Shown: one piece after another, positions 1-64,000 of the stretch
Layout: every line of letters begins with the position of its first letter
Position numbering within the stretch: the first letter of the stretch is position 1
IMG/VR virus record: IMGVR_UViG_3300023115_000018
Coordinates: 11,101-75,100 of that record
DNA from: a virus
Lineage: Duplodnaviria; Caudoviricetes
DNA length: 64,000 bases
Direction: 5' to 3' (one strand)
Notes under the pieces: generated by a model
Database searches by the model: none
The model's input: only the letters and a program-made list of their open reading frames with translations
Told to the model about the DNA's origin: nothing
Position numbers and translations under genes: made by a program

Positions 1-603
1 GATGATATTTCAACAAATGTTGAAAATAAGAAAGTAATTAGTTTTAATTTTGATTCAAACTTCGATGTGCTTGGAAATATTACAAAGGGGTTTTATAATT
101 CAGAAGTTTATGCTGTGGATTTACTAACACGACAGGTTAATAATTATACACACTCATATTGGGAAAATTATGGAGACTACAAGTACTTGGACAGTAATAC
201 TTTTCAAGATACTACTGGTCAAGGAATGCAATATAAACCAAAAAACTTATATGTTGTTCCAGAAAGAGACTTGCAGGGTGGGAATCCTACATTTAATCAG
301 GAAAAACTCTTTCTTCCAAGATTGTTTTATATGCAGTTGATGAAAAACATAAAAGTAACTATTACTGTTTTTGGGGATACTGATGTTTGTGCTGGAGATG
401 TCTTAGAACTTGAAATGCCAATATATCAAAGAGATAACACAGGAACAAACAAATATTATAGTGGAAAGTATTTAGTGTTTGCAATTAGACATAGAATTGA
501 GGGTGGAAGATATCAAACTGACATTGAGTTGGTTAGAGATAGTATCGGACTTCCGTTACCAGCGGAACAGCCAACGCCTCCATCGGGTGGGAGTATACAA
601 TAA
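1..603 (+). CDS. Baseplate hub / tail protein (gp27-like, late control D-type), 5' end outside window
   Basis: Frame 1 is open from base 1 to TAA at 601-603. The C-terminal motif 'GDxxVxAGDVLEL...YSGKYLVFAIRHRI...TDIELVRDS' is typical of T4-like hub proteins. It lies directly upstream of gp5 with a TAATG overlap. Confidence 0.65.
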   Translation, partial: DDISTNVENKKVISFNFDSNFDVLGNITKGFYNSEVYAVDLLTRQVNNYTHSYWENYGDYKYLDSNTFQDTTGQGMQYKPKNLYVVPERDLQGGNPTFNQEKLFLPRLFYMQLMKNIKVTITVFGDTDVCAGDVLELEMPIYQRDNTGTNKYYSGKYLVFAIRHRIEGGRYQTDIELVRDSIGLPLPAEQPTPPSGGSIQ

Positions 604-2903
604 TGGATATGAATATGTTTTCGGGTAGAGAAGGAATGGTTTGGTGGCAGGGTGTTATCGAAGACGTAAAAGACCCAGAAGCTCTTGGACGAGTAAAAGT
701 TAGAATTATTGGATGGCATACTGCAGACAAGGCACTTCTTCCCACAGAAAAACTTCCATGGGCATCTCCAATTATGCCCATAACTAGTTCGTCCACTGGT
801 GGTATCGGACAATCTCCAACGGGCGCATTGCCTGGTGCATGGGTTATGGGATTTTTTAGAGATGGCGAACAGGGACAAGATCCTATAATTTTTGGAACAG
901 TTTATGGTCGTCCCACAGAGGGTTCGGAAACAAATGCAGATGGAACATATCCTTCAGATAGTGGATCAGTATTCGGTGGTTCTACTAAAAATGAGTCGGA
1001 TGTTAATAGACTTGCAAGGGGTGTAAGTGATAGTACATCTAATACAAATGGTGGAGATGAAAATACATCTTCTTCTGGAAATGCGACTGAATGTGGGAAA
1101 GAAGTTAACCAAGATGGTGTTTCAAGTGATAAAGAAAATAGAAAAAGACTTAGTAAGATTACTACAAAGTCTGGTAAAAGTGCTTGGGTTGCTACAGTAT
1201 TTAAAGATCAGTTCCAAGGATTTGTGAATGAACTTGAGAGTACAGGATATGTTATTAAAAGTATTGGTGGATATGCATATCGAAAAAATGTAAATAATCC
1301 AAGTAGATTTAGTTACCATGCTAGTGGTGCTGCAATTGATATTAATCCCGCCGAGAATCCTAATGGGAATACACTAATAACAGATATGCCAGACGGCGTA
1401 TCATCTATTGCCAGAAAGTATGGACTAGGTTGGGGAGGTGATTGGAATAGTGTTAAGGATGCAATGCACTTTAGTGCAGCATCTGGAGAAAGAGGATCTA
1501 CTCCCTTAAAACGAAATGGTATTGTTCCTGACCCAGCATCAGGCAGTCAAACCGAAAGTTCTTCTGGTGGCGGTACTGATAAGCCAGGAGAGAGTCAAGA
1601 ATGTGATACCGTAACAACCAGTGAATCGGGCGCAACTTCTAGTAGGTCTGCAGATACAGCAGCGCAACAACAAAGTCAGGCACCATCTGCAAGTGCAACA
1701 CAATGGTCTGCTGGGAAATCTTATAATGAAGGCGATTTGGTAAAATCTCCACCACTGGCAGAAGGAGAAGAGTCTGGTGGGCCTCCATACACAATGCGTT
1801 CTGGAACTTTGGCAGCTGCCGAAGCACTTGGAATTAGTGCGATCGATCTTGCAACTGTGATGTCTTATGAAACTGGTGGTACACTTGACCCTCAAAAAAG
1901 AGGGCCTACTACTAAATGGGGTCAACATAGAGGACTTATTCAATTTGGAGAACCGCAGGCAAACCAATATGGCGTAGACTTCAGTACTCCACAGACAGCA
2001 ATAGACACCCAACTTGGCCCAAGTGGTGCGGTAGTTAAGTATTTGCGAGATAAAGGTGTCAGGCCCGGCATGGGTAGACTAGAAGTTTATTCTGCAATCA
2101 ATGCTGGTGGTATCGGAGAAAAGTATTATAGTCGTTCAGATACCGCAGCTGGCGGGGCGGCAGGGACTGTTAGAGATAAAGTAAACAATCAGATGGAAGG
2201 TCATGAAAGAAACGCCAGACGACTTCTGGCGGGTTCTAATGATAGTACATTTGTTCAACAAAAAACCTTTATTGCGAAAAACTCTGGAACATCTGATACG
2301 GATGGCAACGGCCCAACTTCTGCAAGTTTAAAGGATGGTGATATTCTTTGGGAAGTATATGAAGATCCATTACCAGAGATAGATGATGCAGTGGAAGAAG
2401 GCAGTGTGGTAGATGTGGATCAGTCTCCATCAACGTTCAATGCAAACTCTGGAAACTCTTCATATGGACAGGATACATACAACCCACGTTCTATTGTTGA
2501 AATGAAAAAAGAAAGTACAGAAAGTACAGAATTATTTGATGAACCACCAACACCATATGCCGCAGAGTATCCACATAATAAAGTGTTATCTACTGAATCT
2601 GGGCATCATCAAGAATTTGATGACACGCCGGGGGCAGAAAGAATACATACATATCATAGATCTGGAACATTTGAAGAAATACATCCAGATGGTTCTGTAG
2701 TTACAAAGGTTGTTAAGGATAATTATGAAATTATCTTTGGTAATGATAATATTTACGTCAAGGGAACGATTAATGTTGTTGTAGATGCAGATGTAAATAT
2801 TAGAATAGGTGGTAATGTCGATGCAAAGGTTGGTGGAACAATTGATACTGAATCTGGTGGGAATACCACAATAAAAGCACCAAACATTCATTTAAACCCA
2901 TAA
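603..2903 (+). CDS. gp5: Baseplate central spike gp5 with inserted M15 peptidase and lysozyme-like domains
   Basis: N-terminal gp5 OB-fold (WWQGVIEDVKDPEALGRVKVRIIGWH...LPWA...GAWVMGFFRDG) and C-terminal 'YPHNKVLSTESGHHQEFDDTPGAERIHTYHRSGTFEEI' plus a short beta-helix ending IHLNP. Internal SYHASGAAID...WGGDW...DAMHF (M15 zinc peptidase) and SYETGG...GLIQFG (lysozyme-like). Confidence 0.93.
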   Translation: MDMNMFSGREGMVWWQGVIEDVKDPEALGRVKVRIIGWHTADKALLPTEKLPWASPIMPITSSSTGGIGQSPTGALPGAWVMGFFRDGEQGQDPIIFGTVYGRPTEGSETNADGTYPSDSGSVFGGSTKNESDVNRLARGVSDSTSNTNGGDENTSSSGNATECGKEVNQDGVSSDKENRKRLSKITTKSGKSAWVATVFKDQFQGFVNELESTGYVIKSIGGYAYRKNVNNPSRFSYHASGAAIDINPAENPNGNTLITDMPDGVSSIARKYGLGWGGDWNSVKDAMHFSAASGERGSTPLKRNGIVPDPASGSQTESSSGGGTDKPGESQECDTVTTSESGATSSRSADTAAQQQSQAPSASATQWSAGKSYNEGDLVKSPPLAEGEESGGPPYTMRSGTLAAAEALGISAIDLATVMSYETGGTLDPQKRGPTTKWGQHRGLIQFGEPQANQYGVDFSTPQTAIDTQLGPSGAVVKYLRDKGVRPGMGRLEVYSAINAGGIGEKYYSRSDTAAGGAAGTVRDKVNNQMEGHERNARRLLAGSNDSTFVQQKTFIAKNSGTSDTDGNGPTSASLKDGDILWEVYEDPLPEIDDAVEEGSVVDVDQSPSTFNANSGNSSYGQDTYNPRSIVEMKKESTESTELFDEPPTPYAAEYPHNKVLSTESGHHQEFDDTPGAERIHTYHRSGTFEEIHPDGSVVTKVVKDNYEIIFGNDNIYVKGTINVVVDADVNIRIGGNVDAKVGGTIDTESGGNTTIKAPNIHLNP

Positions 2904-2912
2904 GAGGAAGTC

Positions 2913-3428
2913 ATGTCAAATTTAAATAGTGCAACAGAAAGACTTGGGATACTACCATCTAAAAGAGATCAATATATTGATTTTGATCTAACGTTTAGGC
3001 GAAATCCAGTCAGTGGAGATGTTTTAATCAAAAAAGATATAAGTTCAATAAATCAAAGTATTAAAAATATTTTATTGACTAATAAACTTGAAAAACCATT
3101 TCAACCAAGGTTTGGTGGAAATGTTTACAATACTTTATTTGATTTAATGACGAATTGGGATTATAGAGGTTCGCCGCATGACATAAATATGCAAGAAGAG
3201 ATAAAACTTGCATTAAAAACCCATGAACCAAGGATAGTAGTTTCTGATGTTAATTTTTTCTCTAGGGAAAGAGTTATGTCATCACTAAAAGGAATAAAAT
3301 CAGAAGACGAAAGAATACGCCAGGCACAGTTAGTAGACAATAATACCTTAGAGATTAGTATAGTATACAACGTTCCTGCATCTGAAGAAGATATATCATT
3401 TCAATTTAGTATAAAAAGAGTACGATAA
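2913..3428 (+). CDS. gp25: Baseplate wedge subunit gp25
   Basis: 'YIDFDLTF...SINQSIKNILLTNKLEKPFQPRFGG...LF...EPRI' gp25/GPW motif, located between gp5 and gp6. Confidence 0.92.
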   Translation: MSNLNSATERLGILPSKRDQYIDFDLTFRRNPVSGDVLIKKDISSINQSIKNILLTNKLEKPFQPRFGGNVYNTLFDLMTNWDYRGSPHDINMQEEIKLALKTHEPRIVVSDVNFFSRERVMSSLKGIKSEDERIRQAQLVDNNTLEISIVYNVPASEEDISFQFSIKRVR

Positions 3429-5372
3429 ATGGCTAAAAACATAAACATATCAGATTTAAGTTTTGATGGAATAAAAGACAATATCAAAAAATACATGGAG
3501 AACGATAAAGTTTTCAAAGATTATAACTTTGATGGTTCTGCATTGTCTAGCATACTCGACATACTATCATATAATACCTATTATAACTCATATTATATGA
3601 ATATGATTGCAAACGAAAGTTTTTTAGACACAGCAAGAATTCGTGAGAATGTTGTATCCAAGGCAAAGTTGTTGGGTTATACTCCACGTTCTAATAAGTC
3701 TGCGACTGCATTGGTTGCAGTAACATTTAAGATTATTAGAAAGAATAGACAAGAAAGAGATTATCAATATAACACATTAAGAATCGATAGACAACTTGCA
3801 TTTTCTACTTCTATTGACAACGAATCTTTTGTTTTTGTTCCGAAGGTTTCTAGGTCAATTACAAGGTCACGCTCTGCAGCAGAACCAGATGGTTCAAGGG
3901 CTCATTACTATACTATAAACGATTTAGAATTGTTTCAAGGTCAACAAGTGGAAGAAAAGTTTGTTGTTGATATTAACAATCCAAATCAAAAATTTATTTT
4001 ATCTAACGAAAATGTAGATACTGACACTATTCAAGTTCTAGTACAGGCAAGTGCAGACGATGATGTTGTTTCTGAATTTAATTTAGCAACTGATACTACA
4101 CAACTTTCGGATATTTCTAAAACATATTTTCTTCAAGAATCTAAAGATATGAAATATGAAATATTTTTTGGTGATGGTGTTCTTGGGGATGAAGTGGAAA
4201 ATGGAAATATAATTACTGTTCGTTATATTACAACAAAGGGCGCCAATGGAAATGGTATTACTGGAAGACTTACTGCGATTGCATTACCTAAAGGCGTAAT
4301 CGTTGATACTGAAAATGTTCAGATTATTGGTGAGAGTTATGGTGGTGCTGACAGAGAAGATATTGAGTCTATTAAGTTCTTTGCACCAAGGACATTTGAA
4401 AGTCAGAACAGAGCAGTTACCGCTAGAGACTATAAGGCGATTGTTCCACAAATTTATCCAGAGGTAGACACAATGAATGTTTGGGGTGGGGAAGACAACG
4501 ACCCTCCTGCATATGGTTCTGTATTTATGTCTATTAAACCGAATACTGGACTAATTCTTTCCACTCAAGAAAAACAGTATATTTTAAATCAGTTAAAAAG
4601 TAATTATTCGGTTCTTACTCTTTCGCCTCAAATTGTCGACCCTGATTATTTGAAATTGAAGATAACCACAAATGTAAAGTATAATGATGAGGCGACTTTA
4701 TTAGATGAGTCATCTTTGAAAGAATCTGTAAGACAAACTATCATTTCTTATAATAATGAGTTTTTAAACGAATTTAATAGTTATTTTAGATATTCACAGT
4801 TTTTGTCTGCCATTGATAAAACCGATGATTCTGTTACAAATAATATTACAGAAATTTTGATGATTAATGAAAAAACTCCAGTATATAATGGTGTTGCGTC
4901 ATACACATTTAATTTTAATAATGCAATACGTCCTAATAGTTTGTATTCTAATGCATTTACTATTTCTGGTTCAAGTGACCCACATTATATTGAAGATGAT
5001 GGATTGGGCGGATTGAGAATATACACATTAACTCCATTGTTCGCTAGAAAATATAATAATGTTTTGGGTGGAACTATAAACTATGGAACTGGTAAAGTTG
5101 TTTTAAATGATATTCAGATTAGTGGTATCGTTGGTTCAACTGTTTTAGGTTTGGTTGCAGAACCAGAATCTAATGATATATTTCCTGTTCGCAATCAAAT
5201 TATCTTTATTGATTATGACGAACTTGATATTGTAATGATGCCTGATACAGATGAATTTAATGTGAACTACGATATCTCTTCACAGAGAGTGGTTGTCACT
5301 AGATCACTTAGAACAACATATAATACATCACAGGCAAGTATTACAAATGTAATATCTGATACTACAACATAA
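3429..5372 (+). CDS. gp6: Baseplate wedge subunit gp6
   Basis: 'LSFDGIKDNIK...FKDYNFDGSALSSILDILSYNTYY...NESFLDTA', 'YEIFFGDGVLG' and 'QNRAVTARDY...VWGGEDNDPPAYG'; 647 aa. Confidence 0.95.
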   Translation: MAKNINISDLSFDGIKDNIKKYMENDKVFKDYNFDGSALSSILDILSYNTYYNSYYMNMIANESFLDTARIRENVVSKAKLLGYTPRSNKSATALVAVTFKIIRKNRQERDYQYNTLRIDRQLAFSTSIDNESFVFVPKVSRSITRSRSAAEPDGSRAHYYTINDLELFQGQQVEEKFVVDINNPNQKFILSNENVDTDTIQVLVQASADDDVVSEFNLATDTTQLSDISKTYFLQESKDMKYEIFFGDGVLGDEVENGNIITVRYITTKGANGNGITGRLTAIALPKGVIVDTENVQIIGESYGGADREDIESIKFFAPRTFESQNRAVTARDYKAIVPQIYPEVDTMNVWGGEDNDPPAYGSVFMSIKPNTGLILSTQEKQYILNQLKSNYSVLTLSPQIVDPDYLKLKITTNVKYNDEATLLDESSLKESVRQTIISYNNEFLNEFNSYFRYSQFLSAIDKTDDSVTNNITEILMINEKTPVYNGVASYTFNFNNAIRPNSLYSNAFTISGSSDPHYIEDDGLGGLRIYTLTPLFARKYNNVLGGTINYGTGKVVLNDIQISGIVGSTVLGLVAEPESNDIFPVRNQIIFIDYDELDIVMMPDTDEFNVNYDISSQRVVVTRSLRTTYNTSQASITNVISDTTT

Positions 5373-5390
5373 CAGCAGAAGTTAAATTAA

Positions 5391-8300
5391 ATGGATAGAA
5401 CTAATTTACAAAATATTGCATCTAGGATAAGAGAACAACTTCCTACTTATTTAAACAGTAGTGAATATGATAACTTTGTTCGTTTTTTAGAACTGTATTA
5501 TGAATGGTTGGCACTAGATGACAATGTTAGTAATGTCACTGGAAAAATTACTTCACTTACAGACTTAGACGAAACTTTTGATGTTTTTGTTCAAGAGTTT
5601 AAGTCTGAACTTGCTGGCGCATGGCCAACCATTACCAAGATTAAAACAAATACTCAAATTGCAACTGAAATTTTGCAAGAAGCAAACAATGGCGAAAATG
5701 CAGAAACATCTATAGATACTACTGCTGACCAAGAATTTTTTACTGACGGCGTTTCTGCAAAATATGTAATGGATTATTTTAATCCCTTTTATTATTTCTC
5801 AGATCAAGATGTAGACACAAAAGTTACTAAGATACGAGTCTTTATAAATGATGTCAATTTTGCTGGAAGAGTTGGGGAATCTTTAAGTGAGGTTGTGGAA
5901 AATTTAACACCCCCAAATGATGATCCAACTGGAAGTACTGGTGATTGGGTCGAGTTAATTGAAGGGATTGACTATAGACTTTTAGAAAATTCTATTATTT
6001 TTCAAGACGAAAATAACGATCCGATTGTCCACGATAATCGTGATATTATAAAAATAAGATTTTATTTGAGAACTTTTGTAAGTCCTATTGCAGACGCAGA
6101 TACTGAATCTGCAATCCAAAAATTAGTAGAAGAAAGTGGAAAAGAAAAAACCAGATATACTAATGAAAGAAACTTTTTAAAGTTAATTAATAAGTTCTAT
6201 AAACAAAAGGGCAGCGAAAGTTCCTATAAATTTTTGTTTAGGGCGCTGTTTAATGAAGATATAGAAATATATTACCCAAAAGAAAACTTGTTAAAACCAA
6301 GTTCTAATACTTGGCAAACACTAACAAGTCTTAGGACTGTTCCGTATGAAGGCCCAGTTAAGATCAATCAACCACTGTTCATTGAAGGTGCGTCTAGTGG
6401 TGCCTCAGCAAATATTGAATATTTCAATGATTATACTTTAGGTGATTATAAAGTTCGTGAATATGTAATTAGTTCTATCAATGGTGAGTTTTCTAGTAAA
6501 GAAACTGTAAAAATAAAACAAATAGATTCGTCCATTTATGAAGAAAGTTTATATGAGTGTGTTGTAGGATTTGAAATAGAAAATCCTGGCGAAGATATGC
6601 CAAGAAATTTGACATTACAAAATAATTTATCTTCGAATGGGAGTGGTTATGGTTTTGCTGCAAAAATTGCACACACTTCTTACGGCCCAGTTGAAAATAT
6701 CAAAATTGTTAATAATGGAGATCAGTATATTACTGGGGAAACAATTGAGTTTCAAAATGGTAATACATTAGGTTCATACGCTATTGGACAAATTAGTTCT
6801 ATTCAATCTGTTAAAAATAATTTTAGTGTTTCGTTTTTTCAAAATCCAGAAAGTTTAGAATATCCAGTCATGTCATTTGATATTGGACTGTCTGGTTATG
6901 ATTTTGGCCCAAGAGCTCAGAATCCAACAGTTACAATAGAGAATATAGATTATCTCTATGATGATGTTTTTTATCTATATGACTATGAAGACATTTATAA
7001 TAGAAAAATCACACATCAGGCCCAAACATTTTTTGCCGCTGTCAAAGATTATAAAACTGGGGAGTTGAGTTCGACTTATAGAAGTTCTATAACTCCAGTC
7101 GAAGATCCACCATTCATAATTACAAATTTAAACGAGGGCGACCCCACAGAATATAGATTAAGAACAGACTTGGAGTTTCAAGTTACATCTGTAAATGAAT
7201 TTGGTGGTATTACTGGAGTTTCAATCACAAATAACTTAGCAAGTCCAACCAATGTTTTCCCACAAGTCGCAGATGTGAGAAATCAAATCGCAACTTACCA
7301 TCAGGGAAGGGGTGTTGGTGCGTTATTTGATGTTACATATCTTGATAATGTAATAACTTCTGTCACTTTAGGAAGTCAAGATAATTCTAAACATTATGTT
7401 CCTGGCGATTTTATTAAAATTGACGGTGAACAATTTTATAATGGTGTATCTGGTGTTCACGATATCTTTATAAAAGTATTAACAGTCACAGGTGGCGCAG
7501 CCTACTTAAATCTAGACGCATCTTCATACACTACAACCTCTAGAATTGGTTCTGGTGCCGTGTGGGATATTGATACAGACGAACCAACTTATCCGCAAAA
7601 TCTTTCTGTTCTTTTGAGTGATGCAAATGGTCAAGGAATTTTATCACCAACCACGAATTATATTGTCGGTGATAAATTTACAATTTTGGGTTCTGTTGTA
7701 GGTGGTACTGACGGAGAGAATGACATAACAATTACCGTTACACAAGTCAACGATGAAGGACGAATTGAAGATTTTGAAGTTTTTGCTAATCCAATAGGTG
7801 GACATATATCAACATTTGAAGTTTTAAATCCAACAACTCCGATGCCAGATGGATATTCATATTACTACGCACCACAATATACCGCTTCTACTCAAAATGG
7901 CGGAACTTCTGGTACTGGTGCAATATTTAATTTTATTAGAAGAGATGGAACAACATATTATGTAACAAATCCTGCATCAAGATTTAATGGAATTAACTAT
8001 TCTGTTGGCGATTCAATTACAATACTTGGTAGTGAATTGGGAGGTGTTGATGGAATCAACGATCTAGTTTTTGATGTAATTAAGATTGACGATAATGGTG
8101 GCATATTACAGATTGGAAATATTACTGGTACGGCGATTAATTCATCACCAGAAAATCTAAACAAAAATGAAAATCTAGTTAGTGTTATGACCAATGGTTA
8201 TGGTGCAACTTTTGACATTAACATCAATAATGGTGTGTATACTGTTACACCAAATCAACCAGGCGCTAATTATCTTGAAGGACAAAATTTTAAGATTAAA

Positions 8301-11300
8301 GGTTATAAGTTAGCGCACCAATACTTAAAAGAAGGATTTAAGGCGGGACTTGCAAAAGTTGGAGATCACGCATTATACACAGATTATGGATGGTTGAGAA
8401 GTGATAACATCGATCTAAAATTTGATACTGAATTAACTAATAAAGAACTGACAATAGATTTTTGGTATTTTAGAAAATCTATTTCTATTACAGATATAGA
8501 TTCGCCTGGCGGCGTCATCTTTGCAATCAATAGTGAAGATGGTGGAACTCAGCATTTAACTCTTTGGCAAAATTATGATGGTACTATTGATTTAATCGAT
8601 TCTTCTGGTAATACGCTTGGCGCAAGGTCAGTACCATTTGGAGAATGGAACCACATTGCAGTTTATTTTTCTAACAACGGAACTTCTATCTATTTGAACG
8701 GACAGTTAGAAAACACGATTCCTGGCGTCAATATGTTAAATTATAGTACAAACTCAAATTTCTATATTGGCGCAAGACAAATTGTAGATGGAAATTCTTT
8801 AGTAATTATGAATGATTATACTCTAGGTTTCTTTGGTGCATTTAGAATGACCAAAGGAGAAAGATATATTGCTAGTTACGAATCCAATATTAATTTAGAA
8901 GGAGATCCAGCAGCAGTCGAGGCTGCATTTGATGATTGGTACAGATTTTCACATTCTGGTGCATCATCATACCAAGCAACCCCCAGTGACTTGTCTGCAT
9001 GGATTTATAACTCTAGTACAAATAGTATCGAATGTACTGCAAATACATCTAGTTTTACTGGTTTTATCGGCCCAACTCCTGCAACAAACTTAGAATTTGA
9101 ATCTGTTTTGTCAAGTACTTCAAGTGACGATGATACACTTGCACTTATTATTGGATTTGTGACTAATGGACTTCAGCCGACAGACGCTGGATATAAAGAA
9201 TATACTTTGAGTGCAGTCAGAAATATGGGTGGAACTAATCCTTCAGTCGGTTGGGGATTAGTATATAATTATCTACAAGATGATCAGATTATTCTTGAAA
9301 CTTCAAATGTACCATTTATTTCTGGTGGATGGAGTGCAAATGGTGCCACAAAAGTAAAAGTAATAAAAAATGGTGCAAATGTATATGCAACTACTTCTCA
9401 AAATGGGTCAACTTCTTTAGATTCCTCAACTACACTTTATGTCGATTTAAGTACAAATCCAGTCTTAAATAAATTTGAAGGTGCAATCCAGTGGGGATTT
9501 GGCGCACATAGTCAAGATGCTGCAAACTTTTCATTGTTAGATGCATCGGGGTCATCTACTGGTGTTACAATAGAAGACAAAGGAACACAGAATCCTGTTT
9601 CTGGTAATGGAATAAGTCCAGAACATGTCAATCCTGTTCCCTTTAGACAAGATATTAGACAATCATCCAGATATTTGGAACGAGTTGATGCCGTTGGTGG
9701 AGAAACAGTTGTTGAATTATTCTATGATGCTAATGCTGCGGTGAACATATTCAAAGTTACAGATAGTATTATCGCCCCAGAAAACATTCCAGATTCGTTT
9801 CCAACAAATCCTATAGATCGGTTGATTTGGGAGTGGGCAGACAATTATTATATCTGGATTGATGGTTTGTGGAAAAATTATGTCGAAGTTGACCCATCTG
9901 AGTATAATGCAACAACTGGTACTGCGATAACCTTTACTAGTCCGTTGGGCGCCGGTGATATTATATTGATTAGATATTATGGTGCATTATCAGACAGACT
10001 TGAATATGTTATATTCAATAGTGAATCTTTGGTAGAGCCAAATAAAATAAGATTGAGAAAGTGGGTAGATAATCCTCAAACTCTTGATGACACTATGGCG
10101 CAATATCAATTGCCTGACGCCCATACACTGACTGTTGAATGGGAAGAAATTCCAAAGTCTGGTATTGAGACTACTAGACTTATTACAGGTGGTGAGGGTT
10201 ATATTAGATATCCATATGGAAATGTGGCAAGAGAAACTTTGTCATACACTTCTACTGGTAAAAATGGAGTTTTGCGAGGACTTGGAAAAGATATTGGTAA
10301 AATTAATAGACTAGAAATATATTCAAATCCATTTAGAGAAGATTTTGATGGATTTGGAGTTGGATATGACACACCACCAGAAATTGATTTGAGTAGTTAT
10401 GGTAACGGCCAAGCGTCTATTAAAGTATTAACTGGGCCTCTATGTGTTCGTGAAGGTGTTTATGTCAATCAACAAGGATTTATTTCAGATGATAATCGTA
10501 TTCATGATGGATATCTATGGCAGGATTACTCTTATGTTGTAAAAGTAAACAGATATATTGATGAGTGGAGAAGAATCGTTAAGAAGATTATTCACCCCGC
10601 TGGATTGATGATGTTTGGAGAATTTACTACTCTAACTAAGGCTTCTGTAAGAAAAGGACTTGGAGTTGCATATCGTGAACTCATGTTTGAAATTATTAAA
10701 AATGTTAATTTGAGAATGCGAAATATGGATGGTAGTGGGAGTTGGACATATTCTACTGCACAACAAACTGACATCAATGATTTAAATTCTCATGGTTATT
10801 ATTTTGTATATGATAATCGTCAACTTAGTATTGACAGTGAAATTGATGGCCTTTATCAGGGCGTAGGAACTGGAGAAATATCTGATGATACAGTTGGTGC
10901 AGCAACATTAGATAGTGGGTCTGGTAGATATGCATTATTAGATGAAAATGGAAATAATGCTTTGCGTTGGTCAGATGTAAAGAAAATTGCAATCAACTAC
11001 AAAGATGCGTATGGAAAAGATTATGGGCACTATTGGTCATCTAAAATACTTGGTAACACATTTACAATATATGATACATCTGATGAGAGTATGACTAATG
11101 ATGAATGGATAAATGTAAGACCTTGGGCAAAGTATGTTGTAGAGAGTGTGGAACTAGACCCTGATTATCTTGACAGAATTGCAGTTTTTGATGTGAAGAT
11201 TATTCAGTCTTATAGAGAACTTCCTTCTACCGCTCCTCAAAATAGAGTCGAGTTTAGATGGGACAATATTTGGCGTGGAAATGTAAACAGACAACCAAAC

Positions 11301-12056
11301 TATTGGGTTGGTGCTATTGCAGATGGTGCAAATCCAAGAGATGAAAAAATGGTGATAAATATAACAGGTAAGTATATGTTCTATAAAAACTATACTGGCG
11401 ACCTGCCTACATTGCACACCACATACAGGTCACTAGAAAGGTTTAAGTTTTACTTTACTTCCAGATTCCCTTGGGAAAGGTTGAGACCATTACTATTTAG
11501 TCCTCAGAGAGAAATGGATAATTCTCCATATCTGATAAAACGACCAATTGTAAATGGAAATGGATTGACTCATATTCCTGCAAAGGCAGAAGGCCTTGGG
11601 ATTTGGTATCACTTACCAGTGGATGCAACAGATAATGATTGGATTGCAAATACAGACGGAACAGATCATAATTGGAGAAATACTGTAATTGAAGACATTG
11701 TAAAACTTGCGGATAACAAATATCGTGCAGTTTTAGATTCGTTTATTAATATTTCGCCTGTATTTTTAATAATGAGTGAAGAAGAACCAGATATCCCAAC
11801 TAGAAAAAGACTGGGCCCTACAAATTTAACAATTGAGAGAATAAAATTTAATGATAGATTACAGTCAGGACTTGATTATAACGTAGATAGAATTGACTAT
11901 GACGAAAATTTATTAGACTTGAATACTTTTATAAAGTATCAGGCAGAACATATTCACGATAAGTCAAATGTCGCACCAGAATCGTCTATTGTACTGTATA
12001 ATACGAATCCAACAACAATTGAAGAATTAAATGAACAGATTGTTCTGAAAGACTAA
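5391..12056 (+). CDS. gp7: Baseplate wedge initiator gp7-like protein, enlarged by Ig-like repeats, a LamG domain and a lectin-like domain
   Basis: N-terminal 'QLPTYL...FVRFLELYYEWL', 'FYKQKGSESSYKFLFRALFNEDIEIYYP' and C-terminal 'IHDGYLWQDYSYVVK...WRRIVKKIIHPAGLMMFGE' are typical of marine T4-like gp7. Located between gp6 and gp8. Confidence 0.82.
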   Translation: MDRTNLQNIASRIREQLPTYLNSSEYDNFVRFLELYYEWLALDDNVSNVTGKITSLTDLDETFDVFVQEFKSELAGAWPTITKIKTNTQIATEILQEANNGENAETSIDTTADQEFFTDGVSAKYVMDYFNPFYYFSDQDVDTKVTKIRVFINDVNFAGRVGESLSEVVENLTPPNDDPTGSTGDWVELIEGIDYRLLENSIIFQDENNDPIVHDNRDIIKIRFYLRTFVSPIADADTESAIQKLVEESGKEKTRYTNERNFLKLINKFYKQKGSESSYKFLFRALFNEDIEIYYPKENLLKPSSNTWQTLTSLRTVPYEGPVKINQPLFIEGASSGASANIEYFNDYTLGDYKVREYVISSINGEFSSKETVKIKQIDSSIYEESLYECVVGFEIENPGEDMPRNLTLQNNLSSNGSGYGFAAKIAHTSYGPVENIKIVNNGDQYITGETIEFQNGNTLGSYAIGQISSIQSVKNNFSVSFFQNPESLEYPVMSFDIGLSGYDFGPRAQNPTVTIENIDYLYDDVFYLYDYEDIYNRKITHQAQTFFAAVKDYKTGELSSTYRSSITPVEDPPFIITNLNEGDPTEYRLRTDLEFQVTSVNEFGGITGVSITNNLASPTNVFPQVADVRNQIATYHQGRGVGALFDVTYLDNVITSVTLGSQDNSKHYVPGDFIKIDGEQFYNGVSGVHDIFIKVLTVTGGAAYLNLDASSYTTTSRIGSGAVWDIDTDEPTYPQNLSVLLSDANGQGILSPTTNYIVGDKFTILGSVVGGTDGENDITITVTQVNDEGRIEDFEVFANPIGGHISTFEVLNPTTPMPDGYSYYYAPQYTASTQNGGTSGTGAIFNFIRRDGTTYYVTNPASRFNGINYSVGDSITILGSELGGVDGINDLVFDVIKIDDNGGILQIGNITGTAINSSPENLNKNENLVSVMTNGYGATFDININNGVYTVTPNQPGANYLEGQNFKIKGYKLAHQYLKEGFKAGLAKVGDHALYTDYGWLRSDNIDLKFDTELTNKELTIDFWYFRKSISITDIDSPGGVIFAINSEDGGTQHLTLWQNYDGTIDLIDSSGNTLGARSVPFGEWNHIAVYFSNNGTSIYLNGQLENTIPGVNMLNYSTNSNFYIGARQIVDGNSLVIMNDYTLGFFGAFRMTKGERYIASYESNINLEGDPAAVEAAFDDWYRFSHSGASSYQATPSDLSAWIYNSSTNSIECTANTSSFTGFIGPTPATNLEFESVLSSTSSDDDTLALIIGFVTNGLQPTDAGYKEYTLSAVRNMGGTNPSVGWGLVYNYLQDDQIILETSNVPFISGGWSANGATKVKVIKNGANVYATTSQNGSTSLDSSTTLYVDLSTNPVLNKFEGAIQWGFGAHSQDAANFSLLDASGSSTGVTIEDKGTQNPVSGNGISPEHVNPVPFRQDIRQSSRYLERVDAVGGETVVELFYDANAAVNIFKVTDSIIAPENIPDSFPTNPIDRLIWEWADNYYIWIDGLWKNYVEVDPSEYNATTGTAITFTSPLGAGDIILIRYYGALSDRLEYVIFNSESLVEPNKIRLRKWVDNPQTLDDTMAQYQLPDAHTLTVEWEEIPKSGIETTRLITGGEGYIRYPYGNVARETLSYTSTGKNGVLRGLGKDIGKINRLEIYSNPFREDFDGFGVGYDTPPEIDLSSYGNGQASIKVLTGPLCVREGVYVNQQGFISDDNRIHDGYLWQDYSYVVKVNRYIDEWRRIVKKIIHPAGLMMFGEFTTLTKASVRKGLGVAYRELMFEIIKNVNLRMRNMDGSGSWTYSTAQQTDINDLNSHGYYFVYDNRQLSIDSEIDGLYQGVGTGEISDDTVGAATLDSGSGRYALLDENGNNALRWSDVKKIAINYKDAYGKDYGHYWSSKILGNTFTIYDTSDESMTNDEWINVRPWAKYVVESVELDPDYLDRIAVFDVKIIQSYRELPSTAPQNRVEFRWDNIWRGNVNRQPNYWVGAIADGANPRDEKMVINITGKYMFYKNYTGDLPTLHTTYRSLERFKFYFTSRFPWERLRPLLFSPQREMDNSPYLIKRPIVNGNGLTHIPAKAEGLGIWYHLPVDATDNDWIANTDGTDHNWRNTVIEDIVKLADNKYRAVLDSFINISPVFLIMSEEEPDIPTRKRLGPTNLTIERIKFNDRLQSGLDYNVDRIDYDENLLDLNTFIKYQAEHIHDKSNVAPESSIVLYNTNPTTIEELNEQIVLKD

Positions 12057-12065
12057 AAAATAAAT

Positions 12066-12073
12066 TATAAATA
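12066..12073 (+). promoter_or_regulatory. T4-type late promoter TATAAATA
   Basis: Exact consensus in the intergenic gap, about 33 nt upstream of the gp8 ATG. Confidence 0.8.
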
Positions 12074-12106
12074 GTATAAAATTCATGACACTAAAAAGGT
12101 AAAAAA

Positions 12107-13801
12107 ATGGCAGCGATTATTACAAACAAATTAAGAATTTTCAATGCAATGGAATTCTTACAATCAATTAACAGATCCGCACCTAATTGGAAACCTAACT
12201 ATACCTATGCAGAAGGTGATGTTGTGGTTAACAACCAGAACTCATTTATTGCACTAGGAAATATTAGTGGCACTTCCACAAGTGGTGTTTCTGCTGGTGA
12301 TGGGGATGGTCCAACACCAGATACTCTCCAAGATGGTACTGTACAGTGGGCCCATCAAGGACAATCGGTTTACAATATGCTTTATATGGCAATCGGTAAA
12401 CAAACTCCTTGGTTAAATGATTCAAACCCACCAACACCAGAAGATTCTATTGGTTACTCGTATAGATTTAAATACGATACAATTGCACTTAAGAAAGTCA
12501 ACTACAGTGATATGACTCTTGCAATTCCAAGAATTAACTGGACTTCTGGAAGAGTGTACACTATGTACGAACATGACAATCCAGAAGAAATTATTCCAAA
12601 TGGATATGTAATTGTTGCATCTGGAAATCAATTTAACGTTTATAAGTGTATTAATAACCAAAAATATGATGCTGCTGCCCAAACGGTGACTACAGTTGCT
12701 TCAACAGTACAACCATCAACTACTGGAACTGAAATTGAAGAGACTGCAGATGGTTATAAGTGGAAGTTTATGTATGCAATCGACCTTCAAGATTCTCTTA
12801 AGTTCTTGACAAAAGATTATATTCCAGTTAAAAATCTTCTAGAAGATCCAGTTGCGCCTGGCACCGCTGCTCAGGTACAGTGGGATATCAAACAAGCCGC
12901 ATCTCAACCAAATCCTGGCCAGATTGAACATGTAAAAATTATGCCAAACGAAGAGGGTGGTGCAATTGGTGGAGGATTGGGTTATCATCCAAACATTCAA
13001 CGAACCGCTTCTGTTACACTAACTGGTAATGTTGTTACAATTTCTGGTGTCGATGGTGCGACAGATTATACTGGTTATGATTTAGTAGACCTTGGAAATC
13101 AGGAACAGTTTAGAATTACAAACTGGAGTCTTTCTGGTACAACTGCAACTGCAACTGTAAACGGTTCTTTTACTGGTGGTGCTGGTAGAGATATTCTTAT
13201 TGCGCCCGGCGTTAATATTTCTGGTAATGGTTCTTCTTTCAGTGCATATGGACTTGTCGTAGACCAAAGAATTGAAAAAATTGTTATCACCAGTACTGGT
13301 GCAAATTGGTCTGCTGTAGACAACGCAACTGTAGATGTTGATAATGTTCCAGCATACAATTTCGATGGGACGTTGAATGTTAATGCATGTAAAGTAAAAC
13401 CAATTGTTTCTCCAGAAACTGGACATGGATTTAATCCTGTAGAAGAGTTGGGTGGTTATTATGTAATGACTGCAATAAAACTTGAATATGACGAACAGTC
13501 TACAAGAGAAAATTCTTTGGGGAATTTAGAAACTAAGATTATGTTCCCTGTTGAAGATTCTGAAGCACAGTTTAGACAGATTGCTATTGTCGCTGACCCT
13601 GATGCACAGACTCAGGGCGGTTCTACTCCTGCAAACGAAGAGTCATACAGAGGTCCACAACACCCAGATTTTGGTTCTGCAGATGAAGAAACATTTGATA
13701 TCGTAACTGGTACAGGTAAAGTTCTTTACATCGAAAACCGCCAGCCCGTTTCTAGAGCCATCGATCAAATTGAAGATATTAAAGTAGTATTTGAATTCTA
13801 A
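12107..13801 (+). CDS. gp8: Baseplate wedge subunit gp8
   Basis: 'MAAIITNKLRIFNA', 'IPRINWTSGRVY', 'VYKCINN', 'DGYKWKFMY', 'GHGFNPVEELGG' and 'GKVLYIENRQPVSRAIDQIEDIKVVFEF'. Confidence 0.93.
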   Translation: MAAIITNKLRIFNAMEFLQSINRSAPNWKPNYTYAEGDVVVNNQNSFIALGNISGTSTSGVSAGDGDGPTPDTLQDGTVQWAHQGQSVYNMLYMAIGKQTPWLNDSNPPTPEDSIGYSYRFKYDTIALKKVNYSDMTLAIPRINWTSGRVYTMYEHDNPEEIIPNGYVIVASGNQFNVYKCINNQKYDAAAQTVTTVASTVQPSTTGTEIEETADGYKWKFMYAIDLQDSLKFLTKDYIPVKNLLEDPVAPGTAAQVQWDIKQAASQPNPGQIEHVKIMPNEEGGAIGGGLGYHPNIQRTASVTLTGNVVTISGVDGATDYTGYDLVDLGNQEQFRITNWSLSGTTATATVNGSFTGGAGRDILIAPGVNISGNGSSFSAYGLVVDQRIEKIVITSTGANWSAVDNATVDVDNVPAYNFDGTLNVNACKVKPIVSPETGHGFNPVEELGGYYVMTAIKLEYDEQSTRENSLGNLETKIMFPVEDSEAQFRQIAIVADPDAQTQGGSTPANEESYRGPQHPDFGSADEETFDIVTGTGKVLYIENRQPVSRAIDQIEDIKVVFEF

Positions 13802-13835
13802 TTAAAATAAAAAACCAGTTGAGAGAAGAAGACAC

Positions 13836-16800
13836 ATGGCAATAAATTTAAACGTCACTCCCTATCATGATGACTATGATATCGACAAAGGTTACTTGAG
13901 GGTATTATATAAGCCTGGAAATTCTGTGCAGGCGAGAGAATTAACACAACAACAAACAATTTTACAACAACAAATTGCAAATATGGGAGACCACTTCTTT
14001 AAAGAAGGTTCCATGGTTATCCCTGGCAGTTCTGCTGTTGATGTTGCTGTTCCTTATATTAAAGTAACTCTTGCGGAAGGACTTACCACCGCTGCAGAAT
14101 TTGTCGGTAAAGTAATTCAAGGTAATAAGACAGGGATCAGGGCGATTGTCATTTCTTATGCTGATGCTGTTGATTTAAATCAAGATGCACAGATTGATGA
14201 TAATGATGAACCAACAACACTGTTTGTAAAATATCTTGATGGTGTTGCTGGAGGACAAAGAGTAGTAGATGGTGTTACACTTGAAATTGATGATGAAAAT
14301 GGAATCGATTTTGTTGTTAATGGAAATACTGTAAATTTAAAAGAGGGTGATACTTCATCCTTCGTAGAGGGAGAGGTTCTAACTGCATCAAATGATGATG
14401 GTTTAAATTTAATCGCAACAGTTGCGCTTAGTTCCGACCATGCAGATCCTTTAGGTAAGGGTTCTCTTGCATTTGTTGAAGAGGGAATTTATTACACTCA
14501 GGGATTTATGGTTAAAAATCAATCACAAAGTGTAATTCTAGACAAATATGATGACACTCCTAGTTATAAAATTGGATTTGAAATACAAGAAACAGTTGTA
14601 AGTGCAAATGAAGACCCATCTCTTTTTGATAACGCACAGGGAACAACAAACTACAACGCTCCTGGCGCCGATAGATATCGAATCAATCTCGTATGGAGTA
14701 AAAGAACATTAGATACTCCAACAACAGATAACTTTATAGAAATTATTACCGTTCAAGATGGTATTATTAAAACACATGTAAGAAATACAGAATATTCAGT
14801 AATCACCGATGTACTTGCAAGAAGAACATATGATGAGTCTGGCGATTATACAGTTCGCCCGTTCAATTTAGACATTAGAGAGTATTTCAAAGAAAATGGA
14901 AATGGTGGTGTATACACCATGAAAAATTTTGAATTTGATACTGAAGTTGCTGCGAAAGATTTCGCACTAAAGAATTTTGCAGATGAAGATGGAATGGTAG
15001 ATCAGAATGGAAACGGACTTGCACATACAGTAAGTGCATTAGAACTTGTACAGTTTTCCGATCAAAATTTAGATTCGACTGGATTGAAATATTACCCAGG
15101 CTCAAGTCACCAATTTTTAGTTGATGCAGTAAGAAATTATCTTGCACTTGGTGTTGAGAGTGGAAAGGCCTATGTTAGGGGTTATGAAATTACCAAAACG
15201 GCGACTACATATATTCCTTATAAAAGGTCAAGAGAAAATTATCAAGTAAACAATCACTACATTCCTGTTGATTTAGGCCCATACATCTACATTACAGATG
15301 CAAAAGGACTTCCATTAATAGACGAAGAAGTTAAACTTATTAATGTAAACACTTCTTCGATAATTACTGAAGATTATGTCGTTGTAACATCAAATTTAGA
15401 CGATGCAGATACTGCATATTTCCAACCAGTAACATATGATGAAGATTTAACATTTTTTGCTGGTGGTGGGACTAACTTGGGTGCAAACGCATATGGTATT
15501 GATGTGATTGCAAAGGCAAAAGTTAAGGCAGTAGAATACTTTACAGATTCTGATGATGATGCGATAGACGATAACTATGGAACTTCTACTTTTAGACCTT
15601 CGAATACTTCTGTCGAAACTGGTATCTGGAAAGTTTTTCTGTATGATATTGAATATGAAATTAATCCCAGAACAAATGTACCTTATACTATGTTGGATGC
15701 AAGGTCTATTGTTTCAAACGAAGAAGTTGTTCCAACAACATTAGGTAGTTCAATTTATAGATTTGGTGCTAATGTGTTAACATTGATGTCATTGTCAGAT
15801 GTGCAAGGACAGTTTACACTAAAATCTCTCATCTATGATAGATATGATAGAGATGTAAGAGCAATTAACTATTATTATAACTCTGCAGATCAGTTCCTAC
15901 TGGTAAAGAATCTTAATTCTGGAAATGGATTGACTACAGAATCAGGAGTATTACCTAGTGCAACCTTCGTAACTAATGAGTTAATTAACGAGGCAATTGC
16001 CAGTGGTTCCTCTGGAACAGATACTACATCTTTTGATGGTAATGCGTCTGCTGATATGACAGGAACTCAGGCAAGAATCACTGGTAAATTTGTACTTTTA
16101 TCGGATGGTGGTGCAAGTATTATTGATACTGGTAAAAGATTTTTGCAAACTGTTAGATATGTCGATGATGAAAGTGGAAGAGAAACAGTAGATACTCAAT
16201 ACGATGTACTAAAAGTATTTGAAGATCAAACAGTTACTGCCAATGGACAGATTGTTCTAACCGCAACAGATGATAACTCATATTTCATTTCAACTCAAAG
16301 TTTATATTTGGCATTTGATAGAGCCGATTTAAATTCTTCTGTGGGTGAAATTGGTAGAATTTCAACTATTTCATTTTCTTCTGATAGAAGAACCGCCACT
16401 CTTAATGTCGCAAATTTGGCCGCAGGAACAACTGGTGTTACTGTATACGCACCAATCAAAAAGACTTCTTCCAGAGAAAAAATTAAAACTTTGAGAGAAA
16501 ATCAGTTACATTTGCCTTACACCTTAGTGGATGCAATTGGACAAACAATTGGACAAACTGACTATGATAATGTAAACGATGCAAATAACGATACATCTCT
16601 AAGTTATGATGTAGATTTATTAGGATCAAATTCTAGTGTTGCAACAGGAGTTGTGAATTCTTCAATTCCCACTGGCGCAAATAATGATCTTATTCTTAGT
16701 GTGTCTAATTTTCAATTACCACATTCAGATGTATATGAAATCAAAAAAATATATGACACTTGTAATGTAAACAATACTTCTTATAGAATTTCAATTGAAT

Positions 16801-19800
16801 CAAATGACAGAAAATTCCTACATGAAATGACAGAAGCAGATTTTGAATTTGCATTGAAGGCATATACTTTTTATGAAGCGACTGGTGCTTCGCCCTTTTC
16901 TGTTGATTTAGACCACACTGTGTATCCAACTCTTCTTAGTATTCAACCACAACTCACCATTGATGGTACAGTAAATCCATTTAAAGAAGAAATTGAAGAA
17001 TTATGGTTGAGTAATGTTGGCATCGAAACTCCTGCAGAGGTTCCTGTTAAAATTAATGATATCACTGATAGATATACTTTGTTTTCTGGACAAAGACACT
17101 CCATCATTCAGTTGGGCGAATTAGAATTAAAGGCTGGTACATTACCGTGTGGTGGCCGTCCTATTATTATTTACTCTTATTTTGAACACGGCGCAGGCGA
17201 TTATGCATCCGTAGACTCATATGTTAATATACCATATCATAAAATCCCAAGTTTTGAGGGTGTCCGATTACACAGTACATTAGATTTTAGACCTGCTGCA
17301 GTTTACCAACAATTATCTGGATACCCATATGGCAAAGGTGTAGTTTCTGGAATTTCTGACTACCCAATTGATGCGAGTGCAATTAGTGCAGATTTGCGTA
17401 TCTATTTTGGTAGAGCAGACAAACTTTACATGGATAAGTTTGGAAACATTAATGTAAAATATGGGGCCCCTTCTGAAACTCCTGTTTTTCCAACAGACCC
17501 AGAAGATGGCATGGTATTGTACACATTAGAAACACTTCCATATACTGGTGTTCCTAAAGATGTAAGTGCCAATATGATCGATAACAGAAGATATACTATG
17601 AGAGATATTGGTAAACTTGATAAGAGAATTACTAATTTGGAATATTATACTTCTTTAAATCTTTTAGAAAAAGAAACTAAAGATTTGTTGGTTACAGATG
17701 AAAATGGACTTGATAGATTTAAGAATGGATTTGTAGTTGAAAACTTTACTGGGTTTGGAACTGCAAATGTTTTTGATTCTGATTTCAATGCCTCTATGGA
17801 TACTGGAAAAGGAGAATTGCGTCCATTTTTTACTACCTCAAACATTCCAATGCATTTAGATGTTGTAAACTCTGAGGGATTTGAAGTTTCGGGTAGATGG
17901 GCAACACTCCCATATACGAGTCAGTTATTAATCGAACAAAGAAAATCTTCAAAAACTGTAAATGTAAACCCATTTGCAATTTTTAGTTTTAAGGGTTCTA
18001 TGGTACTTGTGCCTGCGACAGATAACTGGCATGACGATCCAAAGTATTTGGAAGCAAAAGTTATTGAAGAACGAGGAAACACAGATAATTTTGAAGAACT
18101 TGCACAGAGGGCAGGAATTCTTGGAACCGTTTGGGGGTCTTGGGAAACGACATGGACTGGTACAACTAACGAAAATTCTACTACCTCTAGTCGCACCGAG
18201 TCCAGTGGCAATTTTGACCGTACAGTAACAACTACAACTAATACTTGGAATGATACAGGAACAAGAACAAGATCAGGTGTCACAACATCACTTAATCCAA
18301 AATGGACACCAGTTACAACTGATAAACTGGTTAGTACTGAACAAGTTCCATTTATCCGTACTAGAGATGTATATTTTAAAGCCACTGGGATGAAACCAAA
18401 TACAAAGTTGTTTGCATTCTTTGATAACACGCCTGTGAGTGATTATATTACTCCAATAAAAACATTAAATATTACAAATGTTCCACCAGCAACAGCGCAA
18501 TATATTAAAAACAATAGAAATATATTTGCAGATCAATATGGTGAATTGAAATTGCGTGGACAATCTACTGCACATGAAATCTTTGTTGCAGATATTGATT
18601 ATTTGGATGCTACTTCTTTAAAACTTTATGTATTGGAGACTGTGCCTGGTAAAAATAATACTTCTTTCAGTTTAGGAGAGGTTCTATTCTTAGTTGAACG
18701 AGATGGGAAATCTCATAACATGGGAAGCTTCCCAAATGAAGGTATTGTTGGTGGTTCTGCTTTAAGATCAGACTCAGCTGGTACTGTTCACGGTAACTTT
18801 TCAATTCCAAATAACAACCAAACTCCAAATGATGATGATTTAAAATTCAGAACTGGAGAAAGGGTATTTAAGTTATGCGATCAACCAAACGGAAAACTAG
18901 ATGATTCTGATACGGATTCTAGTGCAACATATGCTGCAAGAGGTATTATTGAAACAAGACAATTAACAACTGTAAAAACAAGAACAGTTGAAATCGTTGA
19001 GTCCGCTACCAGTGAAACAGAAAATGTTGTTTCGGAATTGCGTTCCAGTCCAAATACTAGTTTTGGTAATTGGAGACAGGTTCGTGGATGGGGCGACCCA
19101 CTTGCACAATCATTTTTAGTAGATGTAGAGGGTGGGGCCTTTATCACAAGTGCGGAGATTTTCTTCTCTGCAAAAGACGAAGTTGTTCCAGTGACACTGC
19201 AAATAAGAAATATGGTCAATGGATACCCTGGCCAATATGTACTTGGCGAAAAGATGTTAGATCCAAAACAAGATTTAATTCAACTTTCGGATGATGGTTC
19301 TTTAGAAACAATATTTACCTTTGATGAACCAGTATATTTGGAAGAGGCAACAGAATACTGCCTTGTATTAATTGCAAATACGCAAGGATATAGAGTTCAT
19401 GTTGCAACATTAGGACAAGAGGCACTTGATGGATCTGGAATTATTTCAGAACAACCTTATGCTGGTGTTTTCTTTAAATCTCAAAATGCTTCTACATGGA
19501 CTGCAGAACAAAATGAAGATTTAAAATTCACACTTTCTAGAGCAAAATTTGATATTAATAGAGATAGTAGTCTATACTTTACAAATTCCGAAATTGATGT
19601 TGGAATGTCAGACATTAATGTTATGGAGAGAATATTCGATGATAATTCGATGTTTGTCCATAAAGATAGTTCTCTCATTACATTTAAAGTAAATGATAGT
19701 TCTGGGTGTGTTCCTACAAGTTTCTGGCAACCAAACGGATATAATTATGTCACTCTTAAAAATTTCCATGGAACTTACGACCAATATAGTGCTGCAGATT

Positions 19801-20771
19801 TAAATGGTTCGCATTTGGTTGTTGCAACAACTCATAATTCGTTTACTATCGATATGAGAGGTTTTTTCTATCCAGAAGGAGTGCAGTCAGCAAGAATTGC
19901 TCATGGTGGAACTATTCCATCAGTTGACTCTATATTTACTCCTGCATCAAATACATTTTCGCAGTTTAGACAAAAGAAACCAGCTAGTTGGTGTACTAAT
20001 ATTAAATATGATTTAATGAAACCTAACATTACATCTGTTGAACTGGCTGGTACTGGTATTTCGATGAAATTTAAAGCATTGACAGGTACATCGCAGGATT
20101 CGACAGAGGCGCCAGGGGTTAAAGACTTAAGTTTCAGAGGAATTACACCAAATCAAAACTATACATTTAATAGACCAATGATGGTTGCAGACAATTATAA
20201 TGAGACCGTTTTTGATACATCTACGAATTCCCTTGACAAAAAGTCATTGATCTGGAAGATAGACTTAGTTTCTAATAAGGACAATCTGAGTCCTATTATT
20301 GACTTAGAAAGAATTGCTGCCGTATTGGTATCTAATGTAACAAATAGTGCTGAAAATGTCCCTAGTGGAGTTAGAGGACATGTCAATACTGGATTTGTTG
20401 ATGAAACGAGTCCACACGGTGGTTCAGCTGCAACTAAGTATATGACAAGGGAAATTAAATTAGATCAGTCATCAACATCACTAAAAGTTATGGGTTCGGT
20501 TTATCGCCCAGATGTGACGGATGTAGATTTTTATTACAAAATTAAAACATCCCCAGACCAAAATTTTGAAAAACTTGATTATGTACTACTTGACCGTCCC
20601 GCCGTTTATAGTAAGGCATCTAAAGATATTTCAGACTATAAAGAATTTGATTATGAAGTAAGAAACTTGCCAGAATTTAATTCTGTAGCAATCAAAATTG
20701 TTCTTAAGAGTAAAAACTCTAGTGTTGTACCAAAAGTCAGAGACTTTAGAGTTATTGCATTGGCAACTTAA
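13836..20771 (+). CDS. Large virion structural protein (VrlC-like / DUF4815-type) of T4-like phages
   Basis: 'NLNVTPYHDDYD...RVLYKPG..VQARELTQQQTILQ', 'APGADRYRI', 'LARRTYDESGDY', 'RRYTMRDIGKLDKRI..LEYYTSL', 'DPLAQSF' and C-terminal 'VPKVRDFRVIALAT'; follows gp8. Confidence 0.85.
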   Translation: MAINLNVTPYHDDYDIDKGYLRVLYKPGNSVQARELTQQQTILQQQIANMGDHFFKEGSMVIPGSSAVDVAVPYIKVTLAEGLTTAAEFVGKVIQGNKTGIRAIVISYADAVDLNQDAQIDDNDEPTTLFVKYLDGVAGGQRVVDGVTLEIDDENGIDFVVNGNTVNLKEGDTSSFVEGEVLTASNDDGLNLIATVALSSDHADPLGKGSLAFVEEGIYYTQGFMVKNQSQSVILDKYDDTPSYKIGFEIQETVVSANEDPSLFDNAQGTTNYNAPGADRYRINLVWSKRTLDTPTTDNFIEIITVQDGIIKTHVRNTEYSVITDVLARRTYDESGDYTVRPFNLDIREYFKENGNGGVYTMKNFEFDTEVAAKDFALKNFADEDGMVDQNGNGLAHTVSALELVQFSDQNLDSTGLKYYPGSSHQFLVDAVRNYLALGVESGKAYVRGYEITKTATTYIPYKRSRENYQVNNHYIPVDLGPYIYITDAKGLPLIDEEVKLINVNTSSIITEDYVVVTSNLDDADTAYFQPVTYDEDLTFFAGGGTNLGANAYGIDVIAKAKVKAVEYFTDSDDDAIDDNYGTSTFRPSNTSVETGIWKVFLYDIEYEINPRTNVPYTMLDARSIVSNEEVVPTTLGSSIYRFGANVLTLMSLSDVQGQFTLKSLIYDRYDRDVRAINYYYNSADQFLLVKNLNSGNGLTTESGVLPSATFVTNELINEAIASGSSGTDTTSFDGNASADMTGTQARITGKFVLLSDGGASIIDTGKRFLQTVRYVDDESGRETVDTQYDVLKVFEDQTVTANGQIVLTATDDNSYFISTQSLYLAFDRADLNSSVGEIGRISTISFSSDRRTATLNVANLAAGTTGVTVYAPIKKTSSREKIKTLRENQLHLPYTLVDAIGQTIGQTDYDNVNDANNDTSLSYDVDLLGSNSSVATGVVNSSIPTGANNDLILSVSNFQLPHSDVYEIKKIYDTCNVNNTSYRISIESNDRKFLHEMTEADFEFALKAYTFYEATGASPFSVDLDHTVYPTLLSIQPQLTIDGTVNPFKEEIEELWLSNVGIETPAEVPVKINDITDRYTLFSGQRHSIIQLGELELKAGTLPCGGRPIIIYSYFEHGAGDYASVDSYVNIPYHKIPSFEGVRLHSTLDFRPAAVYQQLSGYPYGKGVVSGISDYPIDASAISADLRIYFGRADKLYMDKFGNINVKYGAPSETPVFPTDPEDGMVLYTLETLPYTGVPKDVSANMIDNRRYTMRDIGKLDKRITNLEYYTSLNLLEKETKDLLVTDENGLDRFKNGFVVENFTGFGTANVFDSDFNASMDTGKGELRPFFTTSNIPMHLDVVNSEGFEVSGRWATLPYTSQLLIEQRKSSKTVNVNPFAIFSFKGSMVLVPATDNWHDDPKYLEAKVIEERGNTDNFEELAQRAGILGTVWGSWETTWTGTTNENSTTSSRTESSGNFDRTVTTTTNTWNDTGTRTRSGVTTSLNPKWTPVTTDKLVSTEQVPFIRTRDVYFKATGMKPNTKLFAFFDNTPVSDYITPIKTLNITNVPPATAQYIKNNRNIFADQYGELKLRGQSTAHEIFVADIDYLDATSLKLYVLETVPGKNNTSFSLGEVLFLVERDGKSHNMGSFPNEGIVGGSALRSDSAGTVHGNFSIPNNNQTPNDDDLKFRTGERVFKLCDQPNGKLDDSDTDSSATYAARGIIETRQLTTVKTRTVEIVESATSETENVVSELRSSPNTSFGNWRQVRGWGDPLAQSFLVDVEGGAFITSAEIFFSAKDEVVPVTLQIRNMVNGYPGQYVLGEKMLDPKQDLIQLSDDGSLETIFTFDEPVYLEEATEYCLVLIANTQGYRVHVATLGQEALDGSGIISEQPYAGVFFKSQNASTWTAEQNEDLKFTLSRAKFDINRDSSLYFTNSEIDVGMSDINVMERIFDDNSMFVHKDSSLITFKVNDSSGCVPTSFWQPNGYNYVTLKNFHGTYDQYSAADLNGSHLVVATTHNSFTIDMRGFFYPEGVQSARIAHGGTIPSVDSIFTPASNTFSQFRQKKPASWCTNIKYDLMKPNITSVELAGTGISMKFKALTGTSQDSTEAPGVKDLSFRGITPNQNYTFNRPMMVADNYNETVFDTSTNSLDKKSLIWKIDLVSNKDNLSPIIDLERIAAVLVSNVTNSAENVPSGVRGHVNTGFVDETSPHGGSAATKYMTREIKLDQSSTSLKVMGSVYRPDVTDVDFYYKIKTSPDQNFEKLDYVLLDRPAVYSKASKDISDYKEFDYEVRNLPEFNSVAIKIVLKSKNSSVVPKVRDFRVIALAT

Positions 20772-20783
20772 TTGGAGATTGTA

Positions 20784-20984
20784 ATGAGACTAAAAGTTAA
20801 AGGTAATAAAGACCTTGTTAGAGATACGAACTCGCAAGCGATAATAAATACTGATAACAATGGTTATAATAATTTTATTAGAAGGTCTAATGCACTTAAA
20901 AGGCGTGACGAAGAAATAAGAGACTTACAACAAGAAATGAATGAAATAAAAAACACACTAAACTTAATATTGGAGAAACTTTAA
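20784..20984 (+). CDS. Small conserved coiled-coil protein that typically follows the VrlC-like gene
   Basis: 'KVKGNKDLVRDTNSQAIINTD' plus a C-terminal coiled coil. ATG at 20784 follows a GGAG RBS; the ORF track starts at an upstream TTG. Confidence 0.7.
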   Translation: MRLKVKGNKDLVRDTNSQAIINTDNNGYNNFIRRSNALKRRDEEIRDLQQEMNEIKNTLNLILEKL

Positions 20985-22181
20985 ATGGCCGTAGAATATC
21001 CATCCCTTGTAGATGTGTTGACAACAGACACTTTTGAAGAGTGGAGAGTCAAAACCAATAATTTGAAAGTCTATGCGGAAGCAGCGGCTGCAAATATTGG
21101 TAATCTTGCATTCTTAGAAACTGATGCACAATCTACAATCGTTGATGCAATCAACGAAGTAAACACTCATACAGATATCAATACTAGAAATATTGGTAAT
21201 ATGTCTAATCTTGACCCAGAAAATCGTGGGTGGAGAAGAGAGAATCTTGTAGACACCATTAATGCAGAAAATCAATGGTCTGTAGAATATACAGACGATG
21301 AAGTAGAAAAAGAAAGAAACGCACGAATTGCAGCAGATAATGCCTTACAGGCAGAATTAGATGTAACCCAAAATGCTGCTGGATTAAATGCTGACGGAAC
21401 ATATTCATTACTTTCTACGGCAACGTATGTTCCTTCTGCGACTAGTCTTAGACAGGGAATCAGTCTTTTAGATACCACTTTGAAAACTAAATCTGATTTA
21501 TTAGATAGATTAAATCTTACAGTTGGTGGTGGTGCTCTTACAGGACAGTTTGATTATGATGGTTTGGGTGTTAATTATCTTTCTACAGACAGTGATAATA
21601 ATGCAGTAGTAAAGACAAATCTTGTTGAATTGGATAGTGCAGTAAAAGTTAATGAGGACGATATCACTTCATTAGAATCTAGAGCAACCAGATTAGAAAC
21701 TGTACAAAACTTCTTGAAATACGCAGTGGGTACAAATAATGATGGTGTGTATGAGGAAGAGTTATTAAATAATTTTGCAACCCATGATACTGTAAGAGAA
21801 AACATAGGCGCTCTGGATTTCAACTTGAAATTTGTCAGTGATGAAGTTTTTGGAAGTCTTAAAGATAGAGTTGACAATATTATAACCGAATTAGAAACCA
21901 AAGAAGATAAGTTGGTTGTAAGAGGGACGGCCGGTGATGCAGACCCACTTGGTAATTTGTTGAGTGGAGTTGGCGATACCACTTCAATTGTTAATGCTAT
22001 TAATGCACTATATCTCCAAGTACTTCCATTGATTCAAGATCATAATGCGGGCGGATACGTTAAGAAAACTGGCGATACAATGTCTGGAACACTAAGAATT
22101 GAAGGTGCAGATCTCAAAGTTACTGGAAATCAGTCGTTAAAAATTGAATGTAGTGGTGACATTATTGCATTCCAAGTTTAA
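20985..22181 (+). CDS. Coiled-coil fibre / fibritin-like protein
   Basis: 'TTDTFEEWRVKTN', repeated 'IGNL..L.T...IVDAINE' segments, heptads and C-terminal 'YVKKTGDTMSGTL...GDIIAF'. Confidence 0.65.
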   Translation: MAVEYPSLVDVLTTDTFEEWRVKTNNLKVYAEAAAANIGNLAFLETDAQSTIVDAINEVNTHTDINTRNIGNMSNLDPENRGWRRENLVDTINAENQWSVEYTDDEVEKERNARIAADNALQAELDVTQNAAGLNADGTYSLLSTATYVPSATSLRQGISLLDTTLKTKSDLLDRLNLTVGGGALTGQFDYDGLGVNYLSTDSDNNAVVKTNLVELDSAVKVNEDDITSLESRATRLETVQNFLKYAVGTNNDGVYEEELLNNFATHDTVRENIGALDFNLKFVSDEVFGSLKDRVDNIITELETKEDKLVVRGTAGDADPLGNLLSGVGDTTSIVNAINALYLQVLPLIQDHNAGGYVKKTGDTMSGTLRIEGADLKVTGNQSLKIECSGDIIAFQV

Positions 22182-22209
22182 TTAATTAGTAAGAGAAGAG
22201 AATTCTAAC

Positions 22210-25200
22210 ATGGCAATACCAGCAGACGGCAGACTGAAAATGACGCACATTGTTGCGGAGTTTAAACCAGTAAATAACTCCGCACCCCATTCTCTGTCCG
22301 AATATTATAGAGGTGGTGGTAATGTTCCAGATAGATTTAATAATAGAAATATTCCTGTTGGGCCCAGAGGGCGTACAATAAAATATTCTGATTTCCGTGG
22401 AACATCTGATGCAACACTTCCTTATAATATTTTAATTCCTACCATATGTGTTGAAGACGCATGGAAATATATGCGCCTTAGAGATGGAACATTTATGACT
22501 AGGTGGGATCAGATTAATGATAATAATACCGTCTATTTCACAAGAAATGAAGAACTTGGTTCTGTAAGAATTGATACTCCACAAGATTGGGAATATGTTA
22601 AGTTAACTATTCCTGCAATGAGTTTCAAGATGGGAACTGAAGAAGGATTTGAGCAAGTTGGGTATGAACAACACTGGTCTAACAAAGTAGACAATCAACA
22701 AGTCTTTGAGGCTGGTGATTGGAAAATTAGAATTCCAAAAGGATACAGAAGACTTAGAATTTTAGCAACTGGTGCTGGTGGTTCTGGTTCTTCACAATAT
22801 ATTCCTGGCCAACCTACTGTAGAAGATTATGTTCGTGAAGGATTGGTAGGTACGGAAGACCAAGGATTTGATGGCGAAGACACAACTATTACAATGCCAA
22901 ATAATCAGAAGATTAAAATTTTTGGTGGTATTGGTGGTAAACTTTCAAATGCAACAGGAGAGTCTACAACAAGAAGTGGCGAGACTACTGATACACTTCA
23001 AACAGAGACTGGAACAGTAACACTTGCAAGTGGTTTTTCAGAAACTGATTATGCCGAAGGTAAGTACAATGGTTCATATATTTTAGAAATTAATAACTCA
23101 AACTACCAATTTTATTGGCAAAACCAACTTCTTGCAACATCAAATGATATTTCAGAAGATGTTAGAGATAGTTCTGGTTGGTTGTATACTTCAACTTCTG
23201 AAGTTATTGATGAAGATCCTCAAGGTACATTAAAGTGGTATAAGATATCTAGAGTTAAAAGTTTAGAAGTCTCTGCAGAAGTTACGGATAGAATATACAA
23301 TAGTATGTTGGAAAGAAACGCTAATGCAACAGAGAAATCTAGACATGTAAACTCAGATACTGTGGTGGATGTCATTCGTTATATACAGGGAACAAGAACT
23401 GGATTTGTTGATGTTATCGCTGCAAACCCAGACTTTGGCCCGAATACATTTGGAACGCCAGACGGATTTAGATATTTACTTGCTCAAGCAAGTAGTTTGT
23501 CTACAAGTACAACAACGAATATTCCAAACTATTCTGGCACCGATACTGGTACTATTAATACCAGTGGTAATCTCTATCAACACAAAGTTTATGCAGAAAA
23601 TGGTACAACTGCCAATAATAATCAAACAACAACTACAACTATATCAAATGTGGTTGATAATTTACTTTTGACTTTTGAACATCTTGGTGATACCACTTAT
23701 GCATACAATGCGAGTTTTATTTTCCCAATTAGAACTGTCCGAGGCACAATCTCTAGTGGATTTCCTGCACTGGGAGAATATGTATTTACAGATACCGATG
23801 GCCAGAATTACTACAGAGGCGGAAGAATTGGCACAACTGATGAATCCACCGAGGTAACGTTTACCGCCTGGACTGCACCTACACAAACCACTGAAGTAAC
23901 ATCTACTACCGCAAATACTCCTATTGCAGCAAATTCTGCCGCAACAGATTCTGAGTTTATTGTTTCAAGTAGTGGTAATTTTTATTATGAATATAATGCA
24001 TACTTACAAAATACTACGCAGAGTGTTCGCCCAGAATTAGAAATTTATGTGAACGGTGTTCGTCAAGTTAATTATACTGGATCAAGTGCTCCCACTCTAA
24101 CAGGAAATCAAGGAGAAATTAGACTTGCTTCTGGTAGATTGAATATTACAAATCCAGACTCTACAGTTAGAGTTGTTACTGATTTAAAAACAGTAACAAC
24201 ATCTACAATTTCACCAGAAATTGATGGGGGTGGATTTAGCACTTTAGCTCGAAGCGGAACACACGATTTACCACTTGGTGCAACTGGCCTGCCCGCTGGG
24301 AAGGGCATCTTTATTTGGGGCCATAATTTTTATAAGTCTGCGAAACTATACACTGATACTAATGGAAATGTCAGTGTTACTCACGGATCATCTTCTGATC
24401 CTGAAAAATGGTTCTTTATGACAACAGAAGAAGATGCAGGACAATTTACAACTGCGGCTAGATCCGATACAACTCGAATATTTGTAGGTGTCCACAACGC
24501 TGGAAAATCAGTATATGTTTGGGGTTTTAATATTTTCCGATCATATACCTTTAGTGTCGATAATGATGGTTACTTTTCTTTCATGCATCCATCATCAAGT
24601 GATAATGAAATGTGGTATTATGCGATTGGTAAAAGAGGCGCAAACTTTACAACCCCAGATGAGTCTGGAACTTATACATTAAATCTTGGCCCTGATTACG
24701 CTGGAATGGAAGTTCTACTTTGGACAAAAAACTTCTGGGGGATAAACGGACGTAATACGCCTACCGCTACTAGTCCTGCCCCAAGACATCTTGTTTTTGA
24801 CTCTGAGGGTAAGGTTGAATTGTCCCATTGGTCATCTTCAGATGATGAACAGTGGTACTGGTGTGTTACAGATGGTGGTGCTGTGTCTCAACCAACAGGT
24901 GTTGGTGGAATTTCAATGAATAGTTTCACACTAGAAACTTCACTGGACACAGATACAATCGATAAAATTTATCAAAAATATGTTGGAAGAAACTCTAATA
25001 TAATTGACAGAGACCTTTTCCGTCAACAAAATTATACAGTATTCGAAGGAATCAATTATGTTGTTGGTACTGCCGAATACGCCGCACAATTTGGATCTAC
25101 AGTTACGGAACCACCTGTCGTAATACCTGGCCAGGGAACTATACCCAGAAAGAGTGAACTGATTAGTGTTACTGGTGGGGTTGCGACAAATAGAACTTAC

Positions 25201-27831
25201 GCACTATCTACTTTACCAACAAACTCTTTGAAATACACAAGAGATAATTTACAAAGTACTCCATTATCATATTATGCAGACCTTCCATCAAGTGGTGCAA
25301 ATATTGTAAGTGCATTGGTTGAAAAATTCCCAATTAATACTTACTGGTTCGAATCATCAGGATTAGGAGAATTGCATTTCTTTAATAATGATGGTGGAGA
25401 CGGCGGTTCTTCGTGGCATGGTTCTGGTACAAGAGTTGCACCTGAGTTTCCAACAAATGGAAGTCCATCAGAACCAAATCCAGTATATGGATCTGGTGGT
25501 GCAGCTGGCCAACATGGTATGAGATATTATAGTAGTACATCGAAAAGTGCTACTATTGGTGGACAGGCAGCTGCAAGTGGATTCTTTGGTGACTTTATGG
25601 TATCGCCCGGCGATATTGTTGATATTAAAGTCGGTAGAGGCGGACAATCAAATCAGACCTCATACTTAGATTTGGTGCCTGGCAGTCAAACTCAAGAAGG
25701 TACATATGAATCTAACTCAGGAGATGGTGGAGATGGTGTAGTTGTTGTATTTGGTTCTAAAGGAAATGACTACACAAAAATCTCGAAGCCTGGCATAGCA
25801 CTGATTGATGATAGGGGTGCAGTTGTTATGTACTCTGTTGCGAATGTATCTTGTGAAGGAAACCAAGAGTTAACTGGTTCAATTTCTTCAAAAGAAATAC
25901 TTTTATTCGGACAAGGAAAACAGTATTACTTGGTGCATACTTTCCAATTGCAGAAAAACGGAACACAAAAATACCGTGTATATTTATGTCAAAATGGAGA
26001 ACATTACGCAAAAGTAGAAAGAAGTGGCACTGCGCCTGGCCCATTCTTTAGTCCCCAACCACCAGCTGGATATCTTCCATCCGTACAAATAACTACAGAT
26101 CCAGTACAGGCGCCAGATGAATATGTTGTCACTGGTGCAAAGAGAAGTGACATTGATAATGATATTCAAAGTCCAGACCCATGGCCGATTAGAAAATGTA
26201 CGGTTACATTTGAAACTACTCGACAAGCTAGTTATGAAAACACAATGACATTTACTAATATTGGTAGTGGTGGTATTGGCCCGTCATCAATCGTATTTGG
26301 CACTAATGCTAGTACACAGACATTTACATTGAGTGAAGATGATGTCTATGTTTTACGTTCCTCTGGATTGCAAAGTAACAGAGCATCATCAATGACAACA
26401 AGAGTGATTGATGATGGAAGGTCACACCAAACCACAACTGGTGGTTCAACTTCTGACGGACGGCCGACAGGTACTCTTAAAAATAAACAATTTCCAGATT
26501 ATTTACATTCTGGTAACTGTGATGAACCCCCTACAGGTGGTACATCTGTTTTTGCCGTGCTAAGACAGGAAGGTCAACGCACTATGTATTATATTAAATG
26601 GGGAACAGATGTGATTAAAGGTGATGGTGTTAGTTTTGGAACTGTCGCCAACAGCGATAATACTCTTTCTTCATATGGATTTGTTTCCGCTATCGAAAAT
26701 AACCCCTACAGTAACTATTCATGGGATATAAATTGGGAAGGATCGTGGTCTTTTGACAACGACAGTAGAAGTACAGAAAGTATAGATTATAATGGATGGC
26801 GCTATCATAGGGATCCAAGCAATCGCATTGCCACTTGTACTAAGACTGCTGGGGGTAATACCATAACATATGAAATATGGGGAATATTCAGAAAAGAACT
26901 GCCGGGTGGGGCCTCGACAACTGAAAACAACAATAATAGTTGGACTACACTTGAAATGGATGACGGTGTTGATAGTGATTATACTGATTTGAGAGTTACG
27001 CCTTCGCCTATGGGTAACTTCTATGTAGAGGGTGGACTAACTCATTTCTCATGTTTCTCTTTGGGGGGAACTGGTACTGGAACAACTTGGACTCGCCCAC
27101 CGCCTGCAGACACAGGTGGTGGCGATAGCGGCGGCTCTTCTGGAGGAAGCACGGCACCCATAACAGTAGTTACAGATGGAAACGGAAATCCTGTTACAGA
27201 TGGAAACGGAAATCCAGTATATTCTGGTGGTGGTGGATGGGATGATAATAATAATGAACCGACATTTTCATCTCACTATGAACCATCAACTGGAACTGTA
27301 ACATATTTTGATAGTCCTATGACACATGATGAAATTCAATCCCTAAGGGCGGATCAGCCAGATGGTGTGTTCTCTACTGGAACAGGACAGACAGGGACAA
27401 TGATTGGCCCAACTAGAGATGACAACATTAGTGATTCTGGTGGTAGTGGTACTTCTGGACAGTCTGATAAGATTGTTTGTACTGAAATGTATAGACAAAC
27501 ACAACTAGATGATTGGAAAATTGCAATGAAGATTTGGGGATTGCATACAAAGACTCATTTGACTCAGTATCATCAAAGAGGTTATCATTTCTTATTCATG
27601 CCTTGGGTTAAAGGAATGAGAAAGAGTACCACCTTAACTAAGTCTGGTGGATGGTTGGCGCAAAGAAGAACACAACACTTAAAGTATATTTTAAGTAGAG
27701 ATGGTTATGCAGGACATTTAGGTATTGGTGAAAAAGAAAAAGACGATATTGTAGGAAGAATTTGGTGTACTGTGTGGCATCCAATTACTTTTGTAACTGG
27801 AAAAATTCTTTCAATATTTAGAGATAAATAG
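22210..27831 (+). CDS. Large mosaic tail fibre / adhesin-like virion protein (1873 aa)
   Basis: N-terminal 'SLSEYYRGG..VP....IP..G..IKYSDFRG' fibre-attachment motif, a split glycine-rich domain, internal HxSSSDxExW repeats and a C-terminal KIVCT domain. Confidence 0.65.
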   Translation: MAIPADGRLKMTHIVAEFKPVNNSAPHSLSEYYRGGGNVPDRFNNRNIPVGPRGRTIKYSDFRGTSDATLPYNILIPTICVEDAWKYMRLRDGTFMTRWDQINDNNTVYFTRNEELGSVRIDTPQDWEYVKLTIPAMSFKMGTEEGFEQVGYEQHWSNKVDNQQVFEAGDWKIRIPKGYRRLRILATGAGGSGSSQYIPGQPTVEDYVREGLVGTEDQGFDGEDTTITMPNNQKIKIFGGIGGKLSNATGESTTRSGETTDTLQTETGTVTLASGFSETDYAEGKYNGSYILEINNSNYQFYWQNQLLATSNDISEDVRDSSGWLYTSTSEVIDEDPQGTLKWYKISRVKSLEVSAEVTDRIYNSMLERNANATEKSRHVNSDTVVDVIRYIQGTRTGFVDVIAANPDFGPNTFGTPDGFRYLLAQASSLSTSTTTNIPNYSGTDTGTINTSGNLYQHKVYAENGTTANNNQTTTTTISNVVDNLLLTFEHLGDTTYAYNASFIFPIRTVRGTISSGFPALGEYVFTDTDGQNYYRGGRIGTTDESTEVTFTAWTAPTQTTEVTSTTANTPIAANSAATDSEFIVSSSGNFYYEYNAYLQNTTQSVRPELEIYVNGVRQVNYTGSSAPTLTGNQGEIRLASGRLNITNPDSTVRVVTDLKTVTTSTISPEIDGGGFSTLARSGTHDLPLGATGLPAGKGIFIWGHNFYKSAKLYTDTNGNVSVTHGSSSDPEKWFFMTTEEDAGQFTTAARSDTTRIFVGVHNAGKSVYVWGFNIFRSYTFSVDNDGYFSFMHPSSSDNEMWYYAIGKRGANFTTPDESGTYTLNLGPDYAGMEVLLWTKNFWGINGRNTPTATSPAPRHLVFDSEGKVELSHWSSSDDEQWYWCVTDGGAVSQPTGVGGISMNSFTLETSLDTDTIDKIYQKYVGRNSNIIDRDLFRQQNYTVFEGINYVVGTAEYAAQFGSTVTEPPVVIPGQGTIPRKSELISVTGGVATNRTYALSTLPTNSLKYTRDNLQSTPLSYYADLPSSGANIVSALVEKFPINTYWFESSGLGELHFFNNDGGDGGSSWHGSGTRVAPEFPTNGSPSEPNPVYGSGGAAGQHGMRYYSSTSKSATIGGQAAASGFFGDFMVSPGDIVDIKVGRGGQSNQTSYLDLVPGSQTQEGTYESNSGDGGDGVVVVFGSKGNDYTKISKPGIALIDDRGAVVMYSVANVSCEGNQELTGSISSKEILLFGQGKQYYLVHTFQLQKNGTQKYRVYLCQNGEHYAKVERSGTAPGPFFSPQPPAGYLPSVQITTDPVQAPDEYVVTGAKRSDIDNDIQSPDPWPIRKCTVTFETTRQASYENTMTFTNIGSGGIGPSSIVFGTNASTQTFTLSEDDVYVLRSSGLQSNRASSMTTRVIDDGRSHQTTTGGSTSDGRPTGTLKNKQFPDYLHSGNCDEPPTGGTSVFAVLRQEGQRTMYYIKWGTDVIKGDGVSFGTVANSDNTLSSYGFVSAIENNPYSNYSWDINWEGSWSFDNDSRSTESIDYNGWRYHRDPSNRIATCTKTAGGNTITYEIWGIFRKELPGGASTTENNNNSWTTLEMDDGVDSDYTDLRVTPSPMGNFYVEGGLTHFSCFSLGGTGTGTTWTRPPPADTGGGDSGGSSGGSTAPITVVTDGNGNPVTDGNGNPVYSGGGGWDDNNNEPTFSSHYEPSTGTVTYFDSPMTHDEIQSLRADQPDGVFSTGTGQTGTMIGPTRDDNISDSGGSGTSGQSDKIVCTEMYRQTQLDDWKIAMKIWGLHTKTHLTQYHQRGYHFLFMPWVKGMRKSTTLTKSGGWLAQRRTQHLKYILSRDGYAGHLGIGEKEKDDIVGRIWCTVWHPITFVTGKILSIFRDK
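27169..27215 (+). repeat. 24-bp tandem duplication (VTDGNGNP x2)
   Basis: gttacagatggaaacggaaatcc at 27169 and at 27193. Confidence 0.85.
27823..27830 (+). promoter_or_regulatory. Late promoter variant GATAAATA
   Basis: One mismatch to TATAAATA, about 30 nt upstream of ATG 27860, overlapping the end of the previous gene. Confidence 0.5.
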
Positions 27832-27859
27832 TTGATAAAGTAATGAGAGAAAAAAATTA

Positions 27860-29911
27860 ATGGCACAGAGAAATATAGACCCAAACTACTTTCCCAATTT
27901 TGGAATATCTCGTCAAAGAAATTCGTTTACTTCTGTAATCGGCAACGGCGGCGTAAATAGTAATGATGGTAGTATTAGTGGTGGATTTATGGGCGTTCTT
28001 GCTGAAGATTTGGCGAGAGAGTGGCCATTATTCGCTGGTGAACCAATCGCCGGAAATGAATTAATTGATGAGACTCAGACTCTGGTTACAACTCAGGTAA
28101 CAAAACAATTTTTTAGTCAGATATCATTAAACCGCCCATCTTCTGCAAATGGTGGTGGTAGTGGTGTATACGCTGGTGTTGCAAACTTCAGTGAGGTTGG
28201 TGATGGAACCAATCCAGAGCAACATGTTATGATTTTTCAGACTACAAATCAAATTCTGCCTAAGTCTGGTGCAGTTGCGAGAGGTATTGATCAAAATTAT
28301 AGAATAAGATTTGAATTTGATCTTCGCCCACGTTTAATGGGTGCTGGTGTCGGTACAACTGGTGATAGAGAATTTAACAGTGAATTATATCAATTAAATC
28401 TTAGAATGGCATCACAAGGAAGACAACAATACAAAGAAGGAAATACCGTACTAGAGGCAGAGTATCAACCAGAATATCATCCAGGCTACAGTTATAATGG
28501 AATTTTAAATAGTGGTTGGGAAAGTACAGTCGGTATTCCAAATCCCATGTATGGATGGTTTAAGGTAAATGTAGGAACATCAAATCAAATTAGTACAGAT
28601 GGCACGATTTCAAATCCACAACTTACAACTGATGGATTAATTACATTGGAAAATGGTTCGACTGTTGATACTTCTATTATAAGAATGCCAGGAGAACTGG
28701 TAGACTTGCATTTTGATGATGTAACTATTACTGCAGATGTTGCGAATACAGGGCCATATTTTGTCTTTGGACAAAACACTGATACTGGTAACTATGGTAT
28801 TAATCAAGGATATTACTATCCAGTATACTTAGATAAGGCTGCAGCAGATCAGGCAGACATTGACGCTGGCGGAACAGGTTCTTCTACAGTTCATACTTTT
28901 ACAGAGTACCCACTTGCAACCTTCTACATACCAGATACAGGTTCTTCATTTAATCAGGCAGCCGCACCTTCTGGAACAGATTATAAGAAATATGTTAATA
29001 ACAGGTCGATTAGATTTAGAAATAAAAGAAAAGGTTATGGTTGGTTTAAAAGATTTCCAAAGATGAATGCAGAACTGCAGGGAACATATCCATTTTCATA
29101 TAGACTTACTATGACGGAAAAAGGTATCGTTCTTTACATGTATGATGATGCAGCTGCAGATCAGGCAGATGACTATTCATGGTTCTGTATTCAAAGAACA
29201 TCAAGTAATGAATCGGGACTTCCAAGAACTGACGAAGCGTCAAAATTTCCTGTTCATTGTATGTACTCTTGTTCTAGAGAAAGTTTTTATTCTTCTGATG
29301 CCGGAATTTACTTTTCTAATCAAGCAGCAAACCTACAGACTGCAGAAGATTTGGTTGATACAGTATTTGATGAAGCGGGAAATATATACAATTTATCAAA
29401 CATGGACAATTCAAAAACATTCTATATATTGAGTCCATACGATAGAGAAGACTATCTTGCGGATGAATGGCAAGCAAAAAATATTTGGAGATTTGTTGTA
29501 AGAGAATTTGATGTATTAAAACCAACTGATGTGCATAAATTTGCAACAAAACATCAGACAGATAGTAATGCAGTTATTAATCCATTAGAACAATTGGCCA
29601 TTACAGATGAAAATAGATTTATTATCACTTTCCCAACTGGACTTACGACACAAAGATATATGTATCCTAAAGAAGAGATGGATATGATTTGTTTTTCTTC
29701 TGCAGAAGTAGTAGCAGAATCTAGTAATGTACCAATGACAACATATCTATACAATGGTACTAATGTAGATAAAAGAAGATACCAAGGAATGCGTTCAACC
29801 ATGGCGTTTGGAAATGGAATGAGATTACTAGTCTTAGTAAATGGACAATACATCTTTAATAGTGATATCAATCTTGACACATATGACCCTGTAGGAACAC
29901 CAGCAGTATGA
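27860..29911 (+). CDS. Virion structural protein, paralog family member 1 (683 aa)
   Basis: Shares core motifs (YRIRF, KVNVGT, PGEL, YPFSYRLT, DQADDYSW, PVHC.YS, RFVVREFDVLKP, INPLEQL, GNGMR) with ORFs 29985, 34294 and 50701. Confidence 0.75.
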   Translation: MAQRNIDPNYFPNFGISRQRNSFTSVIGNGGVNSNDGSISGGFMGVLAEDLAREWPLFAGEPIAGNELIDETQTLVTTQVTKQFFSQISLNRPSSANGGGSGVYAGVANFSEVGDGTNPEQHVMIFQTTNQILPKSGAVARGIDQNYRIRFEFDLRPRLMGAGVGTTGDREFNSELYQLNLRMASQGRQQYKEGNTVLEAEYQPEYHPGYSYNGILNSGWESTVGIPNPMYGWFKVNVGTSNQISTDGTISNPQLTTDGLITLENGSTVDTSIIRMPGELVDLHFDDVTITADVANTGPYFVFGQNTDTGNYGINQGYYYPVYLDKAAADQADIDAGGTGSSTVHTFTEYPLATFYIPDTGSSFNQAAAPSGTDYKKYVNNRSIRFRNKRKGYGWFKRFPKMNAELQGTYPFSYRLTMTEKGIVLYMYDDAAADQADDYSWFCIQRTSSNESGLPRTDEASKFPVHCMYSCSRESFYSSDAGIYFSNQAANLQTAEDLVDTVFDEAGNIYNLSNMDNSKTFYILSPYDREDYLADEWQAKNIWRFVVREFDVLKPTDVHKFATKHQTDSNAVINPLEQLAITDENRFIITFPTGLTTQRYMYPKEEMDMICFSSAEVVAESSNVPMTTYLYNGTNVDKRRYQGMRSTMAFGNGMRLLVLVNGQYIFNSDINLDTYDPVGTPAV

Positions 29912-29950
29912 AGATAGTTTGAGAATTTACTAAAACAACAAAAAAATTTT

Positions 29951-29958
29951 TATAAATA
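29951..29958 (+). promoter_or_regulatory. T4-type late promoter TATAAATA
   Basis: Exact consensus upstream of the AGGAG RBS and ATG 29985. Confidence 0.82.
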
Positions 29959-29984
29959 TAAAGAAAAATACAAAGGAGATATGA

Positions 29985-32900
29985 ATGTCTATTGCCAGTG
30001 GATATAGCATACAAAGAAATGACATTATCGATGTCCCTCACCGCAGTCAAGTTGAATCACACAACGCACTGAGTGGGTCTAATACTTATTTTTTAAGATC
30101 AAAAGTTGATATTTCTGATAAGGATTGGGAGTGGGACATCAGAATTGGAGAAACACGTTTTTACCTTAACAGACGTTTTGGTAATAACTCCTTGGTGTCT
30201 GGAGTAACTGCAACTGATGCAGAATTATATAGAGATAAAGTTTATGTGGAAGGTAGTACTTCTGCAGGACAAGGTTCAATTAAATATGATTCTGCATTAG
30301 GAGAGTTCGGCGCAATTATTTTTGCCGACAACGTTAGTCCTATTTCTGGAGAAGTAATTGAAATCAAGTATATCGAACATGTTACACATTTCACAGGAAA
30401 TGATGGTGGACTTTTATTCCAACTGGCACACGATTTAACAGTTCATCCATTTGAATTCCCAGAAGTATTTAATTTAAATTTAAGTAGAGATGTAACTTTT
30501 GATACTGATGCAGATGGTACTCCTGGCAATGAAATTACCAGTGATTTTACAACAAGTGAAATTCTTAATGAAATTGACGCAGGAACTGGAAATCTTACTG
30601 CGTATCAACAAGTATTACCAGTCCAGTATAATAGAGATTATTCCGAAGATGGTACGCCAGCAGACCAATTAGTTGCTGGTAAACTTTGGAAAGTTGTAAG
30701 AGAACATAAAGTAGTTACAGAATTAAACTTGGGTTCGGGTGGTTCAACGCCGTTTGCAAATATTGACCCTGCTGACTCGAGCACATGGCCATCAATTATT
30801 GGTGATTTCCCACTTACAATTTCTGATCTTGGCTCTGGTGAATTTAGAGTTTCTTTGAATGGAAGAGTTTTACCGTCTGAAGATTGGATTGCGACTTCTA
30901 ATAATGTTTCAAGGTCAACTCTATTTAAATTTAAAAGAACAGAGGTAATGCCTTGGGTCGCAGACCTAAGTCAATGCGTGTTTACTATATCTTACCATTG
31001 GGGCAAGACAATTGATGTTCCGTATGGTGCATTAGTGGGGCCTGGCGGACTTGGCCCACAGCAAGAGACACTATCTGGTGGTGCAAATGATTATTCATGG
31101 CCAAAAAACAATGCAGTTGATACTGATTACTGGGCATATTCAAAAGCAACAACATCAGATGGAGAACCAACAGGTACTGCAGTAAATGGTTTCATTGCAA
31201 TTTTCTACGATCAAACAAATAATACTCCAAATATTACATCTGCGATTACTGCGTCTGGACAGAAAGATGAATTGGCAAGTACAGAAGAAGGCACATCTTG
31301 GATGCTTACATTCCAAGAAAATGATAACTTCCAAAGACCATTCGATTTGATATATCCTACTCCAGTTAGTAACGATAAAGAAGATGTTAAAGATGCATTG
31401 AGAAGAATTACAAATGGATTCTTAGTCGAGTCCAATAAAGGTGTCGATTTATTATCAGACACAAACTTAAGTTTTGCATCAAGCCTTTCTCCTTCTGCAG
31501 TTAGAAAACCACAGAAGTGGAGAATGAGATTCGAGTGGAATGATGATGAAAAATACTTAAAAGTAAATGTTGCAACTGCTTATCAATTAAAAGATGATTT
31601 TACGATTTCACAACCACAAGGTCGTGACGGTATTAAAAATCCTGTCTATAGAGAGCCTGGTGAATTGTGCGATGTGTATACCTCTCCAACGATCGGTAGA
31701 GGTGCAATCTTACAAATGAGTAAGGCAAAATCACAGTGGTTTAGAAAAACTCAAGTTGAAGACTCAATCTCAACAACATATCCAATGTCTTATAGACTTA
31801 CAGTTACAAACCATGGTTTGGGACTTTTCTTATTTGACCATGCATCAGTAGATCAAGACGATGACTACGCATGGTTGGTAGTACAGAGACATGTTGACCA
31901 AACAACTGGACAACCAGAGTTTACAGAAAAATCTCCAGTGCATTGTGTATATTCACCATGCAAACGTCCTGTAGATGTTTCAAGTCTAACACCATACTTT
32001 GCATCACAAGATTTGGATGATTTGAGTAAACCTGGCCCAATTCAAAACTCACTTGGACAAGTTTTCAGATCAGAAGCACCAACTATCTATGTTAACAGAG
32101 ATGGTGGACTATTCAATGGCATTGTCAATGCTATTGACTTTACTGCACTTGGATACGCAACTGGTGGTAATACACAAAACTCACTTGGTCAATTATATCA
32201 CACTGATGTAAGAGTAGATTTAACTAGAGGTTTTTCTAGTAATGCGATGGCAGAAAATCAAAATCTTTGGGGACAAACACTATACAGACTGCAAGTGGAT
32301 GTTACAAACTCGCCTGGCGCAATCGCAGGGGAAACTTTGACGCCTGGTAAATATATTTTGGAATCTGATGCACAAACAGGTGGTGGACGTATTGTTTCAT
32401 TTAACAAAACAAACGGAGAACTACTTGTTAGTGGTTGGTCTGCTGCAAATATTGTTGGAACAACACAGACATATGCGGCCGGCCCTCCAATTGTCCCTGC
32501 ACAGGGAACTATTGAAGAAGGAACATCTAGTTCTGGTGATGTTATGGTAGACTTTACAGCAAATCCATCAGGGACACCACAGTGGATTATTGTACCAACC
32601 GATGGACTTTCTGGTTCAACATGGGCAGAACAGATACTTGACCCAGTATTTGACCTTCAAATTCAAGGTTTTAACTCATTACCAAGAAGAAAAGATGTGG
32701 CACTTACTGCTGGGGCATCTGTTTCTCCCGCCGCACTTGAACAAGTTACATCGGGAACTCCAACAACTGCAACTACAGTATTAGAACATTATGACAGAAG
32801 TGGTTCTTTGTTAACTGCAACTACTCCTATTTCAGCTAATTATGTTCTTGGAAACACTGCAGGAATTTCATTCTCCGAAAATATTGCGTTTCCACAAAAC

Positions 32901-34199
32901 ATTATTGAAAGAATGTCTACATTTAGAGATGCATCTCAAAGTGGAACAGGTGTTCCTGCTGCAACAGAATCTGTTGGTTTGGTTGATTATAAAGAAGCGG
33001 ATTCTGCATTACTTGATATTCTATTTGGCTCTCCTGTCGGGAATATGGAAAAAGTTTTTGAATCTTTGGTTGTTGCATTGGATGATGTTGAGGTAATTAG
33101 AGATAGTAATGCATATATTTTAACTTATGAAGATTGGGTTAACAATGGAGATCCAAGTACAGTTCAAAGATTTATTGAATCTCTAGACGCTGCAGGGGTT
33201 GACACGCTTGGTGCAGACTTTAAATTCCCATCTGTAGATGGTAACTCTGTTGAGTGGAATAATAGTCAGGTTTCGCTTACAACTCCATATACAATTGATT
33301 CGGGAACTTCAAATAGTTCAACTGGAAGAAACTTTTTCTCGCAACATGCAGCAAATCCATCATCGCCAACTTTTAGTTTGACTAATACACAAGCAGTTAC
33401 GACAACTGGTAATTATCTATTGCAAAATAAGTTGCCAGGTGATCCTGTATTCTCCTCACCAAATACTTTGAGAAATGAATATATGTACGATTTCTTCAAT
33501 CATACATTTTATTTCAAAGTTGCTCCAAGGGCGGGTTCGGAATTGACAATTTCTATTATTAACTATGTTACTTCAAATCCTGCTCAGGGTGCATACATCA
33601 TAACTATTCCAGAGGATAGAGATTTCCCAGAAAGAAACATGAATGAAGTAAAAACAATCAATAGATTTGTTGTTAGAGAACAAGATGTATTAAAACCATG
33701 GGATTTCCACGTTTCTGCAACAATGCACGAAATTGATTCTCATGCTGTTATCAATCCGATGGAACAACTTTCTATCACACAAGATAGAAATTTTGTTTTC
33801 TCGTTCCCAACTCAGATAACAACTCAAAGATTCTATTATCCACAAAGTGAACTTGATATTATTTGTATTTCTTCTGCAGATTTCTCAACTCAGTCAGGAC
33901 ATGTAGAAATAAACAAATATGATGATTCGGATGGAGTAAACGAAGAATTTAGAGGTGGTTCTTTTGTTCCTGCCTCAATTTCTTTAACTTCTCCTAATGA
34001 AGTTACAAGATATGCAGGACATGAAGGCCCCGATGGGGTTAAGTATATTTGGAGAAAAAATGCCAGAAAGTATGAAGGAATGTCTGCAACATTACCGAAT
34101 GGAAATGGTATGAGAGTGTTTATGCAAGTTACTGGTTCTAGTATTAGATACAGTGATGTAACGCCTGGAACAGCGCCTGGGTCGACACTAGGAAGTTAA
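29985..34199 (+). CDS. Virion structural protein, paralog family member 2 (1404 aa)
   Basis: Same core motifs (SIQRND, QKWRMRF, GRDGIK...REPGEL, YPMSYRLT, DQDDDYAW, RFVVREQDVLKPWD, GNGMR) with three large inserts. Confidence 0.75.
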   Translation: MSIASGYSIQRNDIIDVPHRSQVESHNALSGSNTYFLRSKVDISDKDWEWDIRIGETRFYLNRRFGNNSLVSGVTATDAELYRDKVYVEGSTSAGQGSIKYDSALGEFGAIIFADNVSPISGEVIEIKYIEHVTHFTGNDGGLLFQLAHDLTVHPFEFPEVFNLNLSRDVTFDTDADGTPGNEITSDFTTSEILNEIDAGTGNLTAYQQVLPVQYNRDYSEDGTPADQLVAGKLWKVVREHKVVTELNLGSGGSTPFANIDPADSSTWPSIIGDFPLTISDLGSGEFRVSLNGRVLPSEDWIATSNNVSRSTLFKFKRTEVMPWVADLSQCVFTISYHWGKTIDVPYGALVGPGGLGPQQETLSGGANDYSWPKNNAVDTDYWAYSKATTSDGEPTGTAVNGFIAIFYDQTNNTPNITSAITASGQKDELASTEEGTSWMLTFQENDNFQRPFDLIYPTPVSNDKEDVKDALRRITNGFLVESNKGVDLLSDTNLSFASSLSPSAVRKPQKWRMRFEWNDDEKYLKVNVATAYQLKDDFTISQPQGRDGIKNPVYREPGELCDVYTSPTIGRGAILQMSKAKSQWFRKTQVEDSISTTYPMSYRLTVTNHGLGLFLFDHASVDQDDDYAWLVVQRHVDQTTGQPEFTEKSPVHCVYSPCKRPVDVSSLTPYFASQDLDDLSKPGPIQNSLGQVFRSEAPTIYVNRDGGLFNGIVNAIDFTALGYATGGNTQNSLGQLYHTDVRVDLTRGFSSNAMAENQNLWGQTLYRLQVDVTNSPGAIAGETLTPGKYILESDAQTGGGRIVSFNKTNGELLVSGWSAANIVGTTQTYAAGPPIVPAQGTIEEGTSSSGDVMVDFTANPSGTPQWIIVPTDGLSGSTWAEQILDPVFDLQIQGFNSLPRRKDVALTAGASVSPAALEQVTSGTPTTATTVLEHYDRSGSLLTATTPISANYVLGNTAGISFSENIAFPQNIIERMSTFRDASQSGTGVPAATESVGLVDYKEADSALLDILFGSPVGNMEKVFESLVVALDDVEVIRDSNAYILTYEDWVNNGDPSTVQRFIESLDAAGVDTLGADFKFPSVDGNSVEWNNSQVSLTTPYTIDSGTSNSSTGRNFFSQHAANPSSPTFSLTNTQAVTTTGNYLLQNKLPGDPVFSSPNTLRNEYMYDFFNHTFYFKVAPRAGSELTISIINYVTSNPAQGAYIITIPEDRDFPERNMNEVKTINRFVVREQDVLKPWDFHVSATMHEIDSHAVINPMEQLSITQDRNFVFSFPTQITTQRFYYPQSELDIICISSADFSTQSGHVEINKYDDSDGVNEEFRGGSFVPASISLTSPNEVTRYAGHEGPDGVKYIWRKNARKYEGMSATLPNGNGMRVFMQVTGSSIRYSDVTPGTAPGSTLGS

Positions 34200-34228
34200 A
34201 ATAAAATAAAATAATTACATAAACTGGG

Positions 34229-34262
34229 TATAAATACTTGAAACACTTTAAAGTTATAAATA
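34229..34262 (+). promoter_or_regulatory. Two tandem T4-type late promoters (TATAAATA at 34229-34236 and 34255-34262)
   Basis: Two exact consensus matches in one intergenic gap, upstream of the AGGAG RBS and ATG 34294. Confidence 0.8.
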
Positions 34263-34293
34263 TAAGAAAAAACATTCAAAGGAGAATTATTAG

Positions 34294-37200
34294 ATGACTA
34301 CTGCATTATCGACAGAGTTCCTTTCTGGTGGATTTTCTATTCAAAGAAACGAAATGGTATCTATGCAACAGCAGAAATACGCACAGAAGTTCGAATTTTT
34401 GAATAGTTTCAATCAGACATATACAAGGCTTTCAAAACCGGCCCAACACGAATTTGACAGAATCGCACCATATGCACTCTCTTCACAGAGAAGAGTATTT
34501 GTTGGTGGTACTGTTACAACTGTTACACGCCCATTAAAACAAACATATAGAAACGGAAATCTTCCTTCTGTTCTTGGTTCAATTCAATTAGATGCAAATG
34601 GTGCAATTCAATCTATCAACGTTCTTGATGGTGGTTTTGGTTATGCACCAAATACAACTTTTAATGTAAATATTAGAGGTGGTGAACCAACAAGTGGAAC
34701 ATTAACTCCTGCAGTTGTAACTGCAACTTCTGATAATTCTGGAAGAATTGTTTCAGTTGATATTATTTCTTCTGGTAACAATTATGATGCAGCCGCTTCT
34801 CAATCCTTAAGTGCAAAAATTGATGAAAGTCCAGATGAAGGACAATTCTACGTTTCGTTCTTTGAAGGTATCGGCGCACTTACTTCTGTAAACATTACCA
34901 GTGGGCAAACAGGACATAGACCAGGCGTCTATTATGTTGCCACAACAACTACAGATTCTGTTGCTGGTACTGGTGCAAAGTTCCAAGTATATGTTGACGC
35001 TGGTGGTACAGTAACAAAAGTTGTTCCTTTGGAGTTTGGTGAAACTTATTCAAATGGTGATACTATTACTATTCCAAATGCAGAACTTGGAAACGATGGT
35101 GGAAGTGATTTGGTAATCACTGTAGAAGCAGTGACAACATCAACCCAACTTGCATTTGATTATGGGACAGTAACATGGAGAAGTGAGTCTTTCCAAGTTG
35201 GTGATACAGTTCTTTTAGAATACTTCATCGATACTGACAAAGATCCTTCTGCAAGTGACGGTTTCTTAAGAACTCTTGCAAAAGATTTATGTTTGCACCC
35301 ATATGGTAACTACTATAGTTCTGCGTTTTCTAGTGTTCCTCAAAGATCTGCATCCCTTGTAATTAAGGGCGGTGCGGTTGATGGTGCAATAGTTGAACTT
35401 TATGACGATGCTGGAATAAAGTTTGGTGTTACTGACCAAGACGGGTTTACCGCTGCGGATGATGGAAAAAGAATTATCGAAGTAAACGGTTCTGGTACTG
35501 CAATTCTTAGAGTTACAGGTGATGGACATACATTAAATCCATATGTTACAACTCTTGAAATGACAAGTACAAACAATGAAGAAAGTAATCCATTTTCATA
35601 TGAAGATGCAACAGACGGTGAACCAATTACTGGTATGGTTGCAGGGGATAAAGCGTATGCGACTGGAAAGTGGAGACTCGCAATTCCTGTATCCGATTTC
35701 GAAGCACAACCATACAATATTATATATCCTTTTGTAGACTCTGATAGTAATACAGCAATTCCTGTTGGAAATAACGGACAACAGAACCACAGAAATGTGA
35801 TGTCATCGATTAAAAGAATTGGTGATATGTTTGTTGTTGAATCGGAAAAAGGTACAGACTTACTTTCATCCAAGAAAGAAATTAATAGTGCTACAGATGC
35901 GATTCCAACTTCAGTTTCATTGACTCAGCCAGTTAAAGATGCTCGTAAACCACAGAAGTGGAGAATGCGTTTCTTCTATGACACTAGAGATGAGTATCTT
36001 TATGTAAATGTTGCTACTGCATTGCAAATTAAAGATAACGGAGACCTTTCAAAAGGACAAGGTCGTGACGGTATCAAACAGGCAGTTTACAGACAGCCTG
36101 GAGAACTTAGTGAAATTTACTATAACTTCTCAAACGATAGTAACAAGGCGAAATCTGGATTCTTCCGTAGACAAGGTAAAACTACAGATGATACAGAACC
36201 AACATATCCAATCGCATTCCGTCTGACTTGTACAGACCACGGTACTGGACTTTTCGTATTCGACCAAGCCTCTGTTGACCAAGATGACGATTATGCGTGG
36301 TTTGTTGTTCAAAGACACGTTAATAACATTTCTGGTAAAATTGAATTCGAAGATGGTAAGTCTCCAGTTCACTGCTTGTATTCTCCATCTTCTAGACCAG
36401 AAGAAACATCAGATTTTAATATCGGTTTCTTTGCAGAGGTTAGTGAAGAGTTGGATACAACTACTGGTGCAACAACAGTCACATCTAAGTCATTGGATGA
36501 ATTGGAAATCTTTGATGTAAACGGTAGAAAACTGAAGCCGGGACTTCCAGTGAATGTAACAATTCCTACTGACTCAAGACCTGTTGCATTGATCCCAGAA
36601 GCATACGGTAGAGGACTTTCATATCTGAACACTTCTTCTACTGCAAACGTTCCACTTGCCGATCATGGTGCGTTAGGAACAGATTCCGCAACTGGATTTA
36701 CAGTTGTTAACGACTACTATAAATTCCCAGAGATTAATGCCGCAAACTTCCAAGCGGGCCCTACCGACCGTGGATTGGGTACTGCAGAACTTGCAGTTGT
36801 CCTAAGTAATATTACTTCCACAGACAGAGATGCATTTGCATTAAACTTTGGTTCTGCATATGGTAGTTCGTTCGTTCCAGTAGGTGACTATATTACTGGT
36901 TTTGAAAATGGTACTGGTGCAGGTTCAAGATATGATGTCGCAGATACTAATGGTGCTCCGTCTTCTTGGACATTAATTAATGATGCAACTGGTGAAGGTT
37001 TGAAAAACTATTCCGTTGCAAGAACACAAATGCAAGGCCCTGCTCAGTTAGGTTTGCGTACATACAGAGTTCGTCACAGAAGTTCTGATGGTGTTGACAC
37101 CTTCTTGGACTACAATGATGACTTCCAGTTTGTAAGTAAAACTGAAGTTGCGCCTGCGACTGATGCAAACGGACAGGCAAGAGAACTTCCAATCAGTTCA

Positions 37201-39003
37201 ACGGTTGCAATCTTTACGCCAACATCTGTTGCTGCAAAACAACTTGTTGCAAAGAGAAGACGCAGGGTTCTTTTCATCGACAACCTAGATATTGGTGCAA
37301 CAACTGGTACTGGTTCGAATCCTCTTCTTGGAACTGCAGGACAGTTTGCTGGTGCAGTGGGTGGTATTTCAGACTTAACACTAGTTCCTGTTAGTGGTTC
37401 TTCATTTGGTGGAAACGCAGTTGGACACAAACTTGCACTTGATGCTGCAGGTACTGCAATCCAAACTGGTGCAACTGGTGGTATTGGACAAGACTTTATT
37501 GTACTAGATGGAACTGGTTCTACTGGTGATGTAAAGGTTGGAGATGAACTTACAACCGCAACTGCACAAACTGCAGGATTTGGATTTAGAGTTCTTTCTG
37601 TCATTGATACTATGCCAGAAGATGACCAATTCATCTACGAGTATGCATGGGAAGGTGCTGGATTTAATAACGAGTATACCAACTTCTTTGGTAGATACGG
37701 TACTGCATCTAACCCACTCTTTGAAGTTAACAGACTTAAAGTATTTGTTGATGGACAAGAGGCAGATGCTGCGGTTCAAGGACAAAATTATCAATTCGAT
37801 GCGAATGGTAATATTGAATTTGGTACGACTGGTGGTTCTACAGAATACTTTGGTGTTCAAAAACCAATGTATGCATATTCATTGACAACAGATAAAGTTA
37901 AGTTTAATGAACCTCTAGAGTTTGCCACAGTTGTTAAGATTTCATATGAAAACTATAATGACGTAGAAGAAAGAGATACTGGTAGATCAACTTACTTGAT
38001 TAGACTTCCAGAAGACAGAGATATTCCTGCAATCTGGAACGATATTCACAAAGTTGCAAAAGGTATCTACAGATTTATTGTTCGTGAAAACGATGTGTTC
38101 AAACCATGGGATTATCATGTATCCGCTGTTACACCACAGGTTGACAGTCCTGCATGTATTAACCCTGTTGAACAGTTATCGATTACACAGGATAAAACTG
38201 TTATCTTTAACTTCCCAACACCACTTGCATCACAAAGATTTATCTATAGTGACGCAGAAGCAGACTTGATCTGTATTGCTGGTGCGGATAGTTCTACTCA
38301 GGGTGGTATCATTAAGACATCTGCAACTAAGTATGACCTTGACGGACAACATGTTAGTACATTAAGTCCACAGGGTGGTACTACATCTACATCTTCTAAT
38401 GCTGACCCACTCAACTTCAGAAGAGAGTATTTCTGGCACAATGTGAAACAATCAGATGGAACAACTGATGCATTTGACACAACAGAAAACTCAACACACA
38501 GAACTTATGTGGGTATGATGTCTACTAAACCATTTGGTAACGGTATGAGAATCTTCCTCTTGACAAGAGGTGGTCCAATCAGACCATCATATAGTGACTA
38601 CACACCAAGAGATGTAAGAGGAATTTCGGATAACTTCCCAACAGGTGCCACTAATGGTGCTATTGAAACTCTTGGAGGAGTAGACTATACATTCGATGAT
38701 GGTGATCGCTCAGGTGATTTGGTAACTACGGATGATGTCACAATCAATGTTGGTACAACTACAATCACTGGTGTTGCTGTTGATAGTATCTCTGCTGATA
38801 TTTTAGTAGGTGCTACTGCAACGGCGACTTTGGTAGATACTTCTACAGTTACTCTTACAGTGACTGAAGTTTCTTCTACTGCTGGTTCTATTACTGTCAG
38901 AAGTAGTGGTTCTTCCGCAGGAACACTCGCTGCAGGATCGCTCACATTCACTAAGAATGTTGGTTCCTCTTGGAATGGGAATTATGTAAACTTTGGTGCA
39001 TAA
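34294..39003 (+). CDS. Virion structural protein, paralog family member 3 (1569 aa)
   Basis: Same core motifs (SIQRNE, QKWRMRF, GRDGIK...RQPGEL, DQDDDYAW, RFIVRENDVFKPWD, GNGMR), with large inserts and a C-terminal extension. Confidence 0.75.
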   Translation: MTTALSTEFLSGGFSIQRNEMVSMQQQKYAQKFEFLNSFNQTYTRLSKPAQHEFDRIAPYALSSQRRVFVGGTVTTVTRPLKQTYRNGNLPSVLGSIQLDANGAIQSINVLDGGFGYAPNTTFNVNIRGGEPTSGTLTPAVVTATSDNSGRIVSVDIISSGNNYDAAASQSLSAKIDESPDEGQFYVSFFEGIGALTSVNITSGQTGHRPGVYYVATTTTDSVAGTGAKFQVYVDAGGTVTKVVPLEFGETYSNGDTITIPNAELGNDGGSDLVITVEAVTTSTQLAFDYGTVTWRSESFQVGDTVLLEYFIDTDKDPSASDGFLRTLAKDLCLHPYGNYYSSAFSSVPQRSASLVIKGGAVDGAIVELYDDAGIKFGVTDQDGFTAADDGKRIIEVNGSGTAILRVTGDGHTLNPYVTTLEMTSTNNEESNPFSYEDATDGEPITGMVAGDKAYATGKWRLAIPVSDFEAQPYNIIYPFVDSDSNTAIPVGNNGQQNHRNVMSSIKRIGDMFVVESEKGTDLLSSKKEINSATDAIPTSVSLTQPVKDARKPQKWRMRFFYDTRDEYLYVNVATALQIKDNGDLSKGQGRDGIKQAVYRQPGELSEIYYNFSNDSNKAKSGFFRRQGKTTDDTEPTYPIAFRLTCTDHGTGLFVFDQASVDQDDDYAWFVVQRHVNNISGKIEFEDGKSPVHCLYSPSSRPEETSDFNIGFFAEVSEELDTTTGATTVTSKSLDELEIFDVNGRKLKPGLPVNVTIPTDSRPVALIPEAYGRGLSYLNTSSTANVPLADHGALGTDSATGFTVVNDYYKFPEINAANFQAGPTDRGLGTAELAVVLSNITSTDRDAFALNFGSAYGSSFVPVGDYITGFENGTGAGSRYDVADTNGAPSSWTLINDATGEGLKNYSVARTQMQGPAQLGLRTYRVRHRSSDGVDTFLDYNDDFQFVSKTEVAPATDANGQARELPISSTVAIFTPTSVAAKQLVAKRRRRVLFIDNLDIGATTGTGSNPLLGTAGQFAGAVGGISDLTLVPVSGSSFGGNAVGHKLALDAAGTAIQTGATGGIGQDFIVLDGTGSTGDVKVGDELTTATAQTAGFGFRVLSVIDTMPEDDQFIYEYAWEGAGFNNEYTNFFGRYGTASNPLFEVNRLKVFVDGQEADAAVQGQNYQFDANGNIEFGTTGGSTEYFGVQKPMYAYSLTTDKVKFNEPLEFATVVKISYENYNDVEERDTGRSTYLIRLPEDRDIPAIWNDIHKVAKGIYRFIVRENDVFKPWDYHVSAVTPQVDSPACINPVEQLSITQDKTVIFNFPTPLASQRFIYSDAEADLICIAGADSSTQGGIIKTSATKYDLDGQHVSTLSPQGGTTSTSSNADPLNFRREYFWHNVKQSDGTTDAFDTTENSTHRTYVGMMSTKPFGNGMRIFLLTRGGPIRPSYSDYTPRDVRGISDNFPTGATNGAIETLGGVDYTFDDGDRSGDLVTTDDVTINVGTTTITGVAVDSISADILVGATATATLVDTSTVTLTVTEVSSTAGSITVRSSGSSAGTLAAGSLTFTKNVGSSWNGNYVNFGA

Positions 39004-39026
39004 TTTATAAACATTGATAAAATTAT

Positions 39027-39034
39027 CATAAATA
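39027..39034 (+). promoter_or_regulatory. Late promoter variant CATAAATA
   Basis: One mismatch to consensus; directly abuts the terminator hairpin, about 43 nt upstream of ATG 39078. Confidence 0.5.
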
Positions 39035-39035
39035 T

Positions 39036-39064
39036 AGGGGAGACATAAAGTCTCCCCTTTTTTT
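39036..39064 (+). terminator. Rho-independent terminator
   Basis: AGGGGAGAC-ATAAA-GTCTCCCCT perfect 9-bp stem followed by a T tract, just after the stop of ORF 34294-39003. Confidence 0.88.
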
Positions 39065-39077
39065 ATACCAAAGAAAA

Positions 39078-42000
39078 ATGTCAGTAGAAAATATATTTTT
39101 ATTTAACGATGTAGTAAAAGTCAAAGTTGGAATTGATTCTCCAGTTGGAATTGATGCCCCATCTGATGGCCAAGTTGTTGAGCAAAATGGACTTACATAT
39201 ACTTACGATGCGGCGGCCGCCTCTTGGGATATTACCGTATTATCAAATATAGTATTTGTTTCTGGTCTTGCATCTTCCATAACACTATCATTTTCTGTTG
39301 GAGATATTCTTGTTAATGGAGCTAGTCAAGGCACAAGCGCAACAATATCTAATAATGATGTAGTACAACTATCATTAGAAAACCCAACTCTAAATCAATC
39401 CAATACATATAGTGTTGTTGCAGATGGCACAACAATAGATTATATTGTCGAATTAAATGATCCAGAGGTTGCGAATTTTGATGCAGATAGATCAACCTCC
39501 TCAACTAATGATGACCTTGAAAAGATTGATACGACATCTCCTACATCAACTGATTCTGATGTAACTATATTTCAAAGTATTATAAACCAATTAAATGCTG
39601 GTGATGTAGATTTTGAAAGTGTAAAAGAAGAACTATCTACACTTATTCAAGAAAATTTTTCAGAAGTGTATCAAGAGGCCCTTGGCGATTTAGAGGTTCT
39701 ACTTGCCCAAGAATTCGAAGAATTTAGAGATACAATTTTAACTTCTGAAACTGAGATTGTAGAAACAACAGTCCAAGAGAGTGCGGAGATTACAGAGGTT
39801 ATTACCGCAAAGGATGCGGAGATTGATAGTGTTTTAGAAACACAAGAATCTCAAGATTATACGCAAGAATTGGTTCAAGAAACTTTAGAGACTTCTGAAC
39901 AAGAAACCTTTGTAGAAGATGAGGTTTTAGAAACTTCTGAACAAGAAACCTTTGTAGAAGATGAGGTTTTAGAAACTTCTGAACAAGAATTACTAGCAGT
40001 CACTGATTCTCCAGAAATATCAGATCAAGAATTGTTGGCGGTTACTGATTCTCCAGAAACTTCTGAACAAGAAACCTTTGTAGAAGATGAGGTTTTAGAA
40101 ACTTCTGAACAAGAATTACTAGCAGTCACTGATTCTCCAGAAACATCGACACCAGATACATTTACAGAAGATGAATCAATTGAAGTATCAGATCAAGAAT
40201 TACTAGCAGTCACTGATTCTCCAGAAACATCGACACCAGATACATTTACGGAAGATGAAGTTTTAGAAACTTCTGAACAAGAATTACTAGCAGTCACTGA
40301 TTCTCCAGAAACATCGACACCAGATACATTTACGGAAGATGAAGTTTCTGAAACTTCTGAACAAGAATTACTAGCAGTCACTGATTCTCCAGAAACATCG
40401 ACACCAGATACATTTACGGAAGACGATGTAGTTGAAACATCGACACCAGATATATTTGCAGAAGATGAAGTAGTTGAAGCATCTACACCAGATACATTTA
40501 CAGAAGATGAAGTAATTGAAGTATCAGATCAAGAATTATTATCAGTTACTGATTCACCAGAAACATCTACACCAGATACATTTTCTGAAACTATTCAGTT
40601 GGCTCTTTTAGATCAGGTTAAAGCAGAATTAATAGACAATGAAGAATTAAAACTATCAGACCTCTTTTCTGATTTAGAAAATATTTTAACAAATCAATTA
40701 GAATCTTTTGCCGAAGAAATAACCCCAGATTTTCTACTTCAAGTATTATCGGAATTGAGTGATTCTGAAGAATTAAAAACTGCAGATATTCAAAACTTAG
40801 AAGATATTCAGAGCCTTTTAAATCCAGATATTTTATTAGATTTGGAAAATGTTCAATTAGAAGATATAACCACTGAATTAGTCAGAGAAAGTCTTTCTAC
40901 GGTATTTCAAGAATTCCTAGAAGAAACTTTAAATGAAACATTCATTTTACCAGAAACGGATGAAACTACTGAAACTTTATCAACATTAGATCAGGTAAAA
41001 GAAGAAACCGTTGATGTAATAGAAACTACTGCGTTTGATAGTTCAGAAGAACAAGATGTGGTAGAGGAAGTTGCCGCAGAAGTTGATACTACAGTAGAAA
41101 CAACTGAAGGTGTTGAACAAGAAAGAACAGAAGAGTCTCCAGAAGAACAACAACTGGAAGAAAAGTTGGATGCTGCCAGTGAAACTGTAGATTCTCAGGA
41201 TACCACTTCAGACGAACAAATTCCTGTTGGAAGTGATGGAGAAGTTGTTGAAGAAGATAGTGGAGATTCTACAACTTCTGATGCAACTGTAGACGATGAA
41301 GTTTCAGAAACTTCAACCGATGATTCTGTTGTAGATGATGACACAGATGTTACGGAGTCTCCAGATACAACTGTAGATGATGAAGTTGTAGAAACTTCAA
41401 CTGATGATACAACTGTAGATGATGATACAGACATTTCTTCTTCTCCAGATGCAGCTGTAGATGATGATACGGACGCCACGGAGTCGCCAGATGCAACTGT
41501 AGATGATGATACGGACGCCACGGAGTCGCCAGATGCAACTGTAGATGATGATACAGACACTTCTCCTTCTCCAGATACAACTGTAGATGACGATACGGAT
41601 GTTACACCTTCACCATCTTTAGATGAGGAAGACGAGGCTTCAGAAACTGTGTCTGATGGAAATGTAGTTTCTGATTCTGAACTTGAAGGTGGAACCGACA
41701 CTGAAATTCCAGAAGATGCAACAGAAGATAGTACAACTCCTAGTGAAGTACCAGAAGAAGATCCAAGCACGACAGAAACACCAGATTCTGAGGTCGAGGA
41801 TGAAGTACAACCAGTTTCAGACGATGCAAGTGATGTTACGGATGAACAGACAGTAACTGAAACAGAAACAGATACACCAGTTGATGAATCTGGAGATACC
41901 GAATCCGATTCTGATACATCAGTAGATCAACAAATAGAATCTGGTACAGATACTGATACACCAGTTGATGAATCTGGAGATACCGAATCCGATTCTGATA

Positions 42001-44069
42001 CATCAGTAGATCAACAAGAAACTAATAATGTTGGCGATGATGAGTTGGACGATGATAGTGAAGGAACTTCTAGTGCAGATGAACCCTCTGATGATGACTC
42101 AACAACTTCTGTTACCGATGATACTGCGTCCGAAGATGACTCAACAACTTCTGTTACTGATGATGCCGAGACAGAAGATGATGGAACAACAACGGTAGTA
42201 GATACTGAAACTTCAGATGATGACTCAACAACTTCTGTTACTGATGACACCGATGTAGAAGATGACCCAACAACATCTGTTACCGATGATACTGCATCTG
42301 AAGATGACTCAACAACTTCTGTTACCGATGATAATCAAACTACTGATGAGCTAAATGAACCAGTCATTGATTCGGAAGAACCGAATGATGAAAATGATGG
42401 TATAGAGGTTGATGTCGATGATCGTGATGATGAAAACCAACCGCCCGTATCAGATATAGATGAAACTACGGATGATACCACTTCAGTAGAAACAGAAACA
42501 GATACAACAGAAGATGATACTACTTCAGCAGAACCATCTGTAGATGAAACAGAAGATGATACTACTTCAGCAGAACCATCTGTAGATGAAACAGAAGATG
42601 ACACAACTTCAACAGAATCATCTGTAGATGAAACAGAAGATGAAACTGATACTACCGAAGATGGTACAGATGTAACTACAGATGAATCTGGGCAACCAAC
42701 CTCAGAAGATGATACAGTTGACGATCAGACAGATACTACTGAAGATGGTACTGACGAAACTACAGATCAACCAAGTGACCCTAGTGGTGAAGGCGATACC
42801 GTTAGTGATGAAACAGATACTACTGAAGATGGTACAGACGAAACTACAGATCAACCAAGTGACCCTAAAGGTGAAGATGATACGGTTAGTGACGAAACAG
42901 ATACTACCGAAGATGGTACAGATGTAACTACAGATGAATCTGGAGACCCGACAAGTGAAGATGATGCTGTAGAAGATACTGATGCTGGAGTTGGTGGAGA
43001 ACAGGATGTAGTAGATGATGCAACAGATACATCTACATCAGATGATGAAACCGTTGGTGACGATACGGACACAACAGAATCATCTGGGGATGACACTGTA
43101 GATGATACCGATTCAGTTCCCTCTACTGATGAAGACGGTGTTGACGATACCGATTCAGTTCCCTCTACTGATGAAGACGGTGTTGACGATACCGATTCAG
43201 TTCCCTCTACTGATGAGGATGGAGAGGATGACACAACTCCACCAGTTACAGATGGAAATGATACAGATAACGAAGAAGTTCCTACTGGTTCGGATGATGA
43301 AGTCCCAGAAGATCAGCCTGGGGTGCCGCCTGGCGAAGAAGATGATTTTGAAACAGACCCATCAGTAAGAGTTTCCGATGGAGAAGGACAAACTGACCAA
43401 GATGGCGCCGATGAAACATTAGATGATACACAAGAGGATGATACAACACCGGCGGTAGATGATGAAGATACTACTGAAGATGTTTCTGAGCCATCCATAA
43501 CAGACACTGATGATACGGAAGACGTTTCTGATCCACCTGTTACTGATGAAGATACTACTGAAGATGTTTCTGAACCACCAGTAACAGATACTGATGATAC
43601 AGAAGACGTTTCTGAACCGCCAGTAACAGATACAGATGAAAATCCAGATGTTTCGCAACCACCTGTTAGTGATGAAGATGATACTCCAGATGTTTCTGAA
43701 CCACCAGTTATTCCAGATGAAGAAACTGATGATGATGGACAACCACCAGTTATTCCAGATGAAGAAACTGATGATGATTCACAACCACCAGTCATTCCAA
43801 GTGAAGAGCCTGACGATGATTCACAACCACCAGTCATTCCAAGTGAAGAGCCTGACGATGATCCACCAGTTCCGCCTACAAACGATGAAGAAATTGATGA
43901 AGACGCACCAAACAATCCACCCAGTCAGGATGATGGAACAAGGGAACTTGGTACAATCGTAATGAGAGATGGTGAGATAAAATTATATGTCTTAACGCCT
44001 GTCTTATCAGCAAATAAATATATTGGCCCATTTGTTGATAGAGAATTGGGCAACAGATTTTTTAGTTGA
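39078..44069 (+). CDS. Hyper-acidic, low-complexity repeat protein (1663 aa), probable virion-associated protein
   Basis: Long ORF in the late gene block. N-terminal ~130 aa looks beta-rich, followed by D/E/T/S/P-rich 14-aa repeats with almost no K/R. Confidence 0.75.
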   Translation: MSVENIFLFNDVVKVKVGIDSPVGIDAPSDGQVVEQNGLTYTYDAAAASWDITVLSNIVFVSGLASSITLSFSVGDILVNGASQGTSATISNNDVVQLSLENPTLNQSNTYSVVADGTTIDYIVELNDPEVANFDADRSTSSTNDDLEKIDTTSPTSTDSDVTIFQSIINQLNAGDVDFESVKEELSTLIQENFSEVYQEALGDLEVLLAQEFEEFRDTILTSETEIVETTVQESAEITEVITAKDAEIDSVLETQESQDYTQELVQETLETSEQETFVEDEVLETSEQETFVEDEVLETSEQELLAVTDSPEISDQELLAVTDSPETSEQETFVEDEVLETSEQELLAVTDSPETSTPDTFTEDESIEVSDQELLAVTDSPETSTPDTFTEDEVLETSEQELLAVTDSPETSTPDTFTEDEVSETSEQELLAVTDSPETSTPDTFTEDDVVETSTPDIFAEDEVVEASTPDTFTEDEVIEVSDQELLSVTDSPETSTPDTFSETIQLALLDQVKAELIDNEELKLSDLFSDLENILTNQLESFAEEITPDFLLQVLSELSDSEELKTADIQNLEDIQSLLNPDILLDLENVQLEDITTELVRESLSTVFQEFLEETLNETFILPETDETTETLSTLDQVKEETVDVIETTAFDSSEEQDVVEEVAAEVDTTVETTEGVEQERTEESPEEQQLEEKLDAASETVDSQDTTSDEQIPVGSDGEVVEEDSGDSTTSDATVDDEVSETSTDDSVVDDDTDVTESPDTTVDDEVVETSTDDTTVDDDTDISSSPDAAVDDDTDATESPDATVDDDTDATESPDATVDDDTDTSPSPDTTVDDDTDVTPSPSLDEEDEASETVSDGNVVSDSELEGGTDTEIPEDATEDSTTPSEVPEEDPSTTETPDSEVEDEVQPVSDDASDVTDEQTVTETETDTPVDESGDTESDSDTSVDQQIESGTDTDTPVDESGDTESDSDTSVDQQETNNVGDDELDDDSEGTSSADEPSDDDSTTSVTDDTASEDDSTTSVTDDAETEDDGTTTVVDTETSDDDSTTSVTDDTDVEDDPTTSVTDDTASEDDSTTSVTDDNQTTDELNEPVIDSEEPNDENDGIEVDVDDRDDENQPPVSDIDETTDDTTSVETETDTTEDDTTSAEPSVDETEDDTTSAEPSVDETEDDTTSTESSVDETEDETDTTEDGTDVTTDESGQPTSEDDTVDDQTDTTEDGTDETTDQPSDPSGEGDTVSDETDTTEDGTDETTDQPSDPKGEDDTVSDETDTTEDGTDVTTDESGDPTSEDDAVEDTDAGVGGEQDVVDDATDTSTSDDETVGDDTDTTESSGDDTVDDTDSVPSTDEDGVDDTDSVPSTDEDGVDDTDSVPSTDEDGEDDTTPPVTDGNDTDNEEVPTGSDDEVPEDQPGVPPGEEDDFETDPSVRVSDGEGQTDQDGADETLDDTQEDDTTPAVDDEDTTEDVSEPSITDTDDTEDVSDPPVTDEDTTEDVSEPPVTDTDDTEDVSEPPVTDTDENPDVSQPPVSDEDDTPDVSEPPVIPDEETDDDGQPPVIPDEETDDDSQPPVIPSEEPDDDSQPPVIPSEEPDDDPPVPPTNDEEIDEDAPNNPPSQDDGTRELGTIVMRDGEIKLYVLTPVLSANKYIGPFVDRELGNRFFS
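39870..40590 (+). repeat. 42-bp (14-aa) tandem repeat array: ETSEQETFVEDEVL / ETSEQELLAVTDSP / ETSTPDTFTEDEVL
   Basis: For example acttctgaacaagaa at 39891 and 39933 (period 42), with alternating unit types. Confidence 0.9.
41270..43870 (+). repeat. Successive 42-bp and 84-bp repeat arrays (DDDTDATESPDATV, DDSTTSVTDDTASE, EDDTTSAEPSVDET, DDTDSVPSTDEDGV, EDVSEPPVTDTDDT, DDDSQPPVIPSEEP)
   Basis: Units read from the translation; an 84-bp duplication starts gatacaccagttgatg at 41871 and 41955. Confidence 0.85.
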
Positions 44070-44082
44070 TGGATAGTTAAGA

Positions 44083-47000
44083 ATGCCACAGTTTCAAACC
44101 GCCAATGGACAAAAGATACAGGTTGCAACTAAACTAGTTTCAAATATTATAGTTGAAACTATTGATCCACCACAAGTCGAATATGTAAATTACTTTACTC
44201 CAGATATTGATCCTAGAAATAATGCGATTGATCTAGAAAGAATAAAAACTTATCAAGGACAAACATATGAGGTTAGACGTTCTGATTTAGTATGGAACTA
44301 TGGACTAGAACTTGATGAGATTGGTTATGCAAACTATTTCTATACAAATGGAATAAATTTAGCACAAAGATATTATGACAACTTAGTTCAAACAAGTGTT
44401 CATAGAGGTGGTATTGGAGAATATAATCCAAACTTTTATATTGAAGTAGAAAGTATTGGTTCGGACGCTGCCAATGTCACCGCAAATTCCAGTGAATATC
44501 GATCTCAAAGGATCGATTATTACAATCCAATCACAAAACAAATTGATAAAAAACTCTATCATACAAGTCGAGGAGTTAGAGTTACAAAATTAACCAAGAA
44601 TGGTAGTTTTTGGACATTTGTTGATAGTATTCAATATGACACTTTTGATAGTACAGAGTCTCTTAGTACATTTTTGGTGGCAGGACAAGACGCAGTTGTT
44701 GGTGAGGTATATGAACTTGTAGGGACATACGATATAAATGACTCTGATACTTTTGCTGCATTAGATTCTATGGGATTTATTGCAGGATCAGTTGAGTCTC
44801 CAACAATTTCCACCAGAGCCACATTGCAAAATTTACCACCAGAAAATTTTACAGTTACTTTTAGAGAAGTTAGAACTGTAGGATATTTCAATGCAATAAA
44901 TCTAAGAAATTTTATATCTACTTTTTCTGATGGTGATATGATTATTATAAACACTTTTGATGAACCTAGTGCGAATAAAAATTTATGGACAGGCGAATTA
45001 AGTAATAATTTTATTACAAGTTTTGCAAATTCTGCATGGGATTATAGAAGTGCATATTTATATATTGGTATAAAAAATGGAGAAAAAATAGATGAACAAT
45101 ATGCCGAAGATACATCTGCGAAATTATATACTACGATAAACTCTGAGTTATTATTTGACCCTGTTACAGCAACAACATACACATCAATTTATGATGAGTT
45201 TAGTCAAGGCGGATTTAAAAACAAGTATAATGTAAACAAAAGATATATTCCACAAATTAGTTCTACCTTAGATGAACAACAGGATGGGGTATATGTTGTA
45301 TTAGATGGTTATGATAGAAAAACTGCAACCGTTCCATTTAAATATTGGCATCCAAGACATCCTTCGCAGAGAATGAATACACTTGAAGATGTATTTCATT
45401 TTTCGGTAAGTGTCAAGGACATAGATTTTAGTTTATTCGAAGAACATTTAAGAGTATCTGTTTATCATTCAAAAGAAAACCACGAAGATGTGTTGGAAGA
45501 TTTAACCAATTTTTATTCTAAAAATACATCATCTTTAATTGATGAAATAGACTTTGATTTGAGTGGACAAGTAGATAAAGAATGGGTACATCTGAGTATT
45601 GATTTGCTTTCTCTCAATTTTCCATCATATGATGGCATAGTCTGGTTTGAGATTGAAAGAATTCCTAGATTATTTGATAACCCATTTACCGATGGTTTCC
45701 GAGCGGATCAAATATTTAATTCTTGGTATAGATTTTCTCATTTAGGTGATGAGGCAGTATATCCATTTGACCCACAAGATGAATTAGAAACTGCATATGT
45801 ATATGATATTGTCGATAATAAAATAGTTTCTACTCAAAATTTCAGAGGTTATACTGGATTTGTTTCTTTTGAATCTTATGAAAATTATAATTTAGAAGTT
45901 AGGGTAAAGAGTGGAGAGTTTGATAATGATGCAGTTGGTTTAATTATTGGTTTTGTATTTGAAGATGGAAAAGAATACACGTTAAGTGTATTACGAGCTC
46001 TTGGACAACACTTTAGAGGTAAGTCTTGGCTTGCAATTGCAAACTGTAATCAGGCAAGTAGCACTCTTGGTGAACCTTGGGAATGGTTGGGGTTACGTCC
46101 TGATGAAGTTATTGATTATGAATATGAATTTGATAAAGATATCAATCCTTTCTATCACGAAATATGGGATGGAACTCCTACTGCACCAAAACCAGAAGTT
46201 CCTGCTGAATTTTTGGATGCAGAGGTGGAATCACAGGGCCCTCAGTGGAATATGTTTCCTAATGGAACAAAAATAAGAATTGAAAAACGTGCAAATATCG
46301 TAAAACTTTATACAAGTCAGTTTAATGACCCAGAAACTATTGATCCATCTACAGAGATTGAAATTGATTTGTCATCAGACCCAGAATTGGAAAGGTTTAT
46401 TTACTCTAGAATTGGTATCAGTAACTTTTCTGCAGCAGATGCATCTTGGGAAGATGTTACATTTGAACCACTGATCGATGTGGCGACAGAGACTACTTCT
46501 GAAGATTATCCAACATCTAGAAACGGTTTCATTGCAGTGGGTGGAATGGGAACTGAAAGAACTTACATGTCAGAAGAGTTGTCGGGCCCAGTTTCAAATC
46601 CTTACTTCATTGAAACAATTAACTCAACTAAGTTTGTTATTGATAGACAACAACTAGAATCGGTTGCGAAGTTTAATTTAAGAACTTTTGAATTGTCCGT
46701 TGGAATGGACGGATATAATCAAGATGTTGTTGAATTGATGCGCCCTGATTTATATGGAGCAACAATTCTAGATTATAACAATATTAATATGATATTGCAA
46801 TCAAAAACTATTCACTTCGACTATTCGCCGTTTACTGGTGGAAAGTCACTGGATATTTCTAAAATCTGGGAAATGGACTTTGTTGATAGAAGGTCAAGTA
46901 CGCCAATATTTGAACAGACTCTAGGCGGACTAAAAGTAAAACAAGATTTAATAACAAAAATTTGGGAAGTAAATCTTGCAGGAATAACTTATAACTTTGG

Positions 47001-49395
47001 AGATTTACCAAGAGCTGAATATACTATAATAAGAGATAATCTTAATTTATTGGGCGAATTGCCAAGGGCAGAATTTACTACATCTAATACACAAGATTTG
47101 ATATTAGATACTAATACTGGTTTATATTATTTTAAACCTAGTGATCAGGCATCTGATATAACAAAATCTTTATATTTTGGAAAACCAAAAGATATTAACA
47201 TTCCTATTAACCATTACTTTGCAAAATATAAAGACTCTGCATTTAAATATAACCAACAGATTGAAGAGGTAATGGATGTTGTAATTCCACCTAATGATTA
47301 TTTCATAAAATCTAGAGATATTGTTTTAGATAATACCTTATTTAAAGAGACTGTTAAAATATTTGAATTTGATTATCCTAAGTCTGTTTTCTTTGATAGA
47401 GCAAAAGATATTCAGTTTAATGTTGCACCTTTCTATACAGAAACTTTAGACAAGACATATATTAATAAATTATTCTTTATTGATTTGGATGAATGGAATA
47501 CTAGTTTAAACTTTAGTCCTTTCCAGTATAACATGGATGATGTTTCTTATATAATCGAACAAAACTATTTACTTGCAAAAGATACTGGTATTGACCCTAA
47601 AAATAGTTTTAAATTTAAAATGCTTGAAGAAATATTTAAACCGAAATTTATTATAAGCGATCAACCAACATATGAATTTATTTTTGACTCTTTTGTTGGC
47701 GTTTCGTCTAATCTTTGGGATTCTACAAAATTCCAACCTACTTATTATGAAAAATATGAAAGTGGACATCCTAGAAGTGATGGATCAGATGCATATGGAC
47801 ACGAACCTACCACTGTAGAAGTTCCTAAAAGTCGATATAAAGAGGGTGCTTTCTTAGGGTTTATAAAGGAAAATAGTGTTGGTAAAAATCACGGATGTGG
47901 CGCATTTCATGTAGACCAAGAATATAGAGAAACACAGGTTCTTGGTGATGTTGGTAGTGGAGGAAAATTCTTATTTGAATTTTCTGAAGTAGACTGGGAT
48001 TTAGACAAGAATGGTTCATTTGAAAGTGGATGGGGATTGGCCCGAGCAGCCAAAAAACAATATAACTTTACATATGAAATAATTAAAAACGATAAAACTG
48101 GTAGACTACCAGATTGTCTAGAATTGGATGGGAATATTATTAAAGGCAGACTCAGTGAAACTGATATGTTTGTGAGAAAAAACGCATTTGAAACTTGGAT
48201 GAAAAGTCAGGGTCAAGAAATAGATGGTGCGTGGATTTCGCACGCTGATAATATAGACTATGATTATTCTGATTTCCAATTAACCAATCCTAGAATATTT
48301 ACTTTGCAGATGACTGGTACAAACACTACTAGAGGAGAATTAGATGTAATACATTCCGGCGCCGAAAGATATTCTTTTGGTGAAGTTATTGTGCAAGGTG
48401 ATACTACTCTTGTAATTGACAGTGTTGGTTCTGATTATACAACTGAGGTTTTAAGGGATACTGGTGTTGAAACTGTAACGGTAACACGATATGAATATAG
48501 AGAACTGAAAGGTGAAATTGATATAACTTCAAATGAAACTACTCAAACTTCTGTTTTTGTTCCTAGTACTCAAACGGCATCTATTGAAATTGCAAAATTA
48601 CAAGAAGACTTAGTTTTTGCAACTGGAAACACTGCAACTCTTATACAAGAAAGAATCGATGAATTGCAGGATATTATAGATGGAAATGTCGCAAGCGAAG
48701 GTTATTTTGCAATTACAGACGAATCGCCAATCACAAATTTTAAATATGTCGAAAGTGAAGAAACATCCCTGCAAGCAATCGTACATGATTTTATTGTCGA
48801 TAACACTGGTGGATTGATAAAAAATATAGAAATAGTTATGCCAATCTGGAATAACTTTACATATGATAAAGATTTATTCTTGCACAAATCTGATAAAATA
48901 CAGACACCAGAGAATCAAGATAGATTAAAGTGGATTGAAGATCAAAGAAATAAGGGATATTACACATATGACCCTAGTAGAAACAATACTGCACTTGATA
49001 TTGCATGGATACAGGCAATAAATAATTATAATAATGGTATTATCACTTATGATGATTATGCATGGAAGAAAAATTTTATAATTAATTCTAGAAGTTTTAT
49101 GTCAGAAGAAAAGAGAGAAGAATATATAGAATATATTGAAAGTTTTGTAAAACTTGAAGTCGGAACAGCGGATAAGTATAATGTAAATAAATCAAAATTA
49201 TCAGAAGTTTCTATTGATTATTTTAATACAAATTATCCATATGTAGAGTCTGAAAATAATCAATTTACATATTTGGAAAATATTGAACCATTTGTACTTA
49301 ATTGTGAATTTGAGGTTTCAGAAGAAATATTCTATGACTTTGATCAGGATGCAAAAGTAATTAGAGGATATCCAGTATATGCCAGCTGTAACTAG
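44083..49395 (+). CDS. Large virion protein (1770 aa) with an ILEI-like domain, a lectin-like domain and an Ig-like C-terminal region
   Basis: 'RGVRV...YDTFD...LRNFISTFSDGDMIIINTFDEP...RSAYLYIGIKNG' (ILEI-like); 'WYRFSH...DNDAVGLIIGF' domain shared with gp7; 'GRLPDCLELDGNIIKG'. Overlaps the PAAR gene. Confidence 0.65.
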   Translation: MPQFQTANGQKIQVATKLVSNIIVETIDPPQVEYVNYFTPDIDPRNNAIDLERIKTYQGQTYEVRRSDLVWNYGLELDEIGYANYFYTNGINLAQRYYDNLVQTSVHRGGIGEYNPNFYIEVESIGSDAANVTANSSEYRSQRIDYYNPITKQIDKKLYHTSRGVRVTKLTKNGSFWTFVDSIQYDTFDSTESLSTFLVAGQDAVVGEVYELVGTYDINDSDTFAALDSMGFIAGSVESPTISTRATLQNLPPENFTVTFREVRTVGYFNAINLRNFISTFSDGDMIIINTFDEPSANKNLWTGELSNNFITSFANSAWDYRSAYLYIGIKNGEKIDEQYAEDTSAKLYTTINSELLFDPVTATTYTSIYDEFSQGGFKNKYNVNKRYIPQISSTLDEQQDGVYVVLDGYDRKTATVPFKYWHPRHPSQRMNTLEDVFHFSVSVKDIDFSLFEEHLRVSVYHSKENHEDVLEDLTNFYSKNTSSLIDEIDFDLSGQVDKEWVHLSIDLLSLNFPSYDGIVWFEIERIPRLFDNPFTDGFRADQIFNSWYRFSHLGDEAVYPFDPQDELETAYVYDIVDNKIVSTQNFRGYTGFVSFESYENYNLEVRVKSGEFDNDAVGLIIGFVFEDGKEYTLSVLRALGQHFRGKSWLAIANCNQASSTLGEPWEWLGLRPDEVIDYEYEFDKDINPFYHEIWDGTPTAPKPEVPAEFLDAEVESQGPQWNMFPNGTKIRIEKRANIVKLYTSQFNDPETIDPSTEIEIDLSSDPELERFIYSRIGISNFSAADASWEDVTFEPLIDVATETTSEDYPTSRNGFIAVGGMGTERTYMSEELSGPVSNPYFIETINSTKFVIDRQQLESVAKFNLRTFELSVGMDGYNQDVVELMRPDLYGATILDYNNINMILQSKTIHFDYSPFTGGKSLDISKIWEMDFVDRRSSTPIFEQTLGGLKVKQDLITKIWEVNLAGITYNFGDLPRAEYTIIRDNLNLLGELPRAEFTTSNTQDLILDTNTGLYYFKPSDQASDITKSLYFGKPKDINIPINHYFAKYKDSAFKYNQQIEEVMDVVIPPNDYFIKSRDIVLDNTLFKETVKIFEFDYPKSVFFDRAKDIQFNVAPFYTETLDKTYINKLFFIDLDEWNTSLNFSPFQYNMDDVSYIIEQNYLLAKDTGIDPKNSFKFKMLEEIFKPKFIISDQPTYEFIFDSFVGVSSNLWDSTKFQPTYYEKYESGHPRSDGSDAYGHEPTTVEVPKSRYKEGAFLGFIKENSVGKNHGCGAFHVDQEYRETQVLGDVGSGGKFLFEFSEVDWDLDKNGSFESGWGLARAAKKQYNFTYEIIKNDKTGRLPDCLELDGNIIKGRLSETDMFVRKNAFETWMKSQGQEIDGAWISHADNIDYDYSDFQLTNPRIFTLQMTGTNTTRGELDVIHSGAERYSFGEVIVQGDTTLVIDSVGSDYTTEVLRDTGVETVTVTRYEYRELKGEIDITSNETTQTSVFVPSTQTASIEIAKLQEDLVFATGNTATLIQERIDELQDIIDGNVASEGYFAITDESPITNFKYVESEETSLQAIVHDFIVDNTGGLIKNIEIVMPIWNNFTYDKDLFLHKSDKIQTPENQDRLKWIEDQRNKGYYTYDPSRNNTALDIAWIQAINNYNNGIITYDDYAWKKNFIINSRSFMSEEKREEYIEYIESFVKLEVGTADKYNVNKSKLSEVSIDYFNTNYPYVESENNQFTYLENIEPFVLNCEFEVSEEIFYDFDQDAKVIRGYPVYASCN

Positions 49396-49669
49396 AAAGG
49401 GCGACACCTGTACAGGACACGGTTGTTTTCCACCAAGAGCGAGTGTCCAAGGAAGTGGAAATGTGTTTGTAAATAGTATTCCAGTTCATCGACAAAGTGA
49501 TGGATGGGCGACTCATTGTTGCCCGCCGCCCACATGTCATGGTTCTGTTCTTTCATCTGGTTCTAGTACAGTTTTTGCGAATGGATTACAGGTCGGTAGA
49601 ATAGGAGATCCAGTCGCATGTGGTTCTTCCGTTGCCGTTGGTAGTGGAAATGTTTTTGCTGGTGGATGA
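49379..49669 (+). CDS. gp5.4: PAAR-domain spike tip protein (T4 gp5.4 homolog)
   Basis: 'MPAVTRKGDTCTGHGCFPPR....GS.NVFVN..PVHRQSD.W..HCC....H...L..GS.TVFANG....RIGD.V.CGS.VA.GS.NVFAG' with conserved Cys/His metal ligands. Confidence 0.93.
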   Translation: MPAVTRKGDTCTGHGCFPPRASVQGSGNVFVNSIPVHRQSDGWATHCCPPPTCHGSVLSSGSSTVFANGLQVGRIGDPVACGSSVAVGSGNVFAGG

Positions 49670-49677
49670 TATAAATA
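49670..49677 (+). promoter_or_regulatory. T4-type late promoter TATAAATA
   Basis: Exact consensus immediately after the PAAR stop, upstream of the GGAG RBS and TTG start at 49707. Confidence 0.78.
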
Positions 49678-49706
49678 ATGTATAAAAGATAAGACGGAGT
49701 TTTTCA

Positions 49707-50639
49707 TTGGCAATTGCATATCCTATTAAGGCACTCGTACAACAGTCTGGTGATGTTGTTCTTGGAGAATTTTTAGAATCCGACTATATTGGTATTCTAG
49801 ATGGTGGTACTGGCGCAGGGGGAAGTAGAGAAAGTAATAGTCTTCCTGCAACAGCAACAGATGAAGAATTACTTGATGCAATCAGACAACAAATGCGAGA
49901 TAATTTTGAACTCGCACGATATGAAACATATTCTTCTATAATCGCAATTCAACAAGAAGTTCCAGATGCTGGTAGAATAGCAATGGATAGTACTTCTGGA
50001 AGATTGTTTTATGGTACAGGAGAAGCTTGGTTTGAAGTAGGACAGGCACTTTTAGTTCAAGATAATATCACTGGTGGACTTGAGTTTGGCGGAGATATTA
50101 TTGTTATATACAACCCAGACACGAGTACTACATCAGTAACGGTAGATTTTACACCACTTAGAAACCAAATAAACGCAATTATAGGTGGCTCTGGACTAAA
50201 TGCGGATGGTACTTATACTCCAAATGCAAACACCAATTTTATTTCTGGTGCAACTAGTCTAAATAATGCTGATGTATTGTTGGACACTGCTCTGCAAAAC
50301 GAAATTAATAGGGCAACTGGTGTAGAATCTTCTATTATATCACAAATAACAGGGGTTACTAACGACCTTGCAAATTTTGCATATGAAGGACACACTGCAG
50401 CACAGGTATCTGGTGCTGGAAAGGTTGGTATTGTTTATGATACCACCAGTGGAAAATACGAACCAACTAGTGATTTTGGAGTTGGTGGTTTTATAAAGTT
50501 CACCATGGAAGATGGTAGTAGGGATGATATTCCATTGACTACTACTTTCCACGGCAATCAAATATTAAGTGGTGTAGTTGAATTTTTTACGGCAAATGGT
50601 ACTCAAGACGATATAGATTTGGTCGTAAACGGTGTATAA
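49707..50639 (+). CDS. Short fibre-like / coiled-coil virion protein (310 aa), TTG start
   Basis: N-terminus resembles that of the 2225-aa fibre; 'GLNADGTY...GATSL....LLDTAL' is shared with ORF 20985; two C-terminal 'F...DG..DDI.L' repeats. Confidence 0.65.
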   Translation: MAIAYPIKALVQQSGDVVLGEFLESDYIGILDGGTGAGGSRESNSLPATATDEELLDAIRQQMRDNFELARYETYSSIIAIQQEVPDAGRIAMDSTSGRLFYGTGEAWFEVGQALLVQDNITGGLEFGGDIIVIYNPDTSTTSVTVDFTPLRNQINAIIGGSGLNADGTYTPNANTNFISGATSLNNADVLLDTALQNEINRATGVESSIISQITGVTNDLANFAYEGHTAAQVSGAGKVGIVYDTTSGKYEPTSDFGVGGFIKFTMEDGSRDDIPLTTTFHGNQILSGVVEFFTANGTQDDIDLVVNGV

Positions 50640-50648
50640 ATTCTTTTT

Positions 50649-50656
50649 TATAAATA
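50649..50656 (+). promoter_or_regulatory. T4-type late promoter TATAAATA
   Basis: Exact consensus upstream of the AGGAG RBS and ATG 50701. Confidence 0.8.
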
Positions 50657-50700
50657 ATAAGAAATAAATAATTGCAATTTAAAATAATAGGAGTTTATTA

Positions 50701-53700
50701 ATGTCTAAGTCTATCCAAAAAAATGAAATCATTCACATGGACGGATACTACAGAGATCCAAAGCGTGATGATTTTATTCCGCTTATACAACAAGTAACAG
50801 AACAGTTCTTAGAAAATGGATTTGATGATGTCGGGCCACAAATCACAAAGATTTCGGTCAGAGATTCAGAATTAACAAAATATATTGATGAATTTATCGT
50901 GTGGAATTATGATTCTGGCGTAACATCGTCAACAGAAGGTGCATATGGAATTGATAATCCTATCAGTCCTACTGGCGGGCAAACATTCACCCCATTTTAT
51001 CTAGACGGCGAGAGCTCAATCGCAAGAAGAAAAGAAATCGATGACCTTTATGATGATAAAGATTGGCATGATCTATTATCAGAAACATTTCCATCATCGC
51101 AGGCGGCCGGCACAGCAGGTCTCACTGCAGATAAAATATTGGGCCCAAATGCGGAATTATTTGCATATTTAAACCCACATCCAAATAGAAGAGGTGGTGG
51201 CGTAAATAGTTCTTGGGCAACTACAGTTACTATTGATGCCGATAGTGATCCAGCTGGTGCAACTACCGTAACCACCTATAATGCAGCTCAATTGTCTGTT
51301 GGTATGGAATTGAGATCAAATAATGGTGTTGCACTTTCGGCGCCATATCCAACAGTTACTGATATTAATATCAATATTGTTACTCTTTCAGACCCGATTA
51401 TTAGTGTGAGTGGACAGAATTTGGTATTTGGTACTGGTGATCCAAGACCTGCAACTCTGTTGAATGGACATTTTTACAAAGAGTCGCCTTCTCCTGTAAA
51501 AATTGCAAAGCAAAATCAAACTGGATATATCGGACTTCCAAATATTTCTAGGGCAGTTTATCAAAACGAATACAATAAAGTTAAAAGATGTCTGACAAAT
51601 ACAGCGAGAGATGTTAAATTTTTACCAGACATTGAATCTGGAATTAATACACAGGCAAAACTTCGTCAATATAGAGAAGAGGTAACAGCACAGGGTGATA
51701 TTTTTCACCATTTTTGGATTTCTAACTATAGAGATGAATTTTTCTTTCCTGCAGGAACACTAGAACCAAGAAGATATCGTGGGGAATTGATTGTAGGATA
51801 CCTTCACACATTTAATGGTAATAATCTACAAAGAGGCGATACTTATAAGTTTACTTTTGCGGTTACAAACCTTGCACCAAATTCAACTATTGAATACGAA
51901 ATTGATGTTCCTGTTGGTTTAGATAACAGTATTGTTGGATTTACGCAAGATGTTTATGATATATTGGTAAAAACTGCATTGTGCGACCCAAAGGGTGGGC
52001 CTTTCCTTGCGTCAATTAATCAAGACGATAGAGAAGGTGTAATTGAATTTGAATCTAGAGAAGTTGGTTTCTCTCTTGCTGTAAGTGTAGAGAGAACAGA
52101 ACGCCCTCAGGCAACCCTAGTAAACTCTTTAACTCAATTTACTGTTCCTATTACCACTGCAACATCTACTATTACAGATGGAACAACCACACTTGCAGCG
52201 GAACCTGTTTTCCCGAATGGATATTACCATCAAGTACAACTAAGAGGATTTGATGGTTGTAATATTGGGGACACCACCGTAATTACAATTTCTGGATTGG
52301 TTGATGAAACGCAAGTTGCCGCAGGAGTATACGAAACCGCAAATGCAACTTTAGATGATATTGTTCTTGAATTTAAGGCGTTGGAAAATTTAAACTCCGC
52401 ACAAATGACATCCCAGATTGTAAGCAGATTGCGTCAAATCGGTTATATCAACACCTATATGACAGTTAAATCTTCTGGTTCTTCAATTATATTAGAATAT
52501 AATAAAAATTCATCTGCATATTTTGCATTTGGCGGAAAAGGTAGATCTTCTGGGTTATCTTTAGCAGACTCTACTCATTTTGCAGGAAAAACAATAGGAG
52601 AAGTCACGGTTACTGACTATCCTGTTAATGGTGTCACCGTTGCAGATGTCGCCGCTACTCCATCTGCGTTTACAGTTTCTGGTACATATACTCTTGCAAC
52701 ACTTTTTACCGCAACAGATACTGGTAGAACTTCTAGTGGTGATGCGGATGTTGATGGTGATCCAATGGAGTTTGAACTTTCACAAACACAATCTCCACAA
52801 ATATCTGATGTATCAAAAGTTAGAATGCAATTTCCACTTGCAAGAGACTTTGGTACTTTTGCAAATCCAGTAAATGGAAACTGGAAAGTTCAAATCGGCG
52901 CTGCGGGTGATGAAACTGCATATTTTGTTTCATATCAACAAAACATTTTGCATACAGATGGTGCTAGACCAGTCGGGCCACAAGTTTCCTTTGATTTAGA
53001 TCAAAGAACTAGACACCCAAATAGTACACATCCTGGCCTTGCGTTAGCTAAAACATCTTATAGAGACTTTGACACATATACTCATGAAATAGAAATTGAT
53101 AGTTTTGAGTACATCACAGATCACTCAATGGGCCCGATTGTTTTACAGACAAAAGGTGCAAATTCTTTATCTGGAAATAATGGAGACCAACCATGGAGAA
53201 TTCGTTTTGATATTTCTAGAGGATATGAAGTTAGAGAAACTTCTCCATATGTTAACGATGCAGTTCTTCAAGTAAGAGGAGATACCGATGCCTCTAATAG
53301 TTTTGAGTATTTTAAGTGTCACGTTGCAACCGAATTCCAATTGAAATCAGATGGTGATGTTTCACAAATTGAAGGAAGAGATGGTATTAAAGAAGCTAAG
53401 ATGAGAGAACCTGGCTTCTTGGGTGCAATGCGTCCTCAGTTTACTGGATATCTAGAAAGTGCATCACACTTAATTAATCCTTTTGTTAATAGAGAACAAT
53501 TAAGAAATTCTGTTATAACTGATTTTAATCCAATTGCTGGTTTAGTTGGTAGAAAACATTATGATATTACAGGTGCTTTAATCGGATCTTTATATCAACC
53601 CTTTGCAGACCCTGCTGGATATACTATCACAAAAAATAACGGAAATGTTGTAGTAGAAGGAATATTAAATGACAATGAATATAGATATGAAGAAAGGTTC

Positions 53701-54594
53701 TTGGTGGGTTCCTCTACAGAACTGACATATGATACTCCATATAATTCTGGTTCTCTGAGACTTCAAAAAGGATGGTTTAGAAGAACTGGAAAATCGCATC
53801 CAGATGTTGCTGTATCGTATCCAATGTCATTTACTGCGACATTTGCAGACCATGGTATTGCAATGATGGTTAGAGACCAAGCATCTGCAGATCAATCAGA
53901 CGATCACGCATGGTTTGTTGTTCAAAGACACGTTGATTCTATTACTGGTGAGGCTGACTATTCATCAGAACATCAACCGATCCATTGTGTTTATGCAACT
54001 TCCGAACCACCAACATTGTTCTCTGATTTAGTTCCTTACTTTACTTCTAAAACAACACAGAGAGAAGAGTCTATTGCATATACTGGTATATATGATGTTG
54101 CTGGAAATTACTTGTATAATTTCACAATTGATGAAATGCAAAACCAAGAGTTGCTTGCACTGGATATGGACACCCAAGCAAGATTTAGACGCTTTGTTGT
54201 TCGTGAAAAGGATGTTTTGAAACCATGGGATAGACATGTTTTTGCTGGTATTAATGAAACAGATTCTCATGCCGTCCTTAATCCATTAGAACAATTGTCT
54301 CTTAATGATAAAGGACAGTTAGTCATTCAATTCCCTAACAGACTTGGGTCACAACGTTTCTTATACACAGGAAAAGAACTCGACTTGATTTCTTTCTGTG
54401 CTGCTGGTGCGGTGGGACAAGACACTCTTATCACCAGTGATAGATTTAGTACCACTGGAACAACAGATAAGAGGAGACTGTATAGAGGATTAATGTCATC
54501 CGAAGCTTATGGTAATGGTATGAGATTATTAATGCTAGTTGCTGGAAATGGTATCGAAAATACCGATGCAGATACAACTCTACTTACCTCTTAA
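50701..54594 (+). CDS. Virion structural protein, paralog family member 4 (1297 aa)
   Basis: Same core motifs (SIQKNE, QPWRIRF, GRDGIK...REPG, YPMSF, DQSDDHAWFVVQRHV, RFVVREKDVLKPWD, GNGMR) with one ~770-aa insert. Confidence 0.75.
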   Translation: MSKSIQKNEIIHMDGYYRDPKRDDFIPLIQQVTEQFLENGFDDVGPQITKISVRDSELTKYIDEFIVWNYDSGVTSSTEGAYGIDNPISPTGGQTFTPFYLDGESSIARRKEIDDLYDDKDWHDLLSETFPSSQAAGTAGLTADKILGPNAELFAYLNPHPNRRGGGVNSSWATTVTIDADSDPAGATTVTTYNAAQLSVGMELRSNNGVALSAPYPTVTDININIVTLSDPIISVSGQNLVFGTGDPRPATLLNGHFYKESPSPVKIAKQNQTGYIGLPNISRAVYQNEYNKVKRCLTNTARDVKFLPDIESGINTQAKLRQYREEVTAQGDIFHHFWISNYRDEFFFPAGTLEPRRYRGELIVGYLHTFNGNNLQRGDTYKFTFAVTNLAPNSTIEYEIDVPVGLDNSIVGFTQDVYDILVKTALCDPKGGPFLASINQDDREGVIEFESREVGFSLAVSVERTERPQATLVNSLTQFTVPITTATSTITDGTTTLAAEPVFPNGYYHQVQLRGFDGCNIGDTTVITISGLVDETQVAAGVYETANATLDDIVLEFKALENLNSAQMTSQIVSRLRQIGYINTYMTVKSSGSSIILEYNKNSSAYFAFGGKGRSSGLSLADSTHFAGKTIGEVTVTDYPVNGVTVADVAATPSAFTVSGTYTLATLFTATDTGRTSSGDADVDGDPMEFELSQTQSPQISDVSKVRMQFPLARDFGTFANPVNGNWKVQIGAAGDETAYFVSYQQNILHTDGARPVGPQVSFDLDQRTRHPNSTHPGLALAKTSYRDFDTYTHEIEIDSFEYITDHSMGPIVLQTKGANSLSGNNGDQPWRIRFDISRGYEVRETSPYVNDAVLQVRGDTDASNSFEYFKCHVATEFQLKSDGDVSQIEGRDGIKEAKMREPGFLGAMRPQFTGYLESASHLINPFVNREQLRNSVITDFNPIAGLVGRKHYDITGALIGSLYQPFADPAGYTITKNNGNVVVEGILNDNEYRYEERFLVGSSTELTYDTPYNSGSLRLQKGWFRRTGKSHPDVAVSYPMSFTATFADHGIAMMVRDQASADQSDDHAWFVVQRHVDSITGEADYSSEHQPIHCVYATSEPPTLFSDLVPYFTSKTTQREESIAYTGIYDVAGNYLYNFTIDEMQNQELLALDMDTQARFRRFVVREKDVLKPWDRHVFAGINETDSHAVLNPLEQLSLNDKGQLVIQFPNRLGSQRFLYTGKELDLISFCAAGAVGQDTLITSDRFSTTGTTDKRRLYRGLMSSEAYGNGMRLLMLVAGNGIENTDADTTLLTS

Positions 54595-54605
54595 TTGAAA
54601 GTTTA

Positions 54606-54642
54606 AGGTTTCGGTCATACTGAGTATGGCCGAACCTAAATA
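54606..54642 (+). other. Intergenic stem-loop without a U tract, followed by a CTAAATA late-promoter-like motif
   Basis: TTCGGTCATAC-TGA-GTATGGCCGAA stem (one G-U pair), extendable by AGG/CCT across a bulge; CCTAAATA at 54635-54642. Confidence 0.55.
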
Positions 54643-54661
54643 GTAAGAAAAGAGGAATTTA

Positions 54662-57600
54662 ATGACTAACGCTATCCCAATAAGAGTAGTCGTAGATGGT
54701 TCTGGTGATACAACAGGTTTAAGTGAATTTCGAACAAATGAAACGGTAGGTCTGGATCACGGTGGAACTGGTGCAACTAACGCTGCAGACGCTAGAACCA
54801 ACCTTGGTCTTTCAGCAATTGCAGCATCTGGTAGTTGGACAGATCTATTAAACAAACCAAATACTGACGATATTCCAGAGGGCACAACCAATCTATATTT
54901 CACTGATGAAAGAGTAGATGATAGGGTTGCAGCTCTTATTGTCGATGGCGTTGGCATCCAGAAAAATTATGATGATGCCGGAAATCTTCTAAACATCGAA
55001 ATAAACTTCAGTGAATTTGATACTGATGATATCATTGAAGGTTCAGTTAACACATTCCTTGCAAATAGATCAACTTCTGATATTCCAGAAGGAACAAATC
55101 TTTATTTTACAGACGAAAGAGTAGACGATAGAGTTGCAAATCTTTTTGTTGATGGAAAAGGAATTCAAAAGTCATATGATGATGCCGGAAATCTTCTAAA
55201 CATTGCGATTGACTTTTCAGAATTCGATACTGATGATATTGTCGAAGGTACTGTTAATACTTTCCTATCAAATAGAACAACAGACGATATAAACGAAGGA
55301 ACTGTAAATCTTTACTATACAGATGAAAGAGTAGATGATCGAGTTGCAAATCTTTTTGTTGATGGTAAAGGATTAACTAAAAATTATGATGATGCTGGTA
55401 ATCTTTTAAATGTAGAAATTGATTTTAGTGAATTCGACTCTGATGATATTGTCGAAGGCGCAGTCAATACATTCCTTGCAAATAGAACAACTGATAATAT
55501 TCCAGAAGGTTCAACAAATCTTTATTTTACAGAAACTAGATCAAGAAATTCCATTAGTGCAACTGGAAGTATTAATTACGATCCAGCTACAGGTGTAATA
55601 AGTTATACCCAAGGCGATACTGATACAATCGTAGAAGGTGCCACAAATCTCTACTATACAGATGAGAGAGTCGATGACAGAGTTGCAAATTTAATTTTAG
55701 ATGGGCAGGGAATTACAAAAAGTTATGATGATGCTGGGAATCTTCTAAACATTGCGATAGATTTTACTGAATTTGATTCTGATGATATCATTGAAGGTGC
55801 TGTAAATACTTTCTTGGCCTCTAGAACCACTGACAATATTCCAGAGGGTTCAACAAATCTTTATTACACAGAAGCAAGATTTGATGCAAGACTGGCAACA
55901 AAATCTACAACTGATCTTGCGGAAGGTACAAACTTATATTTCACAGAAGAAAGAGTAGATGATAGAGTTGCCGCATTAATTCAAGCAGGAGAAGATATTT
56001 CTGTTGTATATGATGATGTTGCAAATACTCTAACGATTGCACTAGCATCTAGTATCGATGGAATTAATCTATCAAACAACACCACAGATGATCTTTCTGA
56101 AGGTTCTACAAATCTTTACTATACAGATTCAAGAGTAAATATTGCATTTGATACTAGACTTGCAACAAAATCCACTACAGACCTTTCTGAAGGAACAAAC
56201 CTTTACTACACGGATGCTAGAGTCGATTCAAACTTTGCAGCGAAAACAACAACCGATTTAGCCGAAGGTACAAATCTTTACTATACGGATACTAGAGTTG
56301 CAACATATCTTAATAATAATGGTTACACTACCACATCTGCTGTTGCAGCACAGATCGCATCCGTTTCATCCGATTTAGATGATGAGATTTACGATAGAGA
56401 ACAGGCGGATTTAAATCTACAAAGTCAGATCGACAATTTAGTACTTAATGACTTGACAGATGTGAATGCAAGTTCTCCCACTTCTGGTGATGCACTTGTA
56501 TGGAATGGAACATCTTGGGTTCCACAAGCTCCGTTTAGTCAGACAGATTTTGACTCTGCATTTGCAGCGAAAACAACAACAGATTTAACTGAAGGTACAA
56601 ATCTTTACTATACAGACGCAAGGGTTCGTTCTCATGTCGAAGGACAAGATTTAGACCTTGGTTCAAATAAAATTTTATTTTCTAATGTCTATGCAAATAT
56701 CGGCGACTTACCTTCTGCTTCTTCTTATCATGGTATGTTTGCTCATGTCCATGGTACTGGAAAGGCATATTATGCTCATGCTGGAAACTGGATAGAACTT
56801 GCAAATAATACTGATCTTCCAACAAGTACAGATGACCTTCCAGAAGGTTCTACAAATCTGTATTATACAGATACTAGAGTAAGAAGTGCAATCAGTGCAA
56901 CAACAGGTGTCGCTGGATATGTATCTTCTACTGGTGTTTTCTCAATACCATCGTCAACAGATCATATATCTGAAGGTACAAATTTATACTATACAGATGC
57001 AAGATTTGATGCAAGACTTGCTACAAAATCTACAACCGATTTAACCGAAGGTACAAATCTTTACTATACTGATGCTAGAGTTGATGCAAATATTGCATCA
57101 AAAACAACTGATGATATTACAGAAGGCACTACCAATTTATATTATACTGATGCAAGAGTTGCGACTTATATAAGTGGTAATAGAACATATGGAAATATCA
57201 CAACCACTGGTTATATTGCAGGCCCATCCACATTAACTATTGACCCTGCAGGGGTAGGAGACAATACAGGAAAGGTTGTAATTGCTGGTGACCTACAGGT
57301 CGATGGCACTACAACAACCATCAACTCTACTACGGTAGAAGTTGACGATTTAAATATTGTATTGGGAAGTGGGGCAACAAATGCAGCTGCTGCCAATGGT
57401 GGTGGGATTACGATTGATTTGGGTGCAGATGGTTCTGCGACCTTTACTTATAACTCTACTACTGATGAATTTTTATCAAACAAAGATATTAATGCAAATA
57501 TAACTGGACAAGTTTCAGATATCAGTAATCACACTACTACCGACCTTGCGGAAGGAACTAATCTTTATTATACTCAATCAAGATTCGATACTGCGTTTGG

Positions 57601-60600
57601 TGCTAAGTCAACGACTGATTTAACTGAGGGTACAAATCTCTATTATACAGATGCAAGAGTAGATGCGAATATTGCAGCAAAAACAACCGACAATATTGCA
57701 GAAGGGATAACAAATCTATATTATACTCAAGCACGATTTGATACCGCATTTGCCGCAAAAGATACAGATGGACTTACTGAAGGTTCTACAAATCTTTACT
57801 ATACAGATGCAAGAGTAAATACTTGGGCGACTGCAAATCTTGCAAATGTTGCCTTCTCTGGTTCATATGCGGATTTATCAAATACACCTACAGACCTATC
57901 AGATTTTACTGATGCAACTGGACTCTTAGATGTCGCAGCGATTACTGTTGGTGATGTTGCACCATCAAATCCAAATGATGGCGATTTGTGGTTTGATTCC
58001 ACAGAATTAAAAACATTCATTTATTATAATGATGGAACATCATCACAGTGGGTTGAGGCAGCAGGAGATGGTGGGGCATCTGTACAATCTTCTAGTACTG
58101 CTCCTAGCAGTCCCTCAGACGGCGACCTTTGGTTTAATGACAACAACCTTAAACTGTACATATATTATAATGATGGTTCTTCAGCGCAGTGGGTCGAGGC
58201 ATCAGGGGGTATTGCACAGGATACTGACGCAATTCCAGAAGGTAATAACAATCTTTACTACACTGATACAAGATTTGATACAAGATTCGCAACAAAAGAC
58301 ACGGACGATTTAGTAGAGGGTTCTACAAACCTTTATTATACGGATGCAAGAGTTGATGCAAGAATTGCGTCATCTTCATTAGGTTCTACGGACGACTTAC
58401 CAGAGGGTTCTACAAATCTTTACTATACAGATGCAAGAGTTCAATCGGTTAGTATAAATGAAGTTGTAGAAGATACAACTCCCACATTAGGCGGCAACTT
58501 AAACGCTAATACATTTAATATTACTAATATTAGTGCAGATGGTTATAGTCTGCCAGTTGCAGATGGTACAAATCGCCAAGTTATTATGACAGATGGTAGC
58601 GGTACGTTATCGTTTGAAAATTTAGACACAATTCATACTGAAGTAACAAACCAAACTGGGTCAACTATTCTTAAAGGCACACCTGTTTATCAAACAGGAA
58701 CAAGTGGCAATGCAATGACAATTGCACCAGCTGATGCAAGTAGTTCAGCTACAATGCCAGCGGTTGGTGTTTTAGAACAAGATTTAGTATCAGGTGCTAC
58801 TGGATTTGTTATCCATATGGGTAAAATTTCTGGAGTTGATACAAGTGCGTTCAACGAAGGAGACATAATTTATGTTGCAGTCGGTGGTGGTTACACAAAT
58901 ACTCCTCCAGTTGGTGAAAGTAATCTATTACAAAACTTGGGCCGTATCACAAAAGTTCATGCATCCAACGGCGGCGGCGTTATTATGGGTGCAGGACGTA
59001 TAAACGCTGTACCCAATCTAAATGACGGTAACATCTTTATTGGTGATTCAAACAATCAAGCAACTACTGCATCATTAAATACCTCTGTACAAAATTATCT
59101 ATCAAATGTTTCTGGTAGTATCATTCCAGATACAGATGTAACTTATGACTTGGGTAGTTCAACTCATAAATTTAGAGATTTGTATCTAAGTGGAAATAGT
59201 ATTATTCTTGGTGGAATTACTCTCACAGAATCTTCTGGTTCTCTTTTAGTAACACCAACTGCTGGTGGAGCAAACAACACTTTCGCAACGGAAAGTTATG
59301 TAGATACTGCAATTTCAAATCTAGTAGATACAGCACCAACAACATTAGATACTCTCAATGAACTTGCCGCAGCACTTGGTGACGATCCAAATTTTGCAAC
59401 TACAATTACCAATTTGATTGGAACTAAACTTGCAACTGCTGATTTTAATACAACTGCCGATTCTTGGTTGACAACAAAATCTACTACTAATCTTTCAGAA
59501 GGCACCAATCTTTATTATACAGACGCTAGATTTGATACTAGATTGTCCACAAAAACCACAGATAATCTTACCGAAGGTTCTACAAATCTTTATTACACAG
59601 ATGCAAGAGCAGATGCAAGAGTCGCATATGCAGCATCTGGAGCATTATCAGTAACATATACCCCTACAATAAAATATGCAAGACTAGTATTTGCAACTAC
59701 GCAAAGTATAGGTGGTAACACGAATACTATACTTAATTTTAATACTAGATCGGTGGACAATAGCACTTCTAATTTACTTACTAATACTTTGGGAGATGGA
59801 AAATTCATTATACCAGCGGGAGTAACTAAGGTTAGACTCAGAGCTTCTGCTAATGGATCTAATGTAACAGATCAATTTTTAATTAAAATAACGAAAAATG
59901 GCAATAATTCTGTATCTACCAATATTGATATAGACTCTACAGGACAAGAGTTTACAGCAGCATTTACAGGCATTGAGACAGTTGTTCAAGGGGATTACTT
60001 TCAGGTATCGGCGTTTTCTCAAAATGCCAGAGATGTTTTAGCTGGCAACTTTACTTGGTTTGAATTAGAAGTTATTGAAGGTTCGATTTTAAATACCACA
60101 GTTGCATCTACGATAGAATTAGATCATCTCTCAGATGTAGATACAACCACAGTTGCGCCAACAGATGGACAAGCACTTGTTTGGGATAATACAAATAGTG
60201 AATGGAAACCTGGCGATGTAGATGTTACTTCTTCTGACCTTGATATGGGTGGAAATAAAGTTCTCTTTGCAAATATGTATGCAACGGAAGGGGATCTTCC
60301 AAACGCCACAACATATCATGGAATGTTTGCACATGTTCACGCAACTGGCGCGGGCTATTTTGCTCACTCTGGTTCTTGGGTTAAACTTGCAAATGATAGT
60401 CAAATTGTTGCTCAAGATTTTTCTTGGAGTTCAATAACTGGAACCCCAACAACATTAGCAGGATATGGAATTACAGATGGCTATGTAGACGCAGATGTAG
60501 ATACTCACCTCAATACATCAACCGCAACATCTAATCAAGTACTTTCTTGGGATGGCACTGATTATGCGTGGGTAGCACAATCCGGCGGCGGAGGTGGTGG

Positions 60601-61339
60601 AGCTTCAGTTTCAGTTTCAGATACGGCACCAACTTCTCCATCTGAAGGCGACTTATGGTTTAATTCATCAAACACAAAAATGTATGTGTATTTTAATGAT
60701 GGGACATCTTCTCAGTGGATTCAATCCAATCCTTCTGGAGCAACATCTCCAATCACCGCATCTGATACTGCGCCAACCAATCCAGTTGAAAACAGTATGT
60801 GGTTTGATTCTACAGACGGAACACTATATTTTAGATATAATGACGGAACATCTGAGCAATGGGTAAATCTTATTGGAGCTACATCAAATGGCGGTGGTGG
60901 AGGCGGCGGATCTTCAGTAACTGTATCTGATACTGCACCAACCACACCAACAGAAGGTGATATGTGGTTTGATAGTAGATATGCGGTTTTACTCGTCTAT
61001 TATGGAACACAATGGGTAAATGTATCAGGCGAATCTGGTTCATCTACAACACCATCTTGGCAGGAAACAACAAACCACACAGCAAGTGTTGGAGATAAAC
61101 TCTTTGTTGATTGTAGTGGTGGTGCCGTGACTGTGACTCTTCCAGTGTCACCATCTATGGGAGATGAAATTAGAATAATTGATGCTACAGGAAATGCGTC
61201 TACAAATAATATTACTATTGCAAGAAATGGAAGTAATATTCAAGGGGTTGCAGACAACTTAATTATAGATACGGATAGGGCTGCCTTTGGGTTGGTTTAT
61301 TACAACTCAACTCAAGGTTGGTTGTTAACGGAGAGATAA
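54662..61339 (+). CDS. Long tail fibre-like protein (2225 aa) with about 24 TDDLxEGxTNLYYTDxR repeats
   Basis: About 24 NLY(Y/F)T repeats counted in the translation, five G(D/S)xWF knob repeats, two YHGMFAHVH modules, a 'TLDTLNELAAALGDDPNFATT' fibre motif, a C1q/TNF-like insert and a C-terminal 'VTLP..PS.GDEIRIIDATG' module. Confidence 0.85.
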   Translation: MTNAIPIRVVVDGSGDTTGLSEFRTNETVGLDHGGTGATNAADARTNLGLSAIAASGSWTDLLNKPNTDDIPEGTTNLYFTDERVDDRVAALIVDGVGIQKNYDDAGNLLNIEINFSEFDTDDIIEGSVNTFLANRSTSDIPEGTNLYFTDERVDDRVANLFVDGKGIQKSYDDAGNLLNIAIDFSEFDTDDIVEGTVNTFLSNRTTDDINEGTVNLYYTDERVDDRVANLFVDGKGLTKNYDDAGNLLNVEIDFSEFDSDDIVEGAVNTFLANRTTDNIPEGSTNLYFTETRSRNSISATGSINYDPATGVISYTQGDTDTIVEGATNLYYTDERVDDRVANLILDGQGITKSYDDAGNLLNIAIDFTEFDSDDIIEGAVNTFLASRTTDNIPEGSTNLYYTEARFDARLATKSTTDLAEGTNLYFTEERVDDRVAALIQAGEDISVVYDDVANTLTIALASSIDGINLSNNTTDDLSEGSTNLYYTDSRVNIAFDTRLATKSTTDLSEGTNLYYTDARVDSNFAAKTTTDLAEGTNLYYTDTRVATYLNNNGYTTTSAVAAQIASVSSDLDDEIYDREQADLNLQSQIDNLVLNDLTDVNASSPTSGDALVWNGTSWVPQAPFSQTDFDSAFAAKTTTDLTEGTNLYYTDARVRSHVEGQDLDLGSNKILFSNVYANIGDLPSASSYHGMFAHVHGTGKAYYAHAGNWIELANNTDLPTSTDDLPEGSTNLYYTDTRVRSAISATTGVAGYVSSTGVFSIPSSTDHISEGTNLYYTDARFDARLATKSTTDLTEGTNLYYTDARVDANIASKTTDDITEGTTNLYYTDARVATYISGNRTYGNITTTGYIAGPSTLTIDPAGVGDNTGKVVIAGDLQVDGTTTTINSTTVEVDDLNIVLGSGATNAAAANGGGITIDLGADGSATFTYNSTTDEFLSNKDINANITGQVSDISNHTTTDLAEGTNLYYTQSRFDTAFGAKSTTDLTEGTNLYYTDARVDANIAAKTTDNIAEGITNLYYTQARFDTAFAAKDTDGLTEGSTNLYYTDARVNTWATANLANVAFSGSYADLSNTPTDLSDFTDATGLLDVAAITVGDVAPSNPNDGDLWFDSTELKTFIYYNDGTSSQWVEAAGDGGASVQSSSTAPSSPSDGDLWFNDNNLKLYIYYNDGSSAQWVEASGGIAQDTDAIPEGNNNLYYTDTRFDTRFATKDTDDLVEGSTNLYYTDARVDARIASSSLGSTDDLPEGSTNLYYTDARVQSVSINEVVEDTTPTLGGNLNANTFNITNISADGYSLPVADGTNRQVIMTDGSGTLSFENLDTIHTEVTNQTGSTILKGTPVYQTGTSGNAMTIAPADASSSATMPAVGVLEQDLVSGATGFVIHMGKISGVDTSAFNEGDIIYVAVGGGYTNTPPVGESNLLQNLGRITKVHASNGGGVIMGAGRINAVPNLNDGNIFIGDSNNQATTASLNTSVQNYLSNVSGSIIPDTDVTYDLGSSTHKFRDLYLSGNSIILGGITLTESSGSLLVTPTAGGANNTFATESYVDTAISNLVDTAPTTLDTLNELAAALGDDPNFATTITNLIGTKLATADFNTTADSWLTTKSTTNLSEGTNLYYTDARFDTRLSTKTTDNLTEGSTNLYYTDARADARVAYAASGALSVTYTPTIKYARLVFATTQSIGGNTNTILNFNTRSVDNSTSNLLTNTLGDGKFIIPAGVTKVRLRASANGSNVTDQFLIKITKNGNNSVSTNIDIDSTGQEFTAAFTGIETVVQGDYFQVSAFSQNARDVLAGNFTWFELEVIEGSILNTTVASTIELDHLSDVDTTTVAPTDGQALVWDNTNSEWKPGDVDVTSSDLDMGGNKVLFANMYATEGDLPNATTYHGMFAHVHATGAGYFAHSGSWVKLANDSQIVAQDFSWSSITGTPTTLAGYGITDGYVDADVDTHLNTSTATSNQVLSWDGTDYAWVAQSGGGGGGASVSVSDTAPTSPSEGDLWFNSSNTKMYVYFNDGTSSQWIQSNPSGATSPITASDTAPTNPVENSMWFDSTDGTLYFRYNDGTSEQWVNLIGATSNGGGGGGGSSVTVSDTAPTTPTEGDMWFDSRYAVLLVYYGTQWVNVSGESGSSTTPSWQETTNHTASVGDKLFVDCSGGAVTVTLPVSPSMGDEIRIIDATGNASTNNITIARNGSNIQGVADNLIIDTDRAAFGLVYYNSTQGWLLTER

Positions 61340-61342
61340 TAA

Positions 61343-63787
61343 ATGACGAATTACGCAACTATAAGATATCAACCAGCGGCAGCAACAACTACAACTGTTG
61401 CGGATATGACTGCGTTGATCGCTGTCACAGGGATGTCTAATGGAGATCAGGCTTTAGTACTATCAAGTAATAACTTGTTTATGTATTCTGGTACTGGTTG
61501 GTATAAGATTGCGACAATTCAAAACGATTCTCCAACAGCAATCACTGGAGTGAATGGAACCTACGAACTTGCAACTGACGGTACACCTACTGTAATCACA
61601 GCAGTTTCTACAGACCCTGAAGGGTTTCCTCTTACGTGGACATATTCTACTTCTGGTTTAGGAAGTATTGCTACAGTATCGCAAGCGGATAATGTATTCA
61701 CAATTACACCCAGTACTAATGATGATAATGGAGGAACTTTTACTCTTACAATTAATGCAACTGATGGTGTTAATGGTGCAGTGAGTGCAAATACATCGAT
61801 AGAACTGGAATTTATTATTACAAATAGTAATTATACAACTTTATTAGCAACAGCGGTTGATACATCAAGTAACAGTAACATTACGGATTCTTCAACAAAT
61901 AATCATACGATCACAGTATTAGGTGACGCTAACGCCGGCACGTTTAGTCCTTATCGTCATGGCGGATATAGTACATATTTCGATGGAACTGGTGACAATT
62001 ACACTGTGCCTAGTGGCCTTCATCTTGGCACTGGTGATTTTACATTTGAATTTTGGATTTGGCCAGATGAAGATTGGACTAATACTGCCGGTAAAATTTT
62101 TATGAACACTGAATCTAGTGGCAGTGGCACCACTTGGACTTTTCATGTATCTAATTATAATGGGTATAATGGTTTAACTTTTGGTTATGGTGTATATGGT
62201 TCTTATACTGTAGGAAAATATGTTGATAATTATTGGGTTCCACAGGGTGAATGGACTCATCTAGTCGCTCAAAGAAGAAACGGAACTATAGAAATTTATG
62301 TAAATGGTGTCAGTCAAACATTGAGTACATATAATGAAAATGGAACTTTTAGTGATAGTGTAAATTTAACAAGCAATCTAACTACAAGAACACTTTTTAA
62401 TGGAGCTAAAGCTTATGTTTCAGACCTAAGATTAGTCACTGGTTCATATGTATATGATGGTGATTTTACACCTTCAACTGAAAATATAACAGCAGTAACT
62501 AACACTACACTATTAACAAATCAAAATCAGTTTCCGTATCTTGTTGATAATTCACCAAATGCATATACAATTACATCAAATGGTAATACATCAATAAAAC
62601 CATTTAGTAGATATGACAATTTCAAATACGAAACAGCCGTTCATGGCGGGTCTGTATATTTTGATGGGACTGACGATGGATTGATTATTCCAGCAGCTGC
62701 TTGGGATAGAGATGCCGACTACACAGTTGAATGTTGGGCATATGCAATCGGAGGCATGACCATTGCATTGTCAAGAAACAGACAAGCCGCTGATGGTGCA
62801 GTTTTCTCTATCGGTGGTAGTTACAAAGTATTCTTGGGTATTGGTAGGGATGATGTCAATACATGGGATTTGACTTATACTGGCAGCGTTGATTTAAGAT
62901 ATCAATGGCATCACCTTGCTTTAACTCACGATGCGAGCGAAAAACGATACAAAATATATGTTGATGGTGTTAATGTTTTCAATGGAACTTCTGCATATCA
63001 TCCGGGCAGTTTAAATACTGTTTTTAACATTGGGTGTGGTGATACTATGAATGCTGGCACGACTTCTTATAGTCAAGGATGGATTGCAGATCATAGAATT
63101 ACAGATAGTATAGTTTATACTGCAAATTTCACTCCACCAACTGCTCCTCTATCTTCAACTGGATCAGTGTTACACATACAAGGCACAGACGCTTCGATCA
63201 TAGATAAGTCTCAAAACGCTAACCTAAAGTTGATTGGTAATACTACTGGTTCAACGACTCAGGTTAAGTTTGCAGACACTAAGTCAATGTATTTTGATGG
63301 CAGTGGAGATTATATAAAAACTTCTGCCAGTACAGATTATGATTTACCGACAGACTTTACTATTGAAGCTTGGATATATCCTACAGCATTATCCAGCAAT
63401 CATCTGATAGTAGATACCTACAGCGCATCTCAAGCGGGTAGTTATCAATTGTATTGGAGAAGTACTGGTGGTAGTTTGGCCTTTTATACTCAAGCAGATG
63501 GTGTATTATTACAGGATCCTAGTGGCTCAAATATCCAAGTCAATACTTGGCACCATGTCGCTGTATCTAGGTCTGGTAATACGATTAGAATGTTTGTAGA
63601 TGGCACACAGGTTAACAGTACTACCCTTACTAGAGACTTAACACATGGAATTCCAGTAGCAATTGGATATCAACAAGCGACAGGTACTAATTATTTTGCT
63701 GGTTATATTCAAGATGTAAGAATTACTAAAGGTCTCGCAAGATACACCGCAAACTTTACACCACCAACAGAACCACTAAAAGGATAA
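61343..63787 (+). CDS. LamG / concanavalin A-like domain virion protein (814 aa), probable receptor-binding or fibre tip
   Basis: Three repeats of 'S.YFDG.GD...DFT.E.W.....WHH.A..R....YV.G...D.RIT...Y..NFTP' and an N-terminal cadherin/Ig-like 'STDPEGFPLTWTY'. Confidence 0.82.
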   Translation: MTNYATIRYQPAAATTTTVADMTALIAVTGMSNGDQALVLSSNNLFMYSGTGWYKIATIQNDSPTAITGVNGTYELATDGTPTVITAVSTDPEGFPLTWTYSTSGLGSIATVSQADNVFTITPSTNDDNGGTFTLTINATDGVNGAVSANTSIELEFIITNSNYTTLLATAVDTSSNSNITDSSTNNHTITVLGDANAGTFSPYRHGGYSTYFDGTGDNYTVPSGLHLGTGDFTFEFWIWPDEDWTNTAGKIFMNTESSGSGTTWTFHVSNYNGYNGLTFGYGVYGSYTVGKYVDNYWVPQGEWTHLVAQRRNGTIEIYVNGVSQTLSTYNENGTFSDSVNLTSNLTTRTLFNGAKAYVSDLRLVTGSYVYDGDFTPSTENITAVTNTTLLTNQNQFPYLVDNSPNAYTITSNGNTSIKPFSRYDNFKYETAVHGGSVYFDGTDDGLIIPAAAWDRDADYTVECWAYAIGGMTIALSRNRQAADGAVFSIGGSYKVFLGIGRDDVNTWDLTYTGSVDLRYQWHHLALTHDASEKRYKIYVDGVNVFNGTSAYHPGSLNTVFNIGCGDTMNAGTTSYSQGWIADHRITDSIVYTANFTPPTAPLSSTGSVLHIQGTDASIIDKSQNANLKLIGNTTGSTTQVKFADTKSMYFDGSGDYIKTSASTDYDLPTDFTIEAWIYPTALSSNHLIVDTYSASQAGSYQLYWRSTGGSLAFYTQADGVLLQDPSGSNIQVNTWHHVAVSRSGNTIRMFVDGTQVNSTTLTRDLTHGIPVAIGYQQATGTNYFAGYIQDVRITKGLARYTANFTPPTEPLKG

Positions 63788-63793
63788 TAGAAA

Positions 63794-64000
63794 ATGGCAA
63801 TCAATTTTCCAGATAGTCCAACAGATGGAGATACACATACAGTTGGTTCAAAGGTTTGGACTTACAACGCAACCAAGGGTGTTTGGATTGCATCTATATC
63901 TGCAATTCCAACAGAAATTGGGGCAATAAATGGTCATATAATTCCAGACACAAATATTACATATGACTTAGGGTCGGCAGAAAAGAAATTTAGAGATTTA
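63794..64000 (+). CDS. Tail fibre-like protein, truncated by window end
   Basis: ATG at 63794 opens MAINFPDSPTDGDTHTVGSKVWTYNATKGVW...GHIIPDTNITYDLGSAEKKFRDL; the last motif also occurs in the 2225-aa fibre. Confidence 0.75.
   Translation, partial: MAINFPDSPTDGDTHTVGSKVWTYNATKGVWIASISAIPTEIGAINGHIIPDTNITYDLGSAEKKFRDL

What the first reader, a model, noticed from the sequence alone, without database searches (positions are those of the whole stretch)
1..64000. Restriction-type sites survive only when they overlap GGC/GCC: footprint of a GGC-context DNA modification
Seen by eye: all of roughly 40 CCWGG sites I found read GCCWGG or CCWGGC, which are the same context on opposite strands (e.g. 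gcctggt 830, cctggc 6585/7401/8721/12914, gcctgga 13913, gccaggt 33434, cctggc 60209). About 20 CCGG sites are likewise GCCGG or CCGGC. The one exception, tccgggc at 63001, still has a GGC overlapping its last G. Gly-Pro is nearly always encoded GGC/GGG-CCN, and I found only three GGWCC (GGTCC at 12308, 13652, 38572), although GGT/GGA are the dominant Gly codons. In an AT-rich genome a G before or C after the site would be expected in only about a third of cases. Established: overlapping base modification blocks restriction enzymes, and coliphage CAjan places 7-deazaguanine (preQ0) at GA and GGC motifs; GpC and GGCC C5-methyltransferases also exist. Inference: the phage modifies GGC (or GpC), so CCWGG/CCGG/GGNCC sites overlapping that motif are protected and all others have been purged by host restriction. 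The protective motif can thus be read from conditional site avoidance alone.
Basis: partly seen in the sequence, partly recalled or inferred. Interest (0 to 1): 0.82.

Follow-up and report, generated by a model that had tools for sequence, protein, structure and literature searches.

The report
Restriction sites kept only beside G
In this marine T4-like phage every surviving CCWGG or CCGG restriction-type site has a G in front or a C behind, which most likely marks a short-motif DNA modification that shields those sites while all the unshielded ones have been purged.

Summary
In the window, 42 of 42 CCWGG and 20 of 21 CCGG sites carry a 5' G or 3' C. In the whole 75.1-kb contig the counts are 49 of 49 and 20 of 21. 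Unflanked HCCWGGD occurs 0 times, against 32-62 expected from Markov models and a mean of 45.7 (minimum 35) in 300 synonymous-codon shuffles.

Of the 49 CCWGG sites, 45 are in-frame Pro-Gly codon pairs, which cannot avoid CCNGG. None of the 52 Pro-Gly pairs lacks the flank.

The rule holds in about 95%-identical relatives, in a complete 204-kb sister genome, in the cultured phage Melnitz, and in 80 further metagenomic loci. In the sister lineages it extends to CTGCAG and CCATGG, so the protective context is GCY/RGC, not strictly GGC.

GCY is the published specificity of phage C5-cytosine methyltransferase/TET cassettes, and Melnitz carries such a cassette. No DpdA/TGT gene was found. The window's own lineage has no C5 methyltransferase. 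It has two N4-cytosine-type methyltransferase-like genes and a Mom-family gene.

The proposed chemistry (7-deazaguanine at GGC) is not. The responsible enzyme is unresolved, and Mom-less, methyltransferase-less pelagiphages show a parallel 5'-G rescue for GATC.

The parts
1..64000 (.). Genome-wide footprint. All 42 CCWGG sites, 20 of 21 CCGG sites and every CCSGG site in the window are preceded by G or followed by C. Unflanked sites are absent.
   Evidence: Whole contig: 49 of 49 CCWGG, 20 of 21 CCGG, 7 of 7 CCSGG.
63002..63005 (.). The only unflanked CCGG (catCCGGgca). A GGC still overlaps its last G.
   Evidence: The same site is found in relative L012.
12308..12312 (.). GGTCC, one of only three GGWCC sites. 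This site type cannot overlap GCY/RGC.
   Evidence: GGWCC is 3 observed against 35-57 expected and against mean 42.7 in shuffles.
13652..13656 (.). GGTCC, the second of the three GGWCC sites.
38572..38576 (.). GGTCC, the third of the three GGWCC sites.
6585..6590 (+). Example of a kept site: CCT GGC, an in-frame Pro-Gly pair with the rare Gly codon GGC supplying the 3' C.
   Evidence: Of the 49 CCWGG sites, 45 are in-frame Pro-Gly. CCT-GGC is the commonest Pro-Gly codon pair (23 of 52).
830..835 (+). Example of a kept site of the other orientation: G|CCTGG, with the 5' G from the preceding codon.
603..20771 (+). T4-type baseplate genes: gp5-like 603-2903, gp6-like 3429-5372, gp7-like 5391-12056, gp8-like 12107-13801, and a DUF4815 giant 13836-20771. 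They identify the element as a T4-like myovirus. They host the sites but are not the cause of the pattern.

Best explanation
The window is the tail and baseplate module of an uncultured marine (salt-marsh/coastal) T4-like myovirus of about 220 kb, related to Methylophilales phage Melnitz.

Its DNA is under strong selection against CC(N)GG-type, GGWCC, CGCG and other palindromic restriction-type sites. CCNGG cannot be removed from Pro-Gly codon pairs. At each such pair the phage has fixed either the rare Gly codon GGC or a preceding codon that ends in G.

The most likely reason is a phage-encoded, post-replicative modification of a short motif, GCY on one strand (RGC on the other). This motif places a modified cytosine on the outer C of GCCWGG, GCCGG, GCCATGG or GCTGCAG. 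A mark on one strand is enough to block the nuclease. Sites that cannot overlap GCY (GGWCC, CGCG, GTGCAC, unflanked CC(N)GG) are purged.

Shown: the footprint, its motif, its spread across lineages, and the gene content. Inferred: that a modification exists, that it sits on cytosine, and which enzyme makes it.

In Melnitz the obvious candidate is its C5-MT/TET/P-loop-kinase cassette. In the window's own lineage the candidates are two N4-cytosine-type methyltransferase-like genes. They occupy the slot after gp46 where the sister lineage G011 has its C5-MT.
For: 1. The footprint is far beyond chance and beyond codon usage.

2. It is actively maintained. None of 52 Pro-Gly pairs lacks the flank. 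There are 39 private sites between two about 93%-identical genomes, and the one unflanked CCGG is the only exception in either genome.

3. An unbiased scan of all 4-6-mer palindromes against 4 flank bases returns, in this clade, almost only 'flank G' for C-initiated sites; the one other hit is a marginal TGTACA flank C in the window's own contig.
- Own lineage: CCGG, CCWGG, CCSGG.
- G011: the same three plus CCATGG (0 unflanked against 27 expected, 11 flanked against 14) and CTGCAG (1 against 35, 16 against 13).
- Melnitz: CCGG, CCWGG and CTGCAG (0 against 39, 14 against 11).

4. A 5' G does not rescue CATG (GCA) or CGCG (GCG). No palindrome that contains RGC/GCY internally is among the fully depleted ones in G001, G011 or Melnitz. 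Such palindromes are fully depleted in relatives without the rule: AGCT 0 against 160 in G013, GGSCC 0 against 23 in Mosig.

5. GpC[C/T] is the measured specificity of phage C5-MTs that accompany phage TETs (PMC8256090, passages).

6. Melnitz has, in a row, a C5-MT (PF00145, E 7e-55), Tet_JBP (43 bits against a cut-off of 34.9), a 427-aa ORF and a P-loop nucleotide kinase. It shows the rule: CCWGG 0 against 102 unflanked and 68 against 33 flanked.

7. The own lineage carries, immediately after gp46, a 217-aa PF01555 methyltransferase (E 1.4e-19) with TSPPD and a 444-aa ORF with TSPPY. The best solved relatives of the 217-aa protein are DNA cytosine-N4 methyltransferases (8s9m/8s9n, E 5e-9). 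G011 has its C5-MT in the same slot.

8. The rule holds across the clade. Mom-centred loci: CCWGG unflanked 0 against 153, 0 against 47 and 8 against 232 in three identity tiers. Loci centred on the Melnitz C5-MT: 0 against 54 and 4 against 311.
Against: 1. No modification has been measured. All public runs that hold this DNA are available only as contigs.

2. The three lineages with one footprint carry different methyltransferase families. Melnitz has C5-MT only. G011 has C5-MT plus PF01555. The own lineage has PF01555-type only. This would require convergent GCY specificity.

3. No TET was found in the own lineage or in G011. That search rang nowhere, and a positive control was not included.

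4. HTVC008M, Mosig and G013 show a 5'-G rescue for GATC, GANTC or GCGC. HTVC008M GATC is 0 against 287 unflanked and 83 against 93 flanked. HTVC008M matches neither Mom, TGT nor any of the five methyltransferase families tried; Mosig was not searched for TGT, C5-MT or PF01555 and has one short MT-A70 match; G013 was not searched for Mom's absence beyond its 57% and has a broken PF01555 match. An unknown enzyme, or a property of the nucleases, could therefore be the general cause.

5. GCATGC stays depleted even where it overlaps GCY.

6. The SPPY = N4-cytosine rule is recalled knowledge and is not absolute.
Confidence: 0.48

Rival explanations
1. The nucleases that drive the avoidance (host restriction enzymes, or endonucleases of the phage itself used against host DNA) intrinsically fail to cut when a G:C pair, with G on the 5' side, abuts the site. 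No phage modification is involved.
For: A 5'-G rescue appears for quite different sites in relatives with no recognisable modification gene. HTVC008M: GATC 0 against 287 unflanked and 83 against 93 flanked, GANTC 0 against 226 and 43 against 73. G013: GATC 0 against 339 and 84 against 86. Mosig: GATC 0 against 283 and 19 against 83. These relatives have few or no recognisable modification genes among the families searched in each. Podophages isolated on the same host species do not avoid these sites at all. HTVC010P has GATC 79 against 99 unflanked. MEP401 has HCCWGGD 30 against 20.4 expected. The pressure is therefore peculiar to the myophages.
Against: It needs many unrelated specificities (CCWGG, CCSGG, CCGG, CTGCAG, CCATGG; elsewhere GATC, GANTC, GCGC) that all share one unusual 'not G at -1' rule. 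I know of no enzyme with such a rule (recalled). No EcoRII-C-type nuclease was found in the phages, although that search rang nowhere. Within one genome the rescue follows GCY rather than G alone: none for CATG, CGCG or GGWCC.
Confidence: 0.2
2. The Mom-family (GNAT, tRNA-dependent) enzyme of these phages has a changed specificity and makes the protective mark at GCY/RGC, for example on cytosine N4 or guanine N2 rather than on adenine.
For: It is the only known DNA-modification gene shared by the three lineages with the footprint. G001 ORF 101557-102354 matches PF25680 with E 2.2e-48. It is present in 4 of 5 lineage records, in G011 and in Melnitz. It is 73% identical between Melnitz and this lineage, while gp6 is 37% and gp32 is 50%. 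The CC(N)GG rule holds in the pooled counts of all 80 Mom-centred loci.
Against: Mu Mom modifies adenine in SAS (PMC13219725, passages), and CCGG/CCSGG contain no A. SAS-containing GGWCC and GTGCAC are fully avoided. G022 (140 of 141 kb examined) shows the rule: CCWGG 0 against 91 unflanked and 70 against 41 flanked. It holds the syntenic neighbours (gp32, gp59, PhoH) but no Mom homologue; the record is estimated 70% complete. Edwardsiella phage ET-ABTNL-9 has a Mom homologue (40% identity) and no rescue: CCWGG 0 against 88.
Confidence: 0.12
3. A host-encoded (orphan) methyltransferase common to the host population marks a GC-containing motif. Phage DNA leaves each host already protected at overlapping sites.
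For: The Melnitz paper states that the host H5P1 also encodes a type II DNA methylase (PMC9004378, passage). Lineages with different phage methyltransferases share one footprint, as expected if the mark is made by the host.
Against: No host methyltransferase with a 3-base GCY motif is known to me (recalled). MEP401, a podophage of an OM43 host, shows no conditional pattern for CCWGG. No host genomes were examined here.
Confidence: 0.07
4. One reading: a DpdA transglycosylase places a 7-deazaguanine (preQ0-like) at GGC.
For: CAjan carries preQ0 at GA and GGC, and HaeIII is blocked (PMC7544227, passages). GGC is a subset of RGC. GGCC is not depleted: 93 against mean 52.5 in shuffles.
Against: No TGT-fold gene (PF01702) was found in G001-G005, G006, the complete G011, Melnitz or HTVC008M, while all 14 control genomes rang; G016 was not searched for it. 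A 5' G also rescues CTGCAG, where the strand reads AGC/GCT and not GGC. GA-containing sites are depleted. The preQ0 synthesis genes were not searched for.
Confidence: 0.04
5. The pattern is a by-product of codon, codon-pair or oligonucleotide bias.
For: Of the 49 kept CCWGG sites, 45 are one dipeptide, Pro-Gly.
Against: Synonymous shuffles never come near the observed values: minimum 35 against 0 observed. Markov models up to order 4 expect 32-62. The rule is strand-symmetric. It needs the rare codon GGC (13% of Gly codons) in 34 of 52 Pro-Gly pairs.
Confidence: 0.01

Closest known systems
Phage C5-cytosine methyltransferase / TET hypermodification cassettes specific for GpC[C/T] (Burke et al. 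2021, PMC8256090; passages read)
   Same: The motif read from the footprint (GCY) is the motif measured for these enzymes. Melnitz, which shows the footprint, has C5-MT, Tet_JBP and a P-loop kinase side by side. That paper names P-loop kinases as common companions.
   Different: The window's own lineage has no PF00145 gene in its closed gene set of about 222 kb, and no TET was found. If the same motif is marked there, another enzyme does it. The paper's passages do not mention site avoidance. Its supplements (motif logos) could not be seen.
Coliphage CAjan DpdA/preQ0 at GA and GGC (Kot et al. 2020, PMC7544227; passages read)
   Same: A short-motif, partial modification protects only restriction sites that contain the motif. 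GGC is part of RGC.
   Different: No TGT/DpdA gene is present. GA is not protective here. AGC/GCT contexts also protect. Different phage family and hosts.
Phage Mu Mom (PDB 8bv8; N6-carbamoylmethyl-adenine at SAS, Gly-tRNA dependent; PMC13219725, passages read)
   Same: The lineage encodes a full-length Mom-family protein: PF25680 at 165 bits, and phmmer against 8bv8 with E 2.5e-13 over residues 13-201.
   Different: About 30% identity to Mu Mom. The footprint concerns sites without adenine (CCGG). SAS-containing sites are not spared.
Classical restriction-site avoidance in phages, and protection by overlapping methylation (for example Dcm or Dam overlap blocking of restriction enzymes; recalled knowledge)
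   Same: Purging of palindromic sites, and a one-strand overlapping mark that blocks cleavage.
   Different: Here avoidance is all-or-none and conditional on one flanking base. It is steered at unavoidable dipeptides and shared by a large marine phage clade. Two full-text searches found no description of such conditional avoidance.

Membership tests
DpdA / 7-deazaguanine DNA modification | DpdA, a TGT-fold transglycosylase gene in the phage | tested here: not met
   PF01702: 0 matches in G001-G005 and in G006, G011 (100% complete), G013, HTVC008M and Melnitz. All 14 control genomes rang.
DpdA / 7-deazaguanine DNA modification | preQ0 synthesis genes (folE, queD, queE, queC) | not tested
   No search was run for these families. 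Pfam scans of 40 ORFs of G001 and G016 showed none, but they did not cover all ORFs.
DpdA / 7-deazaguanine DNA modification | Modified G in the protective motif | not testable with these tools
   Only contigs of public runs are held.
Phage C5-MT/TET GpC[C/T] hypermodification | C5-cytosine methyltransferase (PF00145) in the phage | tested here: not met
   Own lineage: none in G001-G010 and G016-G020. Met in Melnitz (187 bits) and G011 (197.6 bits). These two are 38% identical.
Phage C5-MT/TET GpC[C/T] hypermodification | TET/JBP dioxygenase next to the methyltransferase | tested here: inconclusive
   Melnitz gene 6 matches PF12851 at 43 bits against a cut-off of 34.9. The genome search found none in G001, G002, G006, G011 or HTVC008M, but it rang nowhere and had no positive control.
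Phage C5-MT/TET GpC[C/T] hypermodification | Motif GCY | tested here: met
   This is a footprint only. A 5' G rescues sites that begin with CC or CT, not CA or CG. GCATGC is an exception.
Mom family (PF25680) | Full-length match over the curated cut-off | tested here: met
   G001 101557-102354: E 2.2e-48, 165 bits, profile positions 4-201 of 202. The gene lies outside the window's contig but is present in 4 of 5 lineage records.
Mom family (PF25680) | Catalytic serine of Mu Mom (S124) | tested here: inconclusive
   In the alignment to 8bv8 the query has Ser opposite an Ala in ...PRNSEA.... That this Ala is the S124A change rests on an assumed numbering offset.
Mom family (PF25680) | Adenine N6 target in SAS | not testable with these tools
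   The footprint does not follow SAS: GGWCC and GTGCAC are avoided.
Beta-class N4-cytosine DNA methyltransferase | PF01555 domain with an SPP[YF]-type motif IV | tested here: met
   The 217-aa ORF matches with E 1.4e-19 and has TSPPD. The 444-aa ORF matches with E 1.7e-6 and has TSPPY. The best solved relatives of the 217-aa protein are cytosine-N4 methyltransferases. The motif rule is recalled knowledge.
Beta-class N4-cytosine DNA methyltransferase | Target base and recognition motif | not testable with these tools
   Needs expression and methylome mapping.

The most novel reading that the evidence does not exclude
Marine T4-like phages as a family use short-motif marks next to a G. The Melnitz-like clade uses GCY. 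Pelagiphages such as HTVC008M use a GG-type context for GATC and GANTC. These marks would be made at least partly by enzymes not yet recognised, since HTVC008M matches none of the five methyltransferase families tried and has no Mom and no TGT. Alternatively a Mom-type enzyme acts on a base other than adenine. If so, the motif of an unknown modification can be read for thousands of uncultured phages from sequence alone.
Probability: 0.2. Interest if true: 0.85.

Novelty: new variant of a known kind. Interest (0 to 1): 0.68.

Why it matters
If the reading is right, the recognition motif of a phage DNA modification can be inferred from raw sequence by asking which flank lets an otherwise purged restriction site survive. 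This works for uncultured phages.

It gives a sharp, cheap prediction for a cultured phage: Melnitz virion DNA should carry modified C at GCY and should resist EcoRII/ScrFI/MspI/PstI-type cutting only at G-flanked sites.

It also points to candidate N4-cytosine and Mom-type enzymes of unknown specificity in an abundant coastal phage clade.

It shows how strongly defence pressure shapes codon choice: every Pro-Gly pair is steered. Finally, it exposes an unexplained parallel rule (GGATC only) in pelagiphages that have few or no recognisable modification genes.

Tried and rejected
- GpC (any GC) as the motif: rejected. CGCG, TGCGCA, GTGCAC, GCATGC and unflanked CTGCAG all contain GC and are purged.
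- 'G flank alone' within this clade: rejected. There is no rescue of CATG, CGCG or GGWCC, nor of GATC in Melnitz.
- Extra context beyond -1: none found.
- The Melnitz C5-MT as the common cause: rejected for the window's lineage. DNA polymerase is followed directly by UvsX, and no PF00145 match exists anywhere in G001-G010 or G016-G020.
- Families searched without a match. G001-G005: C5-MT (PF00145), TGT (PF01702), thymidylate-synthase-type dCMP hydroxymethylase (PF00303), PF01555 and PF02086. G006: PF00145, TGT, PF02086 and PF05869; PF01555 did match there. G006-G010 and G016-G020: PF00145 only. MT-A70 (PF05063) was not searched in any record of the window's lineage. An EcoRII-C nuclease was searched for in the phages and not found, but the control was silent.
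- GCGC as an independent test of GCY: uninformative. Y-GCGC-R is absent in all genomes, including those without the rule.
- Read-level evidence for modification: not possible. All 24 runs listed are held only as contigs.
- Same-host podophages as a test of host-side specificity (HTVC010P, MEP401): they do not avoid the sites. This leaves the flank question open. MEP401 has one CCGG against 11.8 expected, too few to judge.
- Supplements of PMC8256090 and PMC13219725 (motif logos, homologue lists) could not be seen and may bear on the motif.

Full report
WHAT THE WINDOW IS

The window is bases 11101-75100 of a single 75.1-kb virus contig with 36.7% GC. Almost all genes lie on the + strand. They include T4-type baseplate genes (gp5 OB plus M15 peptidase, gp6, gp7-like, gp8) and nine giant fibre-like ORFs of 1297-2311 aa.

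The 11 kb upstream encodes gp59, gp32, baseplate hub, tail-tube, gp2 and gp4 homologues. It has no modification enzyme. The nearest cultured relatives are Methylophilales phage Melnitz, Pelagibacter phage HTVC008M and cyanomyoviruses, at only about 37% amino-acid identity in gp6. Public runs that hold the DNA are labelled salt-marsh, marine and aquatic metagenomes.

THE OBSERVATION

All 42 CCWGG sites in the window, and all 49 in the contig, have G before or C after. For CCGG it is 20 of 21, and for CCSGG 7 of 7.

- Unflanked HCCWGGD is 0, against 31.9-61.5 expected under Markov orders 0-4. In 300 synonymous-codon shuffles the mean is 45.7 and the minimum 35.
- Flanked CCWGG sites are enriched: 49 against mean 17.8, maximum 27.
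- GGCC is also enriched: 93 against mean 52.5.
- The two orientations are balanced on the coding strand (18, 22 and 9), so the cause acts on double-stranded DNA.
- The rule applies to CC-N0-GG and CC-N1-GG only and needs nothing beyond the -1 base.

WHY SITES REMAIN AT ALL

Of the 49 CCWGG sites, 45 are in-frame Pro-Gly. Pro-Gly (CCN GGN) cannot be written without CCNGG.

Among the 52 Pro-Gly pairs of the contig, 23 use GGC after a codon ending in A, C or T. Another 18 follow a codon ending in G. Eleven have both features and none has neither. GGC is only 247 of 1895 Gly codons. Gly-Pro uses GGC or GGG in 38 of 41 pairs.

The flank is therefore selected wherever the site is unavoidable. This is direct evidence that the flank neutralises whatever acts on the site.

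RELATIVES

IMG/VR holds close relatives with 96-98% gp6 identity and about 85-95% nucleotide identity.

- G001 (135.7 kb): CCWGG 73 of 73 flanked, CCGG 47 of 47, CCSGG 14 of 14, GGWCC 2, CGCG 0.
- G002: 74 of 74, 40 of 40 and 13 of 13.
- Between the contig and G001 there are 4,596 differences in 69,266 aligned columns. CC(N)GG sites split into 47 shared and 16 plus 23 private. Sites therefore turn over while the rule is kept.
- G006, G007 and G008 supply the head, replication and nucleotide-metabolism modules. G016 closes the remaining gap. The lineage's gene set is thus about 222 kb, and CheckV's '85% complete' for G001 is an overestimate.

More distant genomes:

- The complete sister genome G011 (203.8 kb): CCWGG 0 unflanked against 121 expected and 119 flanked against 66; CCGG 10 against 129 and 135 against 70.
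- The cultured Melnitz (141.5 kb): CCWGG 0 against 102 and 68 against 33; CCGG 0 against 43 and 15 against 14.
- Loci centred on a Mom homologue, in three identity tiers: CCWGG unflanked 0 against 153, 0 against 47 and 8 against 232.
- G022: 0 against 91 unflanked and 70 against 41 flanked.
- Other relatives lack the rule: G013, G021, HTVC008M, Mosig and S-SM2.

THE MOTIF

I scanned every 4-, 5- and 6-mer palindrome against each of the four flank bases, looking for 'unflanked purged, flanked kept'.

In this clade almost only flank G appears (one marginal TGTACA flank C in the window's own contig), and only for C-initiated sites:
- Everywhere: CCGG, CCWGG, CCSGG.
- G011: also CCATGG (0 against 27, 11 against 14) and CTGCAG (1 against 35, 16 against 13).
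- Melnitz: also CTGCAG (0 against 39, 14 against 11). All 14 survivors are G-flanked.

A 5' G does not rescue CATG or CGCG.

Sites that cannot overlap GCY (GGWCC, CGCG, GTGCAC, TGCGCA) are fully purged. No palindrome with an internal RGC/GCY is fully depleted in G001, G011 or Melnitz. Such palindromes are fully depleted in genomes without the rule: AGCT 0 against 160 and GCWGC 2 against 80 in G013, GGSCC 0 against 23 in Mosig. One exception counts against the model: GCATGC stays depleted even when followed by Y.

WHAT COULD WRITE GCY

Burke et al. 2021 (PMC8256090, passages) measured phage C5-cytosine methyltransferases that accompany phage TET dioxygenases. They found that these mainly recognise GpC[C/T], a specificity described as new. 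P-loop kinases and glycosyltransferases are common companions.

- Melnitz has exactly this arrangement: C5-MT, Tet_JBP, a 427-aa ORF and a P-loop nucleotide kinase in a row. The record annotates them only as 'modification methylase' and hypotheticals.
- G011 has a homologous C5-MT (38% identity) followed by a class-I SAM methyltransferase, directly after gp46.
- The window's own lineage has no PF00145 gene in G001-G010 or G016-G020. In the same slot after gp46 it has two other ORFs. One is a 217-aa PF01555 methyltransferase with TSPPD, whose best solved relatives are cytosine-N4 methyltransferases. The other is a 444-aa ORF with TSPPY.
- No TGT/DpdA was found in any record searched for it (G016 was not searched).
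- A full-length Mom-family gene is shared by all three lineages. At 73% it is among the two best conserved proteins between Melnitz and this lineage.
- Mu Mom, however, marks adenine in SAS (PMC13219725, passages).
- CCGG has no adenine, and SAS-containing sites are not spared.
- G022 shows the rule but has no Mom homologue beside its syntenic neighbours.

WHAT DOES NOT FIT

Three lineages with one footprint carry different methyltransferase sets.

Pelagiphages HTVC008M and Mosig and the contig G013 show an equally sharp 5'-G rescue for other sites. GATC is 0 against 287, 0 against 283 and 0 against 339 unflanked, and 83 against 93, 19 against 83 and 84 against 86 flanked. GANTC and GCGC behave similarly. 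HTVC008M matches neither Mom, TGT nor any of the five methyltransferase families tried. Mosig and G013 were searched less fully and gave only one short MT-A70 match and one broken PF01555 match.

Podophages isolated on the same host species do not avoid these sites at all. The pressure is thus peculiar to the myophages, through wider host range or through nucleases of their own. A general cause other than the enzymes named here cannot be excluded.

VERDICT

The motif should be restated as GCY/RGC. The chemistry is more likely a cytosine modification of the known GpC[C/T] kind (or an N4 analogue) than a 7-deazaguanine. The enzyme in the window's own lineage is not identified, and no modification has been measured.

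Two full-text searches found no earlier description of flank-conditional site avoidance. The Melnitz paper's passages on methylases and restriction do not mention it.

Noticed in passing
HTVC008M (NC_020484), Mosig (MT647606), G013 (L219-L224): A parallel rule for other sites. GATC survives only as GGATC/GATCC: unflanked 0 against 287, 0 against 283 and 0 against 339. GANTC and GCGC behave likewise. In G013, GGATCT (=AGATCC) is never seen (0 of 88 oriented sites). HTVC008M matched none of Mom, TGT or five methyltransferase families; Mosig and G013 were searched for fewer families.
   Followed up: partly
whole contig and G001/G006: The trinucleotide AGC/GCT is depleted to 0.41-0.46 of expectation, symmetrically on both strands, in this lineage only (0.63-0.90 in six other marine myophage genomes compared, 1.38 in ET-ABTNL-9). 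RGCY words other than GGCC are about 0.2 of expectation. TGCA is 2.4-fold enriched. No explanation was found.
   Followed up: no
G001 101557-102354 (L021:1557-2351, minus strand); Melnitz MZ577097 69571-70380: A full-length Mom-family gene sits in an abundant marine T4-like clade. The Melnitz copy is annotated 'DUF465'. Its target base and motif are unknown.
   Followed up: partly
Melnitz MZ577097 4010-8090: C5-MT, Tet_JBP (gene 6, annotated hypothetical), a 427-aa ORF and a P-loop nucleotide kinase form a hypermodification cassette. The passages of the Melnitz paper retrieved for methylase, methyltransferase, restriction and modification do not describe it.
   Followed up: partly
G006 41772-43753 versus G011 20269-24499: The slot directly after gp46 holds different methyltransferase cassettes in sister lineages: N4-type PF01555 ORFs in one, and C5-MT plus a SAM methyltransferase plus a 501-aa unknown ORF in the other. 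It looks like an exchangeable modification locus.
   Followed up: partly
G001, G006, G016: CheckV-type completeness (85% for the 135.7-kb G001) is far too high. The lineage's closed gene set is about 222 kb, inflated by about 60-70 kb of giant fibre genes (one ORF of 3258 aa in G001).
   Followed up: yes
G001 128777-135011; Melnitz 50731-56876: Curli secretion genes CsgG and CsgF, a FecR-domain protein and a CHASE2-adenylate/guanylate cyclase are carried by this lineage in the same block as in Melnitz.
   Followed up: no
window, e.g. 46 CTGCAG sites in the contig; G001 80 sites: CTGCAG is unconstrained and over-represented in this lineage (56 against 35 unflanked in G001). It is purged unless G-flanked in Melnitz and G011. 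The set of sites under pressure thus differs between lineages while the rescue rule is the same.
   Followed up: yes
HTVC010P (NC_020481), MEP401 (OP830906): Podophages of SAR11 and OM43 do not avoid GATC/GANTC or CCWGG, the very sites that the myophages of the same host species have purged. MEP401 does avoid CCGG (1 against 11.8).
   Followed up: partly
G016 7977-8681, 21886-23028: The gap region of the lineage encodes ThyX, a GMP-reductase/IMPDH-family protein, a class-3 lipase and a further 2OG-Fe(II) oxygenase.
   Followed up: no
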